From: Thalia democratica
Lineage: Eukaryota
NCBI GenBank assembly: GCA_965202585.1
Contig: OZ241830.1
Coordinates: 58,218,001 to 58,282,000 of the forward strand
Direction of reading: 5' to 3'
DNA length: 64,000 bases
Shown piece by piece: positions 1 to 64,000 of this stretch (positions are counted from its first letter, which is position 1; each line of letters begins with the position of its first letter). The translations under genes were made by a program, and so were the position numbers. The notes under the pieces are model-generated. The model had not been told where the DNA came from. It saw only the letters and a program-made list of their open reading frames with translations, and made no database searches.

Positions 1-3000
1 AACAAAGTCAATAAACAACGTTTTAGTGTTATTCTAAGAATCTTTTTTTCTTTTTTCTTTTTTTTTTCAGGGGGTTCACAGGAAACCAGTCAAAACACGC
101 CCCTGGTAAGAATCATTACACTTTAGCGCTTATTATTTAGTAACTAGTTTTAAGTCAAATACATATTTTTTTAAATTTTTTTTATTATCAATCGATGCAA
201 ATTTAGCTTTCTTTAAACTTAATTGTAACAACTAATAAGTTTTGGTTCTATTTACTCTAAAGGATAAACTTGTTACAATGTTTAATATAATAAAACACAA
301 TGATTAAACCTAAACCATAATGCTAGACTTTTTGTTTTAGAGTATTATTTTGATACACTATGATTTAGTTTGTAGACCTAACCTAACACATATTTTGAAG
401 TCGTATATGCATTCATAATATATCACAGAACTTTATTCATAATTTCTCAAAAATAAAATAACTTATTTTATTATATAAATTAAATTTATAAACAAAATAT
501 TAAGTAAGTTAAATTTGATCTTTTTTTTTGTATAAACCTTTTCGAATTTTTTTTTTCCTTTAAAACATACTATAAATAATTTTAGTTACTAATGTAGAAG
601 TATAAAGTGATTAAATATATTTTAAAAAGTGATAGTCGAACAATATTATTGATCAATTGAAAATAAATAGTTTTTAAAAATTTAAATTTGTTTTTACCTT
701 GATTTATAACTCAATTAAACTTTAATTATTTTATTTGAAATATAATATATTATTTATTACACAGATTAATAACTTCGGATTCGGACTATTACCATTTATT
801 GTTAAGTCAATTAAGAATCTAATGCATCTATATTAAGTAATTAAAAACAGCTTTCAGTGCGTTTAAAAAAAATTTATTCAAAAAGGTTTTTTTTTAATTC
901 AACGATTGAAAATACTTTATTTAATATTTTATAAGCAATTGGTATTAAAAAAAACTCATATTTAATTAGAAACTATTTAAGTTGTAAATAGTAAAAGAAT
1001 GTTTACATAAAATTTTTATAAACTTTGAAACAATATTATTATCAAAATTGTTTTGAATGTAAACCGACTTGTACTACGTAAAATAAAAAAGAACATATAT
1101 TTAGTTTAGCGCAATGTTTCATTAACTTACTTCTATCAAGTAGACAAATCAAAAACTTATCAGGTTGATCTACTTTTTGTGAACTATATTAGTGTCATTA
1201 AGTTTGATAGCTTATGTGTATCGTTTGTTATTTTACAGTTAGTGTTTATAATGTAATTTTATAACATTTTTTTTACGATTACATAATCTATTAACTTTTG
1301 CCCACTTCAACAGTTGCAATCACTACTAGAAATTTAAATTTGCTATTAAAACAAGTTAAGATTAATAGTGTATAGTTTTGTAAGTTTTTTATAACTATTT
1401 TAAGCTTTACTTACTCACTTTTATTAGAAATTATCTATATTTTACTTTTTGTTGGAGTATTTATTTAAATATCTAGAAACTATAAAAAAATGTTTTATCT
1501 AACATTATGTATATAATAGTAGCTACAAGCATTATACTTGAGTATTCAATGAAAAATCAAATAAATGTATTTGGTATAGGCTATACTGTTTGTGATTACA
1601 TATATCAGAAGACTAGCGTTTGTAAAACCAAATATGTTAATAATAATGCTTCATTTAGAGAGTTCGTCAAACTACGATCGACTGACAAAATCCGACCGCC
1701 AAACAGATACTTCTCTCTCGCGAATTAAATTTTAGCTCAAAATCAACTTGTAGAAAACAGGCTATATTAAGCTTGCTTTTATAATAAAATGTTTAATGCA
1801 TCAAGAGGTTTTTTTAATCTGATCTGCAGAAAACTTTTGTAGTAACTATGATTAGTTATTAGTAAAAAGATTCAAAAAATATTTAAATCTAAGAAAGTAC
1901 CTTTAGATTTAATGTGTTTATTTTACTCTATAATACAGTAAAGTTTGTCTTTCCTTTTTGTTTTAGAATGTTGATAAGATATGCTTTTATTTAGAATGTT
2001 GAAAATCTTAAATTGTAAAATTTTACAAAAATACTAGTAAGTAACTAGTTTAAATTAAACAATCAAATATTAATTTTATAATGTTTATTGAATCAATATT
2101 CCTGTTACTAAATAAGAATTACTTTCGGTAGAAAGAATAAAATATGGTAATAAGTTTTTTATCTTCAACAACTTCATTGAAATAAGCCATTATATGTTCA
2201 AAAAAGTTATTTACATGTAGTTTTTTAATTCTACTCAAAAATCAATCAGACAAAAGTCAAATTTTTTTTTTTGTTTTATATAATATCAGAAAAAATTATT
2301 TCTTGGTTAATTACGTTTTTACTCTCTATTTTTCTTTGTAAGACTAATCAAAGGCAGTGTGTTGACTGGGTGTGAGCTGAGTTTGTTTGGTATTGGTTAT
2401 AGTTTTTGAACTTGCAGTTTTCATTAACTAACTATTTTATTTAAATTTTTCATGTGAGTTTTGTAATTAAGTATGATTATAATTATTTTAGATCTTTATA
2501 AATAATTGTAAGTTTATTTTATAAGTAACAAAACTTTTTGATTATGTGTATAGTTAAAACTAATTTTGTTTGTTTTTACTTTTAAGTGAGATATATTACT
2601 TAATTTATTTATTATTATTTTTTTTTAATAAAAAAAAGATACAGTTGTACATAACAAGTGTGATTTATTTATTTTAATTCTCTTACATGTATCTTGTATT
2701 TATTAATTGGAGAACTGGTTATTGTAACTGAGTAATTTACATAAAAAAAGTAAAAGATTATACTGAATATTTTTTGCTTTTTTGTACTTATAAGCACATA
2801 TGTATGTATATCTTATTAGAATTGGTTATAGTCTACATTTAATGCTTATACTCATGTTTGTTTTTACGTATATAAAAGGAAAAATATATTAGTTATAGCA
2901 ATTTTACCACTTCTCCCTTTCTAATTTATTATTGACTTTTTATTGCATTTTTCAGGGTTGCTCTTTTAGAGAGGGCAACAAGAAAAATAAGAACGTATAT

Positions 3001-4419
3001 GATCTTAAAAATTGAAATCTTTGATAGGAGAGGGTGTGGTGCCCATGGTTGACTATGGTTTTCATAGTTAATATTGGCAGTAATAGGTTTAAAAAAGAGT
3101 GCACACCATTTTTTTCTTTTATAACTAATTTCTTTATTTAATTTCAGTAAAAAAAACAAAATTAATTTATATTGATTTTAAAGCTAAATTTTATTAAAGT
3201 TCTAGTTAAAACTTATCAAAGTTTTTTACAAAATACATGGTGTAAGACTTGATGACCAAAAGGTCTTTTTCCACACCAATTGATTGACCATAGTTGGGAG
3301 CATTCATATTATTTTTTCTTTTTTGTACATTATATATACATTTTTAAAGACATTATGATTATTTCTTTTGTAAAAAGATGTTATCAACATTTAAAAATGA
3401 AATCATAGTATGTATTACTTTACTTGCCTAACTAATAATTAACTTTTATTTATTGAAAAATAAACAAAAGTATTAACTTCTAAATGAGAAGTTTTAGGTC
3501 ACATGTAATAATTTTTTTTGTGTATGTTTCGACCACTGAGTTTTGATCTTGCAAATTTTAACTTAATAATTTAAAGTAAGATTAATCTTAGGTGGTTAAA
3601 GCCTTAAAACTAAAAATCCTCAAATCTCCAAGCAAGTGATTACTAGTTCTATTGAAAAGAAAAAATCAACAATGCATCTATGTGATCCATACTACCAAAA
3701 AAGAACTTATAGTCAATTTTATTTGAAAAATATTAATACTTACTCCCCTCTTCAAAAGAATTCTTATGCAAAAATCAAGCAAGTAAGTTTTAGTATAAAA
3801 AAAGCTTGTAATGTGCTTAAAAAGCAACTAATGAAGTTCAAACAAAGTTTTTTTATTTTTTATTGAATACAAAGTAAAAATTCTTTGGAACATATTTTAT
3901 TAAAAGTACTTATAGAAAATACTTGTAAGGAAAAAATGTTTGTAATTTGTTGTGGTATTTTCTCAACTCCTTTTAATAGAGCCATTTGAAGCAGTGCCTT
4001 ATGAAGTCTAACTGTTTTTTTAACCATAATTTGTTAAGACCAAACATTCAACTATCAAATTATAAAAAAATCTTATATTTACAACAGCTAAATTTACACT
4101 ATACTTAAGTTCTGGCAACTAAACAAACAAAGAAAGTGTTACCAGTATTAAAAAAAAGAGTTCTGAATAAAGAATAAACATTTTTTTTAAATGTCAAACC
4201 TGAGTCATTGTATTGGACTGTCTCATATAAATGTGGAAACTATGGCTTTATACGAGTAACTACATCACACCTAGCAGATAAACAAAACTGAATAATAATT
4301 AGAATGTACAAAATCAAACTAAACTTTTTAAGTGTTTTAGTCATGTAAAAATATTTTGATCTTAAGCATTAGTTAAGTATCTGACGTATTTCTTAAAACA
4401 CTTTTTTTACAAAAATTAA

Positions 4420-5059
4420 CTTTGGCCTTTATATGAAAGCTTTAAATACAAACTACAAGTCAGTTTTTATACAACTAATAAATATCATTTAACATTTAAC
4501 TTTTGATATATTATATTTTTTGTAAAAAGTATCCGATACAAACGTATGGACTGCAAATTTTTTGGGGTCAAATTTTTTTGAAATTTTAAAATTCACTAAA
4601 ATCTATCTCCTCCTTCATTTTTCAAGCAATCTTCTTCAAATTTTCAGGAAGTGTTCCTTATAATAAAAAGAAAAAACGTTACTTATGAATTTTAATAATT
4701 TAAAAAATAAAATTTTATCACAAAAAAAAAAGTTTTTTTTTTTCAAAAAAATAATATTTTTACAAATTTTTTTTAAATTCCAAAGTAAAATTTTTTTGTT
4801 ATTGTATAAAAATTAGACTTTAAAGTTTGAAGAAGATTGCTTGAAAAATGTAGGAGATAGATTTTAAATAAAATAGTCTTTTTTGGCTGTTTTAATTTTC
4901 CCTTCCCATAGGGAACCTATTATGCGGCCCAACTTTGACTGGTCATATCTCAGAAAATAATTTGATATTTTTTAAAAGGATAAAAAGCATCTAGAAGCTT
5001 AGAAAAAACTCTATAAAATAAGATCAACTTGTAAAAAACATGTCCTACCCCCTATGGCC
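4420..5059. mobile_element. 5'-truncated copy of the same Kolobok-like element
   Basis: Shares atgaaagc..aactacaag.cagtttttat and the right end aagatcaacttgtaaa..ccccctatggcc followed by TTAA. Confidence 0.6.
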
Positions 5060-5444
5060 TTAATAGATACAATTTTAATGCCATTAAGTTTTGTTATGTG
5101 ATTTCAAAGTGTCTTCTTCTGAGTAGATATAAATTATAAAAATTTGTGATAAAATTAATTATTTATCATAACTATTATATATATTAATAATCTAAACAAT
5201 AAGTTTTACTTTATGCAAGTTTTTAAATTAAAATCTACTAAATTTTGTGATTTAAATATTTTAGTTTATTTATTTAACTTTAAGCTAATTTTTTTCTAGG
5301 CAGTTATTATTTTTATACATTTTGTTAAGAAAAAAACTATTATGATCTACTATTTTTTATTATTATTAATATTTATAATTGTTTATTATAAACAATTCAT
5401 ATGTCTCATTTTTAAAGCTTATTTAAATAAATATTTTATAAAGT

Positions 5445-8400
5445 ATGTCGTATAAAGAAAAACCCTTCTCAAAAGAGGTGGCAAAGCCAGTACTCTCAGA
5501 ATCAGACAGATTGCGTATAAAGGGTGAAGAGCCTGTCAAGGTTTCCAGAGAAGAATATAAAAAGAAAAAAGAGTTAGAAGAACAAAGAAAGCTTGGAAAT
5601 GCTCCAGCAGAGGTTGATGAAGAAGGAAAGTAAGTGAGATAAAAAATATCAATATAAAAACTATCAACATAAAATATAATATCAATAATTGCTGTATTTG
5701 TTGAATGGAAGTTATCACTTTTTTAGGCTTTGTTTTTTGATAACTAATGTTTAGCTTTTTTATATAATGTCATAGATTTTATGAAATGTAAAAGTACTAT
5801 AAAAGAAAACATGTGTTTTTTAATGAAAAGGTAAGGTAAAAGATGTATAAGAATTTTTATTAAGAATTTATTGAATACTTTTGTTTTTATTTAAACCTAC
5901 ATATTTAAAAATGACAGTTCAAGCATATCAATTATTTTATTTAAAATATAAGAATATTTAAAATCCTTAGATCACAATAAAAAATACTCCCTTTTTTATA
6001 TTTTAAGCACTTGTTTGACAATTTTGTTTTTAGTGATTTTTTTATAAGTCTTTTTATAAAAGTTAAATAATATTTTGGCATAAATAAACTTAATACAAAT
6101 TTGTTTTAAGTAACAACAAGTACTTTTTGAATAAAATAAATTAAGTATGTTTTATTGAACAACAAAAAGAAGCATTTCTCAAAAAACGTATTTAAATTTT
6201 CAATGTTTTAAAATAGAATTTTACAGTTTTTATACAGTTTATACCCAAAGATTTTAAAATACTGTTTATGATCTAGACCAGAGCTGTAAAATGCTAATAG
6301 TTATTGTGCCAAATGAGTACTGAAGGGTACAAACCTTTGTTTGCTTTAAACTAAAATTTCATATCCAAATAATTAAAAAAATTCATTTTAAGAAGTATGA
6401 TCAGACTTTAGGGCTCTTCAATTTATGTAATAAAATTAAAACACCTTAAAAGTTATGGTTTTGAAATTATCATAATAAAACACTACTGTGTCTTAAAGAT
6501 CAAGTTAAGAAAACACTTTAAAATATTTGCTGTAAATATTTGCTGTAAAAATTTTGTTTGTTTTTCAAATATAATTTTCAAGCTAAAAAATACATTGCAT
6601 ACCTACTGTTTGGCGGGCAGGAACCAATGACATGTTGCCTACCTTTATTACAAATAAACAAATTTAAAGTTATGTATATTTTTTAAAGTTTCTATACTTT
6701 GTAAAACTTTCCAATGCCATTGAAAATTGTAGTTAAAGAAGAAAAATAAGTGTGTATTATTAATACCTCTTGTGTATGGCAAATAGTTACTACTACAAGC
6801 ACATCTACAGCAAACTATACTTATTAAATTTTGAAACTTTTTTACATAAAATATATTATTTGTATTTTTAACATATATGTTTAGATTAAAGTTTAAGTAA
6901 AAAAAAGAATACAATCATTCAAGCATTTGTTTTCTTATTTAAATACTAAGCACAAATAAAAGATAATGAAGTGTTTATATATGCTTTTTTTTTTTTTTTT
7001 TTTGATAATTTTAATAAAATAGCTTGTATGTTAGCCTTATAATTTGTTCACATAAAAATGCATGTGGTACCTTTGAAATTTTTTAAGTTGTATATTAGAT
7101 TCAAAATTTTAGACGTTGTATTACACATGTTTATTAAAATTTTAAAATTATGCACATTTAGCATCCTTAGAGTATTTTAAATTTAGTTACAAACTTTAAC
7201 TGTTCAAAATATAGTTTTAATTGTTTGCTAACAAAAGATCCTAGTAAAGTAACTTCACTGGAATATAAATAAAAACAAATTATACAGTAATCTTCCTTTA
7301 TTCTACCAACATATGTTTCTGTGTGTCAACGAATCAACACACTTCAACTGGGTTCTGTAAAAAATAATTACTGTAATAAGAGAATAGAAGCATAGAATAA
7401 AGTAGGCGTATATATGTTTTCATTAAAATAGGATATATTCTACAGATAATAGTTATTAATATGTGAAATACTTAACATTAAATCCGACTGTTATAAAACT
7501 ATATGATATTTGTAATTATTAAGTCTAAAATAAATAAGTAAGCTAAATTACACAACAAAATATATATTTAAAATGAAACAGAAATTATTTAATTTACAAC
7601 ACAGAAACATATGTTGGTAGAATAAAGGAAGATTACTGTATAATTTGTTTTTAGTTACAAACTTTACAACTTTAAAACAAAAGTTTCTATATTTTTGTAA
7701 AACTACCTCTGTGATTTACTAGAAGGGCTTATTAAAGAAACATATAATTAACTAAGCTTTCTATAAAAACTAAAACTTGAAAAAAGTCATATTTTATATA
7801 GATTTATTTTTCTGTTTTACAAATGCAGCCTACGATCTTTTAGAAACTCATTATCTTTTATAATGTATGTGGTTTCTTTGGATAATTTTAAGAAAGTTAA
7901 TTTTAATAAGCCTAGTTGGAGTGACTTTGCAACACAAAAGTTCAAGTTTGTTAGCTTGTGGTGAAAATTAAATAAAAATACTTGAAAATCACTTTTGAAA
8001 AAAATATCGTTTGGTTCGAAGCATTAAATAGGCAGCTTAGGAACAATATTTAAAAAAATAAATTGGCTGATTTTTTTTTAGTTGGTCTGCATTTTTTTTG
8101 TTAAAGCTTCTGTCTAGATTGCTCAACTCAAACAAAATTAGCATTTAAGAGGGACATAGGTTGAATAAATCTGCAATACTTTTTTTATGTACTATGATTC
8201 AATTTTTTTTAAAGGTTCTTGCTTTTAGTTTCAGATAATTTAAGTTACTGAGAATAAAAAAGACAATTCAAAACTATTTTTTAAAAGATAGTTGGAGCAA
8301 TGCAGATTTGTTTAAGCTAAGTTCCTGACATCTAGTAACAAAAAGCTTATCTTCAAAAAATAAATTGTTACTAATGTCACAAAATTTGAGTTTAAATAAA

Positions 8401-11400
8401 TTTTAGTGTTAACCACAAAAAATTAAGTTTACACAACTACTATTTTTAAAAGTAAACAAGTAAAGTTTGTTGTAAAAAGTTTTTTAACTTTTGTTCCTAA
8501 TTCATGTTGCAATGCTTTGTTTCAACTATAAATTATAGAAAATGTTGCATTCTTAACGCAACCGTTGCTGGTTAATTTATTAGCAATATAAACTAAGTTC
8601 ATATTAGAAAAAATTAGAACTTAATATTTTTAAAGGGACATCAACCCCCATATCCCACAGTACATATCCACTGTCCCCTGGTACGTTGATCCCACGCAGA
8701 GAGCGTCACTCAAACACCAGCGCTGTCAGCCGGAGAAGGCCAAGCACTACAGCGGCAACAATGAGTGGTACAACAGGGGAATACCCAGTAACGCGAAAGT
8801 AGCCACCAAGTTTAGGAAGGGCGCGTGTGAGAACTGCGGCTCCATGGGCCACAAGAAGAAGGACTGCCTGGAAGTAAGTATTTTTTATCTATTAGACGTA
8901 TACTTGTTTTTTGATTGATTGCTTTTGGTCTGCTGTTTTGTTTTAGATTTAATTGTTTGATGTTTTTTGACATGTAATAAAATTTTTCAAATTCAATCTT
9001 ATCTACTAATTTATAGTTATACTTTTAGATTTTTAAATAAGCAGATTTGTATTAAAATAAGTAATACACCAACATTTTTTTTAATAAGTGTTTAAGTGAA
9101 ATGTGGTTTTTCTAGACTAAGATTGTTTATAAAAAAATGATTTCGTGAGAAGTGTTTAGTTTAAAACTTGTTTAAAGATTTTGTTGTAAGACATTGAAAT
9201 AATTGTACAACTGTTTTTACAAATCTCTGAATGCAAATACAATTTTAAAACTAACTGCAAGTTTTTGCTTTTAATTATATGAGTGCTGAGCCAACGTTTA
9301 AAACTGCTAAAAATATGTACAATTTTATTTATATGATTGCTATTTAGTCAAGAAAGTCAGTAATTTAGAAATTTTTTTAAATCAGATTTTTTTTTGTAAA
9401 GTTGTAATCTTTCTAACTATATGAATATAATAAATATAATTAAAAAACAAATTGTGCAGTAGTTATTCTTTCCATTAACAACCAACTTGAAGTGTGTTGA
9501 TTTGTTAACACACATAAACATATGTTGGTACAATAAAGGAAGATTACTGTACAATTTGTTTTTATTTATATTCCAGTGAAGTTACTTCACTAGGATCTTT
9601 TGTTAGCAAACGTTTTAACCTATATTTTTGAACAGTTATAATAAATATATGTTTTATGGTTGTTAGTAAATGTAAATTAGCTTTACATTTTTTTATAGTG
9701 AGCTTCTTCACACTTTTTTGACTTTATTATATAGATACGAACATTAAAATAAACTTTTCATATTAAGTTTTAAAATTTACTTCATTGTGTTTTTATTATA
9801 TTTTTACCAACTTTGTTTTATTTTTCACTTAAGTTTTACCAACCATCACTTAATAACTACTAATCTGTAAATTAGATGTTTTAAAATTTTGTATCAAAAA
9901 GCTTTGAACTTTTGAAGAGGGCAATGAATAATCCAACATGACTAATAGATTGTTACGTCATAATACTAAGTTTTTATGCAATTACTAGTTTCGCGCCGAA
10001 TTGACATTACTCTGAAGAAGACTTGGTGCATAAAAAACAATCAAGTCCGAAACACATGTCAAGTAATGTCTGTTTTATGTAGTATATATTTTTCTCTAGT
10101 TTGCCTACAGAGTAAAGGGCACTATAAACCAACTTTAAAACATAACATCATTTTATCTAATTTTTTATACTTTTAGTGTTAAATATCTTAAAACTAAAAA
10201 TATTATCAAAGTAGAAAAATGATTTTTTTTCTAAAACTAAATCCAAGTAGTGTTGTATAAAGTTCTAACTTCATTAAAAGCAAACTTTAATTTATATTGC
10301 ATGTCTCTTGTTTCAGTTTAATTTTTAATTAATTTTAAGTTTATTGTATATAATTTACCTGAATTTTTTTATGTTAGGAAGTGTACTGTTGTTATAAAGC
10401 TACTATGTGTAGGTTTTTGTTTGTTTTAATTTATCAAATTTTTTTGTTGTTTTATTGAAGTTTTCTTCAAAGATTGTTAATTTTCGTTGCTAACAAAACT
10501 ATTGCTTTGTGCTAAATGGTGATTTTTGTTTTAATATCATCTAAAATTTTTAGTAAATAAACATTGTTATTACAATTAGTAAAGGCCATAGGGGGTCCAA
10601 AATTTTTTTTTGGTTATGTATGAAAGCTGAAAGTATAATAAACTACAAGCCAGTTTTTATAGAATATAAAAATTTAATTAATTTCTAAAATAATTTTTTT
10701 TTGTAAAAGTTTCCAATACAAACATATAGACCGCAATTTTTTTCTCGGAAATTTATAAGTTTACCGAAATCTATATTCATTTTTTGAGCTGAAGACCTCA
10801 AATTTCTTGAAAAATTTCAATTACTTATAATTTAAAAGATTTTTAATGTTGCGATTTTAAATTTAAAAAATATAAAATTTTTAGCTAAATTAAAAAAAAA
10901 AATTTTTTTTTTTAACATTTCACTTTTATTAAAAAAAAACTCCTTTAAATCGATTTTAATAACAGCTATATGGACTTCCTGTGAAATTTCGAAGAAAATT
11001 GGTTAAAAAATTAAGAAGATAGACTTTTAGTGAAATAGTCTTTTTTCTCGTTTTTGGTTTGCGCCTTCCTTTTTTTCAAGTGGTTAAAAATGTCTGAAGG
11101 CTCAGATTAAACTCTACAAAATAAGATAAACTTGTAAAGGTCAAGGTGGATCCCCCTATGCCCTTAATCCTGTAGTTACATTTTTAGTCTGATTTTAGGT
11201 TATTTTAAACTTTAAAATAAAGTTATAAATCATCAGTGAAAAAATAAACTTAAACTATTATATAAGCTAAGGAAAATTAAATTTAGAACCATTGTGTTAA
11301 AAAAAGAATATTATTATATAAATAATAACAAAAAAAAAACCTCACAGAGACCGCGCAAAAAAGGCGCCAAATTCACCAACACCAACATCGCTCCCGACGA

Positions 11401-14400
11401 GCTCCAGCAACCAAATTTGAAGCTGGACTTCGAGGGGAAGCGGGACCGGTGGAACGGGTACGACCCCAACAACCACCAGGAAGTCATCGACGAGTACGCC
11501 AAGGTGGAGGTGGCCAAGCAGGTGGTGAAGGCGAACAAGTTGAACAAGGAGTTGCTCAGAGGGGAAATCACCGAAGATAAGGTTGGTTGATCTGTTTGTT
11601 CGTATTTTGAATTTGTTATTTTGGCTGTTGAATTTAGTTTTTATCTAAATTTCTAGAAGTTTATAAAATGATTCGGTTTTTAGTTTGATAATTTAAAAAG
11701 TGTAGTATAATTACTCTTTTTTTTTTTAAATCAAAAATTATAAATATTAAATTTAAAAATATAGAACAAACTTGATATTAAAATTTTAAGCTTTTCTTTG
11801 TTATAGTATTTTTTTCTTGGATTTTCTGAGTTTTTATGATTAAAAGTTGTTTAAGATAAAATAAGGACTTAAAAAAGAGATGGTTTACTCTGTTTTATTA
11901 GTTTACATTAACTTGTTTTACTGTTAGTAATATACATATGCAGAGCTATAGGGAGTAGATTCTAATAACACATTTGGTATGTAGTTAATTATAAAAAGAT
12001 TAAGTTTATGAATAAAATAAAGTAAGATGTCTACCAATTAGTATTAAAAAAGATCTTTCTATAAAAACTATCTTAGCTATCTGTAGCAGCCCCTAATGAA
12101 GTTTGTAGAGTCCCAACTGGTGCTGTAATAATAATGCATCTTGATAAGTAAAGCACAAAAAAGGATTACTATGAATAAATAAAATCAAATTTTTTTGAAG
12201 TAGCACTATATAAGGCTTTCCAAAAAACCTGGATTCCTTGAAAAACCTGGAGTTTGACAGTTTAGGCTAAAAATAATCTGGAGTTTGTGAAAGTTTGAAA
12301 AAAACTAAAAAAAAACCTAGAATTTTAACAACTTTTATATGTTAAATAGGAAATTTTCGATTTGACGCAAAAAATCTATCATATAGATAAAAAATTTGTC
12401 ATCATAATTTTTTTTATTAGAAATCACATTTAAAAAAGCTTTCAAATATTTTTTCAATTTTGACATAATATTTACCACAGTTTTTTACTTTAAACTTGAA
12501 TTTAAACTAAAAATAAACCCAAAAATGTGTACTTTTGAAAACCTGGAGAATATTTGCTAAAAAAATTTTGCAACCCTGTATATAATTTATAAAATAATTT
12601 TCAACATTCTAAACACTATGACGTCACACAGGCGCTGGACGACGACATGCAGGAGGACGAGGACAAGTACGCGGACAAGGTCGACATGCCGGGCACCAAC
12701 TTCGACAGCAAGCACCGCATCACAGTGAGGAACCTGAGGATCAGGGAGGACACCGCAAAGTACCTGAGGAACTTGGACTTGTCATCGGCTCACTACGACC
12801 CCAAGACCAGGTGCCTCGTTTGTTTTATGAATTTAAACTATACGCGAGTAAGCTAAAAATAGTAGAAAAAGTACACATTGCTTTAAAGTATGTTTTAAAC
12901 ATATTTTGGTAAAAACAAATAAAACTGTTTTACTACAAGTAGTTACAATATATTCGCTAAACTTAGCTCTAAGATACTTGTTTTCTTATTGTTTATTTGT
13001 CTTCGATTGTAGTTTAAGTCTAGTTTGTTTAACATTAAACCATCTTTTTCACTTACTTTGTTTTGTGCGAATAAAATAAGCAACATTACTATTATATAAT
13101 AAAAAATATGATTCTTTTTATCGAGCTCGCAGTTGACATTATCTTCTATACCCACATCTATCTGACCCTCAAGCACACTTTCACAGGACGATGCGCATGA
13201 ACCCGTACGAGATGCTGGGCAAGTCGGCGCACGAGCTGGAGTTCGCGGGCGACAACTTCGTGAGGTACACGGGCGACACGCAGGCGATGGCGAACACGCA
13301 GATGTTCGCGTGGCAGGCGGAGGAGAGGGGCCAGAACGTGCACCTGCAGTCGGATCCCACCAGGCTGGAGCTGCTGCAGAGAAATTTCAAAGGTGAAGTT
13401 TAGGTGTTTTGATAAAAATTTATGTGAGTTAGTTAACAATTAGTTTTTTAATATGTTAAAGATCTTGTAGATTAGTTGCGTATTAGAGATCTTTCAGAAC
13501 GCCAGAAAAATGCTTATAATGAGATAAAAAAATTACTGACTTATAATCTACTTATTATAAGAATTAATTTGTTGTTTGTTAAAAAAATTATGAAGTTTTA
13601 TACAATTGTTTGGTTGGCAACATATTTTAAGTCAATTGTGTAACCTCTAGTGCGATTTAGTTAAATTGAACTATAAAAAAATAGTCTATACTCAAATATT
13701 TTTTTAACATTTTTATAACAATGTTTTTCTAAATGTTACCGTAAATATTAGCTTTCTATTTTCTATAAAAACAACTAATTAAGATGGATTATTATTGCAG
13801 TATGTTTTTGATCCTTACAAATTCTAAAATATTTGTGGCTAATTTTTGTAAACTAACCTTTATGAGACTTAAAGTATTAATTAATTAATTAATAGATTAG
13901 TTATATATAAGTCTGTATTTTTCATAAAAGATCTGTGTTGCAAATTTTATAAATTCCTCATGGAAATACCCATCAATTCATTACAGTAATCTTCCTCTCG
14001 ACTACTATTTTTTGAGTTAATAAACTTTAAGTTTAAATTGCGATTTTTCATTTATACTGGTATTTCTTAGGTATGCACTTTTACGAGCAGTTTTTAAAAT
14101 TTAGAAAACTAAATATATAAATTAAAACAACACTCACCTAAACTACTTGAGATCATTGTAGTTGCTTTACTTAATTTTACTTTTTCAATCAATGCAAATA
14201 CTTCAAACAGGAGCCAAAACAAAATTGGAGGAGGAACGCAAAAACCTGCTGGTGGAAAAATACGGAGGAGTAGAATATTTGGAGGCTCCTCCCAAGCAAC
14301 TTTTGTTCGCGCAAACTGAAAATTACATCGAGTATTCCAGAAGTGGAAAAGTCATCAAAGGTTTGTTTCACTGAAAAGTCAATGTAAATTATTTTTAAAC

Positions 14401-16037
14401 TTACTATCAAACTGCTTGTAGAATAATGAACATATCAATGTTAATATTATATCAAAGTTTTGTTAATTGAATTATTTTATTAGAACTTTACTTCCTTAAA
14501 TTTTTGATTATTTTAGTATTTAGTTTAGTTCTTCAATAATTTATTGGCTATTATTTATTAGTTCGTTAATAGTAAAAAGCTATATACATATTCTAAAATA
14601 TAAAAACTATTTATTAAAACAACATTATAATTTTCAATTTTTTTTATATAAAAAAGGCATAATAAAATAAGAGTTAATTGTTTCAATATTTAAAATAAAG
14701 TAGAAAAATAAAACAAACCGAACATCAGGGCAGGAAAAAGCAGTGACGAAGAGCAAGTACAACGAGGATGTGAGGATAAACAACCACACCTGCTGCTGGG
14801 GAAGCTTCTGGAAGGAGGGGTTGTGGGGGTACAAGTGCTGCCAGTCCACCATTAAGATGTCCTACTGCGTCGGATTGAAGAACAAGGAGGAAGACAAGAC
14901 GGAAGAAAAAGAGGAGAACAAAGAGGCGACGTGGCAGCAGAAGGTCGGTTTGAACGAAGTTTCAGATAAGAACGTTGTTGATCGTGTTTATATTGACGAT
15001 GTGGAAAAGTCGCTCGTGGAGCAGCACAGGGAGAAGATGAGCAAGAAGGAGAAGAAGAAACACAAAAAGAGCAAAAAGAAGAAGAGCAAGAAAAGCAAGA
15101 AGAAGAAGAGGAAAAGGGAGAGTTCAAGCAGCGATTCATCTGAGTGGGTTTTAAACTAATATTTTGAAAAAAAAAATGTTTAAAAGTTTAACTTAAAGCT
15201 GTATCATTTGTTTATTGTACTGATGAGCTCTTTAGAGCGAAACTTCTTTTGCATTGGAAAATAACATAAAAAAATTACATTATAAAAGTTAACTATTAAT
15301 ATAAATTGCAGCAGCAATTCAGACGAAGAGCCAGCCTCGAAAAAATTAAAGAAAAATAAAAACGTGAATTTGGATGATATGAGCAAGGAAGAGAGAGACG
15401 AGCTTGTTAACAGAATAATGAAGAGAGAAAAAGCGAGACAGTAAGTTTGTTTTATGATTTATTTGTTATTTAAAGGTTAACATGAATACATAAATAAAGT
15501 ATAATATACAATTCACTTTTTTTTTACCAATTGTTGTTTAAATATATTAATATTTTGTTTAATTAAAAGTATCAATATTTAAATAAAAATTACAATTATA
15601 CCATTTGTTGTGATCTAATAGTTTAACTAATTCTAATTATTTTTTTAGACAACCTGTTTTTAAATACTTAGAATTAGACAAGTTTAACATCATTATTTTT
15701 ACACTCAATGTGCAGTACAGTATGTTTCTTAAATAGATGAGAAAAAGTTAGATTTTTATTATAAATAACTTTGAAAAAACTAAACAAAGTTCAAAATTTT
15801 AACTTTTTAAAAACCACTGTCATAGTTTATTACAAAAAATTATAACTTCCACATTCAACCACTTTTATCCACACCAGGAGACGAGTTGATATGATGAGCT
15901 CATTGGACGAGAGGGATCGTCCGTACAATTCGAACAGGGGAGACGCGGAAGCCGCCATGGAACCCACTGAAGCGGAAATGGAGGCGTACCGAAAAATGCA
16001 GAAGAACAAAGACGACCCCATGTACGGGCTGTGTTGA
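5445..16037 (+). CDS. SLU7: Pre-mRNA splicing factor SLU7, 9 or 10 coding exons
   Basis: Exons: 5445-5629, 8636-8873, 11348-11581, 12632-12810, 13187-13392, 14211-14360, 14729-15143 (possible internal 66-nt intron 14944-15009), 15312-15440, 15878-16037. All junctions are GT-AG with matching phase. The translation has SLU7 hallmarks: [31 protein letters not shown], zinc knuckle [61 protein letters not shown] and C-terminal [15 protein letters not shown]. Confidence 0.97.
7198..7348 (-). repeat. Intronic repeat containing a decayed hammerhead; inverted partner of 9484-9637
   Basis: Reverse-complement homology to 9484-9637, with a partial third copy at 7596-7650. The minus strand reads GTGTGTTGA-TTCG-TTGACACAC-A-GAAA-CATAT-GTT. 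Confidence 0.8.
9484..9637 (+). repeat. Inverted partner of 7198-7348
   Basis: Direct reverse-complement alignment across about 150 bp. Confidence 0.8.
10003..10070 (+). ncRNA. Type I hammerhead ribozyme motif, near intact, SLU7 intron 2, sense strand
   Basis: Stem I is GACATTACT/AGTAATGTC with one extra A. Core CTGAAGA at 10012-18. Stem II is GACTTGG/TCAAGTC with an A.C mismatch at the core-closing pair. GAAA at 10049-52, 2-bp stem III with palindrome ACATGT, and GTC triplet (cleavage after 10060). Confidence 0.72.
10584..11163. mobile_element. Kolobok-like non-autonomous DNA transposon
   Basis: TIRs GGCCATAGGGGG/CCCCCTATGCCC flanked by TAAA and TTAA. The body is homologous to 4420-5059. 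Confidence 0.65.
12212..12578. mobile_element. Probable hAT-like MITE in SLU7 intron 3
   Basis: Repeated aaaaacctgga motifs, and an end caaccctg typical of CAGGGTTG termini. Confidence 0.45.
15211..15270 (+). ncRNA. Hammerhead core with decayed stem III in the 168-nt SLU7 intron 15144-15311
   Basis: CTGATGA-GCTC-TTTA-GAGC-GAAAC at 15220-15243 is a textbook core plus stem II. Upstream TTTATTGTA partly pairs with TAACATAAA. The NUH triplet is lost. Confidence 0.55.
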
Positions 16038-19000
16038 AAAAAATCAACATTTTTAACTTTTTATTGATTGCTTTACTTTTTTTGTCTACTTAAGGGTAGT
16101 TTTTTAATCATTGACAAAGCGTTAACTATAAATAAACTTTCAAAAGTTGTGTCTAGTTAGTATATTTATTTGTGTTGTATTTTGAACATTTTTTAGGAAT
16201 ACTATTTTTCCATAATTAATATTGTTTTACATTATAGTGGTTTTTAATTTTTCAAGGACTTATACAAGTTTTATTTTATGTTTTGGAAATTTTATCTAAA
16301 CAACTTAACAATTTTTTATTTAAAATAAATATTCCATAAAGCTTGTGTAAGGTTAATATTCGTTTAGGCTAATTTTATATGAGTTTATTGATATTAAACT
16401 AACGTTTTCTTGATACTTTTTTGTTCTTTATACAATTAAACTAGTTTAGGTTATATAGTGTTAAAGTAAAATTTTTAGTTAAACTTTCCACCCTGTGACA
16501 AACAACATTCGTGTAATTGTGTTTATAATGATATTTAATTGTGTACAATGTTTTAGCTAATAGAATTATTAAGTTTACAAAGGTGATCATAGTAAGCCTT
16601 TTTAGCATAAATGTCACAGCGGTAATAAAATGATGATAATTAAGCGTTTTCACTACACCCAGTGTTGTATGTTTTTGATAATAGTTTTCATGTTGGTAAT
16701 ATTTTTTCACTAGTAGTTATAAAATAAAGTAGTTGATTATTAAACGAAAATCTTGAAAGTAACATTGAAAACGAATTTACTTGTTAAATCAAAACAGCTT
16801 GCTTCCAATTTCTTGATTTAAAACTATAAATATTTGGTACACTAACGTCGTATTTTTGTATCTTAGGACATCAACTAAAAGTATGTTTTTTTTTAAGTTA
16901 TACACTATTTTCAGGTAATCGTTTACCTTTATTGAAGAATTAAAAACTGCTTCAACTTTTTAAAACTTCATACAAACCACTCATGGTACAACATTTTTTT
17001 TAGAACTTTAAAAAATTAGTATATAGCTAGGTCAGTGGTTATGAAAAAACAACTATGCTCAACGCATTATTTTATAAAAATAAAGTACAGATCTTCAGCA
17101 CTTAACATTTTCTTTTTACATTAAGCATTTTCTCATGGAAAAATGATAATGTTAAATATATTTTTTTCAAATTAAAAACATATAAAAGCTTTTTTTTTGT
17201 GTAGTAAGTTTTCTTAAAAAAAAAAACTTTAATTTAATTTAAATAAAAAGTATTAGACTGTTTTAAGTCTCGCTATTTAGGCTTATGCATTTTAAAGGTT
17301 TTTGAATTGGTAAGAACACATTTATTAGAAGTTTTATAACATAGAAACTATAAACTGATTTTAAACTTCTTCAATCTAAAACAGAGGACGACAAACTGTT
17401 GCGAAAATGTTCTATTTTACATGAAATGCGGCCTGCTAGCATGCTAAACAAAAAAATTCAACCAATTAATAATAAATATAGTTAATATAATTTTAAGTTT
17501 GTAGTTAAGTTAATTAAAGTATTTGGATGTCATTTAGATTGTTTACACAATTTTAATGCTTATGTTTAAAAAAAAGTTTTGGTTTTGTATTTCTTCTAAG
17601 TTGCGAACTTTACATCTTACGCACACTTGGATTATATCTTGATGTTGCCTTAACTTAAAAATAAATGAATTTAGTTCTTATTGAAATCATTTAAGGTGGA
17701 GGTAAAACTTTTTTTTTACAAAATGATTGCGTTGTTTTCCTTGACTTAGTTAGCAGTTGTTTTCTACCGGTCTTTATTTTTTTTTAAATATAAGGGTAAA
17801 AATTCGCAGAGTTTAATAGATTTATGAAAGATACAAATAAAAATAGTAAAAAAAAATTGTTAAAAACTTATCTTCTAAAGCTTTAAAACAATTGTTCATA
17901 TTAAACAACAGTATGGTATAATTTTTAAAAAATTTGACTTATACAGTAAATTTTTCTAAAAGGAGATAAAATACAGATATTTTAAATCTTTCAAATCGTT
18001 ACTATACAATTTTTTTAATAATACAATAAAACTTTGAGAGGTAAGGTTTTAAAAATGAAGTTAAAACGAATGTAAACAAAAATAAAGTTTAAATTTTTTT
18101 TTAAGTATTAATCGATTTAAAAAATTGCTAGGTTTTTAGTCGATCATTAACGTAAGTTAAGATAAATTGGGTGAAAAATCAATAATTAAAAAAAAACATA
18201 AAAACACTTTTTTTCTTCTATAAACTTTATTGACTTAAAAAACTATTTGTCAAGAAAATTTAAGTTGGAAAGTTTTTATGAAAATATCTACGATTGATTC
18301 GGTTACCTACATACTTGTAACTAGTTAGGGAACCTCAAGTGATTTAGTTATTAATATAAATTAACATATCAACAATTTTGGTTTAATCACAAATAAATTT
18401 TTTCAGTACAAACACCTTTATTTTTCTAAACACAGCTATATTTATGAGTTTTTCTACTTTTTGCAGATAAGTTAAGACTTCTAGCAAAAGTTTAATGTTA
18501 TTGCAATATGTTTTAAATATATTTTGAAATGATTATGGTAAACTTCTGTAAACTATTTATTATATTTAAAATATCATTTAGTTAACATATTAATTATATA
18601 GAGATCTTAAAATATTTTTAATATTTCTCAAAATTAATACAAAACTTTGTATAAAAAAATAACGTGAAGTACAAAGCAAACTAAAAAAGCTCTTATGTTG
18701 TATCAATTTAATAGTTTATCAAAAATTTAAGTGCTAAATTCTTAGGTAATACTTTTTAAAATTAGGCATAACAAATTGAAGAGACATAAAAGTATGGAAT
18801 ATCTTTCAAATAATAAGTTTATGTATACTTCAATATGGAAGTTTCGAAATTAGTTCGCTAAAGAACTTTTACCCGAAGCTCGTTTTGCCTTCTAGTGTTT
18901 AGCTACTGTATATAACTAATGTTTGTGTTTTATACGTCGGTACGTCAAAAACCAGCTTACATGATGTTCCCCCGGCTTTATGGTGCATGCAAATGTAAAA

Positions 19001-19780
19001 AAAAATACTTATAGATGTTTATATTTTAGCAGGAAATAAAGTATTTAAAATGTAAGCTGAGATAACTGTTTTAAGCAAACTTATGTTAAAAAATCTTTTT
19101 TTTTTTTGAGGATTTCAAAGAAAAAATTCTTCTTTTTATGTTTGCAAATGTTGTTTTCTTTCTATTATTACAGTTAAGACTTAGACAAGTATTTAAAAAG
19201 AAAATTAAATGGAAAGAAATTTGTTGTTGTTAATATCATTGTTGTTAAAATTATTATTGTTTTTTTTTTATTAAAAGTATGAGTTTTACAGTACTTAGCT
19301 TCATATTTTCATTTATAAAAGTTAAGTTCAGTTATTGTAAAAATCACTTCTTTAAAACTCGTAAAAAGTTTTACAATAGTTTATTTAACTATTCAAATAT
19401 AATTTTTATTTATTTTTCAAGTTAAACTAATAAATAAAATAAAAATTACCTATTTAGCACAAAGTACTTTAAAAAAAAATTCGTAAAATCTTTCAGCGTA
19501 TAACATTTTACTTTCTTTAAAGAGGGTGTAACCTATAACACGTTTGCTATTAGTGTTGTTTATCTCCTTTTAAAATTTTATTTAAAGTTATATATACATT
19601 TTTTTTTCTTATGTTATTAAACAAAATTCATAGTACATTATTAAACACAAAATTCAGTTAATTTTCGTTCAGTTTTATTTTCTTTCATTTTTTAACTGAT
19701 TGTTTTATTAATAAAGATTTAAATATTTAAATGATAAGAAAAACAGTGTGTAATAGTTCGTAAGAAACTTTATAAGCATG

Positions 19781-19853
19781 TGGTGTACGACTCGATAACC
19801 GAAAGGTTCCTTTGTACACCAGGTCCTTAGATCAAACTTTTTGAGCGATTTTT
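19781..19853 (+). repeat. Dispersed short hairpin repeat, copy 1 of 4
   Basis: TGGTGTACGACTCGATAACCGAAAGGTTCC..GTACACCAGGTCC..TTTTGAGCG. Other copies at 36995-37080 (-), 43353-43438 (-) and 57769-57847 (+). Confidence 0.8.
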
Positions 19854-21417
19854 ATAGTATTTAAATGTACAAAGTTTATTGTAAAACTTTTTTTTTGAAT
19901 TTAAATTACGTATACTTTGCAAAAATGCTTTTAAAACTCAAACACAAGCCTACTTTTATCTTTTTTTACTATTTAATTCTAAATCTGTATTACTTGTTTG
20001 AAGTTTTGATACAGCTGTATAGAGCTTCACAACCTCTAAGCAATTGAGTTATAGATACAACTGTTAACTTAAAAAATATTTATCCCTACCTGCAAATGAT
20101 TGCAAAGCTGTATATAACACTACACAAATTTTCAAAACAAGCTGAAATAAAAAAAGATAATTGATACCAGTGGCGACTCGTAGTATTTTTGTTAGGGGCT
20201 GCAGGAAGTTTACAAGTATTTAAAATAACTATTAATTTAATTATTTTTAATTAATCTAATTGTTGTGCACTACAGCGGTTATTGGTCAAATTGTATATGA
20301 AATCAAATATTTAAAACAAACATATTGAAGTTTATTTATTTAACGAAAATAACAAACAGTGCAATTTAACTTTGTATTCCCCATGATTAAAGTATATGAA
20401 TAAAAAGTACTTGAAAAGTCATACAAACTTATATAATCTATAACAATGAACATTGCAATAAGCATTTAGCCTAAGTGACCTTTGATTGTGGTAAGTATGA
20501 TAAACACATATAATCAAAATAAGTAAAAATTAATCTTGTAAAATTAATAACATTGTTAAGCAATATTTCTTAAATCCACGACTGCCAATGTTTACTATGG
20601 AAACCACAATCTACTAAAAACATCACACTATTTCCTCCTTAACTGTTGTGTTTTCTACTAAGACAACCAGTTAAATGCAAAAATTGCTTAATAATAAGTA
20701 AGCAGGAGTAAAATTTTATATTCTAAACTATGTTTTTCATTGAAAACAATTTAATAAAAGCATTATCAATGTTTTCGAAGTAATTTTTTATTTAGTAATC
20801 ATTCATTTACAATGTATACTTTAAAAGTATAAGGAAAAACAAGATAGATAAAAAACTTTGTGGGTTAAATATAGATACAACTTAAAAAATACAAAATAAA
20901 CAGATACTAACACATAAATACTTATGTTAAATAAATACTTAAGACTTCTGGCAACAAATACGTTTTGTTTTACTATTATGTTGTGGGGGATTACGCTTTA
21001 ATAGTCGTCATCTGTAAATTTTAATGGCTTTAAACATGTTTGTACACTTAAAGTATATAATAAAAGACCAAAAATTTCTAGGTGCGCACTACCGGTTGGG
21101 TACATAGACTTGTGCTGAGTTCAAATTGCGTACCTAGGTGTCAGGCTACTGTACTTTTTAAGAAGCTGGCTTGTATTTATGTCGTACATATTAAAAACTT
21201 GTTCAGTTGTTCTTTTGAAATTCTAATGAACTATTTAGTTTTTAAAAGTAGTGAAATATATGTGAGAGTTGAACCGAACAATATTTAATTCGTATAATTA
21301 TTTATCTGCTGTAATAATCTAGTTTTATCAAAACACTCTTTGCTTTAGAAATTTTAAAATAAATAAAGCTCAAAAGTAAACCAATATTACATAAATTGCA
21401 TAAAAACACCCTAATAA

Positions 21418-21534
21418 CTTAATTTTACTTTTTCATTTAATGCAAACACTTCAAACAGGGGCCAAAAAAAAATTGGAGGAGGAACCATAAAATCTGCTGG
21501 TGGAAAAGTACGGAGAAGTGGAGTGTTTGGAGGC
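21418..21534 (+). pseudogene. Orphan duplicated fragment of the SLU7 intron 5/exon 6 junction
   Basis: Aligns to 14169-14286, covering the intron end (aattttactttttca..tgcaaa.acttcaaacag) plus about 76 nt of exon. There is an in-frame TAA in [25 protein letters not shown]. Confidence 0.85.
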
Positions 21535-23411
21535 GTTATCATAAAGTTTAAACAACGATTTTTGAAATTAGAAGTAAAAGCAGCATAAAGTAAAACTTTT
21601 TGTTACTTTATAAAAGACGCCTAAAGCGAAATTTGTCAAGATTTTAAAAATATACTTGTGGAGTTTAACTAACAATTTAACTTTAACTTTTATTTTTGTA
21701 ACGTTTTTTATTTATTTTATTTATTCTGTTTTTATGACAAATAATAAATTGTTGTTTTCTAAAAAATAGTTAATAAAGCATATAGTTTTAAACTTAAACA
21801 AATACTTTTTTTTCATAAAACAACAAAATGCTTATCTTGTAAGTTCTAGATGTAACTTTTGTTTTGACTTAACAACTTTTAGTTTAAGTTTTTAACATCT
21901 TTCGTTTAAAAATATACGTTTTTTATTGATCTTTGTAGTAATACAATTTAAATACTCTAAAAACTATCAGTTTGTGGATTTAAAAAATTCTAATAACTCT
22001 AAGTTTAGTAAAGTAATTTATTGATTTGAAGTGTACTTTTTTCTAATTAATCCACAAATGTTGTAAAGGAAAACATTTTTTATTATCTTTAGATATTAAT
22101 TAGTTTTATACGTGCATAAGCAATTATGTACATAAATTTCTTCGAATGAACAAAGTAGAATAAATTAATACTATAAGCTTCATTGTGTGAAAACAATAGT
22201 TTTGTATTTAAAACTGTTGCACATTTATTACACAAAAGCCAACTGAGTTATAACATATATAACTTAATAAACTTAAATAAAAGTTTTAAAGTAGTTTGTA
22301 GAAAATAAATGTTTTGTTTACTTTTTTCAAAAAGACTTATTATTTTAAGCTGCTTTAAAAATTTTCAATTATATTTTATAACGTTTAAAAAAAATATATA
22401 TTTGTAGTAAATTAGTTATTTAGAAACTTAATAATTTAATATACTTAAAGATTAAGTAATTACTTTTGGATAATTCCGGATACTTATCAGTTGTAATAAA
22501 ATTTTGTAGTCCTTTGAGGTTAAATATAAAATAGGATTATTGTACATTTTAGTTACACTTAAAGAACATTTATGTACGAACAACTTAAATTCTAAATGGC
22601 AACAATTTTAATTTTTAGTAATTTTTTAATAGCAAGCAAGCGATTATTCAAATTTTAGTATCAAAAAAACTTTAAATACTGCTTTAAAAGTTGATATTAG
22701 TAAGGATTAGTTATAATGTTAGTCACATTGAAAAAATCAAAAACAATTAATGCTTTCATTACACCAACGCATGTTTGTAGCTTTACTTTATTTGCTGTTA
22801 AAGTGTTTCTAATTCTTTTTAAACAGAATGACAAGGTAAATTTAACTTAGAGTAGAAAAATTATAGAGCTAACAGCAAGTGCTGAAAATATTTTATTACT
22901 GCTGTAAAGGTAAAGGTAACTGTAAAGGTAACTTAGTAAAGTTTAAAAATAACTGCTTAAAAAACTAATACAAGTAATAAATTACATTGAGATAAGTCAG
23001 TAAAATGCAATTAAATATTATTGTTATCATGCTTGCTTATTTTTGTTAAAGATATTTTTAAAATTAGCAATTAAAATAAAGCTGTGAAAACTTAAAGTAG
23101 CATAAAATTTTTATATGATTTTACTAGTATCTAAGTTATTAAAAATAAATAATAAACTTAATCTAGTATGTCTTGGTCTTATCATTAAGTAATTTTTTTA
23201 GCATTTTATTGAACAATATAGTATAGAAGTACTTTAGTTACAAAATTGTAATTTAAAAGTTGTTACAAACATAAATGAAGACTCTATGTACATCGCTGCC
23301 TTTTTTTTAACTTAGTTTGTCAAGATCAGGCACATATGCTAATATAGTAGAAACCTTTTAAAAAACTCACTTTTTACCAAAAAAATATCTATGTAGGCTT
23401 CTAACAGAAAA

Positions 23412-23984
23412 ATGAAGTTACTTTTTTTTGCAAACGTACTTATAATGATGATTCGTTACAGCAACTCGCTAGAATGTTACAAAGATGTTGTTTATTCTAA
23501 AAATAGCTGGATTTACAGTAAGGGATTCAGCCAAATTAAACCGCTTGCTCGTTATAAACCTATGTCGACAGAAGAAAGTTGTATTGTTGTTAAAGCGAGT
23601 TTTAAACTAGTTAAATGCACATGGTTTATTTTAAACTGCAATTTTGTTTACTTTTTGTTTTATATTTTTCGCTATCTCTTTTAGTTTACTGTATTGAATG
23701 TTTTTAAACTATATGAAATAAAAAACGCATTGGAATAATTTGGTCTTGAAAATATGTAACGGTCAATAAAATACTAAAGACTAAACTAATACAACATTTA
23801 AAACTTGTATATTCTACGAATATTTCTTGTCACGTATACGAAGTTTAGTATTATAAGTAAAAATCAAAAAGAAAATATTATGTAGCTTTTTAACTCAAGT
23901 TAATTGGAGTTAACATCTTTTTTATAATTGTTATTTAGGCTTACAGGATCGAGTTTATTGGATTAATATTAATAAGACTTTTAA
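23412..23984 (+). CDS. Candidate secreted protein, possibly a diverged C-type-lectin-like gene; incomplete model
   Basis: The ATG follows an AG acceptor. A hydrophobic leader MKLLFFANVLIMMIRYSNS is followed by LECYKDVVYSKNSW..LA..STEESCIV. Tentative exons 23412-23598 and 23939-23984 add LQDRVYWININKTF. Downstream exons could not be resolved in phase. Confidence 0.33.
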
Positions 23985-25603
23985 GTTTACATATTTATTA
24001 GAATATAACTAAGCAGCTAAGTTAAAAAAAGTAATTACGTACATACTAGGTTAAAAAAACAGTTTTGTTTTGTTCGTAAAATTCGAGGAAAAAAAAAACT
24101 ATTTGGTTATACTCAAACATAATTTGTAAAAAAAAAAATAAATCTCTAACATTTTTAATTATAAGTAAACGAAACATGTTTGCTTTATTTATTTAAAAAT
24201 ATTTATTTTTCTGATAGTATAGAAAAACAGCAATGAAAAAATTGTTATAGTTGAACTTTATTTATTGTTTTTAATAAAGTAAAAAATATTATTTTGTAGT
24301 AAAATTTAAGCAATCAGTTTAATTCTAACAAATTCTTTGTTTAAATATGCAATACGTTATTGTTCCTAACATGTAAACATTTTATAAGTAAAGTTGTTAA
24401 CTTAAAAATCTATTCTAGTTAAAAAAAATCAGCACCATCATATTTATGTTTAGCTGTACAAACGTAATGTATTTTTTTATAAAAAACTGTATTTTCTACT
24501 TATTTTTCACTTAACTTTAATATAATACAATAATATATACGTTTTACAACATATTTTATCAGTGTTATTTACGTGGAATACTTTCTGTAAACATTAAAGT
24601 AGTGTTGAAGTTCCTAATTTTTAAGTTTGTGTTAGTTTGATATTGCTTTTATCTCTTTGTTTTCGGTTTATCTTATTTATATTTGTTTTTATATACTTTA
24701 TCATTATGTTTTAAAATATAGCTATTATTTCAAAAAAACGGAAAATTCAGATTATATATATTTTAACATTTGCTTTATTATTATTTTACTTTTATTAGCG
24801 ACCTTGCAAGAAAAAAAAAAGTATTCCTAACACTTGTAATATTTTCATATAATCAGACTGTTTAAACCTGTAAAATAACTTCCAATTTTTAAATTTCAAT
24901 TTATTTTTTAAAATGTTTAAAAGGTAAAATGAATTAAACACCTAAATAAGCAAAATTTAGCAAGGTTATTCTTTAGTTTGGTTTCAAGTTTAAATTAAAT
25001 TAGTGATTTATAAATCAACTTGTCCTAAAGTAGTTTATATGATTTTAACGTTGAAAACTGGCAAGTTTTATACAGTTGGTTTATCTATCTAATTTTATAG
25101 TTTATTATATAAAGAGAATTTTAACTAAAGCATAACATAAAGGTAATTGTATAGCAATAACACGAAAATTTAATTCTCGAATAAGTTCTAAAAAATGAAA
25201 AAAGGTAGTTTAAGCGTTCTTTAATTAAACAACTTGTAAGAAAAAATATAAAATTTACACAATAATCACAGTTGGATTGTATGTGAAACTAAAACTAATA
25301 AACAGTTAAGGCCTTTTGCTTCAAAGATTAAATACATGAGTTTTATTAAAACTGAAACATTTTTAAGCTACAATTACAAAAACCTCTGACACAAAAATGA
25401 CAAAAAAAAAATTTAATTAAATTTTTTTTTAATAAAATGACAACAGAACTATGTAGTACAGTGACAGTGGTATAACAATAAACATTTTGTAATAAAAAAA
25501 CAATATTACACACACTAAAAGCATCGCAATACATTAGTTTTTGAGATACGAAGATACCCATTTTTAATAATTTCATTGCAGCAAAAACTTTTACGATTAA
25601 GGA

Positions 25604-28600
25604 TTAGTGCACGTAAGATTTTTCTGGAACAAAGTATTTCTGGTGAATAGGATTTCTCAATGTGATTAAAACTGGCTGATATAAATTTGAAATTTGATCG
25701 AACCTGTTTAGAAAAAAATATATATTTACTAAACTTCATATGTAAATGTCGATAAAATTTACTACTTATAAAGTTATAAAAATCTTTACGTGACATTTAA
25801 ATTAGCAGTTATAACTTTTTACTTTACTGAAATGTTTAACTAGGTACATTTGGATAAAAAATATTTGTGCAGTTTAGTAACTTATATCTTAATCCTTATT
25901 TATTTTATGATATCTTTCAAAAGAAAGATACTTTTTGATAATTAAACTAAACTTCAATGTTTTCCTACTATGTTATTTTTTAGATTATCTTTGACAAGAG
26001 CAGTTTAAGTTTAACTTATTTATAAAATAATAAGTTTAATGTGAACTTGTATATTTACATTTAAGTAGTAGTATAATAAGCTATTAATTATTATTAAAAA
26101 AACTTTGGTATTTATAAAGATACATATATATATATATATATATATATTCATTTATTATTATGACGGCTTATATACTTTAAAAACTATACATACTTTATTT
26201 GGTTACATTAAATACTTTATTTGTTAGCATAAAACTTATTAAAAAAAGATTCAATTAAAAACTTAACTCTATTTATATCTTAAACAATCAAAAACAATTT
26301 GCTTCATATTCTAAAATCTAAATAACCGATACTTTAAACCTAACAGCATATTAATGTTTTTAAATTAGAAAGAAAAAATAATTTTAATTGTTTTCAATTT
26401 ATTTAATTTAATTTTTATTCAACAATAGTACATTCATTTAAACAAAAAACTGTAAAAGTGTTCATCTATAGTTATAATAATTAGTTTTTATAAATATTTT
26501 GTTGATTCTGATACAACAAAAATAAAGTTTTTTGAATTTATACATCATAACTTTATATGACCTATAAAAATAATTTAGATGTATCAATTAATTCAAAGTT
26601 AAAATACTATCGTACTTAACTTATGTATGTAAATGAAATTTTAACAAATTTCCTAATAAAAAATTATTGTACCAAAGATGTTTTATATAGAATATATTTT
26701 TAAAATGTTTCATAACTAAAAAAAAGTCTGAAAAAATATATTAACTTCATTTAACAACATTGTATCTACTTCCTACGCGGTCCAAATCCTACAATTAAGT
26801 ATGGTAAGCTCTAGCTTACATAAGAATTACTCCGATGTTCTCTTTAAGTATTCTAATGTTAAAAAAAGAACGAACCTGTCGGTTTGTTCGCACTCCAGAG
26901 GGCACATGGACACGTGGGAAGGGTTGAGTATGAGCTTGTTGGTGAAGGGAGCATTCAAATCGGGGTAGTTTTCATCGATGTTCAGTCTGTACTCCACTGC
27001 CAGCTTGTTGCTTCTCCTCGGCCTCCGTGATGTGTGAGTTTCACCGAGCCTTCTGATCGCCTGCGTGGTTTGTTTGTTTTACAAAAGACAGACAAGACAG
27101 ATTATTTAATAAAATAAATATGCTTCGAGCAATTCTCATCAGTAGAGTACAAAGCTAACAAGAGATAAAAAAGTTTAATCTTTTTGTTAAAAAAAAAACT
27201 TATCTCTTGCAAACTTAATCTACTGATAAGTGTTTTTCGAAGTATATTTAGTTTATAAAAAAAAGATGTCTTGTTTATGTTATTATGTATTTAATATTTT
27301 GTTTATTATGACACTTGAGCACCAATTAATACTTTTATAGGTATTTAACTAAATTAAACTATTTAAATAATAGTTTAATTGAACTTGTACTATCCTTTGT
27401 TTATTCTTGTTAGTATTATTAGTTTAGAGTTTTAAATAGATCACTTATTAAGATTATCTAAAAGAAACAGTATATCGAAAAAAAGACTAAAGAAGTTAAA
27501 AAAAACAAGATAGTTTTATTTAACATATATCTATTTATCAACACGATATACCTTTTTTTTGAAACTGTAAAATTTGGTAACTTCTCTTTTTTTAAATATT
27601 AATGAAATTAGTGCTAATTATACAAAGAATTTAAACAATTAAGTTTTTTTTAAACTCAATCAAAATAAATTCTGAATAATATCTTTAAAAAATTAAACAA
27701 ATTGAAAACCAGATTTCAAATATAGGTTTCAACAACAAATTAAAAATCTCACAATATTTTGTGGAGTGTAGTAAGGTAGAGCAACAACTGTATTTTTGTC
27801 AGATTTTAATATGCTCAGTTTTGCCACTTTTTCACGCATCTTTTCATTTTCATCAGCTATTTCGCAGAAATAATTCAAAATCTAAAAAAAAATATATGAA
27901 AAAAATTAAGCACATAATTACTGTTGTTATTGTTTATTCTACTACAGTACAGCTAAATTTTCAAAAACTTCAGAAGAAGTTAATATTAGTCGATAAATAA
28001 TGATTACAACTAGTCGTTTCAATGTCTTAGAGAACTAGAACCTCTTTAGTGAAACCAACAAGTTGTATAAATCTTATGACTTATAAATTTTAGCTTGGTA
28101 TACTAATTTACTTCTTTGAAACTTCAACAAATAGTTATAATTTAATATAATAATAGATTATAGAGATTGTTTAAAAGACAACGTTTTTGACAGCAGACAA
28201 AAATTTCAAAAAGTGAAATAAAAAAATTTTCAGTACAAAAAGTACTTCTATCAAGTTTATTTTGTCATCGATTTTGTCTTGCCGAACAGCCAGCAAATCG
28301 AACCGTTTCAGTTTGTTCAGGTCTTTTGCGTCACCCAGCGGATTTTTCACGCGCAATTTTCCTTCGACTTTTTTACCTTTCTTGAGATCATTGACTGCTT
28401 TGTTGTAATGGGCCTTCGATTAAAACAACTGTTATAATCAGTACACGTTTTCTTAAAATCAGAAAACAGCTATTATAAATAATAAACATTTTCTACATTT
28501 TTAGCTTGAATTCACAAGCAACATAAACATTTTAAAACTTAGTGAAACTTATTATTATATAAGAAAAATAATTGTTGCGTATTGATAAAAACATACTTTA

Positions 28601-31600
28601 AACTGGTCTGTCCAAGTGCCAATCCAGCGTACAACCAAATTTCTCAGTTGATCTTTCACTTTTATTTCTGAACCTTCTTTTATTTTCCACAACTCCCAAG
28701 AATCCAAGTCTTTCGAAAGGTAAGAATGCTCATCCTAAAGTGATATCATCCTTAGTTTATGACAAGAATTTTTTTTTTGAATAAGTTAATAACTAATAAT
28801 AATTAAATTCAACAAAAAAAATAATTGCTTGTACATTCATGTATAAATTGGAACTACATCACATGTGTTCTTTCAAGTATGCCGAATCAAAAAGGGATTT
28901 TGAAAACAATAAAAAAGTTTATGATGTAAAAACTTATAAAAAGAAAATCAATTTTTAAGTCTTTTTTTTTATTACCAAGTGTTTAAAATTTTTACTTTGT
29001 ATAGACGTAAGAACTAGCAACAAAACTAGAATTTTAAGAAATATAAAAAACAAACTTCTAATCCAATTTCATTTAAAGTTTCGATGACAAAACTTTTGTG
29101 AAATTCGTTTCCTTGCAGGTAACTTGTCAGCAACTCAACCACCAGCTGTTTGGGTTTTTTGCCGTCGACAACAGTTCTGTACAGTTTGAATGCCGCTTCT
29201 AAAAACTCACACTCTTTAGCAACCTGAGTCAGTATTACAAAAAGTTTACTCAACGTATTCAACTTAAAAAATCATCTTTAATGGTGGAATTCAAAAAAAA
29301 AAACTATGATTGTGTTATCCTACTGAAAAAAAAAACAATTTACGTTAGACTGCGCTGAAGAAATCATTTCAATCAAGGTTGATTCCAAAATTTGAGGGCA
29401 ATCTTCAAGATGTTGTTTGTACCAGAGAGAACGGAGCGCCTGGCAGATTTGCCTTCGTTCCCCCCAATCTTTTAAAGCGGCAAGTTGCGAGGTTATAGCT
29501 TCGAAGAATTTCATTGCAGTATAAGGGGGTTGCATATTCTAGTAATATTTATTAAATGTCAATTTAAAAAAAAATCACAAATTAAGAAAATATCTACTTT
29601 CTATTTAAAGTAATTGTGACACTCAGTCATTATTTAAATATAAAAATAATCATAAAGTCAGCTTCAGTTGAATATAAAAATATTGACTTTCTTAATGTCT
29701 CGCTTGTGGTGCAAATACCACGATTGATCTTCGAACATCTTCAAAAATTCGGGCTCCTCAGTTTTTTCGACAATTTTACTTATAGACTTTCTAGGCACCG
29801 GTCTGGGCGGCAACTTTTTAACTTGATGCTTGAGTTGCGACTTTCTTACGTTTGGAAGTGGCGGCGCGACTGGTTGATCTTGAGTGAGTTTAAGTTTATA
29901 AATTTAAATCACAAAAAAACAAAAAGCTAACAAAGTTAAACATAGTTATGGTAAGACCTTAACATTTAACATTAACGTCGTAAAGCTATTTCATAAGCAT
30001 GATTATTTTAATTGACTGAAAAGAGCAACTTACAACGACCAAAATTCTAACACGTTAAAAAATCACTTCCACAACAACCTTGCTGTTCCTCTTCAACGTG
30101 TTTCACGGCAGAAGGCTGCGGAGAGTTCTTCACGTTGCTGATCGCTTCCATCAGTTTGTTTTTGAGCGAGCTCCCGTCTTCTTCGTTGTCCGTCGCCTGG
30201 GATGAGTTCTGACTGACGTGGGAGCCCGTCGGACTCCCAGTGCGTTTCAAACCGGCTGCAATGTACAAAATAAAAAGTTTTCAAAATTAAAAACGTGTAC
30301 AAAAATTTAAAAAAGCAATGTTTCGGAGGTCACTTCACTGGATGAAAGTGAAAAATCGGTAGAACAAAAACAACGATAGATAAACATATACTTTTTTTAA
30401 TAATGAAGTTGAAAACAAATAAATGTGTTATGCAACCTGAAGGATTCATAGAAGTATCAACAGTAGACAGCAGTTGCATGCCTCTTAGTACTCGTAAGTT
30501 TTTTTCGTGACTGGTATATTCCGATATCTTTTAAAAATAGGAATATAAAACTTAAATTAAACAAATACATATGTATACTACAGATTGCTTAACAAAAAAG
30601 GTTATTAATGCTTAAATTTTATCAAAATTGCAAGAAAATAAACTTCAAAAATGAAACTTGAAAAAATATTTTTGTGTTTACTTTTAATTTATTGTTTAAG
30701 ATAAACTTTAAAAACAGGAGAAATGTTACAAAAGTTTTCAAATATTTCAAAACTTATTGGAAAAAGTAAGTTTCTCACAATAGTTTAATCTGAAACGTTT
30801 TAATTTACTTTAAACATATTAAGTTATTGGCGTATATTTGTAATTCTCAATCTAACAATTACTACTCAAACAGGGAAACTTTCGAAATGTTCACAATAAA
30901 CAATCTTACTGATTCGCTGATAATGTGCACGGAGTCTACATTCTTTTCGAATTGTTCTTTTTGCGCTTCGAAACACTGCTGAGGCCACAGGAGCCTCACG
31001 AGTATCGAGTTGGGAATGTAAGATCTCGGGTGAAGTAGGTAGCCTTTCTTCTCCACATCCGGGCCACTTTCTAATCGATTTTCTTTCTGTTTGAAAGTAT
31101 AAAAAGCGTTTCAAATGTATACTTTCCACACTCGTTATTGAAAAAATACAAATCATTGTTTGTCAGCTTTAAATTGTTCAATTTTTTCTAATTTTTTTTA
31201 ATTTAAAGTTTAGCTCTAAGATATCAATAACACAACTGAAATAGTCTGGCAAAGTAAAAGTAGAAGTATATACAAATAAAAATAAAAGAGATCATCGGAA
31301 CTTATAACTTTCTATGCGCAGTTTTCTGATTTTTCGGGATAATTAAATGTTAAAAAGTATGTTGGAAAACAAAATCTAAAATGAATAGTTTGTTCAGCTG
31401 ATTAGGTCTTTTAACATAACTTTTGTTAAATGGGTCATTACAGATTTTCGAAAACAAAAACTTCTTAAATGGAAAAAAATAAAGTAATCATACAACGTAT
31501 AATTTACAAGTATTCAACTCTGCTTAGTTTGTTGTCTAGAAGAAATTTATAACTTTGAAAATTATTTTAAATACCATATATCTTTGATCGAATGGAATCA

Positions 31601-34600
31601 TTTCTAAAATACCCTCAACACAATATAATTTTTTTTTAATTGGGTAAAGACTACTAAATTAAAAAAAAACAAATAAAATAAATCAATAACCCAAGTGTTT
31701 TCTTCCAGCATATCTTGTAATGGCTTAGCTGACTTCACGGAAGGGAAAAACCCATGACGTTTGTCTGATCCTTTGTATCTTTGTTTAGGACCTGAATAGG
31801 AACAAGCGTTGATTTATAAGTCTTGTAACATTTAACTTTGGGTTGTTTAATTTTTAATAAATAAATTCGTTTATTTAATATAAAGATTGTGATACTAAAA
31901 AAAAATTAAATAAGTTTTAGTCACAAGTATTTAAAATGACTTTTTTTATAATAAATTATCAAAAGTTCAACTAAAAATCTTTAAAGAGCGCTTAACCGTA
32001 AAACTGTACTTAACTTTAAGTTTCAAGAGTGCTAAATGAAGCTAATCAAAAAAGTACATTGAACAATTTAAACAAAAAGTATATACAAAAGAACCAAATA
32101 TGTAAAAACGAACTTTGCGGCTTTTCCTTGGGTGGGTTCGGATTACTTTCAAACAAATTAGCAGCACTCTCTTGGCTTTCAACCTGAAACAAAATATTTT
32201 CATTAAACTGAAACACAAATATTTTTTAAAATCTTATTAACCATCAAACAAACCTTATGCACGGGGCGATGGTGCCAGAGGTCCATGTACTTTTTGAACA
32301 CCCGAGACCTCACCTTGGTCCTCGCCTTCCTCTGCGACCGCTTCGACGTGATCACCCCGTCCCTCAGGTCGACTATCTCCTGCTCCCTCGTCCTGATCTT
32401 CGCCATCTGCTCCTCCTTGCACTCCTGGTCCCACGACTTCTCCATCGAGCCGAACTCGAACGAGTAGCTGGTCAAGTTTACAATAAAAGTAAAAAAAACT
32501 GAAAAGAAACTCGTATACCTAACAGCTAATGGTTTTAATTTTTAGAACAAAAGTAACTTTCTGTACTAAAAAACTTTCGTAGCTGTATTTTGCAAACTCA
32601 ACTTTCAGACAAACTTCTTAAAATTATTTTCAAATACGCAACCAAAAAATTATCTTTAGTTAATTCTTTAAAATAAACTTTTTGTAGCCGGACTTGCAGT
32701 ACGCAAAATAAAAATTTCAAGACACTTGATTACCGTGAAAATTATTAATATTTTTCCAATTCAAACTGAATTATTGAAAACAGTTCACACTTTTTGTAGC
32801 TGGACTTGGCCACGATCAGCTTGTCCTTGTGCTTGTCGGGCAAACTCTCGTACAAGACCCTGTTCCTCGCGAACTCGTACTCCTTATTCTGCCGCCGCAC
32901 ATCTATGCAGGCCAACTTGAGTGCGTAGATGAGCGGCAGGTACGAGCTTCCTTTTATCAGGTGGATGTTCCCTTCCAATCCCACCAGGATGTCTCCTCGC
33001 TCGTTGCAGAAGCAGATGCTGTGCGGCGCTCCGTTCAGTTTCAGCTTCCTGGTTTAAAGAAAAAAAAAAATTTTTCATTGGCATGGTGAGTTTTTGTTGC
33101 TAAAGTAAAAACTGGGTTTAAAATTAGTATGAAGCAAAATATGTATAACAATAAGAGCTCAAAAAACATGAAATAAAAAAAACTATTGACAAACTTAATG
33201 CAATTAACATTTTGGAAATAGTCATGAAATAAAAACAGAAATCTTTTAAAAAATCAAACAACCTAATCAGACAGTTTTCTTCATTCCAAATATGTATGGA
33301 CCCGTCCTTGCTGCAAGTGGCGACCAGGTTCAACTTTTTCAAGCAGGAAATTCCGGTGAGCTCGTTCGTGTGATCGAAATCAGGCTCGTGATCGAACCTG
33401 GCTGTTGTGCAAATATTGTTTTTACAAGTATTATAAATGTAATAATATTAAAATAAAGTAGTATAAATTTAGTGAATAATATTAAAATGCTGTTTTTATG
33501 AATATAATTAATATGTTTTTAACTTTTTGATTTTGCAAACTGTTCTAGAATCAAATACAACTAATCTGGTTTAAGACAACATTGATAGTCATGTTTTATT
33601 TTTTAGTCTCTGACCATAAGGTTATGTAAACGCTAAAAAACAAATTTAAAATGAGACAGCATGCTTTTTTTTTGTATTAAGCATTATGCAAATGCAATTC
33701 CTTTGAAGATACACTGAGGATTTGCAATTTAGCTTGTTTATTAAGTTAAAGTCGCTATAGCATTAAACAAAAAATTAAAATGATATGGATTGTTTTGGTT
33801 TTTAACCACTGATAAGAAAACTAATGTAAATGAGAAATGGCGTAGATGAATGAAGTTTAAATAGCATGCTTTTTATTTTTGAAAATAATTTGTTTGATGA
33901 TAATCTATTGATATTACGATTTTTGCCACAATTTTCATATAAAAAAGTATCAAGTACAAATTAACACTATAAATGTTATTACTTGTGATATTTGTTTGCT
34001 TAAGTTTGGCTCTTCAAGACTTATTAAATACCCAACCACGTTATCTAAAATTGTACTTAGCTTGACTGGTAAAAACATTTCAGTTTCTTTTACTTTAAAG
34101 AATAAGAGTAAGCTAAGTAAAGTAATAAATAAAGTTAGAACCACTAAGCTGTAGTTGAACGTTAACTAAGCCTGATCTGAACTATTCTTTAAAATTCATT
34201 TTGTTGTCAAAGTGCTTCTTGTTACAAAAAGAAGAAAAGTAGTATGACCAAAATTATTTTTAATACTTAAGATTAACAGCAGTAATTAAAGTATTACAAA
34301 ATATCCATTAAAAAACCTTTATTTTTCATGTTGTAGTGAACGGTGGTGAAGGTGGCATTTTCTTCCTGTTGAAAGCCGACGATTAGAATGTCATGCGAGG
34401 TAACAGCGACCCTAGTGGCCACTTGTGCGCAGAAGAACGTGGTAAAAAGGTCGAAGGGCTCGACCCTGGTGTTCGGGTAAACCTTCCACACTTTGACCAA
34501 CTTGTCTGTTGAAATTTGAATAAAGGTTAAACAGTTTATCTAAAAATACCCGTTTTAAGGTGTACATTTTATACGTTTTATGTCTTAAAATAAACTGTTT

Positions 34601-37600
34601 TTTACAAGCAACTGGTATTTATAAAGTAAAAATTTTGAAGTTTTCAAGTAAAAAAACAATGCAATACAAATTTAACAACTTTTTACAATAAAAAATAATT
34701 CTAGAAAAAAAATATTAAATACTTTAACAGTTTTTATAAAACTTTATAAAAGTAGCATGAGTTTTATACAACCACGGTCCAACCTGCTCCAGACGTTATG
34801 ATTTCTTTGCTTCTGACGTTGGAAACGATTTTAACTATCTTGGAAGTGTGGGACTGCACGCTGTACTGCACGCTACCCGTGTTTAAATCGAGAACCACTA
34901 TGTTCCCACTTTCAGTGCCGCCTATCAGCAGTATCGAGTAACCGTACCTGTTGCATAAAACGTTAGTTTTTTTAAAGAAAATATGTAAGACTTTGCACTT
35001 GAAAAGTCTATGTATAAGTTTGATAAATAAAAAAATTGAGAATTTAGTGCATTATAAATAGCGCAACTATAGTATAATTCAACCTAGTTTTTCAATAATT
35101 AAACATACTTATTTAGGACGTGAAGTATTATTTTTTTAACAAAAAACACTTGCACTCACGAAAGTTTTTTTACGATGTGTTAAAGTACCAGAAGGACTCT
35201 AAATATTAAAGTATAGAGTCGAAAGATAAAAAAAAATCTAAAAAGTATTGAACGAAGACCTAACTTAAAAAAAAGAGCAAGCTGATTTCTAAAATCAATT
35301 TAAAACTCTAACTTGAATTTTCTCTTAATGTCTTCGTTTTTAACACCCAGCCTAATTTGATTCCAGGTATCATTCAACTCAGCTTCATCTACTATGTTCT
35401 CGTAAAGCTCCAAACAGGTAAGTTTTTCATCTAAAACATTAAATAATTAATGTAAATATTTGTTTTTTTTCAGTCAACATCAGTTGTCGCTTTGTATAAA
35501 AACAAGCATATGCTTGTGGTAAAAAATTTCAAATTTTTTTACAATTAAAAAAGTAAATGAATTATAATACAGAGACAAAAAATTGTATCATTAGAAAAAT
35601 AAATTATGACTGATGAACAAAGCATATGAGTAAGCTATCTTCCGACAGAACTTTTTTTTTTGATTATATAAAATTCAATTTAAAACAGGCAATAAGGCAT
35701 AGTCTTAAAACTTGACTGCATACTATCTATAAAAAAATCTATACTTATTGTGTAAACAAACAATAGTTTACATTCGCTTCAGATTTAAAGCCTTCAAGTC
35801 ATCATCAGACTAACCTAAACTTTTTGTCTTAGGAAAACTTGAAGCATAAAACTTTTAGTTCGGAAAATATTGTTAATATTTGTTAATATTTGTTTACACT
35901 ATGCACATATGTCGCTTTACTTTATTTATTAAGCATAGATAACTACCAACCAAGCTTAAAACACACTATCGAATAAAACACTTTATACGTGGATGATTAG
36001 CAGCTAATTAGTAACAGAAACTATACTTTATTTTGACGAAAAATTGAAGTGTAAAAATTTAAGTCCGAAACATATGAAAACAATTGTTTTGTTTCTACCA
36101 CAAAAACAAAGTATACATCACTTTAAACCAAATTTAAATAAAAGAACATAACATCTAATAAAAGTTTTACGTACAAAAAATCAGAAACCAATAAGCAACA
36201 GAAACCTCCATCAAATTTGAAAAGAAACTCGACGCCGGCAGGGCTCTTCAGCGTGCTGGCCCGATAAAGCCCCCCGTCACCGTAAACAGCATAAATCGAT
36301 TCCAGTGGCAGGCAGTAGACTGCGTCGACGATCTCGTTGTCATCACAACCGGCTTTCTGATCGCAAGGTGGCAGCATCGTGGTGAGTATGGTGCCGTCTA
36401 GCGGAGAAACGAGTCGCACCGATCCGTCGTTTCCGCAACACAAAACTCGGTCGACCAACTGAAAAGGATTTAGAAATTTTTGTTGTTTTTTTTGATAAAG
36501 ACAAAAACAAGTATAATAAGCAGCTTTTTTCAAGTACTATTATACATTAGCTTTTATTACTTAGAACTGTTTCGTATTGATTCAAATTTATTACATGTGA
36601 CAAAAGTTAAATAATTTATGCACAAAGGTTTAATTTATTTGTAAATACAGTTGTAAAAAAAAAACAGCAAAGTATTTATCAATAAAAACTATCGAAGTAT
36701 TTACATTTCTATATTCGTACATTTCCATTTTTTTCACTGAATAACTGTGAAAAAAAATTTATTGTATATGTGTTATTAATTTAGCACAGAGAAACGTGCG
36801 TAAATTCAATAAATCAAGTAATTTTCAAGATGTTGTTATTGCTTTATTCCAACGAGCTTGTTTTTCGCATCTTTATTATAAAGTTTATTATAAGTTGGTA
36901 AATTTTGAACATTTATTAGCAAGATTTAAGTCTAAAAATTTGCAAAAAAATTTTTGAACTAATATTAATAAGAAAATTAACTATATTGTTTATTAAACGA
37001 CAAAAAAAAATACGCTCAAAAGGTTTGGTCCAAGGACCTGGTGTACAAAAAAAACCTTTCGGTTATCGAGTCATACACCAGAACAGTTTAACGTCATGCC
37101 CAGGACATATAATCAACTCTTTTCTCTAATTACCCAATCGTAGTAAAAATTTGATGAAGATGCGTGACTTTCCATATGTCAACAAATTTGCTGGAGTAAG
37201 TAAAAAGTTTGTTGCTGTCAGAACTTGCGTACAATCCCAACAACTTGTCATCTGCTTCTATTCTATTAATTATGCTTTGTTATTAGAAAACTGCGAAAAA
37301 AACTTACTTCAACACGTAAATAGAAAATCACAGAAATTTTTGGCGCGTTATAGCCTTTTTAAGATAATGTAAGGATTATAAGCATAAAATTGAAAGATTA
37401 AGAAAAAAAATGCAAAGTGATTTATTTCAAAACCAAAACTTTAAAATCAAACTCACAAGTCAACCTCGTCAGAACTTTCTAAACTCCAAACTCTGATAGT
37501 TTTATCATAAGATGCAGACATTATGTATGGACCCTAGCAAAAAACTATATCTATTAAACTTTGTTATTTTACGCAGAAAATGTAAGTTTTTTTGAAAACG

Positions 37601-40600
37601 CATCAAAAATTGCTTTAAAAAAAAAATTATAAAACTAAATTTTTGCATGACAAACATTATTCTTTTGAATTAATAAACTTGTAAGAAAAATTACTTTAAA
37701 ACAAAATACTAAAAAAGCAACTATACCTTTAATACTAAGATTTAAAAGAACAATATTTAGTAAACTACAAAAATTTATTTTACGATCATTTAAAGTGTAT
37801 AGATTTGTATTGAAATTAAAAAGTATGTTTAGAAAACAATTGAAAACTAAAACTGCAAAAAAATCGAACTTGGGGATACACGTTCAAGCTCATGACCGGT
37901 TTGATGTGACCGACGAATACCAATTTAATTTCGAAATCTTCAGTCCAGACCTTGATTGATCCGTCGCGTGATCCTGTCACTATGTTGTTTGTTGGTGCAA
38001 AGTAGAGTATGCTGTTTGAATAATTTGTTGTGATTCCTTCGTTGATGTTTGATAAAAGAAAAAAGCAATATTTCGCAAACAAATTGATGGTAGTAATAGT
38101 TTGTAAAAATTTATAAAAGATATGTAATCAAATTCCACAAGACGCAAAAGTATTTATCAAAATAAAAAGCTAAAACTTTATAGCTATTTATTTGCAAAAA
38201 AATAATATTTGCAAAAAATGGAAAATAGAGATATAGTGATAAACAAAAAGTTTATTTTAGTTAAAAAAATAAATGTAACGTTATTACTTACCTAGTTATT
38301 TTCTTTATGTGCAAATTTCGTCTCACTTCGAGTAAACGGTGTTGCTTGACGTCAAAAACCTAGATTTTATATCAAGTTCTTGAAAAAATATTTTAAACTT
38401 ATCTTATATTAAATGTCTTTCAAAACTAACAGCATAAAATGTTTTTAACGTATACAAAAACAAAAGTAAATGTCTTTTTACACACTTTGCATGTAAAATA
38501 AAACAATGTTACTCAAAATACTTAAACTATAAATATTTGTATTATGATAATTCAAAAACAATAGAGATATTTTTACATTAACTGTTAACTTAACTAAGAG
38601 TATTTGTGAAATAAAAGAAAGTTACTAAAACTAGTCATAATCAGACACAACTTAAATTAACCCTTTTATTATTTGTTTTTTAAAAAAATTCAGATTTAAG
38701 TATTCAATGCTGAACACAAATTAACTAAGTAACAATATAATTTTTTTTGATAAAAGTATAGTGTTTAGTTTAGTGTCTTTTTTTTACTTTTTGATATACA
38801 CTTAAATTTCAATACCTTTAACAACTCAGTTTTGATTAATATATTAAGGTTAGATATCATTAGAATGGACAACTAAATACTTTTTATTCAGAAAGTTAAA
38901 TGCTTTGTAAAATGTAATATTTACTTCTTTAAAAACTAATGTTTGTATTATAATTTTAATCATTCAAATAAATTAAAGAATTGAGATAATGGTTAAACAA
39001 AAAGAATTATAATATGAACAGAATAAGCTGTAAAAATTTGCTTTTCTTTTTTTTGCTCATTATATAGAACAATTATAATTTATGTTTGATAAATCTTATA
39101 AGGTTTCATATATAAGACTTCGTTTTCTATTTATTAAAATATAGTGTAACAAATTTATAATTAAATGATAACTTTTTAGCATTGGTTTTTAAGCAATTTG
39201 TTCAGTAATCTACATGTTTTTTTTTAAGTTACACATTTGATAATACTACTTTCATTAAACATTGAAAAATTGATAGATTATTAATCAGATAAATAAGGTA
39301 AGTTCTAATATCACAGTTTAGTCACGAGCATATACAAACTGTTTTATTAAAATTTCATTGTTTGAAAACAAGGGAAATATCAAACAAAAAAAAGAATTCT
39401 AAAGTTTAAATTTATTTGTAACAAAATTTTAGCGTTTAAATTATAGAAAGAGTACGTACAATTGTAGTTCTCCTACACTTGAGTATTCAAAACATAGCAT
39501 TTAACCTATAAGTTTCTTGTAAACCGTAAAGTATAAGTATTAATAAAAAAACTATATAAACTATTACAAGTTTTTATAATTAAGAAAAATGATTCAGTTA
39601 ATAAGTAAACAGTTTTTGTTTTGTTTTTGATTAACCACTTACTTTCTTTTTTAGTTATAACAACGCTAGAAATTATTTAAGTTAATAAAATGTGATTTAT
39701 TTCCAATTTCACAAAAAATGAAATAAACTTAAGCAAGAAATCATTACTGAAACCAGTTTTATTTTATTACCGCAATAGAGCTTCCTGAAACAGCAAAACA
39801 TTTTTGATGTTCTTCAGTTGATGGTTGTAACACAATTTTATGAAAATCATCGAGTTGTATGTCGTCATTTTTAATTGCATGGCCAAGAATTAAGTACACA
39901 CCAGCGTAGCGAAATTGAAAAATCTATTAAGATGCTTAGTTTTCATTAAGTTTTGATTAAAAAGAAGCTTTAAGTTATACAATTCGATACAAGGTTTTAA
40001 TCTTTAATAAAGAAAGCAACAAAGTCTTTTAAAATACTATTTTAAAAACTTGTATGTTTTTCTTCAGATAGCGCAGTTTATAAAATGTAGTGTTTGAGGG
40101 TGTTTACATTTACAATAGATATCTATAATATAATAATTCAACAAATATATAGAACTTAGAACAAAAAGTAAAATTTCATTTTAAAAGAACTTGAATAAAC
40201 TTCACTACAAATGTTCTAAAAACATTTAGTGTTTAAAAGTAAGTAAAAACACATAATTAATCCTGAAATAATTTAAAGACTTACAGAAAGGTTTCCTTTT
40301 CCTCCGGTAATCACATTACTACAATACTCATTGTAGCAAAAGCTGTGAAGTAATAAAAAAATAGTTGTTTTCAAAAATCTATTTATTTATTCAAATAAAA
40401 AATCATAACTTACCATGAAATCTCATTTTTGGAATAAGTTGTAGCAACGACTTGAAATTCTTTGTTAAATATCTAAATAAAGTATATGTTTCTAAAAACA
40501 ACTTTTAAAAATATCATAACTATTTTTAACTTTGTACTCCAACATACCTTTATAGTTTTACTGTCTATTAGACCTAGATAGTTGTAATATTTTGTATTCA

Positions 40601-41717
40601 CAACTATCTGAATAACTTTCTCAGTATTAGGGTATGTTTCTTTTAGTTTATTTTCTTTTAAAGAAAACGTTTTAATGCAACTTTCTTCAACTGTTATGAT
40701 TGTCTGTAAAATGAAAATTGAAATAAGGTATATTTTTTATGATTATTTCCAAGAAATGTTTTGTAGTTGAACTAAAAAAAATAAAATAAACTCTGCTACA
40801 TTTTATTATTTGAAACACTTTTGTGTTTCAAACAACTTTTAGTTTAGCTTTATTAAAAATTACGCTTGCACAAAATCTAAAAACACTATTAATTAAACAA
40901 AAATTGTTAAGCGCTATATTAATAAAACTTTACATTAAATCAAATGTATATTTTACACCATTATTTTCAAAGAATGTCAATTTGATAAAATTTAATACAG
41001 TCAAAAAGCTACAATTTTTTACATTCAAGAAAAACAGTTTTTCAGGAAACAGCAAATAATCTAAATAATATTTTTAAATATAGTTTTGATTAGAATTAAA
41101 CTTTTAGTAATTTTCCTCATCAGTTCTCACTGAACTGATGACATCAAAAGTGCAAAACTATATTGCTTGTTAACTATAGAAAATTGTGGAAATTAACATA
41201 AGTTTGAAAAATATTATTACCAAAAAATTCAGATAAAAATTTAATAGTTTGATTTACTAGTATAACTTTTACTTAATAATTACAACTTTTTTAGAAGTTC
41301 AATATTTAAAAAGAATTATAGTTATATATAATCATTGACACCCGAAATAAGTAACAAACTCATACAAGCTTTTAACGTTAGCTTATCAATTATGTTTATT
41401 TTTTGGTTTATAGTCTATGCTTTAAAAATAAAATAAAAAAATATTTACTGTTTTAAAATAATGCATTTACTTGAAAAAAAGTTTATAAAATGTTAATATA
41501 TTTTAGTACTTGAATCTTTAAAACTAAAATACTATTTAATCTTAACATTAACAAAAAAAATAATACTAAAATATAACCAACATTTTTTAACTTGTTCCAG
41601 CACACATTTATAATGTTTTCATCTAAACACATTTTACTAACATGATGAACACCATGTTTTATAGTTGTCAGAACTTTTACATCTTTTTTATCCCTTGGAA
41701 GAAAGAGTACTGTGTCT
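25604..41717 (-). CDS. WDR97: WD repeat-containing protein 97-like (KIAA1875 family); 5' end unresolved
   Basis: Phase-consistent minus-strand exons: 41582-41717 (donor tentative), 40548-40703, 40414-40472, 40285-40342, 39771-39923, 38292-38359, 37870-38011, 37457-37533, 37134-37262, 36690-36744, 36206-36458, 35313-35430, 34784-34947, 34317-34505, 33263-33401, 32791-33048, 32254-32467, 32114-32183, 31691-31791, 30910-31086, 30437-30527, 30079-30255, 29688-29878, 29344-29538, 29056-29223, 28597-28734, 28246-28413, 26876-27060, 25604-25703 (TAA). Motifs collinear with WDR97 as I recall it: VTGSRDGSIKVW..EIKLVFVGH, CCGNDGSVRLVS, AVYCLP, KLVKVWKVYP, KLNGAPHSICFCN, SYIPNS, QKYFVP. Confidence 0.88.
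35183..35249 (+). ncRNA. Decayed type I hammerhead motif, antisense to WDR97
   Basis: Core remnant CAGAAG, perfect stem II GACTCTA/TAGAGTC, GAAA, stem III AGAT/ATCT, CTA triplet and partial stem I AGTAC/GTATT. Confidence 0.42.
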
Positions 41718-42745
41718 CTGATTATAAATATTTTTTATTATAACGAGCATTATAACAAATTGAAGTAATGCTAATTTATTCAGTAGTAAAAAATTAAATA
41801 ATTTTGCTTGCTTAACAATAAAAAAAACACGAACTCTTGCAAAACTTTTTTAAACTATAAACAGTAACTTAGGATAGGATCTAACATCTAATTCATGAAT
41901 TTTGATAACTTATGCTGTTGTGAGATCTAATCATAGATAAGATTGATTGTATAAGGATATATGCTTATGTAGTTTAGGTATTCCATACATCCCAGCTCTC
42001 ACTGAATGTATGAGTCTAATAACATGATAAACTGTTTGGTGGATTTTGTTTTTAATAACTTAGTGTTTTAATATATTGACAATGTTCTTTTCTGTTTTCG
42101 TCAAGGTGTCAAACTTACTAACAGGTCTTAATATTGTGAGTTTACAACTTTTGTACTGACAAAATATTTAGCAAGTTATACTAGCATATACCAAAAATGA
42201 CAACTTGCCTGGCCTGGTAGGCATCAATAATTCATTGTTTTTAATCTTAAAAATGGCCTAAATATTTTTTTTAAATTTGTTAGACAACTCTCATACCAGA
42301 GTTCTTTAAGCCAGATGTTTTGTAAAATTTCGATCAGTTGTTACACTAATGTGATTTAAATCTTAGAGATCAAAATAAAATATCTTGTTGTAAAATCGAA
42401 ACAACTGATTTTGTAAGTGAATTAATTGTTTTACTTAAGGTGTTTAGTTTCAAATAAAATAATATGCGCATCTCTACTGAGTCTATATAATATTTTAATA
42501 AAAACTGTGAAAACGTTTTGTACAAAAATTATTTAACGAAATAGAAAACTTAACATAGATACACATTTATAAATACAAAATATTTTCAAACATGTAACTA
42601 AAATAAATTATCTAAGTAAAAATTGAATTTAAATACTTTTAATTTTTAAAATAGCTTAGGAATAACAGTAAATTTTTTTGTTTAAATTTAACTTACAAGA
42701 TTAAACTAGAGTAAGTGAAACTTATTTATATTTTTTAATAAATTA

Positions 42746-42833
42746 GAGCATATGAGGGGTAAATCATATTTTTACAACTTGATCTTATTTTGTTGAGTAT
42801 TAATTAAGCAACTTGTATCCCCTATGTCCATTA
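42746..42833. mobile_element. Very short deletion derivative of the Kolobok-like family
   Basis: One end is the reverse complement of the family's right end (tttacaacttgatcttattttg). The other end is cccctatgtccattaa. Confidence 0.4.
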
Positions 42834-43794
42834 AATAAATGAATACAAAAACACAAAGGTATTTATTTTCTAATTAATTAACCTTAAAAGAGCCCATAAC
42901 TTTTGTGCTTTGTTTTTTCTTCTTATATCTCTATAGCTTTTATCTTTAGCTATATACTTGGTCTCTAGCATTATCTGTTAAAACAACAATATTTAGATTT
43001 AAAGTAAACTTTGGATATTTATTTATTTTTTTTAATATACAAATTCGTTTAACAATTCAAGTTAACAAGTGTTTTAACATTAAATTGTAACTTGTTAAAA
43101 TAATAGCATAGTTATTTTTAAAACTGCTAACATTTTACTTAAAATCATAATGTCAATCAAAAATTTCTGCTTTAATTTGCTAGGGTCATTTAGATTAGTA
43201 AACACTTATCTAGCTTACTGGTAACTACGGCTCCACTTTTGGTTAATCCCCTTTTTAAAACTAAACTAGACTAGAATATATCAAGTAGAAAGCAAAACAA
43301 AAATATTTAAAGAAAACTTTAACAACGGGTTCATTTAAATAATGGTTTATTGAACAAAAACGAAAAATTGCTCAAAATTTTTAGGTTAAAGGACCTGGAT
43401 ACGCAAAAAAGACCTCTCGGTTATCGAGTTGCATACCAAACTTAATCAAAATTATAATGAGCTACAAATGAAAAAAAAAACTTTACAATCAAAATTTAAA
43501 TTCTAAAACTAAAAAATTTATAAAAATACGACTATTAAACTATACAACATTAAATATTTCTCTAAGAAAATAAAAATTTATACACACAACGCATATATCT
43601 AACATTATATACACATTAAGTATATATTAAACTCTACGTCAAAAGGTAAAGTTTCTATGTGAAATGTTTTTGATTTTGAAACTTATCAAAAATTTTAGCA
43701 AATAGTTTAACCTTTTATATAATTTAAAAATTAAAAAAAATATATTAAATTTGAAGTTTTTAATAAAAATATATGTTTATGAATTTAGACTCTG

Positions 43795-44075
43795 TTGAGC
43801 ACAAATGCCACTGAGTTTATTGGGAGAACTACGCAACGATTCCTTATAAGAAGGCACCAACATTTTAACAACGCCAAAAAAAACTGGATGATCTATGGGA
43901 CAAACAAGCCAACAAAAAGTCAATCTGCAATAGGTGAACATTTGTTAAATAACTAAGAATGCTCAAAAAACTATAACGATAATATGTTTTCCATTGTTTG
44001 TAAAGGACGTAATATGTATCATTTAAGCGTTTAAAACCTTTATTTATAAAAACTAATAAGCCAAGTTTACGCAAA
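43795..44075 (+). mobile_element. Decayed Penelope-like element GIY-YIG endonuclease fragment
   Basis: Translation EFIGRTTQRFLIRRHQHF..SQSAIGEHLLNN*ECSKNYNDNMFSIV..HLSV(frameshift)PLFIKTNKPSL matches the YIGxT/SAIxEHL/FxIL/LExLFI pattern of PLE endonucleases. It contains a stop and a frameshift. Confidence 0.8.
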
Positions 44076-44809
44076 CAATTTTTTTTAATAATTATAATTT
44101 GTTTAAATTATTGTTAATTCGCTACTAAGTTTTGTTGTTGTTGTTTAATTTAATTTTATTTAAAGAAAGTTTGAATAAGACTGTTTCCTCTTATTAAAAT
44201 TGCTATTAATGCTTTCAATTTCTAGTACTTAAGCTTTATACTTTAAATTTTGTTAAATAACTTTATATTAGCATCTTACAATTTTATTATTTTTCGGGAA
44301 CGGATTCTAAACCTCGGTTTATATACTTTACTTATATTAAACTCATACTATGATATAACCATAATTATATAAATGAAATAAAATCTTTACTATTTTTGTT
44401 AGAACAAGTTTAACTTAAAATTAATACAGATAAAAAGATAACTAAATAAAATTTAAATAAAAATTTGAGAAAAAATTCATTTTGCAATTGATTTTATTTA
44501 ATTTTTTGTGAACTTGAAATTTTTTAATCAACGTTTTTCTAAAGTTCATGTTCATTATTAGATAATTAAACAGAGTTGGGTAAAACAGTAAACTTAACAT
44601 CACACGCGATCAATTCCTATCTAATATGATTTTTCGTACGTTATTTATTTATATTTTTACTTCTTTTTAACCCTAAAGGCCTAAACCCTAACTTTAAGTC
44701 GATAAGCGATTTTACATTTGATTTCGCGAAAAAAATTACTTAAATATTACAATAAATTATAATTGAAATTTTTATCTCTGATAGTGTAGTTATAATTTAC
44801 TAATTAAAC

Positions 44810-45491
44810 TAGGGGTGGGCAACGTACGGCCCGCGGGCCAGATCCGGCCCGCAAATAAAAATGACTGGCCCGCAAGCGAAGTGACAGACCCGCGAAGGGT
44901 CAATATTACAAAGTTTTTATAAAATTTTGCATCATATTTTTACAAATCAAAACTGTAAGAATTCGACTTCAAAAACATGCTAAAAAATGACTTTGAAAAT
45001 AAATGTATTTTAAGAAATATACCATTATGTCCTAATACTTTGTGTTGTTCTAACTTAGTTGGAATATCGTTTTGTCAATTTACCCCAAGCAAAAAGTTTT
45101 TTTAAGTACGATGTTTTACATGCGTACCTTTGTCAATTACAATGTCAATTGTATTTATAGACATTGTTTCAACATCTGACATGTCTAAATATATATCTTA
45201 AGTTGTCAGACTTGAGAAGGTTTGTGAATTTTTAGGATTCAAAAAAGTGATCTACTGTATCAATATAGCTAGATTTCGGCTGGATCTGAAGCTAACAATT
45301 TTATTAAAATCCGACCGGATCCGGATCTCGACTTAAAATTAATATCTAGTCGGATTCGGATCTAAAAAGTGATTGTTCGACTGGATTCGGACGCTGGATC
45401 CGGTAAATAACTAATTCAAACTGCTCCAGCCCGCAAAAGACAAAATATTTCTTGATCCGGCCCGTTGATTGAAAAACGTTGCCCACCCCTA
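44810..45491. mobile_element. Non-autonomous hAT-type MITE
   Basis: TIRs TAGGGGTGGGCAAC/GTTGCCCACCCCTA, subterminal GGCCCG repeats, and an 8-bp TSD aattaaac/agttaaac (7 of 8 match). Confidence 0.85.
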
Positions 45492-45666
45492 AGTTAAACA
45501 TTTGAATTTTAACTAGTTTTGTCCCTGATATTATTTACTAATTATAGTAGGGGATTCCATTCAATCTATAAATTGACTCGTTGTTACAGACGCTTGAGTA
45601 TTAAATATAAAAGCAAGAAAGTTGGTATTCACACAAATTCAGCAATAAAAAACAAAGGTTACTAAA

Positions 45667-48600
45667 ATGAGCAAATCAAAAGCAAGGATACATTCGTATA
45701 TGAAACACAATAAAATAAGTGATTTATTTGAGGTAAGCTGTTTTAGGTTGTATAATTAAAAAAAAAAAAAATTTATTAAAGAATTAAGTATTTTTAGTAT
45801 AATATAATATACTAGGGGTCCTAGTGATGGTTTTGAAAACTCCTGAGTTGAACTTGCAAGGTGGACACATATAAAAAATTGTTAAGGTTGTAATATCAAA
45901 ATCTGCTACTTAACATATACACAAATAAAATAATTTAAACTATTATGTAAAAATATTATAATAAAATGTATGTTTATTTAATTCTTTAAAGACTTTTAAA
46001 TAAAACTCATTAAAGTATGTCTTAATTTATGAAAGAGTTAAATAAACATACTTCTTTCTCTAGAAGTTGAGATCTTTTTATTAGTTTTTGAAAAATCAAA
46101 ACATATAATAACAAAATTAAAAAAAACATAAGTATACAAGCCAAATTTTATTCATTTGTGTCTTTTTAGGTAACATTTTCCTAGGCTACAATTTTGTACA
46201 CTACTGTACAAAGTTTTAACTAGTGTACAAAATTTGGGGTAGCTGTCAAATTTGCACAAGCATACAAAATTGCACAAGGGGACAAAGTTGCACGAGTGCA
46301 CAAAATTGCACAAAGATACTTTTGCACGAGGGGATAAAATTGCCCAAAGATAAATTTTCACAAAGACTTTTGCATAAAGGGTCACTTTTGCATGAAGAAA
46401 TTTTTTTTTTAATTTATTTAAAATTTTTATTAATTTTATATTTTTTTTCTAGTTTTTTTTTACTATCACTGTTACCCCTAACCCTTATCCTTGGTCACTA
46501 ACTTTTTTTCCTTTTTACTTTTTATTAGTTTATCTTTTAGTTTTTTTTCTGAATTTTTTAAATATATTTTTTCTGTATTTTTTTTACTCTTTTTGTGCAA
46601 AAATGTAACTTGTTCAAAATTGACCCTTGGTGCAAAATTGTCTTCGTGCATTTTTGTTTCCTTGTGAAATGTTGTACCCTTGAGCAAATTTGTCTTTGTG
46701 CAAAAGTGTTTTCGTGCAATTTTGTTCTTGTGTAAAGTAAATTCGCGCAATTTAGTCTTCATGGCAATTTTGACCCCTTCCCATTGTGATTACTAATTAA
46801 AAAGTTTCTGTACATAATTTAAAACTAGAATAAAATAGTTTCATTAAGATTAAACATAAACTATATGCCTGAAAATTTTTAAATAAGAAATCATATGATA
46901 TTAGTTCATACTTTATAAAAGTAACTATAGAAGTTTAATTAATTTTTTTTCGCATTTTTTTATGGTTTTTTTTCATCTGTACTAGAAAAATACTATATAA
47001 AAATAAAGTTTCTTAAGTTTACTTATTTTGTACAAATTTTCTTAAAAAAGAAAATTTTGATTTTTTTTAATGTACTAAACATTTTTCAGTTTGTTAATTT
47101 TTTTTAGTCTTAGTTTCTTTCTGTGTGTATTGGGATAAAATAAAAATTATACATACATCACAACAGTACAGTTATTCAACCTATCAAATAAATATATTGT
47201 TCCAACTAAAACTCTGAATATTGAGATCCTGTATCCAAACAATTATACAACTTTAATTTATTATATTGTTGTTAATACTTAGATGTTGAAGATTATAATA
47301 TTTCTACTTTTTTAACTTGTGACTTAAAATTAATTCACAGTATATTTTTACATTACTAAAAAAAATTAAAGCCAGTTAGGTTTAGTTTTACACAAAAAAG
47401 AAAGCATTTAATAAATTACAAATAACTTTTTTTTTTGATTCAGTAAATATTTATATTAACTTTTCATTTACAAAATGTAAATTTAAGTTTATCAGAATTT
47501 CATACAATTTTTTTGGATATTTTTTGTTTGCTCAACATGTTTAAGATATAAAATTTTAAATTATTAAATAGATTTTAAATTTCATAAAAATCATTGTTTA
47601 GACAACAATTTATTATAACTTGAATGAAAAGCAAATCAAATTCATTGACTGGTTAATAAATAATCTTATTTAAATATACACAATTTAAATTGTGTATAAT
47701 ATTTTTCAGGAGCTTATGGGGAAACTGATTCACGAGTTACCATCCAATCCTGTAGTTTTTCTTATAAAGTATCTACAAAACAAGGTATATTTTTGTCTGT
47801 TGCTTTGTTGTATTATTATATAATCTTGCTTAAAAATTACAATATTTTAAGTATTTTTGTTAAATAAGTTTTTAAAAATTGTTATTATTAACATTAATAA
47901 AATGGTATAAACTCTTTAAATTCTAAGAACATTAAAACTGTCATGTCCTATTTTTACAATCTATGTGTTAAAGTTTAGTATTTTTATTGTTCAGTTTTAT
48001 TGTGGAACAGGCTCTTAAATGAAATAGTTTCATGTTAAAAAATTGCTCTGTGTTGATTAGACCTTTAAAAATTTAATTTAATAAAATGTTCATCAGTAAA
48101 AATTTTAAGTTAATAGTACAGCTTTTTCTATTTCAATAATTGATATAATTTTTTTTAATGGTTTAACTTGTAATCTTATTTCATTTGTAAACAAGGCCTT
48201 TCTTCTATTTTTTTTTTGATTTTTGGCATTGTATATGAATTTTGTTTTTAACTACATATACCCTTATAAAAAGCAGTTTATAAATAATATTTGTATTAAA
48301 GGGCAAATTTGTTTTCTAAATTATAATATTTTGGAAATGGGTCAATTTTGCACAAGTGACTTTTTTGCACGGAGGGTCAATTTTGCACAAGTGATAGTTT
48401 TGCATGGAGGGTCATTTTTGCACAACAGTGAAAAAAAAATTAAAAAAAAAACAGAAAAATAAATTTAAAGATTAATTATATAAAAAAACAAAAAAAAAAG
48501 TTATCGACCGAGGTTAAGGGTTAGGTGTAACAGTGATAGTAAAAATAAAACTAATAAAAACTACTATTAAAAAAGAAAAGAAAAATATATTAATAAAAAT

Positions 48601-51600
48601 AAATTAATTAAAAGAAAGCTACCGACCGATGGTAAGGGTTAGGGCAACAGTGATAGTAAAAATAAAATAAAAAACAAATAAAAATTACTAATAAGAAAAA
48701 ATTAATAAAAAAAAAACAAAAAAAAAACAAGTTACCAACAGAAGGTAAGGGTTAGTGGTAACAGTGAAAGTAAAAAAAAAATTTAACTAATAAAATTTTT
48801 TTATAAAAATTAAAAACTAATGAAAAAAATATTAAAAATAAGTTTCAACCCGTGCAAAAATTTATATGTGCAAAAAATTACCCTTTGTGCAAACATATCT
48901 TTGTGCAATTTAGTTCCCTCGTGCAATTTTGTCCACTTGTGCAAATTTGACACCTACCCTGTAATTTTAAGTTTTTTATAGTGTTTATCTTTAATTTTCC
49001 ACTTTTTTGTGTGTCTTTAAAGTGTAAGTGGCCCATGTTTTGATGACTTGGTCCAGTGTTGGACAATAAACTACAAATAATAATAAAATATTTTATTATT
49101 GTAATAAAACAAAAATTGAAATTCTTTACAGAACTCTGGAGAAACAACTGAAACTTATAGAGAAAGTGTTCTTTTAAAAAATCAACTTTCTAAAAGTAAG
49201 TTTAAATATGATCTGCAACATATTTTTATGTAAAAATTATTAAATAAATTATGAGATTTTAGAGTGTAGTTGATACAGATAATTGAAAAAAATAGAGGTT
49301 GTAAATATTTTTAAGGTACTTTTAATAAGAATTAGTTAAATAACTGTAATTACATACTTAATTGTTATTATTTTTAGTTTTTTATTTTACATGTATATTT
49401 TATTAACTTAATTTGGTTAAAAATTTTGATTAATTTTAAATGATTTTAAATTCTTTTAGCACAACCATTTCGTAATCAAGGAAACACCACTTCAAACCAA
49501 TTAACAAAAAACCGAAAGTATGACAAGCCTTGGTTGAAAACTACTAGACACCAAAAAAGCAAACAAGGTTTTTTCAAAAAACTTTATTTTGTTTTTGTGT
49601 TAGCTTATTTTTAACATTTAAGTTAAAATAATGTCCTAAACAGTATTTAGCTTCTTCATTTTTTACTTAAAGCTTATAGCCATATGCTTTGGTATCAAAC
49701 ATGTATGTGAAACTCTAACATATATAAATAAACAGTAAAGTGAGAAATACCACAAAAGAGTTCCTAGCCAAATATTTCTTTTAAGAATAAAGCTAAGAAC
49801 ATAAACATATTGTTAGAAATTTTAAACATAGTAAAAAGAATGTTAGTCTGTATTGTCGACTATTAGCAAATCGTTACATTTTGTATAATTTTAGTTTTAG
49901 TAGCTTAATTTTCACTAATAATAGTTTTCAGACTTGTCAAAAACCGCAGATGATGTTTTGTTACAGCATAAAGCATCTGAAACGCAACCACAGCAAATTG
50001 AAAATACTGAAGTTATTTCCATAGAAGAAAAACGTAAGAAAACTTTTGCTAAAGAAAAACAGTTTTCAAGCTCAAAGATTTTTGGTAAAAAGAATTACAA
50101 AAGACAGTATGATGAAAATGAACTTAATTGCAAAGATGGTAGTTTGAAAAATTAGTTTTTGGTTTTCTACATTTTAAAAAACTAAGCTTTACTTTTGAAC
50201 AAATTTAGTTAATATTTTTAATCATTTTAATTTAAATATAGAATACTAATTTTTAAGTCTGAAAGAAATTTTATTAAATTTTTAAAAATTACTTTGAAGA
50301 TGTTGAGAATCAATCTCAAGCTTTAACTTCTGTGAAAAAGCTTTCGGCCAAAAAATCTAAAAAGCACAAACAACAGTTACTAAAGTAAGTTAAATTGTGT
50401 AAAACATTCGTTTTTCAATATAATTTAAATTGAAAAAATTATGTATATATAAAAAGAATTGAATTCGACAAACTTAATCAACTTCCACAGAGCCCACTAG
50501 AAGGGCTTTAAAATAGTTTATTTCAAATTGTTAAATTCAAAAAACAGCAGAATATTACAAGCAATTTTATTGTTTCTATGAAACAATTGTACTGTTTTTT
50601 GAATTCGACAATTCGCACTAAACTTGTATATATGTATATTTATTAATAAAACACAACATTTTACAAATACAATTGTTTCTCTATTCTGTTAAACAGAACA
50701 GAACAGATCTATATATATATATTTATTCATTTGATTATATAAAAAAACAATAGTTTTATACGACCGTTTCGTATATGTGACATATTACCTCATATACTCA
50801 TTGGTAAATTAAAGTTTATTAAATGTTGAAAAGAAATTTAGAACTTGATAGTTTTATAATTATTATGACGTATTAATAATGAAGGTTTTTGTACAGTAAG
50901 TTAAGTTTGAAAAAATACGCTGAACTAGTTAGTTTGAAAATTTATGCATTTTGAAAAGTTTGGAAAGGTTGTATTAGAAAAATGTTTTAAACTGTATTAG
51001 AAAAAATGTTTTAAACTATTCGTCTTCGCTGCTTTGATTTAGTTTTTTAGTTAGTTTTAATTTTGCTAAAAAAGTTTTTTTTTTTTGGTTATGGATGCAT
51101 ATAAATTGTCTTTCGCTTTTCTTGTTTATTGTTATTTTCTTATCTGATTTTTCGATTTCTATTTTTTCTAAGTTACAAAGTTTGCAGCCGAATTTGGTAT
51201 TGATAAGAACGTAACACTAAACAAGAAAAGCGAAAGACAAAACATATGCATCCATTATCAAAAATACTTTTTTATAAAAATTAAAACCAACTAAATATTA
51301 AAACAAAATAAAATTGAAGCGGCAAACACGAGTATTTTATAACATTTTCCCAAAAGTCTAAAAAAATTTTTTCTAATAGCTTAAAACATTTTTCCAAAAC
51401 AACCTTTCTAAACTTTCCTAAAAAGCATAAATTAACAATCACAGCGTATTATTTCAAATTCAGCTAATCGTACAATAAACTGTACCATTACTACGTCACA
51501 ATTATTATAAAAAAATTAAAATCAAATTTCTGTTTACTATTATAATAAACTGTAACTTACTGAGGATCACATGAAATTTTACATTTCATGTGTGAAACAG

Positions 51601-54600
51601 CTGTATAAATTATAGTTTTTATGTAATTAGATAAATAATTAGCTCCAATTTAATTTGTCGAGCACTATCGACCAGAACTTTTTATAAAACCTTTAATATA
51701 TATATATATATATATTTATATATAGTTACTTTATCATGTGTAATGCGTATAGTAAATAAATAAATTTACTGACTTAAATTGTATTGTGGTTTAACAATGT
51801 GTTTTAAAAAAGAAAATGAATTTTATATTAAATTATATGTATTGGTACTAAAATTAAAGTAATGCTAAATGTTTCCTGTTTAATTTTTTATTGGTTTTAT
51901 CTATATACTTAACTTTTGTAATTACTTGAACAGTTCAGTAATAAATATGTACCCTTTTTGAACTGGGAAAGCTTAAGAAATTTTGAAATTTAAAACAGAT
52001 ATCATAATTAAAATAAGTTACTTAGTTAAAAACAAGGTAAACTTTATGGAGTGCAAAAACTTATATAGCTGAGCTAATAAGTTTATGATAACTCAAAACA
52101 ATTATCTTTTTACTAGTTCTAAGTATGTACAAACTTGCTTGTTGCTTTTACATTTGATTTATCTTCATAATTGACAACTTTTTTTAAATTTAAGATTTAA
52201 AGTTGATATACTAGTCATACAAGTGTAATTAATATAATATATTTTTATAATCCATACTTTAAAAACAGTCAACATATATTTTACCCATAATTACTATAAA
52301 ACTAAATTGTTACAGCTCTGTTTTGTTTTTTGTACAATTACTAACAGAAATGACTACTCAATTCCAAGTTATTTTTTTTAAATTCCGGATAAATCTTTTT
52401 TATTTTAGGAAAAAGCTGTTAGAATTAGAAAAATCTTCAGAAATAGTTGATATTGGTTCTGGAAGTTCCAGTAATGAAGACGATGTCATTGAAATATGTG
52501 AAGATTTTGACGAGTTAAAGAATGAAGGTGTCCTTGTAAGTTACTTTTTATAATTTTATGCATGCACGTTTTTTACGTTGTTTAAGATATTATGGGCATA
52601 GGAGAGTCCAGCATGTTTATTAAAAAAAAAACATTGACTTGTTTAGAACTATGAAGTATGAATCAGTTTTTATATATTATGATAGTTTTTATTAAGTTTT
52701 TGAAAAAATAAGCACTTTTCTTAGAGTTTCAAGATGTTTTATACATATAAAAAATTGAATTTAAATTTTTTTATTGGTATAATATGTTCTAATGACAAGT
52801 TTAGGAGTAGTTGTCTAAAATATTGTATGTTTATCTGAAAACTTTCAATATTTTTTCTTCAAGTTTTCATACAATCATTAACGTTTTATAAAGTTAATAA
52901 CATTTTAAGCTGTTCAGGCAACTTTTGGTTTTTGTAAAACTTTATAACAGTTAAATTATTTTTTATTGAGATAAATTTTTAAGACACTTACATCATATGT
53001 TTTATTATTTAGTAAGTTGAAGTATAAAGTATTTATAAATACACTATCACATGTCATGGTAACTTTAACTATTATTTGATGGTTTGAATTTAATAAATAA
53101 GTGAAAGTTCTGTGTTTTATAGAAAACCACAAAAAGTTTATTTCGAATTCATGATGTTTTAGATCCGCTAAGAAACTTATATTCGTATTTATATAACTTA
53201 AACAAATTATTATTATTTTTTTCTTTTCTTGTAGAACCCCCCTAAAGGAGGAATTCACATCAAAAGAAGAGCTGAAACAAGGACAGAACAAATAAAACTT
53301 GATCTCAATATTTCAAAGTAATAAATAACTAAAGTTACAAAAATTTTTAAGTAATTAAAATATAATGTATTCCATCCCATAACATTTGGTAACCTTTGAT
53401 AACAGCTTTATTTTACTAAGGGTAAATAATTTTAGGTTCTATTTCTTATTTTGTTTTTGATTTCTATCCAGGTTTTTAGTTCAGCCAGTATTTTTTACTT
53501 TTATTTATCTAAAAAGTATCAACAGTTAGTTTACTTATTTCAAAACTCTTACGTTTGTGTTTACTTAAATATTTTAATAACTGTTTTTTGGAAAAAAGAG
53601 CAAAATTCCTAAAATAAATTTGATGAAAGTATAATTTTTTCTAATATTATTCTTTAAACAATAGAAAATGGTTTTAGAACTATATTTATTTAAAACTCTA
53701 AAAATTTATAAATGAAATTTTCGAAAAAATCTTAAAGTAAAAGTTGATACACTGTCTATTATCAGAATACTACTCAAACAATTCCAAAAAATTATTATTG
53801 ATACTCATATAAGATAAAAATTACCTTATAGTTTTACTAGAATATTTTTTAATCATAAAATACTATACATATAATCAAACTTTAACTTTGTAACTGAATT
53901 TTTTAGATAAACGTAACACAGATTCAAACTTTTATTTTTTAATTTCGGTCGAAAATTTTGAAACTAAACCAAATACGATAAAAAAACTGTGATTTTTTTT
54001 TATAACATATAAATTCCATTATAGGGCTATTAAGTTTTTTTAATCCTAATGTTTACGAATCCTTAATATTTTTGCCAAGCAAGTTTAAAATTCGTTGCTA
54101 ACAAGCTTCACATCCAAAACTTACTCAATCAACCTTGAAACTAGTTTTAATTTAGCTGCAGAATACATATTACAAATAAACCTTCGTAAATTATCTTAAC
54201 ACTTCAGCATTGTATGGTTTACTGTTAGTTTATACAGATTAAAAAAAGTAGTCAATGCTCTTGTAAAGACAAAAACTTTGTAAATTAAGTCTTGTTGTTT
54301 AAAAATAATTGTAAGTCTCAATAGACTAAGCTATTTTATAACTTTTAACGCTGTTAATAATTTAACTGTAATGCACTGTATAATCACAATAAGTTTTAAG
54401 TTAAAAGAAAAACTTTTTTTTTATCAAATGAGCTCAACTTTTTTCAGAATTAACTAAAATGCTTGTTTTAAACAAATTTATTATTTATACTTCAGGTTTT
54501 TTGACAAACTGGGAGGGGCACTGGATAGTGATAGACCGAGTTCGAGAAACTCAAATTTCAATAACAAGTCTTATGATTACTTAGATGATATTGAAAGCGC

Positions 54601-57190
54601 TTCACAGGTATATCATTCACTTGCATTTTACTGCATCCTTTTGTTCCTTGAATAGTAAAGTACTAGTTTTTATATCTTCATGAATACTAAACTCATTCAA
54701 GGTAACTGGACCGAGAAGGCTGGTTTGGGAGCCAGCATCGTCTGATGAAGTGTCTGAAAGACAGCTGAAAACAGAGGAAAAAAATAAAAACAGAAAACTC
54801 AGGGATTCGCAGATGTTCGATGATCAGAGCTCGTCAAAAATCACCAGGTTTAGTTTTGAATGTCTGATGGTAATAAAATTTGTTTCATGTAAAGCTCAAC
54901 TTTTAGAAACAATAATTTGTTTTAAAATGATCCTAAATTTATAATAGCTGTATAAAGTCATAGATTGATTTATTGCGCATAGCATTATAATTTAAAATAC
55001 TACCAAAAAAAATTCTTTCTCTATATTTGTTCTCGTATTTTTGAATCGAAGTTTTGTTAACTTAAGTTTTAAGGTAACTTATTGTTATTATATCTTGTTT
55101 TGCTTAAAATGGTACTTAAGTTTTGTTTTACTAATTTTAACAGAGTTTTTTTTTGTACAATCACTATATCAGCTTTGTAAGCTAACTAAAATATAAATAA
55201 AACTGAAATTTAACAAAAAGTTTTTTTTACTATTTTACTTCTTTTATATTTAAAAATATTTAATCGTTATATTTCTTATAAAGTAAAATTTTTGACAGTT
55301 TAAACAATTTTATGTAGTGTTGCTAAATACAAAAAATTTATTACAATATTCATGATTTAATTTCTTTATAATATTAATGTTCTTGAATTTATAAAGATCT
55401 ACAATACAAGGGAACGGGTCAAATATGCACGAAGATATTTTTGCATGAAGGGTCACTTTTGCACAAGGGGTCTCTTTTGCACGGAGCGTCACTTTTCCAC
55501 GAAGGGTCATTTTTGCACGAGAGTAAAAAAAGTTAATTAAATATTTAAACAAATTTAAAGATAAATTAATTAAAAAACAAAAGAGAAAAAAAAAGTTACC
55601 TACTGAGGGTAAAGGTTAAGGCTAACAGTGATAGTAAAAAAAACAAAGACAGAAAAAAAAACTAGAAAAAAATGAATAAACTAATAAAAAAAACAAAAAA
55701 GAAAAAAAAAAGTTACTGACCGAGGGTAGGGTTAAAGGGTGATAGTGATAGAAAAAATAAAAATAAATATAAAGTAAATAAAAAAATAATAATTAGAAAA
55801 AATTTCAACCCGTGCAAAAGTGTCTTTGTGCAAAATTTACGCCGTGCAAAAGCGTCTTCGTGCATATTTAACCCATCGTGCAAAAGTCTCCTTTCGTGAA
55901 TTTTAGACTCCTATCCACAATATATACATGAAAACATTTAGTTTTAATATTAAATACACATAATAAGTGTATTTTATTAATTTATTTTATATTAATTACT
56001 AACTGTTTAATACTTTTCTATGTTATAATTTTAACATCTTTATAGAGAGAAGAGTGATGTATCAACAGTATTAAGTTTGAAAAATCAAAATGCAAGCTCA
56101 GATGCTGGGGATGGTAAATCAACCACTTTGTCTAAACTAAGTTTGTTTTATTTTTCACAATATTTACATAGTTCTTTATTAATATTAAAAACGAAGGTTG
56201 GTGAATGAGTTTAATCATAACTTTTTTGTTATCAACTAAAAAAGTTAATCTAAATGTTTTTGTTCATTAAATATGTTTTTAACTTATTTTCATTTAATTA
56301 TTTTATTTTCAAGTTAATTTACTTAAAGCTTGCCTTTCAACAATTTTGTTTAGCATTTGAATCTTTTATTTCATATCTTAATATATTTGTCAATTATACT
56401 TTTTCAGTTTTAATTACATGCTGTATTATGATGCATATTTAGGATAATAATTTTTTAGAATACGTTTTAGGATGCTATGTTTTGCAAAAAAAATCCACGT
56501 AACTGTTTTGTTGCTAAAATTTAAAAAAGTAAAAATGTCTTATTAATACAACTTGATGCATTTATGAGATCAACCTAAGTTTTATATATTTAAAGTTATT
56601 AATTTTGGAAAATAAAACATAAATGCATTATTTTTTCTGAGATGTTGTAGTGATAATTGTACAACTACTTTTTTAGAATTACTAAGCGTTTTTTAAACGT
56701 TACTTTTTCAATAGTTTTTCAAAAGCTGTACCTATAATGATTTTTGACTTCATGATTATAGTAGAGTTAAGATAAACCTTTAATTCGATATAAAAATTAA
56801 TTTCATTAAAAAAAATATAGTTTAAAGTATTTTGGTAGGCTGGACATTATTATTATTCTAATAAAATTATAAAGCACTAAATTATATTCTAAAAGTTCTA
56901 TACAAATAGTTATATTTTCTTTATTTATCATTTGTGGTGATATGTTGACAACACTAAGTTAACAGTTAGATAGGTTTGTTAAAAGCTTGTTTATATAAAT
57001 ATGTTTGAGATATTTCAACATATTTGTTGACTGATATTATTTCGATAACCACAGTTAAACATTTTGTAAAATAAATAAAATATTTATAGCTCCAGCTAGA
57101 GCTTCTGCAAAAATGGCAATGAACCGTTCTAAGTCAAAAAATACATCCTTTTTTCCTGAAATAAAAGAAGAAAGAAAGCGAAATCATTAG
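45667..57190 (+). CDS. C8orf34: C8orf34 (VEST1)-like protein with an N-terminal RIIa/Dpy-30-type docking domain, 12 coding exons
   Basis: Exons: 45667-45732, 47710-47784, 49132-49195, 49460-49567, 49932-50138, 50300-50384, 52409-52535, 53235-53317, 54496-54607, 54702-54847, 56046-56113, 57090-57190 (TAG). All GT-AG and in phase. RIHSYMKHNKISDLFEELMGKLIHELPSNPVVFLIKYLQNK resembles the human [48 protein letters not shown] and NEDDVIEICEDFDELKNEGV also match. Confidence 0.88.
46237..46782. mobile_element. MITE with arrays of TTTGCACAAG-like subterminal repeats (Mutator/foldback-like), copy A
   Basis: Termini GGGTAGCTGTCAAATTTGCAC and TTTGACCCCTTCCC, with roughly 17-18-bp repeat units inverted at the two ends. 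Homologous to copies B and C but in the opposite orientation. Confidence 0.75.
48333..48959. mobile_element. Same MITE family, copy B
   Basis: Same termini, with three tandem internal units containing accgaggtaagggttagg..aacagtgatagt. Confidence 0.75.
50534..50605 (+). ncRNA. Decayed type I hammerhead motif
   Basis: Perfect 14-bp stem I AATTCAAAAAACAG/CTGTTTTTTGAATT, core mutated to CAGAATA, stem II AAGCAAT/ATTGTTT, GAAA, palindrome ACAATTGT and GTA triplet. Confidence 0.55.
50744..50817 (-). ncRNA. Decayed type I hammerhead motif, inverted homolog of 51547-51618
   Basis: On the minus strand: CCAATGA, then G-TATATG..CATATA-C, GAAA, CGGTC and GTA. It occupies the mirror position in the palindrome. 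Confidence 0.5.
51547..51618 (+). ncRNA. Type I hammerhead ribozyme motif, near intact, C8orf34 intron 6, sense strand
   Basis: Core CTGAGGA at 51560-66. Perfect 10-bp stem II CACATGAAAT/ATTTCATGTG with a U.U closing pair. GAAA at 51594-97, palindromic stem III ACAGCTGT, GTA triplet, and a stem I of about 13 positions. Confidence 0.72.
55410..55916. mobile_element. Same MITE family, copy C
   Basis: Same termini, two internal units, and a possible 9-bp TSD acaatacaa/acaatatat. Confidence 0.75.
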
Positions 57191-59005
57191 TGATGTGTTT
57201 TAAATAAAGTTTTATTTTGAATAGTTTAACTGTTCGAAATGAATTTCGAATTTTTTTATTATTAATAGAGTCAAAAATGTTATCATAATTTTCTACTTAG
57301 AGGCCCCTCTAGTGATATTTATTTAACATTTAATTTTAATTTTATTTAGTTTTTTATATAAAACTCTGAACTTAAATTTAAATTACATTTAAGTGTTCAT
57401 CAAAAGTTAAACTGTAATTTTTATGTATATTTATATATAACTTATTTAATCAATGATTAATTTTTTTGTTATTACAATAATGAAGATGTTTATTAATGTA
57501 TTTACTTTTTTTTTTTTTGAAAACTTGTTTTTGTAATTTTTATATCAATATACCTGTTCAACTCGTTCTTTCTAGTTAAGAATAAACTCACTTATGATAT
57601 TAAGTATAAATTGTTTACAGCTTAATTTTCCTTGAGCATTTTATAGGATTTTTTTTTAATTTAACGAATATTTTACTGGTTAACATTTTTATCTTACTTT
57701 TTACCTTTAAACTTTGTTTAATGTTAATTTCTTAATCTTGTCTTCGACAAGACCTTAAAAGGTATTCGTGGTGTGCGACTCGAAAACCGAAAGATTTTGT
57801 GCACCAAGGCCTAAGACCAAATATTTAGAGCGTTCTTTTTTGTCGTTCAATACATTAACTCTTATAATAATTATACACCACGGATACAGTTTAATGTCTT
57901 GTCTAGCTATCATCCGGTAGATCTATATTTTTTAAGAACATTAAGTTACTAAAACTACTACAGTTAATTTCACTTATTTCTATTGTAAAATTAATTTTCT
58001 GCAAAATATGAAACCATTACGTTTTGTTTAAATATAGACGTTCAATTTTAGACGACAAGTCAAATACAAAACTTTATAAGTTGTAATCAAAAAAACTGAC
58101 AGAAGCAAACTATATAATATTTAAATGTACATAAACACTTTGAAAATGTTGATCCTGTAATACATAAAAAAGCTATCACAAACTTTTAATACTCAGTACG
58201 GTCAAACAACATGATCCTTTTTAGCATAAATATAGTAAATTAATCTGCAAAATGAATTAAGCAGTGTTGCATTTGTTGGTTTTAAAACATTTGTCTGAAC
58301 TGTTTTAAATACTAAAAATTTATAATTACCTTATCTTGCTTTTTTTTTTTCCAAATAGTAAAAGAAGATTCTAAATAAATAAGTCTTAAATAAAATGTGT
58401 TAGTTGACATGAAAGTTTGGACTAAGTTTTATTTTTCGAAATTGTTATCAAAGTTATTTTAATTTACCTAAAATGTTTTTTACATATAACCTAAACTATA
58501 AACAAAGTTTTTGTTATATATAATAAAATAAATTTGTTAGTGTGGTAAATTACTTGCCATTGACTGCATAGTTTTCAAATTATACTAGAATTTCTTTTAA
58601 GAAAAAATCGTTCAGAATTTAAAAAACCGTGTCTTATTAGACTACTTCAAATTGTTCTTAAATATAAAACCAAGAATTTATTATAAAATGCAGTAAAAAC
58701 AATCTAGTTAGCTGAAACAATGAAAGTGAATATAAGTTGACACTTTATTTTAGCTAAACCATAAAAGCTTTTCAAATATTTACTTAAAATTATTGTTTTG
58801 TGCTTTTGAAGGAAGAATCTAAAAAAAACTCGTAGTAACAAAAATAAATTTGAATTAAAAAGGTGTTTAGGAATTGTATAAGTATTTAACTAGCTTTAAT
58901 TATATTATGTTTTCCAGACTTTATCATTCTTTTAATTAGTTTGTGAATAAACTTAACCAGGAAAGATATTTATTTATGATAAGATCTTATTCAGTTGAAT
59001 CAACA

Positions 59006-60880
59006 ATGCCTGTGATTAAATGCCCTCTTGAGAGTTGCGCATATGAAACACCAGATGTCAATGCTTCTGTAGCTGCCTCTTTGCTTATCATTCACAACAA
59101 TGTTTACATTAATGCAAGTTCTTCAAAACCAATGATGAATCGTCATCGAATAGGGAGAGACTGTAATGAAGAAGGTTGAAACATATTTGTGCAAAAATGG
59201 ACTATGTTTAAAGACGGCAAAGAGATAACAGAGACAGAAAAACGTCGCCAACTGTACCAGTGCTGTGAGGAAGATCTAAGCCATGCTATTTTAGGGGGAC
59301 ATACTGACATAGTAAGTTTAAGTGAGCAAGAGCTTTTAGGGATAATCAAGCAGCTAGCAGTCATTCCTGTTTCAATTGTTGTCCGACGATTAGACTTCCT
59401 TAGTACAAAACAGGATTCGACTGAAAACACAAGTACATACTCTTACACCTGTACTTGCCCAAAAGATGGCTGCAATCAAGTGATAGACTTCACAAACATA
59501 ATCTTTAAAAATATTTTGGTGACTGGTCTAGCAGATGAAGATATCCGAAAAGAGGTGCTAGGATAGGAAAGTCTAGATGAGAAAAATTTCAATGAAACAA
59601 TCGGCTTTATTGAAGCAAAAGAAATGGCACGTGATGCAATGTCAAAACCCGCTGTTACGGCCTCAGTTTTGTCATACAAATCCTTAAAGAAAACAACACA
59701 AAGACCAAGTGGTGAAATAACTTGTAGCATATATAATAAATTAACTGATAAATTTGTTTAGAGCAGTAAAAATAAGAGGTACATTGAATGTTCTGCCCGT
59801 AAACAATGCTGGATAAAGTCCCGTAAAAAACTTTATAAAAGAAACAATAAATATGCTGATGAGTCAAATTCGCTACTGGTAGGTGGATTGCATACACAAT
59901 ACTTGACAATTTTTGTAGCTGAGGTCGTAGGAAAAATATGTTTGAGCAAAAAAAACGCGAAAAAAAAGGAGTTACAGGGACAGAAAAACGTTCTTCTATA
60001 CACTGGGTGGCGACGAAAACCGCACAAATCCCAAAGTAATCGTCTCCTACCTCCAAATGAACAATTCATTCCAAAAGTTCCCTTTGAATCGATTGTCTGT
60101 AATTAATTTTTTTTCAGAGGGTGGCATTGTTTTGTAGCCGCTGACAAACTTACAGGTTGAACAGAACAACAAAGAATAAAATGAGGTACAAATGAGTCTG
60201 GTTCATAAGGACTATGTAAAGCTTTGCGTCGTATTTTGTTACTTTTGGTGTTCCAGTTGAAATATATTCAGATAGTATTCAAGAGTTTTCAGCAAAAGTT
60301 ACCAAGGATTTTCTAAAACAATGGGGTTTACACCATCATATGTCATCTGCATATCATTTTATATCAAACAGTAGAGCAGAACTAGCAGTAAAGCGATTGT
60401 TAATGGAAAACGTTGATTTAAATGGTGAACTAAAAACGATAGAATGGTACAAGCTTTACTAAAGCAGAGAAATACGCCTGATCCGAGATGCAAACTATAC
60501 CCTGCACTGAACCTTTTGGGACGAAATTTGAAGAAGTCATTACCTTACGTCAGAAAGAGTGTTATGACTTACAATAACCCGCAGATCTCAAAAATGTGGC
60601 GTGACGTATGGAGTAAAAAGGAAGAATCTTTCAGTATTCGTTATGTGAAGTCTCTCGAAAATTTAAGTGAGCACACAAAATCGTTTCCACCACTGAATTG
60701 TGGTGATAGAAAACCAAACGAGTAACTTTTTTAAAAACTAGGGGAAAAGTGGAGTAGTAGTGGAACTAAAAGACTACCATCAATATGTTGTCAAGGTTGA
60801 TGAATAAAGTCGCTTAACTGTTCGAAATCGCAAGTTTCTAAGAAAATTTAACCCCTCTGTTTGCAAATCTCTAAGCAGTA
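59006..60880 (+). mobile_element. Decayed, internally deleted Ty3/gypsy-type LTR retrotransposon (gag plus integrase remnants)
   Basis: Gag-like MPVIKCPLESCAYETPDV..RQLYQCCEEDL..LVTGLADEDIRKEVL..FIEAKE. Integrase-like VPFESI, TFGVPVEI, QEFSAKVTKDFLKQWG, SNSRAELAVK, ALLKQRNTP, QYVVKVD..RNRKFLRKF. Many stops and frameshifts; no RT or LTRs seen. Confidence 0.85.
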
Positions 60881-61240
60881 TTCCTTATCTGAGAAATGCA
60901 AACATATCACTGTAGAATTTTGTCTTCTCTGGTAAAGTTGAATAAAAAAAAATAATAAAATTCAAGAAAAGTTTTGATGTTCTGTGTTTCCAGAAGGAAC
61001 ATTCTATTTGAATAAGCATTGTGTAATTTCCCATTATACTAATGTTTTCTTCAAAATTGATATTGAACTTGAATGGCTCGGATTTGATTTGATCAATATT
61101 TTCTTGACCTGTATTTTCTACAGAAAAGCAAACAGACCATATATATATATATATACAGAGGTAATAAGGTGATTATTTAAACTTAATATCTTTCTACGGA
61201 GACAACTTCAAAGGAATAATTTTTTTAGGAAAATGAAATT

Positions 61241-61327
61241 TTTTAAATTCCAGAACATATGTTTCATTAAGACAACACTCAAAGACAAAAAAAATAGTTT
61301 TAAACCTTCAGCTGGTTCAATTTAAAA
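61241..61327 (-). ncRNA. Type I hammerhead ribozyme motif, partly decayed
   Basis: On the minus strand: 13-bp stem I TTTTAAATT[GAA]CCAG/CTGGAATTTAAAA with a 3-nt bulge, core CTGAAGG, imperfect stem II, GAAA, palindrome ACATATGT and GTT triplet. Confidence 0.6.
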
Positions 61328-61875
61328 TAAATAGCTCTTTGGTAAACAAAGATGCAAAAATTATACAAAAAACAATATGACGTAATTATTGAATGTTGTA
61401 CAGTACAAATATTCATTGCAAAAGTTAATCTTCCGTCTAAACAAACGGTTAAAAATTGACAAAAATACAATTAAGTGACTATGAATTACTTTAAAATTTA
61501 TTTTATTTCAAAAGGATCTTTTTCATATGTCGACAAAACGATACGAATTCATTTTTTTCAAATTAGGATCTGGCGGGAACTGGACCCGGATATTTTTTTC
61601 ATATCAAGATCCGGCGGGATCCGGATATCAGACAAAAATGGCAATATCCGGCCGGATCTGGACCCGGATAGTCAGTCATATTATGTCAATATGTTATATT
61701 ATATATATATATATCATAAAAATTAGTCCAGCACTAAAAAAAAAGTAAAATCTAGAGAAATCTAGGAAAATTCATGATTTTTTCAATTTTATTTAGGGAA
61801 ATTTAAGTTTTTTTTTTATAATTGCAAAAATCTAGGGATATTTAGAGAAATCTAGGGATATGGGAACCCTGTAAA

Positions 61876-62345
61876 GTGAGTATAATATAAACTAGCCTGA
61901 GTCAGAATGAGGTTTTTAAATACTGAAAAAAAAACTTTAATCTAATAATAAGTAGAACAGCTAGCCACAAGGTTGACAACTTTAAGTAATATTTACAATT
62001 AAAAATCTGAAATCAAGTTCTTGAACAAAATTAACTAGAAAATCAAAAAATATTGATAACTGGATCAGCTCAAACTAATTCAAAATCTAAAAGAAAACTA
62101 GCCTGAGTTTTTCAAAAAATTTTAAAACTAGCCTGAGTTTTTATAAAAAACCAAACTAGCTTGAGGCAGCCTTAGATTTTCAAAATTTCCAAAAATTTTC
62201 AAACTAGCATAGTTGCCACTGTTTAAGTCAAAATAAAACTAGTTAGAGTGAGTATAAACTAGCCTGAGTCAGAATGAGGTTTTAAAAACTAAAAAAAATA
62301 CTTTAATCTAATAGTCAGTAGAACAGCTAGCTATAAGGTTGACAA
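61876..62345 (+). repeat. Direct repeat of about 100 bp with short aaactagcctgag sub-repeats
   Basis: 61876-61985 matches about 62248-62345, and actagcctgag recurs at about 62098-62140. Confidence 0.7.
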
Positions 62346-62563
62346 TTTGGTAGTAAAGTTTTTAATTTTACAACATAAGTAAAGAGTTGAATTTCTGAAA
62401 TGTTTTTTTCATAGTTTAAATGTAAACAAATGTAAATTAGTCACGTGTACAAAATTAGCCAATCACGGTATGTGTTTAATTTTAACTGACGAAAATGACT
62501 CTTTTTAATTTACACAGGGTTTGTTTTTGAAAAATACTTTTCAGTATGCTCTTTTTTACTAAC

Positions 62564-62748
62564 TAGATCCGAATCGGCCGGATCTCTGTTAGGATCCGGC
62601 TGGAACCGGACCCGAACCTTTTTTTAAATCAAGATCCGGCCGGAACCGGATCTTTTTTTCATATCAAAACCCGGCCGGATCCGGATATCAGACAAAAATA
62701 ACAATATCCGGCCGGATCCGGACCCTGATAGTGAGTTCGGTACATCAC
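62564..62748. mobile_element. CCGGATCCGG-rich hAT-like MITE fragment
   Basis: Terminus ggtacatcactg (reverse complement CAGTGATGTACC). Homologous fragments lie at 61563-61680 and, nested in the hAT element, at about 45274-45405. Confidence 0.6.
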
Positions 62749-63030
62749 TGGTTATTACCATCTGCTATTGTCTGTGCTCTTTTTATCACCTCCCGAGTTA
62801 TTCTAAAATCAATGTTTTTACGCTTTAGGCCGCAAACATACTTTGAAAGCTCAGTTTAATTTTTGTTTACACCACCTTTAAAGGATTTTTTTGGTTAGCA
62901 TACCGGAGTTTGAACTGAGCATAAGCCGATGTAGAACTTCTCCTCAAGGTCAGAGTTAACTGTTGCCTTGTAAATAATGTTCTCCTAACGGCAGTTGCTC
63001 CCTTTCAAAATATATTTGCAGCCATCAGCG
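62749..63030 (-). mobile_element. Decayed Penelope-like element GIY-YIG endonuclease fragment, second subfamily
   Basis: Minus translation NCR*ENIIYKATVNSDLEEKFYIGLCS, then after frameshifts FKLRYAN..KSFK..N*TELSKYVCGLKRKNIDFRITREVIKRA. It is cut at 62748 by a hAT-like terminus. Confidence 0.85.
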
Positions 63031-64000
63031 CAAATATCCAAGCCTTAATAAAATTTAAAAAACTAAAATAATAATTAAAATAATTTCCCAAGCCTTAATT
63101 AAACACATTTTTGAACAAACAATTTTAGTATTATCTGAAAAGTATCAAAGTTTTGTACTGTACAGTTGTTTTTAATTTTTGACTAACTATTAAAGACTAT
63201 TAAATTGTAACATAACCGAATTTTTTGTGTAAATTTCGATTCTAGTTTAATAATAAGTACAATCTCAAGATCATGTAAAGCTTTATACTTTAGGTGTGAA
63301 ACTATTTAACTATGTTATTTTTTAATTCCACAATATATATAATTCCCTCTTCATTGAATATAAACTATTGAGCACTGTATATAAGGTTCAATTATAACAA
63401 CAAAAAGTCTAATATACAGATTTTTGTTTAACTTGCTAAATTGACCTCGTAAAATGATTAGAGCTACCAACTTTAACAGTTTATCAACTAAACAACTCTA
63501 AAGATGAACACTGTACCCTAGAGTTAAATTGATAAGCTACGCACGTTGATTCTTATAAAATAGGCGAATCTTAAGTGTGTAGCGTACCTTACAGTTTTAC
63601 ACTTTTAACATAAAAGCGAATGTCTAATTATTTACTTAAACATACGATCTATTTAAGTTTATTTTTATAGACACTAGACATTTCTTTAAATAATTTTGCT
63701 TTGTTTACTATAACCGTATAAGGATCTTGTTTTCTAATGTTTTTTTTTCGTTTTATGCCATGAATAAAAACAATTAAAATTTTTTTGAGTTCTATTTATA
63801 CTTTAAATTTATTGCATGCCTCAGCCGAATCTATAAAAAATGGTACATTATCGGTAATCGTACTGCACTTTGTATAAAAAACAAGTTAAACAAACCTTAA
63901 ATTTGTGTTTAATAAAGTAATTGTATGTTTTAACAAATGTTTTATAAGCTAACTTTTTGTTATAATCAGAAACAAACTTATAACTGCATAAAGAGGTAAC

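What the first reader, a model, noticed from the sequence alone, without database searches (positions are those of the whole stretch)
7198..63030. Dense set of Penelope-type hammerhead ribozyme motifs together with PLE endonuclease remnants
Seen: about a dozen motifs with stem I-CUGANGA-stem II-GAAA-stem III-NUH architecture at 7.3, 9.5, 10.0, 15.2, 18.8, 35.2, 35.8-36.1, 50.5-50.8, 51.5 and 61.3 kb. Most have a palindromic stem III (ACATGT, ACATATGT, ACAATTGT, ACAGCTGT, ACTAGT). Two GIY-YIG fragments lie at 43.8 and 62.8 kb. Known: PLEs and metazoan retrozymes carry minimal type I hammerheads whose palindromic stem III allows dimeric cleavage. Inference: several unrelated hammerhead-bearing PLE families with unusually long stem II have colonised this genome at high density. 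Every copy has at least one core lesion, which could reflect selection against cleaving host pre-mRNA.
Basis: partly seen in the sequence, partly recalled or inferred. Interest (0 to 1): 0.85.

Follow-up and report, generated by a model that had tools for sequence, protein, structure and literature searches.

The report
Penelope-type hammerhead retroelement relics
This stretch of an AT-rich marine animal genome carries copies and decayed relics of small jumping genes that bear hammerhead ribozyme motifs, a known kind of element, and only two copies keep a complete ribozyme core.

Summary
Two type I hammerheads have every conserved core base: 10003-10070(+) and 51548-51617(+). That is 3 zero-lesion descriptor hits against 0.03 in shuffles and none with 8 scrambled cores.

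Motifs with one or two core lesions are as common in shuffles, so the other sites rest on other evidence:
- Homology: 35.8(-), 36.06(+) and 50.75(-).
- A repeat family with target-site duplications: 7.3(-), 7.6(+) and 9.5(+), and probably 61.3(-).

The 15.2 kb site is only a core plus helix II. Sites 18.8, 35.2, 50.58 and 50.68 kb are not better than chance.

The insertions look Penelope-style: 13-17 bp duplications, AT-rich or (TA)n targets, and head-to-head inverted partial copies.

The 7.3/9.5 family is highly repeated, probably thousands of copies. Five of six copies carry the same non-canonical box, CAGUUGA. Those lesions were therefore inherited, not selected at each locus. The best-preserved copy lies sense in a SLU7 intron.

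The GIY-YIG remnant at 43.8 kb is confirmed. The one near 62.9 kb is not.

Long helix II and paired hammerheads on opposite strands are already published for Penelope-like elements. This scan has noted hammerhead retrozymes elsewhere in this genome.

The parts
7182..7198 (.). Left target-site duplication of the 7.2-7.65 kb insertion (TTTAGTTACAAACTTTA)
   Evidence: An exact 17-bp direct repeat with 7650-7666.
7199..7540 (-). Copy A of the abundant repeat family. Its hammerhead-shaped three-way junction is at 7300-7358 and has the box CAGUUGA in place of CUGANGA.
   Evidence: Alignments. Fold z-score -2.5. Summed contig depth about 1.2 million against about 80 for single-copy DNA.
7594..7649 (+). 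Copy B: an inverted, 5'-truncated partial copy that starts inside helix II, lying head-to-head with A.
   Evidence: 59 nt at 98% complementarity to 7266-7324. It ends at the right duplication.
7650..7666 (.). Right target-site duplication
9439..9636 (+). Copy C of the same family, with its hammerhead-like motif at 9476-9534 (boxes AACUUGA and UAAAC). It lies sense in SLU7 intron 2 and is flanked by a 13-bp duplication, TATAATAAATATA, at 9426-9438 and 9637-9649.
   Evidence: Fold z-score -4.9.
9954..9964 (+). Upstream box TACGTCATAAT
10003..10070 (+). Type I hammerhead with all conserved core bases. Stem I is 9 bp. The core is CUGAAGA, then an A.C mismatch, then a 6-8 bp helix II. It continues GAAA, helix III ACACAUGU and C17. 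The predicted cut is between 10060 and 10061. It lies sense in SLU7 intron 2.
   Evidence: Rfam Hammerhead_1 scores 17.7 bits. Fold z-score -3.3. Single-copy depth.
15196..15248 (+). Partial hammerhead: CUGAUGAG, a 4-bp helix II, then CGAAAC. Stems I and III are weak. It lies sense in a short SLU7 intron.
   Evidence: Rfam Hammerhead_3 scores 25.6 bits, E 0.42. Seen in 1 of 300 shuffles. The fold is not hammerhead-like.
35761..35816 (-). Decayed relative of the 10.0 kb hammerhead (CUGAUGA kept, GAAGC, helix II lost). It lies sense in an intron of a WD-repeat gene.
   Evidence: Alignment A3. Reciprocal nhmmer hits with E 0.036-0.1.
36025..36088 (+). Decayed relative of the 10.0 kb hammerhead (UUGACGA, GAAAC), lying head-to-head with 35.8(-).
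   Evidence: E 0.0013 to the 10.0 kb copy.
41961..42143 (-). Remnant of the N-terminal region of a PLE-type reverse transcriptase
   Evidence: tblastn with the reverse-transcriptase ORF of contig L005: 34% identity over 61 aa, E 3e-5.
43789..44160 (+). GIY-YIG-type endonuclease remnant (..EFIGRTTQRF..RRHQH..SAIGEH..), broken by stops and a frameshift
   Evidence: phmmer finds 14 relatives, best E 3e-12. tblastn E values reach 1e-27. One relative lies downstream of an RVT_1-like ORF.
50548..50603 (+). Three-way junction with a 12-bp stem I, box CAGAAUA and GAAACAAUUGU. Whether it is a hammerhead relic is uncertain.
   Evidence: Two box mismatches is the chance level.
50727..51702 (.). A 976-bp palindromic insertion whose arms are 79% identical in the full-arm alignment. 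It is flanked by TATATATATATATTTAT at 50710-50726 and 51703-51719 within (TA)n.
50746..50816 (-). Left-arm hammerhead with core CCAAUGA (two lesions). Helices II and III are kept through compensatory changes. The box TACGTCATAAT lies at 50862-50872.
51548..51617 (+). Right-arm type I hammerhead with all conserved core bases. Stem I pairs 11 of 12. The core is CUGAGGA, then a U.U mismatch, then a 10-bp helix II. It continues GAAA, palindrome ACAGCUGU and A17. The predicted cut is between 51605 and 51606. The box lies at 51492-51502.
   Evidence: Fold z-score -3.0.
61245..61320 (-). Hammerhead with core CUGAAGG (A9 to G). Stem I is 13 bp with a 3-nt bulge. It has GAAACAUAUGU and U17. The box TACGTCATATT lies at 61374-61384.
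   Evidence: The 12-mer it shares with family A is expected 0.04 times by chance.
62898..62984 (-). GIY..(x10)..YIG-like reading (IIYKATVNSDLEEKFYIGL), not verified
   Evidence: Seen by eye. There is no Pfam hit on the neighbouring pieces. The PLE endonuclease relatives do not match it.

Best explanation
The window holds insertions of non-autonomous, Penelope-type (PLE/retrozyme-like) retroelements that carry minimal type I hammerhead motifs. They come from at least three lineages.

Shown here: they arrived as discrete insertions with 13-17 bp target-site duplications in AT-rich or (TA)n DNA. They often form head-to-head pairs, each a fuller copy plus an inverted 5'-truncated copy. This is the scar pattern published for PLEs, whose enzyme cuts and extends both DNA strands.

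Two copies (10.0 and 51.5 kb) still have the full catalytic core and good helices. The rest are decayed, except for one highly repeated lineage (7.3/9.5 kb). The founder of that lineage already carried a non-canonical core, CAGUUGA.

Inferred: none of these copies is expected to cleave where it sits. The motifs are single or lie on opposite strands. Helix III is a short palindrome that needs a second copy in the same RNA. The elements are therefore genomic parasites and fossils with no host role. The hammerhead fold may serve the element's RNA rather than catalysis.
For: - Core statistics.
- Folds.
- Family alignments.
- Compensatory changes between the palindrome arms: 3 double changes in helix II and 1 in helix III.
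- Target-site duplications.
- The same head-to-head pairs occur in independent marine contigs L007 and L008.
- Very high repeat depth for family A in two DNA runs, and its presence in metatranscriptome contigs.
- All four window hits to the TACGTCAYAAT box lie upstream of a hammerhead on the same strand.
- Reverse-transcriptase and GIY-YIG remnants at 42-44 kb.
- Published PLE traits: long helix II, an extra base after A9, and dual motifs on opposite strands (PMC4209133). Inverted 5'-truncated copies, (TA)n bias and a tail (PMC8557442). Catalysis is dispensable for insertion in vitro (PMC11167929).
Against: - No Rfam hit reaches gathering score.
- No hammerhead here sits next to an intact PLE ORF or in a tandem array, so the link to PLE machinery rests on insertion scars and literature.
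- The palindrome arms differ by 21% overall and by about 39% in the hammerhead. This does not fit one insertion followed by neutral decay.
- Derivation of family A from a hammerhead rests on topology, the 3' box and similarity to the 61.3 kb copy. A two-mismatch box alone is at chance level.
- GIY-YIG identity is by motif only: no Pfam hit, no PDB profile hit, and a low-confidence model with pLDDT 61.
- Self-cleavage was not tested.
Confidence: 0.8

Rival explanations
1. All the motifs are chance matches to a loose descriptor in AT-rich DNA.
For: With 1-2 lesions allowed, the real counts equal those in shuffles and with decoy cores. Rfam gathering finds nothing. This does hold for 18.8, 35.2, 50.58, 50.68 and 41.1 kb.
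Against: Zero-lesion hits number 3 against 0.03 expected, with 0 in decoys. The motifs show reciprocal homology, compensatory changes, a shared upstream box, and repeat-family membership with target-site duplications.
Confidence: 0.04
2. The inverted repeats at 7.2-9.6, 35.8-36.1 and 50.7-51.7 kb are terminal inverted repeats of DNA transposons, MITEs or foldback elements. Their hammerhead resemblance is incidental.
For: Inverted arms of 59-470 nt. The long hairpin at the palindrome centre scores as a microRNA-like fold.
Against: The duplications are 13-17 bp and vary in length, which is typical of target-primed reverse transcription and not of a fixed transposase cut. The arms are unequal: 342 nt against 56 nt. 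Solo copies such as C have their own duplication. A 5' truncation point recurs at the core box.
Confidence: 0.07
3. This is the first reader's view: the core lesions are kept by selection because active hammerheads would cut host pre-mRNAs.
For: Most copies here are lesioned, and several lie in introns of SLU7 and a WD-repeat gene.
Against: The most intact copy is sense-intronic (10.0 kb). In a second individual or close relative (run X3), one stem I pair of it is broken, which looks like drift. The family A lesions are identical in copies from other contigs. The sample of about 10 copies is too small for a test of sense against antisense.
Confidence: 0.06
4. The sense-intronic motifs at 10.0 and 15.2 kb are domesticated ribozymes that regulate SLU7 pre-mRNA, like the intronic hammerheads of amniotes.
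For: Both lie on the sense strand within SLU7 introns, and both have intact core boxes.
Against: The 15.2 kb motif lacks stems I and III. The 10.0 kb copy has a minimal helix III, is single, and shows a pair-breaking change in run X3. No RNA ends were seen, although only contigs were available.
Confidence: 0.03

Closest known systems
Minimal type I hammerheads of Penelope-like elements (Cervera and de la Pena 2014, PMC4209133)
   Same: - The order stem I, CUGANGA, long helix II, GAAA, short palindromic helix III, H17.
- An unpaired base next to helix II.
- High sequence variability between families, with compensatory changes.
- Paired motifs 100-700 bp apart on opposite strands.
- Most copies are solo and dispersed.
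   Different: - Here the unpaired base is often a 1x1 mismatch (A.C, U.U, A.A), not a single 5' bulge.
- Stem I is long (9-25 bp) where the published one is 4-5 bp.
- No copy here sits in a pLTR next to an intact ORF.
Metazoan non-LTR retrozymes (Cervera and de la Pena 2020, PMC7229834; Li et al. 2026 preprint, 10.64898/2026.07.22.740005)
   Same: A small non-coding unit of about 340 nt, very high copy number, a hammerhead-type motif, transcripts in RNA data, and a proposed dependence on PLEs.
   Different: There are no tandem arrays in this window. The abundant family has a non-canonical core. The preprint reports depletion from introns in vertebrates, whereas several copies here are intronic.
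Canonical type I hammerhead (Rfam RF00163, Schistosoma/newt satellite type)
   Same: The 15.2 kb motif has the canonical CUGAUGAG, a 4-bp helix II and CGAAAC.
   Different: The loop-loop tertiary contact cannot be recognised. Stems I and III are degenerate. All scores are below gathering.
Autonomous Penelope-like elements (reverse transcriptase plus C-terminal GIY-YIG)
   Same: Remnants of a reverse-transcriptase N-terminal region and of a GIY-YIG-like domain. Relatives of the latter have two cysteines between the IY and YIG motifs, and one relative shows the order reverse transcriptase then endonuclease.
   Different: In the window the two remnants lie on opposite strands about 1.7 kb apart, are heavily broken, and are not adjacent to any hammerhead.

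Membership tests
Hammerhead ribozyme, type I | Conserved core C3 U4 G5 A6 G8 A9 / G12 A13 A14 / A15.1-U16.1 / H17 | tested here: met
   Met at 10003-10070 and 51548-51617. Not met at the other sites, which carry 1-3 changes.
Hammerhead ribozyme, type I | Three helices around the core, with stem I open | tested here: met
   The minimum-free-energy folds keep stems I and II at 10.0, 51.5, 7.3 and 9.5 kb, with z-scores from -2.5 to -4.9. Helix III is only a palindrome.
Hammerhead ribozyme, type I | Rfam gathering score | tested here: not met
   17.7 bits against 34 at 10.0 kb. No hit at 51.5 kb. 25.6 bits against 48.5 for the type III model at 15.2 kb.
Hammerhead ribozyme, type I | Site-specific self-cleavage | not testable with these tools
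   Only assembled contigs were available. No molecule ends were reported.
PLE minimal hammerhead | Helix II of 6 bp or more, with an extra base between A9 and 10.1 | tested here: met
   Helix II is 6-10 bp. One unpaired base lies on each side at 10.0, 51.5, 7.3 and 61.3 kb.
PLE minimal hammerhead | Palindromic 15.2-16.2 / loop 3 | tested here: met
   ACAGCUGU, ACAUAUGU and ACGGUCGU (the last pairs with a G.U). ACACAUGU is imperfect.
PLE minimal hammerhead | Location in the pLTR of an element that encodes reverse transcriptase and GIY-YIG | tested here: not met
   No ORF remnant lies next to any motif. The nearest remnants are at 42-44 kb.
PLE-mediated insertion | Variable target-site duplication, an inverted 5'-truncated partner, an AT-rich or (TA)n target, and a one-sided tail | tested here: met
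   Duplications of 17, 13 and 17 bp. Head-to-head pairs occur at three loci here and in L007 and L008. The right palindrome arm carries about 45 nt more tail than the left.
Non-LTR retrozyme | Tandem units delimited by active hammerheads | tested here: not met
   There is no tandem array of these units in the window.
GIY-YIG endonuclease (PLE type) | GIY and YIG motifs with conserved R, H, E, and two Cys inside the core | tested here: inconclusive
   The consensus of 14 relatives reads IYxFKCHCxSxYIGRTSQRFxxRRxQH..SAIGEH. There is no Pfam hit and no PDB profile hit. The model has pLDDT 61.

The most novel reading that the evidence does not exclude
The highly repeated 7.3/9.5 kb family keeps an invariant hammerhead-shaped three-way junction in 5 of 6 sampled copies from different contigs. 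That junction has a long stem I, a 9-bp helix II, GAAAC and a palindromic helix III. Its 5' box, however, is fixed as CAGUUGA (U4 to A, A6 to U). Many copies start exactly at that box. If the fold is conserved for a non-catalytic job, such as recognition or priming by the PLE enzyme, this would be a natural case of a ribozyme fold kept after loss of catalysis. If CAGUUGA is instead an unrecognised active core variant, that would be new in its own right.
Probability: 0.25. Interest if true: 0.55.

Novelty: new member of a known kind. Interest (0 to 1): 0.35.

Why it matters
It adds a marine invertebrate genome to the many animals in which Penelope-type hammerhead elements are abundant. The window gives clean examples of the insertion scars. 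It also shows that loose hammerhead descriptors in AT-rich DNA need family-level evidence, because lesioned matches alone are at chance level. The abundant family with a fixed non-canonical core agrees with in vitro work showing that ribozyme catalysis is dispensable for PLE insertion. It offers a natural test of what the fold is kept for.

Tried and rejected
- Rfam at gathering score found nothing, and at E-value thresholds gave only two weak hammerhead hits.
- A covariance model of my own was dropped. MAFFT misaligned the 5' boxes across families and alignments cannot be edited by hand.
- The U3-A8 covariant core (UUGANAA) gave 2 hits against 0.55 in shuffles, which is not significant.
- A pattern scan of the JGI metagenome contigs for family A found nothing.
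- The protein atlas gave no usable lead for either GIY-YIG piece.
- Pfam found no GIY-YIG domain in the window pieces or in 10 of the 14 relatives.
- A PDB profile search found nothing.
- The AlphaFold model was too poor (pLDDT 61, core below 50) to justify a fold search.
- Look-ups of earlier scan findings by sequence were blank.
- The family A upstream region does not carry the TACGTCA box, judged from the majority letters.
- The TACGTCA at 18.94 kb has no convincing hammerhead downstream.

Full report
**Setting.** The window is 26% G+C. It is eukaryotic, with GC-rich exons in AT-rich introns.
- A SLU7 gene runs on the + strand. Its exons lie at 5442-5630, 8634-8890 (zinc knuckle), about 11.3, 12.6, 13.1, 14.2, 14.7-15.16, 15.29 and 15.85 kb.
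- A WD-repeat gene runs on the - strand from about 26.8 to 38 kb.
- Public runs that hold the sequence include two coded organisms and marine metagenomes.
- Earlier notes of this scan call the genome a tunicate and list many hammerhead retrozyme findings elsewhere in it. I did not test the organism's identity.

**Is the observation more than chance?**
- Rfam finds nothing at gathering score. At permissive thresholds it gives Hammerhead_3 at 15196-15248 (25.6 bits, E 0.42) and Hammerhead_1 at 10006-10067 (17.7 bits in a 151-nt search).
- My own type I descriptor was stem I, CUGANGA, helix II, GAAA, a palindromic or hairpin helix III, then H17. With zero lesions it gave 3 hits, against 0.03 per dinucleotide shuffle and none with 8 scrambled cores.
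- With one lesion it gave 3 against 1.8. With two it gave 27 against 21.4 +/- 4.8.
- A structure-first scan took strong three-way junctions that end in GAAA and scored the 5' box afterwards. It gave 2, 1 and 3 junctions with 0, 1 and 2 box mismatches. Decoy boxes gave 0, 0.28 and 2.96.
- The motif alone therefore supports 10.0 and 51.5 kb, and marginally 61.3 kb. Anything with two or more lesions needs other evidence.

**The two intact-core copies.**
- 10003-10070(+) reads: a 9-bp stem I, CUGAAGA, an A.C mismatch, a 6-8 bp helix II with a 12-16 nt loop, GAAA, ACACAUGU, C17, one bulged A, then the stem I return strand.
- 51548-51617(+) reads: stem I with 11 of 12 pairs, CUGAGGA, a U.U mismatch, a 10-bp helix II, GAAA, the perfect palindrome ACAGCUGU, then A17.
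- Both fold into stems I and II, with z-scores of -3.3 and -3.0.
- A U.U mismatch at the base of helix II is known in axolotl hammerheads (PMC7229834). An extra base after A9 and a long helix II are the published hallmarks of hammerheads in Penelope-like elements (PLEs; PMC4209133).
- 'Every copy has a core lesion' and 'unusually long stem II' therefore do not hold as stated.

**Homologous decayed copies.**
- 36025-36088(+) and 35761-35816(-) align with the 10.0 kb motif box for box. They are reciprocal best nhmmer hits with E 0.0013-0.1. They lie head-to-head.
- The 51.5 kb copy is the right arm of a palindrome. In the full-arm alignment its arms are 79% identical.
- The left-arm motif, 50746-50816(-), has core CCAAUGA. 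Against the right arm it shows three fully compensatory pair changes in helix II and one in helix III.
- The hammerhead segment differs by about 39%, while the arms overall differ by 21%. This points to divergence under structural constraint, not decay after a single insertion. I cannot explain how the two arms came to sit inside one pair of flanking repeats.

**The abundant family.**
- Copies A (7199-7540, -), B (7594-7649, +) and C (9439-9636, +) belong to one family.
- Laying contigs of two DNA runs on 6900-11700 gave summed depths of 0.55-1.4 million over A and C, against about 80 for single-copy DNA. Contigs of two metatranscriptomes also cover the family. The tool warns that summed depth is not a copy number, so I say only 'highly repeated, probably thousands of copies'.
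- The 10.0 kb hammerhead is single-copy. It is present in the second coded organism with one change that breaks a stem I pair.
- Spurious ORF calls led to four more family copies in marine metagenome contigs.
- In the six-copy alignment, five copies read ACC-CAGUUGA-A, then helix II, then A-GAAAC-AUAUGU-U. The 3' half is invariant.
- The layout is exactly that of a hammerhead with the extra base, but U4 is A and A6 is U. By classical mutagenesis (my own knowledge) this should be inactive.
- The lesions belong to the family, not to the locus.
- Many copies begin right at this box. There is a recurrent breakpoint at 7354, and 5' ends at unit positions 187-189 in L007 and L008.
- The 61.3 kb copy (CUGAAGG) shares the flanks GAACCAG and GAAACAUAUGUU with this family. 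That 12-mer is expected 0.04 times by chance (alignment).

**Insertion scars.**
- A plus B form one 451-bp insertion between exact 17-bp repeats.
- C sits between 13-bp repeats. The palindrome sits between 17-bp repeats inside (TA)n.
- Head-to-head pairs occur at three loci here and in two independent contigs.
- The right palindrome arm carries about 45 nt more tail than the left.
- These features match published PLE behaviour: inverted 5'-truncated partners, (TA)n preference and a one-sided tail (PMC8557442); cleavage and extension of both strands; and insertion that does not need ribozyme catalysis in vitro (PMC11167929).

**A shared upstream box.** TACGTCAYAAT, allowing one mismatch, occurs four times in the window. 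Each occurrence lies about 48-77 nt upstream of a hammerhead on the same strand, at 10.0, 50.75, 51.5 and 61.3 kb. The count alone is near chance (2.5 expected), but the placement is not. Its role is unknown. It resembles a CRE half-site, which is my own reading.

**Coding remnants.**
- The piece at 43789-43953(+) has 14 relatives with E of 0.001 or lower, the best at 3e-12. By tblastn these cover 43789-44160 with E values down to 1e-27.
- The consensus of the relatives is IYxFKCHCxSxYIGRTSQRFxxRRxQH..SAIGEH. This is a GIY-YIG pattern with two cysteines inside the core, described as typical of PLE endonucleases (PMC8557442).
- One relative lies downstream of an ORF with a sub-threshold RVT_1 match in contig L005. 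A piece of that ORF matches 41961-42143(-) at E 3e-5.
- Pfam, a PDB profile search and an AlphaFold model did not confirm the fold.
- The 62.9 kb 'GIY-YIG' is a by-eye reading only.

**Sites not supported.**
- 18.8 kb has GAAAC plus a hairpin but no 5' box.
- 35.2 kb has a 7-bp hairpin between CAGAAG and GAAAG and no stem I.
- 50.68 kb has three box lesions.
- 50.58 kb has a 12-bp stem I but the box CAGAAUA.
- None of these four exceeds chance.
- 15.2 kb has a core and helix II that shuffles rarely produce (1 in 300) but no stems I or III. It is a relic or a coincidence.

**The selection idea.**
- Sense-intronic copies are B, C, 10.0, 15.2 and 35.8. Antisense copies are A and 36.06.
- The best-preserved copy is sense-intronic.
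- No copy has a tandem partner on the same strand. Published tests found that single minimal motifs do not cleave (PMC4209133).
- There is therefore nothing here for selection to remove, and the sample is far too small for a test.

**Verdict.** These are real, ordinary members of a known kind.

Noticed in passing
window 37007-37107 (+) and 19781-19853 (-): A repeat of about 100 nt with nested hairpins (GGTCC..GGACC, CCTGGTGTA..TACACCAG). It matches, at 85-88% identity, a segment 300-400 nt downstream of the GIY-YIG-like ORF in marine contigs L001-L004. It may be part of the same PLE's 3' region.
   Followed up: partly
window 10603-10763 and 10925-11246: Two further very high-copy repeats just upstream of SLU7 exon 3, with summed contig depth of 6e4-1.9e5 against about 80. 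They are also present in metatranscriptome contigs. A 74% identical copy of part of them lies at 4822-4907. No convincing hammerhead was found in them.
   Followed up: partly
window 7354 (family A unit position about 187): A recurrent breakpoint and 5' end of family copies exactly at the start of the 5' core box. It is seen in the contig joints and in two independent marine contigs. It is not the predicted ribozyme cut site.
   Followed up: partly
window 58943-60725: ORF pieces that resemble gag- and integrase-C-terminal regions of an LTR retrotransposon (for example ..ALLKQRNTPDP..). The only Pfam hint is a weak PNMA match.
   Followed up: no
window 46237-46516, 48477-48959 and 55572-55835: Units of 107-118 nt repeated in tandem at 48.5 and 55.6 kb, with inverted partners at 46.3-46.5 kb. 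This is a separate repeat family rich in TTGCAC/GTGCAA words.
   Followed up: no
window 61582-61676 and 62642-62736: A 95-nt direct repeat (89% identical) full of GGATCCGG/CCGGATCC palindromes. Rfam weakly matched it to a Bacillus sRNA (35.8 bits, below gathering), which is surely spurious. It flanks the unverified GIY..YIG reading near 62.9 kb.
   Followed up: no
window 41129-41025 (-) and 41135-41192 (+): CTGATGA occurs back to back on both strands inside a small inverted repeat. The minus-strand hit has zero core lesions, but its stems are weak and helix II has a loop of about 60 nt. I treated it as chance.
   Followed up: partly
window 50727-51702: The palindrome arms differ more in the hammerhead (about 39%) than elsewhere (21%), with compensatory changes, yet the whole unit sits between one pair of 17-bp (TA)n-type repeats. 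One insertion followed by decay does not explain this.
   Followed up: partly

Follow-up and report, generated by a model that had tools for sequence, protein, structure and literature searches.

A hammerhead motif in intron 2 of SLU7 in Thalia democratica is most probably a decaying relic of a dispersed retroelement

What is a hammerhead ribozyme motif doing in an intron of the SLU7 gene, and does it cut the pre-mRNA in which it is embedded? The motif occupies positions 10003-10070 of a 64,000-nucleotide stretch of Thalia democratica DNA (the whole stretch analyzed, hereafter the window, in whose numbering all positions are given), and a sequence-only reading had drawn attention to it. Here we place the motif in its gene, in the repeat family that surrounds it and among the hammerhead systems already described. 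Our analysis indicates that it is most probably the neutrally decaying remnant of a retroelement, of the type of Penelope-like elements (PLEs) or animal retrozymes, that inserted into SLU7 intron 2. As such, it would be one more fossil in a very large and already described class of retroelement hammerheads. The case also illustrates that apparent 'defects' in such a motif need to be checked against sibling copies before they are read as damage or as regulation.

The host gene runs along the forward strand. Coding exon 1 (5445-5630, ends approximate) was recognized by its translation, which reads on into exon 2 (8637-8873); the latter encodes a CCHC zinc knuckle and ends at a GAA/GTAAGT donor, with the boundary after 8873. 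Exon 3 (11348-11579) is where the Slu7 domain begins, and exons matching this domain are found at 11423-14805 on the same strand. A 1109-nt contig assembled from a marine metatranscriptome is made up of 8690-8873, 11348-11579, 12630-12807 and 13184-13393. Because this contig joins 8873 directly to 11348, the intron that holds the motif, intron 2, spans 8874-11347, with GT and AG at its two ends, and is spliced out. Translations, Slu7-domain exons and the RNA contig thus bear out the original placement of the motif in SLU7 intron 2, in sense orientation.

The RNA evidence consists of assembled contigs, with parts of the stretch present in only two marine metatranscriptome runs. Coverage by these contigs excludes 10001-10200 and RNA ends are not visible in them; they are consequently neutral on cleavage, speaking neither for nor against it. 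Over 8001-14000 the runs contain spliced SLU7 mRNA from this organism or a close relative, with a few differences, pointing to a planktonic animal. At 9401-9600, 10601-10800, 11001-11200 and 12201-12600, in SLU7 introns 2 and 3, the summed contig depth is 10^4 to 10^6, which marks these four stretches as very high-copy repeats of other families.

Within the motif, the parts of a hammerhead follow one another on the forward strand. The 5′ strand of helix I (10003-10011) pairs over 9 bp with its 3′ strand (10062-10070), with pair probabilities of 0.96-1.0. The core box CUGAAGA (C3-A9) lies at 10012-10018 and the core box GAAA (G12-A15.1) at 10049-10052, both as read from the sequence and the family alignment. 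Between them, the helix II hairpin (10020-10047) pairs GACUUGG at 10020-10026 with UCAAGUC at 10041-10047 around a loop at 10027-10040, giving a helix of 7-8 bp that starts with G10020-C10047. The helix III region, ACACAUGU at 10052-10059, has 2 bp (A10052-U10059 and C10053-G10058) closed by an ACAU tetraloop. Cleavage is predicted between C10060 (H17) and A10061, directly after the GUC at 10058-10060.

Compared with the canonical hammerhead, the core is complete: C3, U4, G5, A6, N7, G8 and A9, then G12, A13 and A14, the A15.1-U16.1 pair, and C10060 as H17. The claim that all core nucleotides and a GUC site are present is therefore correct. Two canonical pairs are missing. Where the 10.1-11.1 pair should lie beside A9 and G12, an extra A (A10019, between A9 and helix II) faces an extra C (C10048, between helix II and G12), and both sit before the first G-C pair. 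Where a 1.1-2.1 pair should follow the cleavage site directly, A10061 is an unpaired extra base and pairing resumes with A10062-U10011.

These features can be judged against many siblings. The motif lies in a copy of an old dispersed repeat at about 9939-10145 on the forward strand (ends approximate, from BLAST extents and alignments), and the part common to most siblings, about 10002-10085, is mostly the hammerhead plus about 15 nt. When the 802-Mb genome was searched by BLAST with a 161-bp query, 18 siblings were found at 72-83 % identity; a 29-nt helix II pattern allowing up to 3 mismatches had 23 matches, against 0 for a reversed control. A covariance model (R1), built from the family alignment of 29 copies (A1), matched at least 145 genomic sites, out of 150 candidates that were scored. 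Since copies were recruited by similarity to helix II, the high conservation of this helix is biased. Covariation across the family is weak (0.150 versus 0.132 in shuffles, with 28 of 500 shuffles reaching the observed value), and helix II shows a few compensatory changes, from G-C to A-U and from A-U to G-C.

R1 also detects three more decayed relatives in the window, at 35751-35822 on the minus strand (E value 2e-6), 35814-35887 on the plus strand (8e-6) and 36019-36096 on the plus strand (1e-9). The first and second of these are inverted relative to each other, head to head, and no long reading frame lies nearby.

In its majority layout the family has, in order, CUGAGGA, A, helix II of 10 bp around an AUAAA loop, C, GAAAC, ACGU, GU, A, A and helix I, and the SLU7 copy, 88 % identical to this majority, is among the best preserved. 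An A is found at the position of 10019 in 25 of the 29 aligned copies, its combination with the facing C in 19 of 29, and the extra A after the cleavage site, equivalent to 10061, again in 25 of 29. The A.C pair, the extra A and the 2-bp stem III listed earlier as defects thus exist, but the first two are common to most siblings and cannot be counted as damage. Nor can the third: a 2-bp helix III is normal for retroelement hammerheads of the dimer type (PMC4209133), and its presence is therefore no damage to the SLU7 copy.

Other changes are private to the SLU7 copy. A G>A at 10035, a 3-nt insertion at 10036-10038 and a C>A at 10039 have cost helix II its top three pairs and created what had been described as loop II. 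A G>A at 10056, within a CpG, has turned the 8-nt palindrome ACACGUGU into a sequence that is not palindromic in the required register. Most siblings have A at H17, that is, a GUA site, which an A>C at 10060 has converted to GUC. Finally, a G>A at 10066 has replaced the U.G wobble of the family's helix I by a U-A pair. The SLU7 copy is thus a member of a repeat family, its odd features are those of most siblings, and it carries private damage. Judging from these sequence relationships, the hammerhead is borne by the repeat; it did not evolve in SLU7 and is not a host ribozyme.

Does the complete core nevertheless point to selection on this copy? The family palindrome is intact in 6 of the 29 copies, and a seventh copy, L071, has a different one, ACAAUUGU. 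All core letters are kept in only two of the 29, the SLU7 copy and L071. By our own estimate, all 13 letters would survive about 22 % divergence in about 4 % of copies, which corresponds to roughly one of the 29. The observed two are near the neutral expectation for a divergence of about 20 %, so the intactness of the SLU7 copy is best explained by luck together with the way in which it was picked. L071, the best-preserved sibling (G000:C10:12886968-12887045; L071:1477-1553, minus strand), has CUGAUGA, its palindrome intact, a GUA site, and G.U where the SLU7 copy has A.C; the changes in its helix II, from G-C to A-U and from G.U to A-U, keep the pairing.

Hammerheads of a similar build are known from PLEs, whose terminal repeats carry minimal type I hammerheads (Cervera & de la Pena 2014, PMC4209133). 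These have a large helix II, one additional nucleotide that separates A9 from G10.1, then a G10.1-C11.1 pair, a 2-bp helix III in which 15.2-16.2 and loop 3 are palindromic, and a high sequence variability; they occur mostly solo, with some opposite-strand pairs 100-700 bp apart (PMC4209133). The SLU7-motif family resembles them in its core boxes, its long helix II, the extra nucleotide between A9 and G10.1 and the G-C pair that opens helix II (A10019 and G10020-C10047 in the SLU7 copy), in the 2-bp helix III with a palindromic loop of its majority form, and in its many divergent copies, solo or in inverted pairs, that make up the R1 matches. It differs from them in that the extra C, an addition to the PLE layout, faces the extra A as a 1x1 A.C mismatch at the base of helix II, and in having an unpaired A after the cleavage site and a long helix I (8-9 bp). 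In addition, no flanking reverse-transcriptase reading frame was found in 41 family loci, and no autonomous element bearing this hammerhead in a terminal repeat was found.

With no reverse transcriptase beside the sibling copies, it is layout and insertion style that suggest, by analogy, a link between the family and PLEs. As to insertion style, locus L008 has an inverted repeat of 419 bp at 87 % identity and locus L054 a shorter one (146 bp at 70 %), and at L054, L058 and L064 a reverse-complement hammerhead copy lies directly upstream. The genome contains at least 69 matches to GIY-YIG endonuclease, many of them in head-to-head pairs 1-3 kb apart. Such head-to-head pairing is an insertion pattern typical of PLEs. 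Examples of GIY-YIG pairs are C1:110353667(-)/110355667(+) and C6:71392237(-)/71393162(+), and several of the matches sit inside open frames of 400-900 aa.

Animal non-LTR retrozymes are a second point of comparison. Like the SLU7-motif family, they are dispersed, do not code for protein and carry type I hammerheads in which helix III is weak; a mismatched base of helix II has also been described, U.U in the axolotl retrozyme hammerhead HHR_Amex2 (Cervera & de la Pena 2020, PMC7229834). As a rule, retrozymes are built of tandem units and yield circular RNAs, whereas the SLU7 copy is solo and about 200 bp long. A 2026 preprint derives animal retrozymes from PLE terminal repeats and describes vertebrate retrozymes as depleted from introns (bioRxiv 10.64898/2026.07.22.740005); the SLU7 copy, by contrast, is intronic.

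Under the explanation that we favor, an old non-autonomous element of the PLE or animal-retrozyme kind would have inserted in sense orientation into SLU7 intron 2. It would have brought with it a type I 'minimal' hammerhead, of the sort with which such elements process their own multimeric or tandem RNA. Helix III of these ribozymes is too short to form within a single molecule, and two of them must pair through a palindrome to build it. PLE hammerhead dimers are reportedly the subject of work by Lunse, Weinberg and Breaker in RNA Biol.

General hammerhead models do not recover this type of motif. The Rfam hammerhead models gave no match to the SLU7 motif, either at gathering score or, over 901 bases, at E<=10, and the sole trace was a meaningless 13-bit match to RAGATH-1-hammerhead. 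This blank result says little, because the same models also miss the best natural sibling and a young hammerhead family represented in the window at 51560. More generally, Rfam hammerhead models miss the long-helix-II subtype, so that such a hammerhead may be present even where an Rfam search draws a blank. The 51560 family has the same order of parts as the SLU7-motif family and quite different stem sequences, and this like layout on different stems provides outside support for the structure. R1 does not detect the 51560 hammerhead; the layout is common to both families, and homology is not demonstrated.

Of the alternatives to a neutral relic, the one that survives best is an intronic hammerhead of weak activity, severing part of the SLU7 pre-mRNA either by itself, with a chaperone's help, or together with a sibling's RNA in trans. 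We regard it as very unlikely. Its intronic precedent, and the model behind the earlier proposal, are HH9 and HH10 of Rfam, intronic hammerheads conserved among amniotes that de la Pena together with Garcia-Robles reportedly described in 2010. In both of these, helix III is stable, the monomer cleaves, and distant species have kept the ribozyme at orthologous sites. The SLU7 motif is like them in lying on the sense strand of an intron of a protein-coding gene, but it has no stable helix III in the monomer, and the one second organism compared is about 98.7 % identical.

Folding bears on the same point. For the 68-nt motif the best fold has an energy of -17.5 kcal/mol (z-score -3.8), which none of 200 shuffles equals. 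The hammerhead secondary structure comes to -11.6 kcal/mol, 5.9 kcal/mol above the best fold, which lengthens helix I by pairing U4, G5 and A6 with U16.1, C17 and the extra A. In the monomer, the pair probability of helix III is 0.03-0.04, and in a homodimer cofold of 10003-10070 only helix I was swapped, with helix III not formed between the molecules. Calling the hammerhead 'near-intact' was overstated, given the absence of helix III in the monomer and the weakness of the hammerhead fold.

Set beside these values, the invariant core letters, the GUC site, the stable helices I and II, the sense orientation and the good preservation of the SLU7 copy count for weak activity, and in vivo PLE hammerheads possibly depend on host factors (PMC4209133). 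Even intact PLE hammerheads, however, are inactive as monomers and weakly active as dimers, and their cleavage in vitro is poor and mostly seen at Mg2+ levels outside the physiological range (PMC4209133). In the SLU7 copy, moreover, the base directly 3′ of the cleavage site is unpaired, and spliced SLU7 mRNA exists. At 10056 the palindrome on which dimer formation depends is interrupted, and the R1 scan of the window found no second family copy within the SLU7 gene, the nearest relatives being at 35.7-36.1 kb; cutting of SLU7 pre-mRNA is therefore unlikely. The proposal that the hammerhead severs this pre-mRNA is accordingly very unlikely to hold, its palindrome being lost and its gene offering no dimer partner. 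There is a small chance that the family layout is a working hammerhead variant of PLEs, and the SLU7 copy, its core being complete, might then still cleave SLU7 pre-mRNA at a low level, aided by host factors or by sibling RNAs in trans. If the family layout does cleave, the hammerhead core would be more tolerant near 10.1/11.1 and 1.1 than is known so far. For the SLU7 copy itself, we infer neither meaningful cleavage nor a role in SLU7.

An even slimmer prospect is that the relic has been taken over for a role other than cleavage, for example as a structure of helices I and II that affects SLU7 splicing or protein binding. The local fold is indeed unusually stable for its composition, as its z-score indicates, but this stability is inherited from the ribozyme design, and over the longer interval 9955-10085 the stability is unremarkable (z -0.45). 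The hammerhead-carrying insertion is present also in contigs of the second organism, one of which spans 9863-10252. There, 5 of 390 positions differ, differences are as frequent as in the neighboring intron, and one of them, T10007G, breaks a helix I pair.

It is scarcely conceivable that the motif, in AT-rich DNA, resembles a hammerhead by chance and lacks any such ancestry. Taken alone, the loose core pattern is not rare in the window (4 matches versus 1.5 expected), and an Rfam hammerhead match is absent. Yet homology within the family extends over the entire motif, several of its members have full 8-nt helix III palindromes, helix II has compensatory changes in both directions, and the unrelated 51560 family repeats the layout on other stems. 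Stems and family evidence together thus rule chance out.

Last and least credible is the alternative-fold switch, also suggested in the sequence-only reading, in which 9970-9980 would pair with loop II (10027-10038) and turn the ribozyme on or off: the complementarity is there, as GTTTTTATGCA at 9970-9980 and TGCATAAAAAAC at 10027-10038 match over 11 bases with one bulge (5 T against 6 A), but the switch helix is rejected on its pair probabilities, since in a 131-nt context any such pair has a probability of at most 0.0001 and helices I and II stay at 0.96-1.0, while the loop letters come from the 3-nt insertion private to the SLU7 copy and the upstream ATGCA is absent from siblings.

The second hammerhead-shaped motif of the window lies on the forward strand at 51560-51617, within 50724-51727. 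It consists of CUGAGGA, a 10-bp helix II, GAAAC, AGCU and GUA, with the palindrome ACAGCUGU and a 12-bp helix I, and stands in an inverted arrangement with an older minus-strand copy at 50724-51203. Its family is young and abundant, with 1326 first-look candidates and scored copies that are 93-96 % identical. The base of helix II varies by copy: it is A.C in the SLU7-motif family, G.U in L071, and U.U or G.U in subfamilies of the 51560 family, whose cleavage site is likewise variable, GUA or GUU.

What the first reader, a model, noticed from the sequence alone, without database searches (positions are those of the whole stretch)
8636..36458. Extreme exon-specific GC3 islands within single genes
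Hand counts: SLU7 exon 13187-13392 has 64 of 68 codons ending in G/C, and WDR97 exon 32254-32467 has 66 of 71. In contrast, WDR97 exon 40548-40703 has 11 of 52, and the C8orf34 exons are mostly AT-rich. The islands are CpG-rich, mid-gene, end close to the splice sites, and sit in very AT-rich introns. Translational selection cannot easily vary exon by exon, so a chromatin-linked mutation/repair bias, GC-biased gene conversion or composition-based exon definition is implied.
Basis: partly seen in the sequence, partly recalled or inferred. Interest (0 to 1): 0.7.

Follow-up and report, generated by a model that had tools for sequence, protein, structure and literature searches.

The report
Exon-by-exon GC3 mosaic, salp genes
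In this very AT-rich genome, probably of a salp, neighbouring coding pieces of one gene differ from about 20% to 94% G/C at silent codon positions while the spacers stay at 23%, and the G/C-rich state is actively kept, which makes it a clean natural test of what shapes silent sites.

Summary
All three hand counts are exact (64/68, 66/71, 11/52). RNA contigs confirm the SLU7 splice junctions from exon 3 to exon 7. GC3 across its nine exons runs .31 .76 .83 .93 .94 .46 .73 .47 .65 (heterogeneity p = 8e-21).

- **Edges and introns:** non-exonic GC is flat at .23, and GC falls to background within about 20 bp of the splice sites.
- **Not a chimera:** independent ocean-metagenome contigs of relatives carry the same exons in AT-rich introns.
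- **Not local:** runs of 12 period-3 G/C positions occur 235,977 times genome-wide (20-80 expected). Earlier scan notes report the same mosaic on other DNA of this genome.
- **Third-position specific:** AGA to AGG shifts, but AGR:CGN does not, and amino-acid make-up is unchanged.
- **G and C interchangeable:** half of the silent changes in exon 4 against a distant relative are G/C swaps.
- **Actively kept:** exons with GC3 of .9 or more differ at 2% of third positions from a lineage whose introns differ by 8%.

Best reading: selection for G/C at silent exon sites against strong AT mutation pressure, perhaps for exon recognition. Simple gBGC and repair bias fit poorly. Why particular exons escape is unexplained.

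The parts
5445..5629 (+). SLU7 exon 1 (coding part, start codon); GC3 .31
   Evidence: Open frame joined to exon 2, consensus donor GTAAGT. AT3-rich 5' exon.
8636..8873 (+). SLU7 exon 2; GC3 .76
Evidence: Frame continuity and AG/GTAAGT borders.
11348..11581 (+). SLU7 exon 3; GC3 .83
   Evidence: RNA contig joint 11581/12632; Pfam Slu7 E = 6e-14.
12632..12810 (+). SLU7 exon 4; GC3 .93
   Evidence: RNA joints on both sides. 0/59 third positions differ from the lineage whose introns differ by 8%. GC3 is .94 and .92 in two relatives.
13187..13392 (+). SLU7 exon 5; GC3 .94 (64/68 full codons)
   Evidence: Count confirmed; RNA joints; Pfam Slu7 E = 8e-20. 2/69 third positions differ from the relative L020, whose introns differ by 7.9%.
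14211..14360 (+). SLU7 exon 6; GC3 .46, an AT3 exon between two islands
   Evidence: RNA joints. The protein is well conserved here, with .44 identity to homologues. GC3 is .51-.52 in the relative.
14729..15143 (+). SLU7 exon 7; GC3 .73, with an internal AT3 dip near 14940-15005
   Evidence: RNA joint at the 5' side and RNA contigs reaching 15143. The dip is kept in two relatives although the peptide there has changed.
15312..15440 (+). SLU7 exon 8; GC3 .47
   Evidence: RNA joint 15440/15878; the frame closes only with this acceptor.
15878..16037 (+). SLU7 exon 9 coding part; GC3 .65. GC drops to .15-.3 right after the stop codon
   Evidence: This is the only verified case where the enrichment ends at the stop codon and not at the end of the exon.
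32254..32467 (-). Exon of the WD-repeat gene on the minus strand; GC3 .93 (66/71)
   Evidence: Count confirmed and AG/GT borders. Orthologous frames at 88-91% identity in two metagenome contigs. In L024, 2/70 third-position differences against 7/141 at positions 1 and 2.
32782..33048 (-). Neighbouring exon of the same gene model; GC3 .81
   Evidence: Splice-chain model. Orthologue in L024 with GC3 .77 (68 of 88 third positions G/C); 7/88 third positions differ.
33302..36458 (-). Upstream exons of the gene model (33302-33401, 34317-34505, 34784-34947, 36229-36458); GC3 .75, .66, .57, .63, rising toward the .93 peak
   Evidence: Borders are predicted only.
26872..30255 (-). Downstream exons of the gene model (30079-30255, 29688-29878, 28246-28413, 26872-27060); GC3 .67, .49, .48, .70
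   Evidence: Borders are predicted only.
40548..40703 (-). AT3 exon-like frame; GC3 .21 (11/52)
   Evidence: Count confirmed, AG and GTATGT borders. That it belongs to the same gene as 32254-32467 was not shown.

Best explanation
**What is shown**
- The genome is under a strong AT mutation pressure, which sets all non-coding DNA to about 23% GC.
- Against this, silent third codon positions in many exons are held at G or C by a fixation bias.
- The bias stops at the exon borders, treats G and C alike, and differs from exon to exon.
- The observed GC3 values, taken with the 23% GC of introns as the mutational equilibrium, imply a population-scaled strength from about 1 (GC3 near .46) to about 4 (GC3 near .93).
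- Each exon's state is stable across related lineages.

**What is inferred**
- The bias is most likely natural selection on the G+C content of the exon itself, working at the DNA or pre-mRNA level.
- A plausible purpose is to mark exons for recognition among long, very AT-rich introns.

**What remains unknown**
- Why some exons of the same mRNA escape: 5' exons, SLU7 exons 6 and 8, and the dip in exon 7.
For: **Confined to exons**
- Non-exonic GC is .231 against .234 in the GC3-rich and AT3 parts of the window.
- Flanks of GC3-rich and GC3-poor exons are alike beyond about 20 bp.
- GC falls right after the SLU7 stop codon.

**Third-position specific**
- AGA:AGG is 4:23 in rich exons and 11:0 in poor exons, yet AGR:CGN is 27:13 against 11:6 (p = 1).
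- TTR:CTN is 14:27 against 14:16.
- GC1, GC2 and the Gly/Ala/Arg/Pro share are unchanged.

**G and C equivalent**
- Fourfold sites show G 95 to C 68.
- 5 of 10 silent changes in exon 4 against L029 are G/C swaps, while GC3 stays at .92.

**Actively kept**
- Exons with GC3 of .9 or more show 4/198 third-position differences, against 247/3067 in introns of the same lineage.
- The neutral expectation for such G/C-rich sites is about 17% (for the two exons tested, 4 differences against about 23 expected, Poisson p = 1e-6).
- In exon 32254-32467, silent sites are more conserved than positions 1 and 2.

**Stable states**
- Orthologous exons keep their GC3 in relatives, including the dip inside exon 7.

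**Link to gene architecture**
- A relative whose SLU7 introns are mostly about 50 bp has GC3 of .19-.38 in all exons.
- Among the eight SLU7 donors, a weaker consensus goes with higher GC3 (rho = -.72, p = .045; five of the eight borders are RNA-validated).
- GC contrast between exons and introns is a known aid to splicing (PMC3638135, PMC8997360).
Against: - If the target were exon G+C as such, synonymous first positions of Arg and Leu should shift too. They do not, or only weakly, which looks frame-aware.
- GC3 does not follow flanking intron length.
- GC3 follows exon length only in this window (rho .57, p = .013) and not in 16 exons from random loci.
- AT3 exons such as SLU7 exon 6 are spliced normally, so high GC3 is not required for splicing.
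- No splicing, nucleosome or expression data were available.
- The donor-strength link rests on 8 sites. It could equally be a few bases of G/C pressure leaking into the intron.
Confidence: 0.45

Rival explanations
1. GC-biased gene conversion is confined to exons. Recombination heteroduplex forms mainly in the conserved exons, and the polymorphic, indel-rich introns act as barriers to conversion tracts. Stable local hotspots then push only exon sites toward G/C.
For: - The force treats G and C alike.
- It does not follow protein conservation.
- It affects a probably weakly expressed WD-repeat gene as strongly as SLU7.
- GC3 rises and falls smoothly over several neighbouring exons in both genes.57 .66 .75 .81 .93, and .31 .76 .83 .93 .94.
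- Introns differ by about 8% with indels between lineages.
- An intron barrier to conversion tracts has been proposed for plants (PMC4684703).
Against: - A bias of scaled strength about 4 would have to vanish within 10-20 bp of the splice site.
- Intron GC is identical in the GC3-rich and AT3 domains.
- Synonymous first positions of Arg and Leu, GC1, GC2 and amino-acid make-up do not move.
- 5' exons are the AT-richest. This is the opposite of promoter-centred hotspots (inference from established knowledge, not tested here).
Confidence: 0.2
2. Classical selection for translationally optimal, mostly G/C-ending codons operates here. Its efficacy varies locally through linkage interference and local recombination rate, or through unequal use of exons in the main isoform.
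For: - The effect is restricted to third positions. AGG rather than CGG is the favoured Arg codon and TTG persists, as expected if particular codons matter.
- The enrichment ends at the SLU7 stop codon.
- Introns are untouched.
- Silent sites are under constraint.
Against: - Exons of one mRNA differ from .46 to .94, with the switch at exon junctions.
- There is no excess of G/C-ending codons at conserved residues within exons.
- Both G- and C-ending codons are used in each fourfold family, and they swap freely between relatives.
- A gene that is probably weakly expressed reaches GC3 of .93; its expression was not measured.
Confidence: 0.15
3. A chromatin-linked mutation or repair bias is at work. 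Nucleosome-covered or H3K36me3-marked exons suffer fewer C-to-T and G-to-T changes in a lineage reported to lack several base-excision-repair genes, so they settle at a higher GC.
For: - Thaliaceans are reported to lack SMUG1, MUTYH and MPG (PMC13746493).
- The islands are roughly nucleosome-sized (179-267 bp), and the 415-bp exon shows two G/C-rich blocks separated by about 60 bp.
- 5' exons are AT-rich, as would fit a mark that rises along gene bodies (inference).
- Exon length correlates with GC3 in this window.
Against: - Chromatin marks are not sharp to 10-20 bp, yet the flanks are at background.
- The effect is limited to third positions.
- It ends at the stop codon.
- Reaching GC3 of .93 by mutation alone needs roughly a 45-fold local change in the mutation ratio (my calculation from the GC values).
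- The length effect is not seen in the random-locus exons.
Confidence: 0.08
4. The pattern is an artefact: the GC-rich exons are assembly chimeras or contaminant sequence.
For: None found.
Against: - A 5.6-kb DNA contig of one run, and shorter contigs of a second organism, span the exon/intron borders.
- Five independent ocean-metagenome contigs carry the same exons inside AT-rich introns.
- Spliced RNA contigs join the exons.
Confidence: 0.01

Closest known systems
Differential exon-intron GC architecture of genes with long, GC-poor introns (Amit et al. 2012, cited from memory; Gelfman et al. 2013, PMC3638135)
   Same: Exons are much richer in G+C than their long AT-rich introns. The contrast is thought to help mark exons for recognition.
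   Different: - Here the contrast is far larger: third positions up to 94% against 23% in introns.
- It sits almost wholly at silent sites.
- It varies about threefold between exons of one gene.
- Nucleosome occupancy and any effect on splicing were not tested here.
Intron-delimited step changes of GC3 along plant genes (Ressayre et al. 2015, PMC4684703)
   Same: GC3 changes in steps at introns and not as a smooth gradient. That paper discusses an intron barrier to conversion tracts and stabilising selection on exon GC.
   Different: - In plants the pattern is ordered by exon rank, with high outer exons and a U shape or a 5'-3' decrease, and differences up to about 15% in Arabidopsis.
- In plants, intron GC and amino-acid make-up shift as well.
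- Here 5' exons are the lowest, the profile is a hump with drop-outs, introns are flat and amino acids do not shift.
GC3 heterogeneity driven by gBGC in mammals, birds and Hymenoptera (PMC5576983, PMC11960461)
   Same: GC3 spans a wide range within one genome, and the force treats G and C alike.
   Different: In those groups GC3 tracks intron GC of the same gene closely (rho above .7 in most tetrapods and Hymenoptera; PMC11960461). Here intron GC does not vary at all.
Published description of thaliacean base composition (PMC13746493)
   Same: It reports 25.3% genomic GC for Thalia democratica, a coding GC almost 17 points higher, and a broad GC3 distribution. This matches the present genome (801.8 Mb; window 26% GC).
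   Different: That analysis is per gene, the word 'exon' does not occur in the text, and the authors leave the mechanism open. Identifying the species of this window from that match is my inference.

Membership tests
Differential exon-intron GC architecture | Exon GC clearly above the GC of both flanking introns | tested here: met
   Rich exons have GC .47-.63 against flanks of .17-.33.
Differential exon-intron GC architecture | Higher nucleosome occupancy on exons, and a role of the contrast in exon recognition | not testable with these tools
   No chromatin or splicing-reporter data. There are only indirect hints: the donor strength link and the relative with mostly tiny SLU7 introns and no islands.
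Intron-delimited GC3 step gradients (plants) | GC3 changes stepwise at intron positions | tested here: met
   GC3 goes .94 to .46 to .73 across two RNA-validated junctions. One change also lies inside exon 7.
Intron-delimited GC3 step gradients (plants) | Regular dependence on exon rank, with parallel shifts in intron GC and amino-acid composition | tested here: not met
   The profile is a hump with drop-outs. Intron GC is flat, and GC1, GC2 and the Gly/Ala/Arg/Pro share are unchanged.
gBGC-driven GC3 variation | GC3 covaries with the GC of adjacent non-coding DNA | tested here: not met
gBGC-driven GC3 variation | All freely evolving sites shift toward G/C, including synonymous first positions | tested here: not met
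   AGR:CGN is 27:13 against 11:6, and TTR:CTN is 14:27 against 14:16. The sample is small.
gBGC-driven GC3 variation | Association with local recombination | not testable with these tools
   No recombination map is available.
Translational selection on optimal codons | One specific favoured codon per family, kept between relatives | tested here: inconclusive
   Both G- and C-ending codons are common, and 5 of 10 silent changes are G/C swaps. AGG over CGG does look codon-specific.
Translational selection on optimal codons | Bias is a property of the whole mRNA and stronger at conserved residues | tested here: not met
   Exons of one mRNA differ (p = 8e-21). Within-exon correlations with conservation run from -.18 to +.17, none significant.
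Translational selection on optimal codons | Bias rises with expression level and matches tRNA supply | not tested
   No usable expression data or tRNA census.

The most novel reading that the evidence does not exclude
Exon G+C at silent sites is itself a selected, heritable identity signal of exons in this 23%-GC, long-intron genome. It is set exon by exon, is in places stronger than selection on the protein, and has discrete high and low states that persist across species. If so, a large share of 'silent' sites in an animal genome would be held by selection for a non-translational code, with strengths measurable exon by exon.
Probability: 0.3. Interest if true: 0.8.

Novelty: new variant of a known kind. 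Interest (0 to 1): 0.6.

Why it matters
Whether silent-site composition in animals reflects selection, biased gene conversion or mutation is a long-running dispute. It is hard to settle because exon and intron GC usually move together.

Here they are uncoupled. Introns sit at one value, while third positions of neighbouring exons span almost the whole possible range, and the high state is demonstrably maintained. Population data from this one species could therefore separate the three causes site class by site class.

There are also practical consequences. Gene finders and codon-based tests (dN/dS, codon adaptation) will misbehave on these genomes. In one exon studied here, silent sites are more conserved than replacement sites.

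Tried and rejected
- **Genome-wide exon sample via Pfam kinase matches:** Genome-wide evidence therefore rests on pattern counts and 18 random 10-kb stretches.
- **Pattern searches:** The spacing control (38,410 hits) is inflated by telomere repeats, so the sixfold excess is a lower bound.
- **Residue conservation as the determinant of GC3:** no within-exon correlation.
- **The copy of the exon 6 junction at 21.4 kb as the reason for exon 6's low GC3:** AT/GC differences between the copies are balanced at 5:4, read by eye from the alignment. Rejected.
- **Flanking intron length:** no relation. **Exon length:** weak and not replicated.
- **G/C leak into introns**, as reported by another scan note: not significant here apart from the 60 bp upstream of exon 5.
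- **Scan for further terminal exons, to test whether the enrichment stops at stop codons:** only SLU7 was usable, as most hits were antisense frames.
- **Search of 1.84 billion representative proteins:** confirmed SLU7 but gave no close relative.
- **Rfam scan of the window:** no match at gathering scores.
- **Polarised changes in exon 7:** GC-to-AT 8 against AT-to-GC 2, too few to tell decay from segregating mildly harmful variants.
- **Gene model of the minus-strand gene:** it comes from my own simple splice-chain script, and several small exons in it are doubtful.


Full report
**1. The observation**

The window is 26% G+C. In 1-kb steps it lies at .20-.26 except where exons occur.

I solved the SLU7 gene completely. 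Spliced contigs from two ocean metatranscriptome runs give the junctions 11581/12632, 12810/13187, 13392/14211, 14360/14729 and 15440/15878. The other borders follow from frame continuity and consensus sites. The nine exons join into an open 631-codon frame, and three of the exons hit Pfam Slu7.

GC3 per exon is .31 .76 .83 .93 .94 .46 .73 .47 .65. Heterogeneity gives chi2 = 113, p = 8e-21. The neighbours exon 5 and exon 6 differ at p = 4e-9. The switch coincides with exon junctions, but the 415-bp exon 7 also has an internal dip of about 20 AT-ending codons.

For the minus-strand gene I have only my own splice-chain model. Its confident exons rise .57.66.75.81.93 toward 32254-32467 and then fall to about .5-.7. 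The names WDR97 and C8orf34 were not verified.

**2. Edges and surroundings**

Averaged over the five rich SLU7 exons, GC is .54-.64 in the first 20 exon bases. It is .12-.28 from 20 to 50 bp upstream of the acceptor. On the donor side it passes from .54 to .24 within 20 bp.

Across 20 exons, flanks of GC3-rich and GC3-poor exons do not differ beyond about 20 bp. With exons masked, GC is .231 between 5.6 and 36.5 kb, where exons are GC3-rich. It is .234 between 36.5 and 58 kb, where they are AT3. After the SLU7 stop codon GC is .15-.3 at once.

CpG is not depleted in the islands: o/e is .86 with 6.4 CpG per 100 bp, against 1.1 per 100 bp outside exons.

**3. Not an artefact and not local**

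A 5.6-kb DNA contig of one run and shorter contigs of a second organism cross the exon/intron borders. Five independent ocean-metagenome contigs of related lineages hold the same exons within AT-rich introns.

Genome-wide, twelve consecutive G/C at period 3 occur 235,977 times in 801.8 Mb, against 20-80 expected from base composition. The first hundred hits lie at about 30 separate places in 1.2 Mb of another chromosome and read like coding sequence. A control with the same number of G/C positions and nearly the same span (33 against 34 bases), but irregular spacing, gives 38,410 hits, many of them telomere repeats.

The window has 145 such hits, 7.7 times the genome mean. Eighteen random 10-kb stretches have 10 in all. 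Sixteen of the 17 confident exons in those stretches have GC3 of .57-.78. So exons are generally G/C-enriched at silent sites, and this window holds the upper tail.

Earlier notes of this scan report the same mosaic at many other places of this genome. I treat those as leads only.

**4. What kind of force**

(a) *It acts on third positions only.* In exons with GC3 of .73 or more, AGA:AGG is 4:23; in exons at .57 or less it is 11:0. Yet AGR:CGN is 27:13 against 11:6, and TTR:CTN is 14:27 against 14:16. GC1 (.47 against .48), GC2 (.34 against .27) and the share of Gly/Ala/Arg/Pro (.19 against .18) barely move.

(b) *G and C are equivalent.* Fourfold sites in rich exons carry G 95 and C 68, on both genes although they lie on opposite strands. 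Between the window and a more distant relative (L029, introns no longer alignable), 10 of 50 comparable codons of exon 4 differ silently. Five of those differences are G/C swaps, while GC3 stays at .92.

(c) *It ignores protein constraint.* Within exons, G/C-ending codons are no more frequent at conserved residues (rho from -.18 to +.17). The well-conserved exon 6 is AT3.

(d) *It is active now.* Against a lineage whose introns differ by 8.1% (247/3067), third positions differ as follows:

| Exon | GC3 | Third-position differences |
|---|---|---|
| Exon 4 | .93 | 0/59 |
| Exon 5 | .94 | 2/69 |
| 32254-32467 | .93 | 2/70 |
| 32782-33048 | .81 | 7/88 |
| Exon 7 | .73 | 16/138 |
| Exon 6 | .46 | 3/50 |

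Because G/C sites mutate more often under AT pressure, neutral third positions at GC3 of .93 should differ by about 17%. For exon 5 and 32254-32467 together that means about 23 changes expected and 4 seen (p = 1e-6); exon 4 adds 0/59. In exon 32254-32467, positions 1 and 2 changed more often (7/141) than position 3 (2/70).

I then applied a simple mutation-fixation balance, taking intron GC as the mutational equilibrium. It gives scaled strengths of about 3.8, 2.3 and 1.0 for GC3 of .93, .75 and .46. The predicted divergences are 2.9%, 6.7% and 9.2%, against observed 2.0%, 10.2% and 4.4%. This is my own calculation and is consistent within the small counts.

(e) *States are stable.* Orthologous exons keep their values: exon 4 .93/.94/.92, exon 5 .94/.91, exon 6 .46/.51, exon 7 .73/.76/.70. 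The dip inside exon 7 stays at the same place although the peptide there has diverged.

(f) *One relative lacks it.* A relative with 57-76% protein identity, whose SLU7 introns are mostly about 50 bp, has GC3 of .19-.38 in every exon.

**5. Reading**

A regional mutation or repair bias, or ordinary gBGC, should also raise the adjacent intron and the synonymous first positions. Neither happens. Classical translational selection does not explain exon-wise switches within one mRNA, the free G/C swaps, or the lack of a link to conserved residues.

The remaining simple reading is selection for G/C at silent sites of the exon as a unit. This would be a DNA or pre-mRNA property such as exon marking among long AT-rich introns. 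Three things fit that:
- the known GC-contrast architecture (PMC3638135, PMC8997360);
- the relative without islands;
- the weak negative link between donor strength and GC3 (rho = -.72, p = .045, n = 8).

It does not explain why Arg and Leu first positions stay put, nor which exons are chosen. I give it .45. gBGC with introns as barriers, an idea raised for plants in PMC4684703, keeps .2.

**6. Organism and literature**

Earlier notes call the animal a pelagic tunicate. Genome size (801.8 Mb) and GC match the published figures for the salp Thalia democratica: 790.7 Mb, 25.3% GC, coding GC almost 17 points higher, broad GC3 distribution (PMC13746493). This identification is an inference.

That paper works per gene, never uses the word 'exon', and leaves the cause open. 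The first salp genome paper does not treat composition (PMC5174732). I found no description of the exon-level mosaic in the library.

**7. Limits**

- Only one read-laying run and 183 kb of extra genome sequence were available.
- The minus-strand gene model is approximate.
- Codon counts for the Arg and Leu tests are small.
- The relatives are unnamed metagenome contigs.

Noticed in passing
window 14169-14286 and 21417-21534: A 118-bp piece spans the last ~42 bp of SLU7 intron 5 and the first ~76 bp of exon 6. It is copied at 88% identity 7.3 kb downstream, beyond the end of the gene. These are the only two copies in the genome.
   Followed up: partly
window 12184-12675 (SLU7 intron 3): Summed contig depth here is 60,000-460,000, against about 85-100 for the flanks, in both DNA runs. 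There are many variable joints and loose ends. This is a very high-copy short repeat, and it is also present in the RNA libraries.
   Followed up: no
L027:300-2620 and L028:1-1340: Ocean-metagenome contigs carry a compact SLU7 gene with most introns about 40-56 bp (one about 590 bp), exons 3-5 fused, and GC3 of only .19-.38. Protein identity to the window is 57-76%. This is probably a small-genome relative.
   Followed up: partly
window 59150-60720: Open frames of a retroelement, with a weak hit to the integrase core domain (rve, E = 7e-4). G+C is .36 and GC3 .24-.46. It is richer than the background but has no period-3 signal.
   Followed up: no
L009:97-1205: A 1.1-kb open frame of Ser/Thr/Glu/Asp/Gly-rich repeats has GC3 of only .09. 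This is the opposite extreme to the islands.
   Followed up: no
G000:C8 about 12.3-17.8 Mb and 53.5-53.8 Mb: Dozens of protein-kinase domains lie in single open frames (intronless) in tandem arrays. They would be a natural test of whether GC3 islands need introns, but no DNA could be fetched.
   Followed up: no
G000:C1:79-772: The chromosome-scale contig starts with CCCTAA telomere repeats, some variant units among them.
   Followed up: no
window 10003-10070 and 50720-51640: Other first-stage notes place hammerhead ribozymes here. My Rfam scan of the whole window at gathering scores returned no family at all.
   Followed up: partly
window 32254-32467: Against the lineage whose introns differ by 8%, this exon has more changes at codon positions 1 and 2 (7/141) than at position 3 (2/70). 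Standard dN/dS tests would wrongly call this positive selection.
   Followed up: partly
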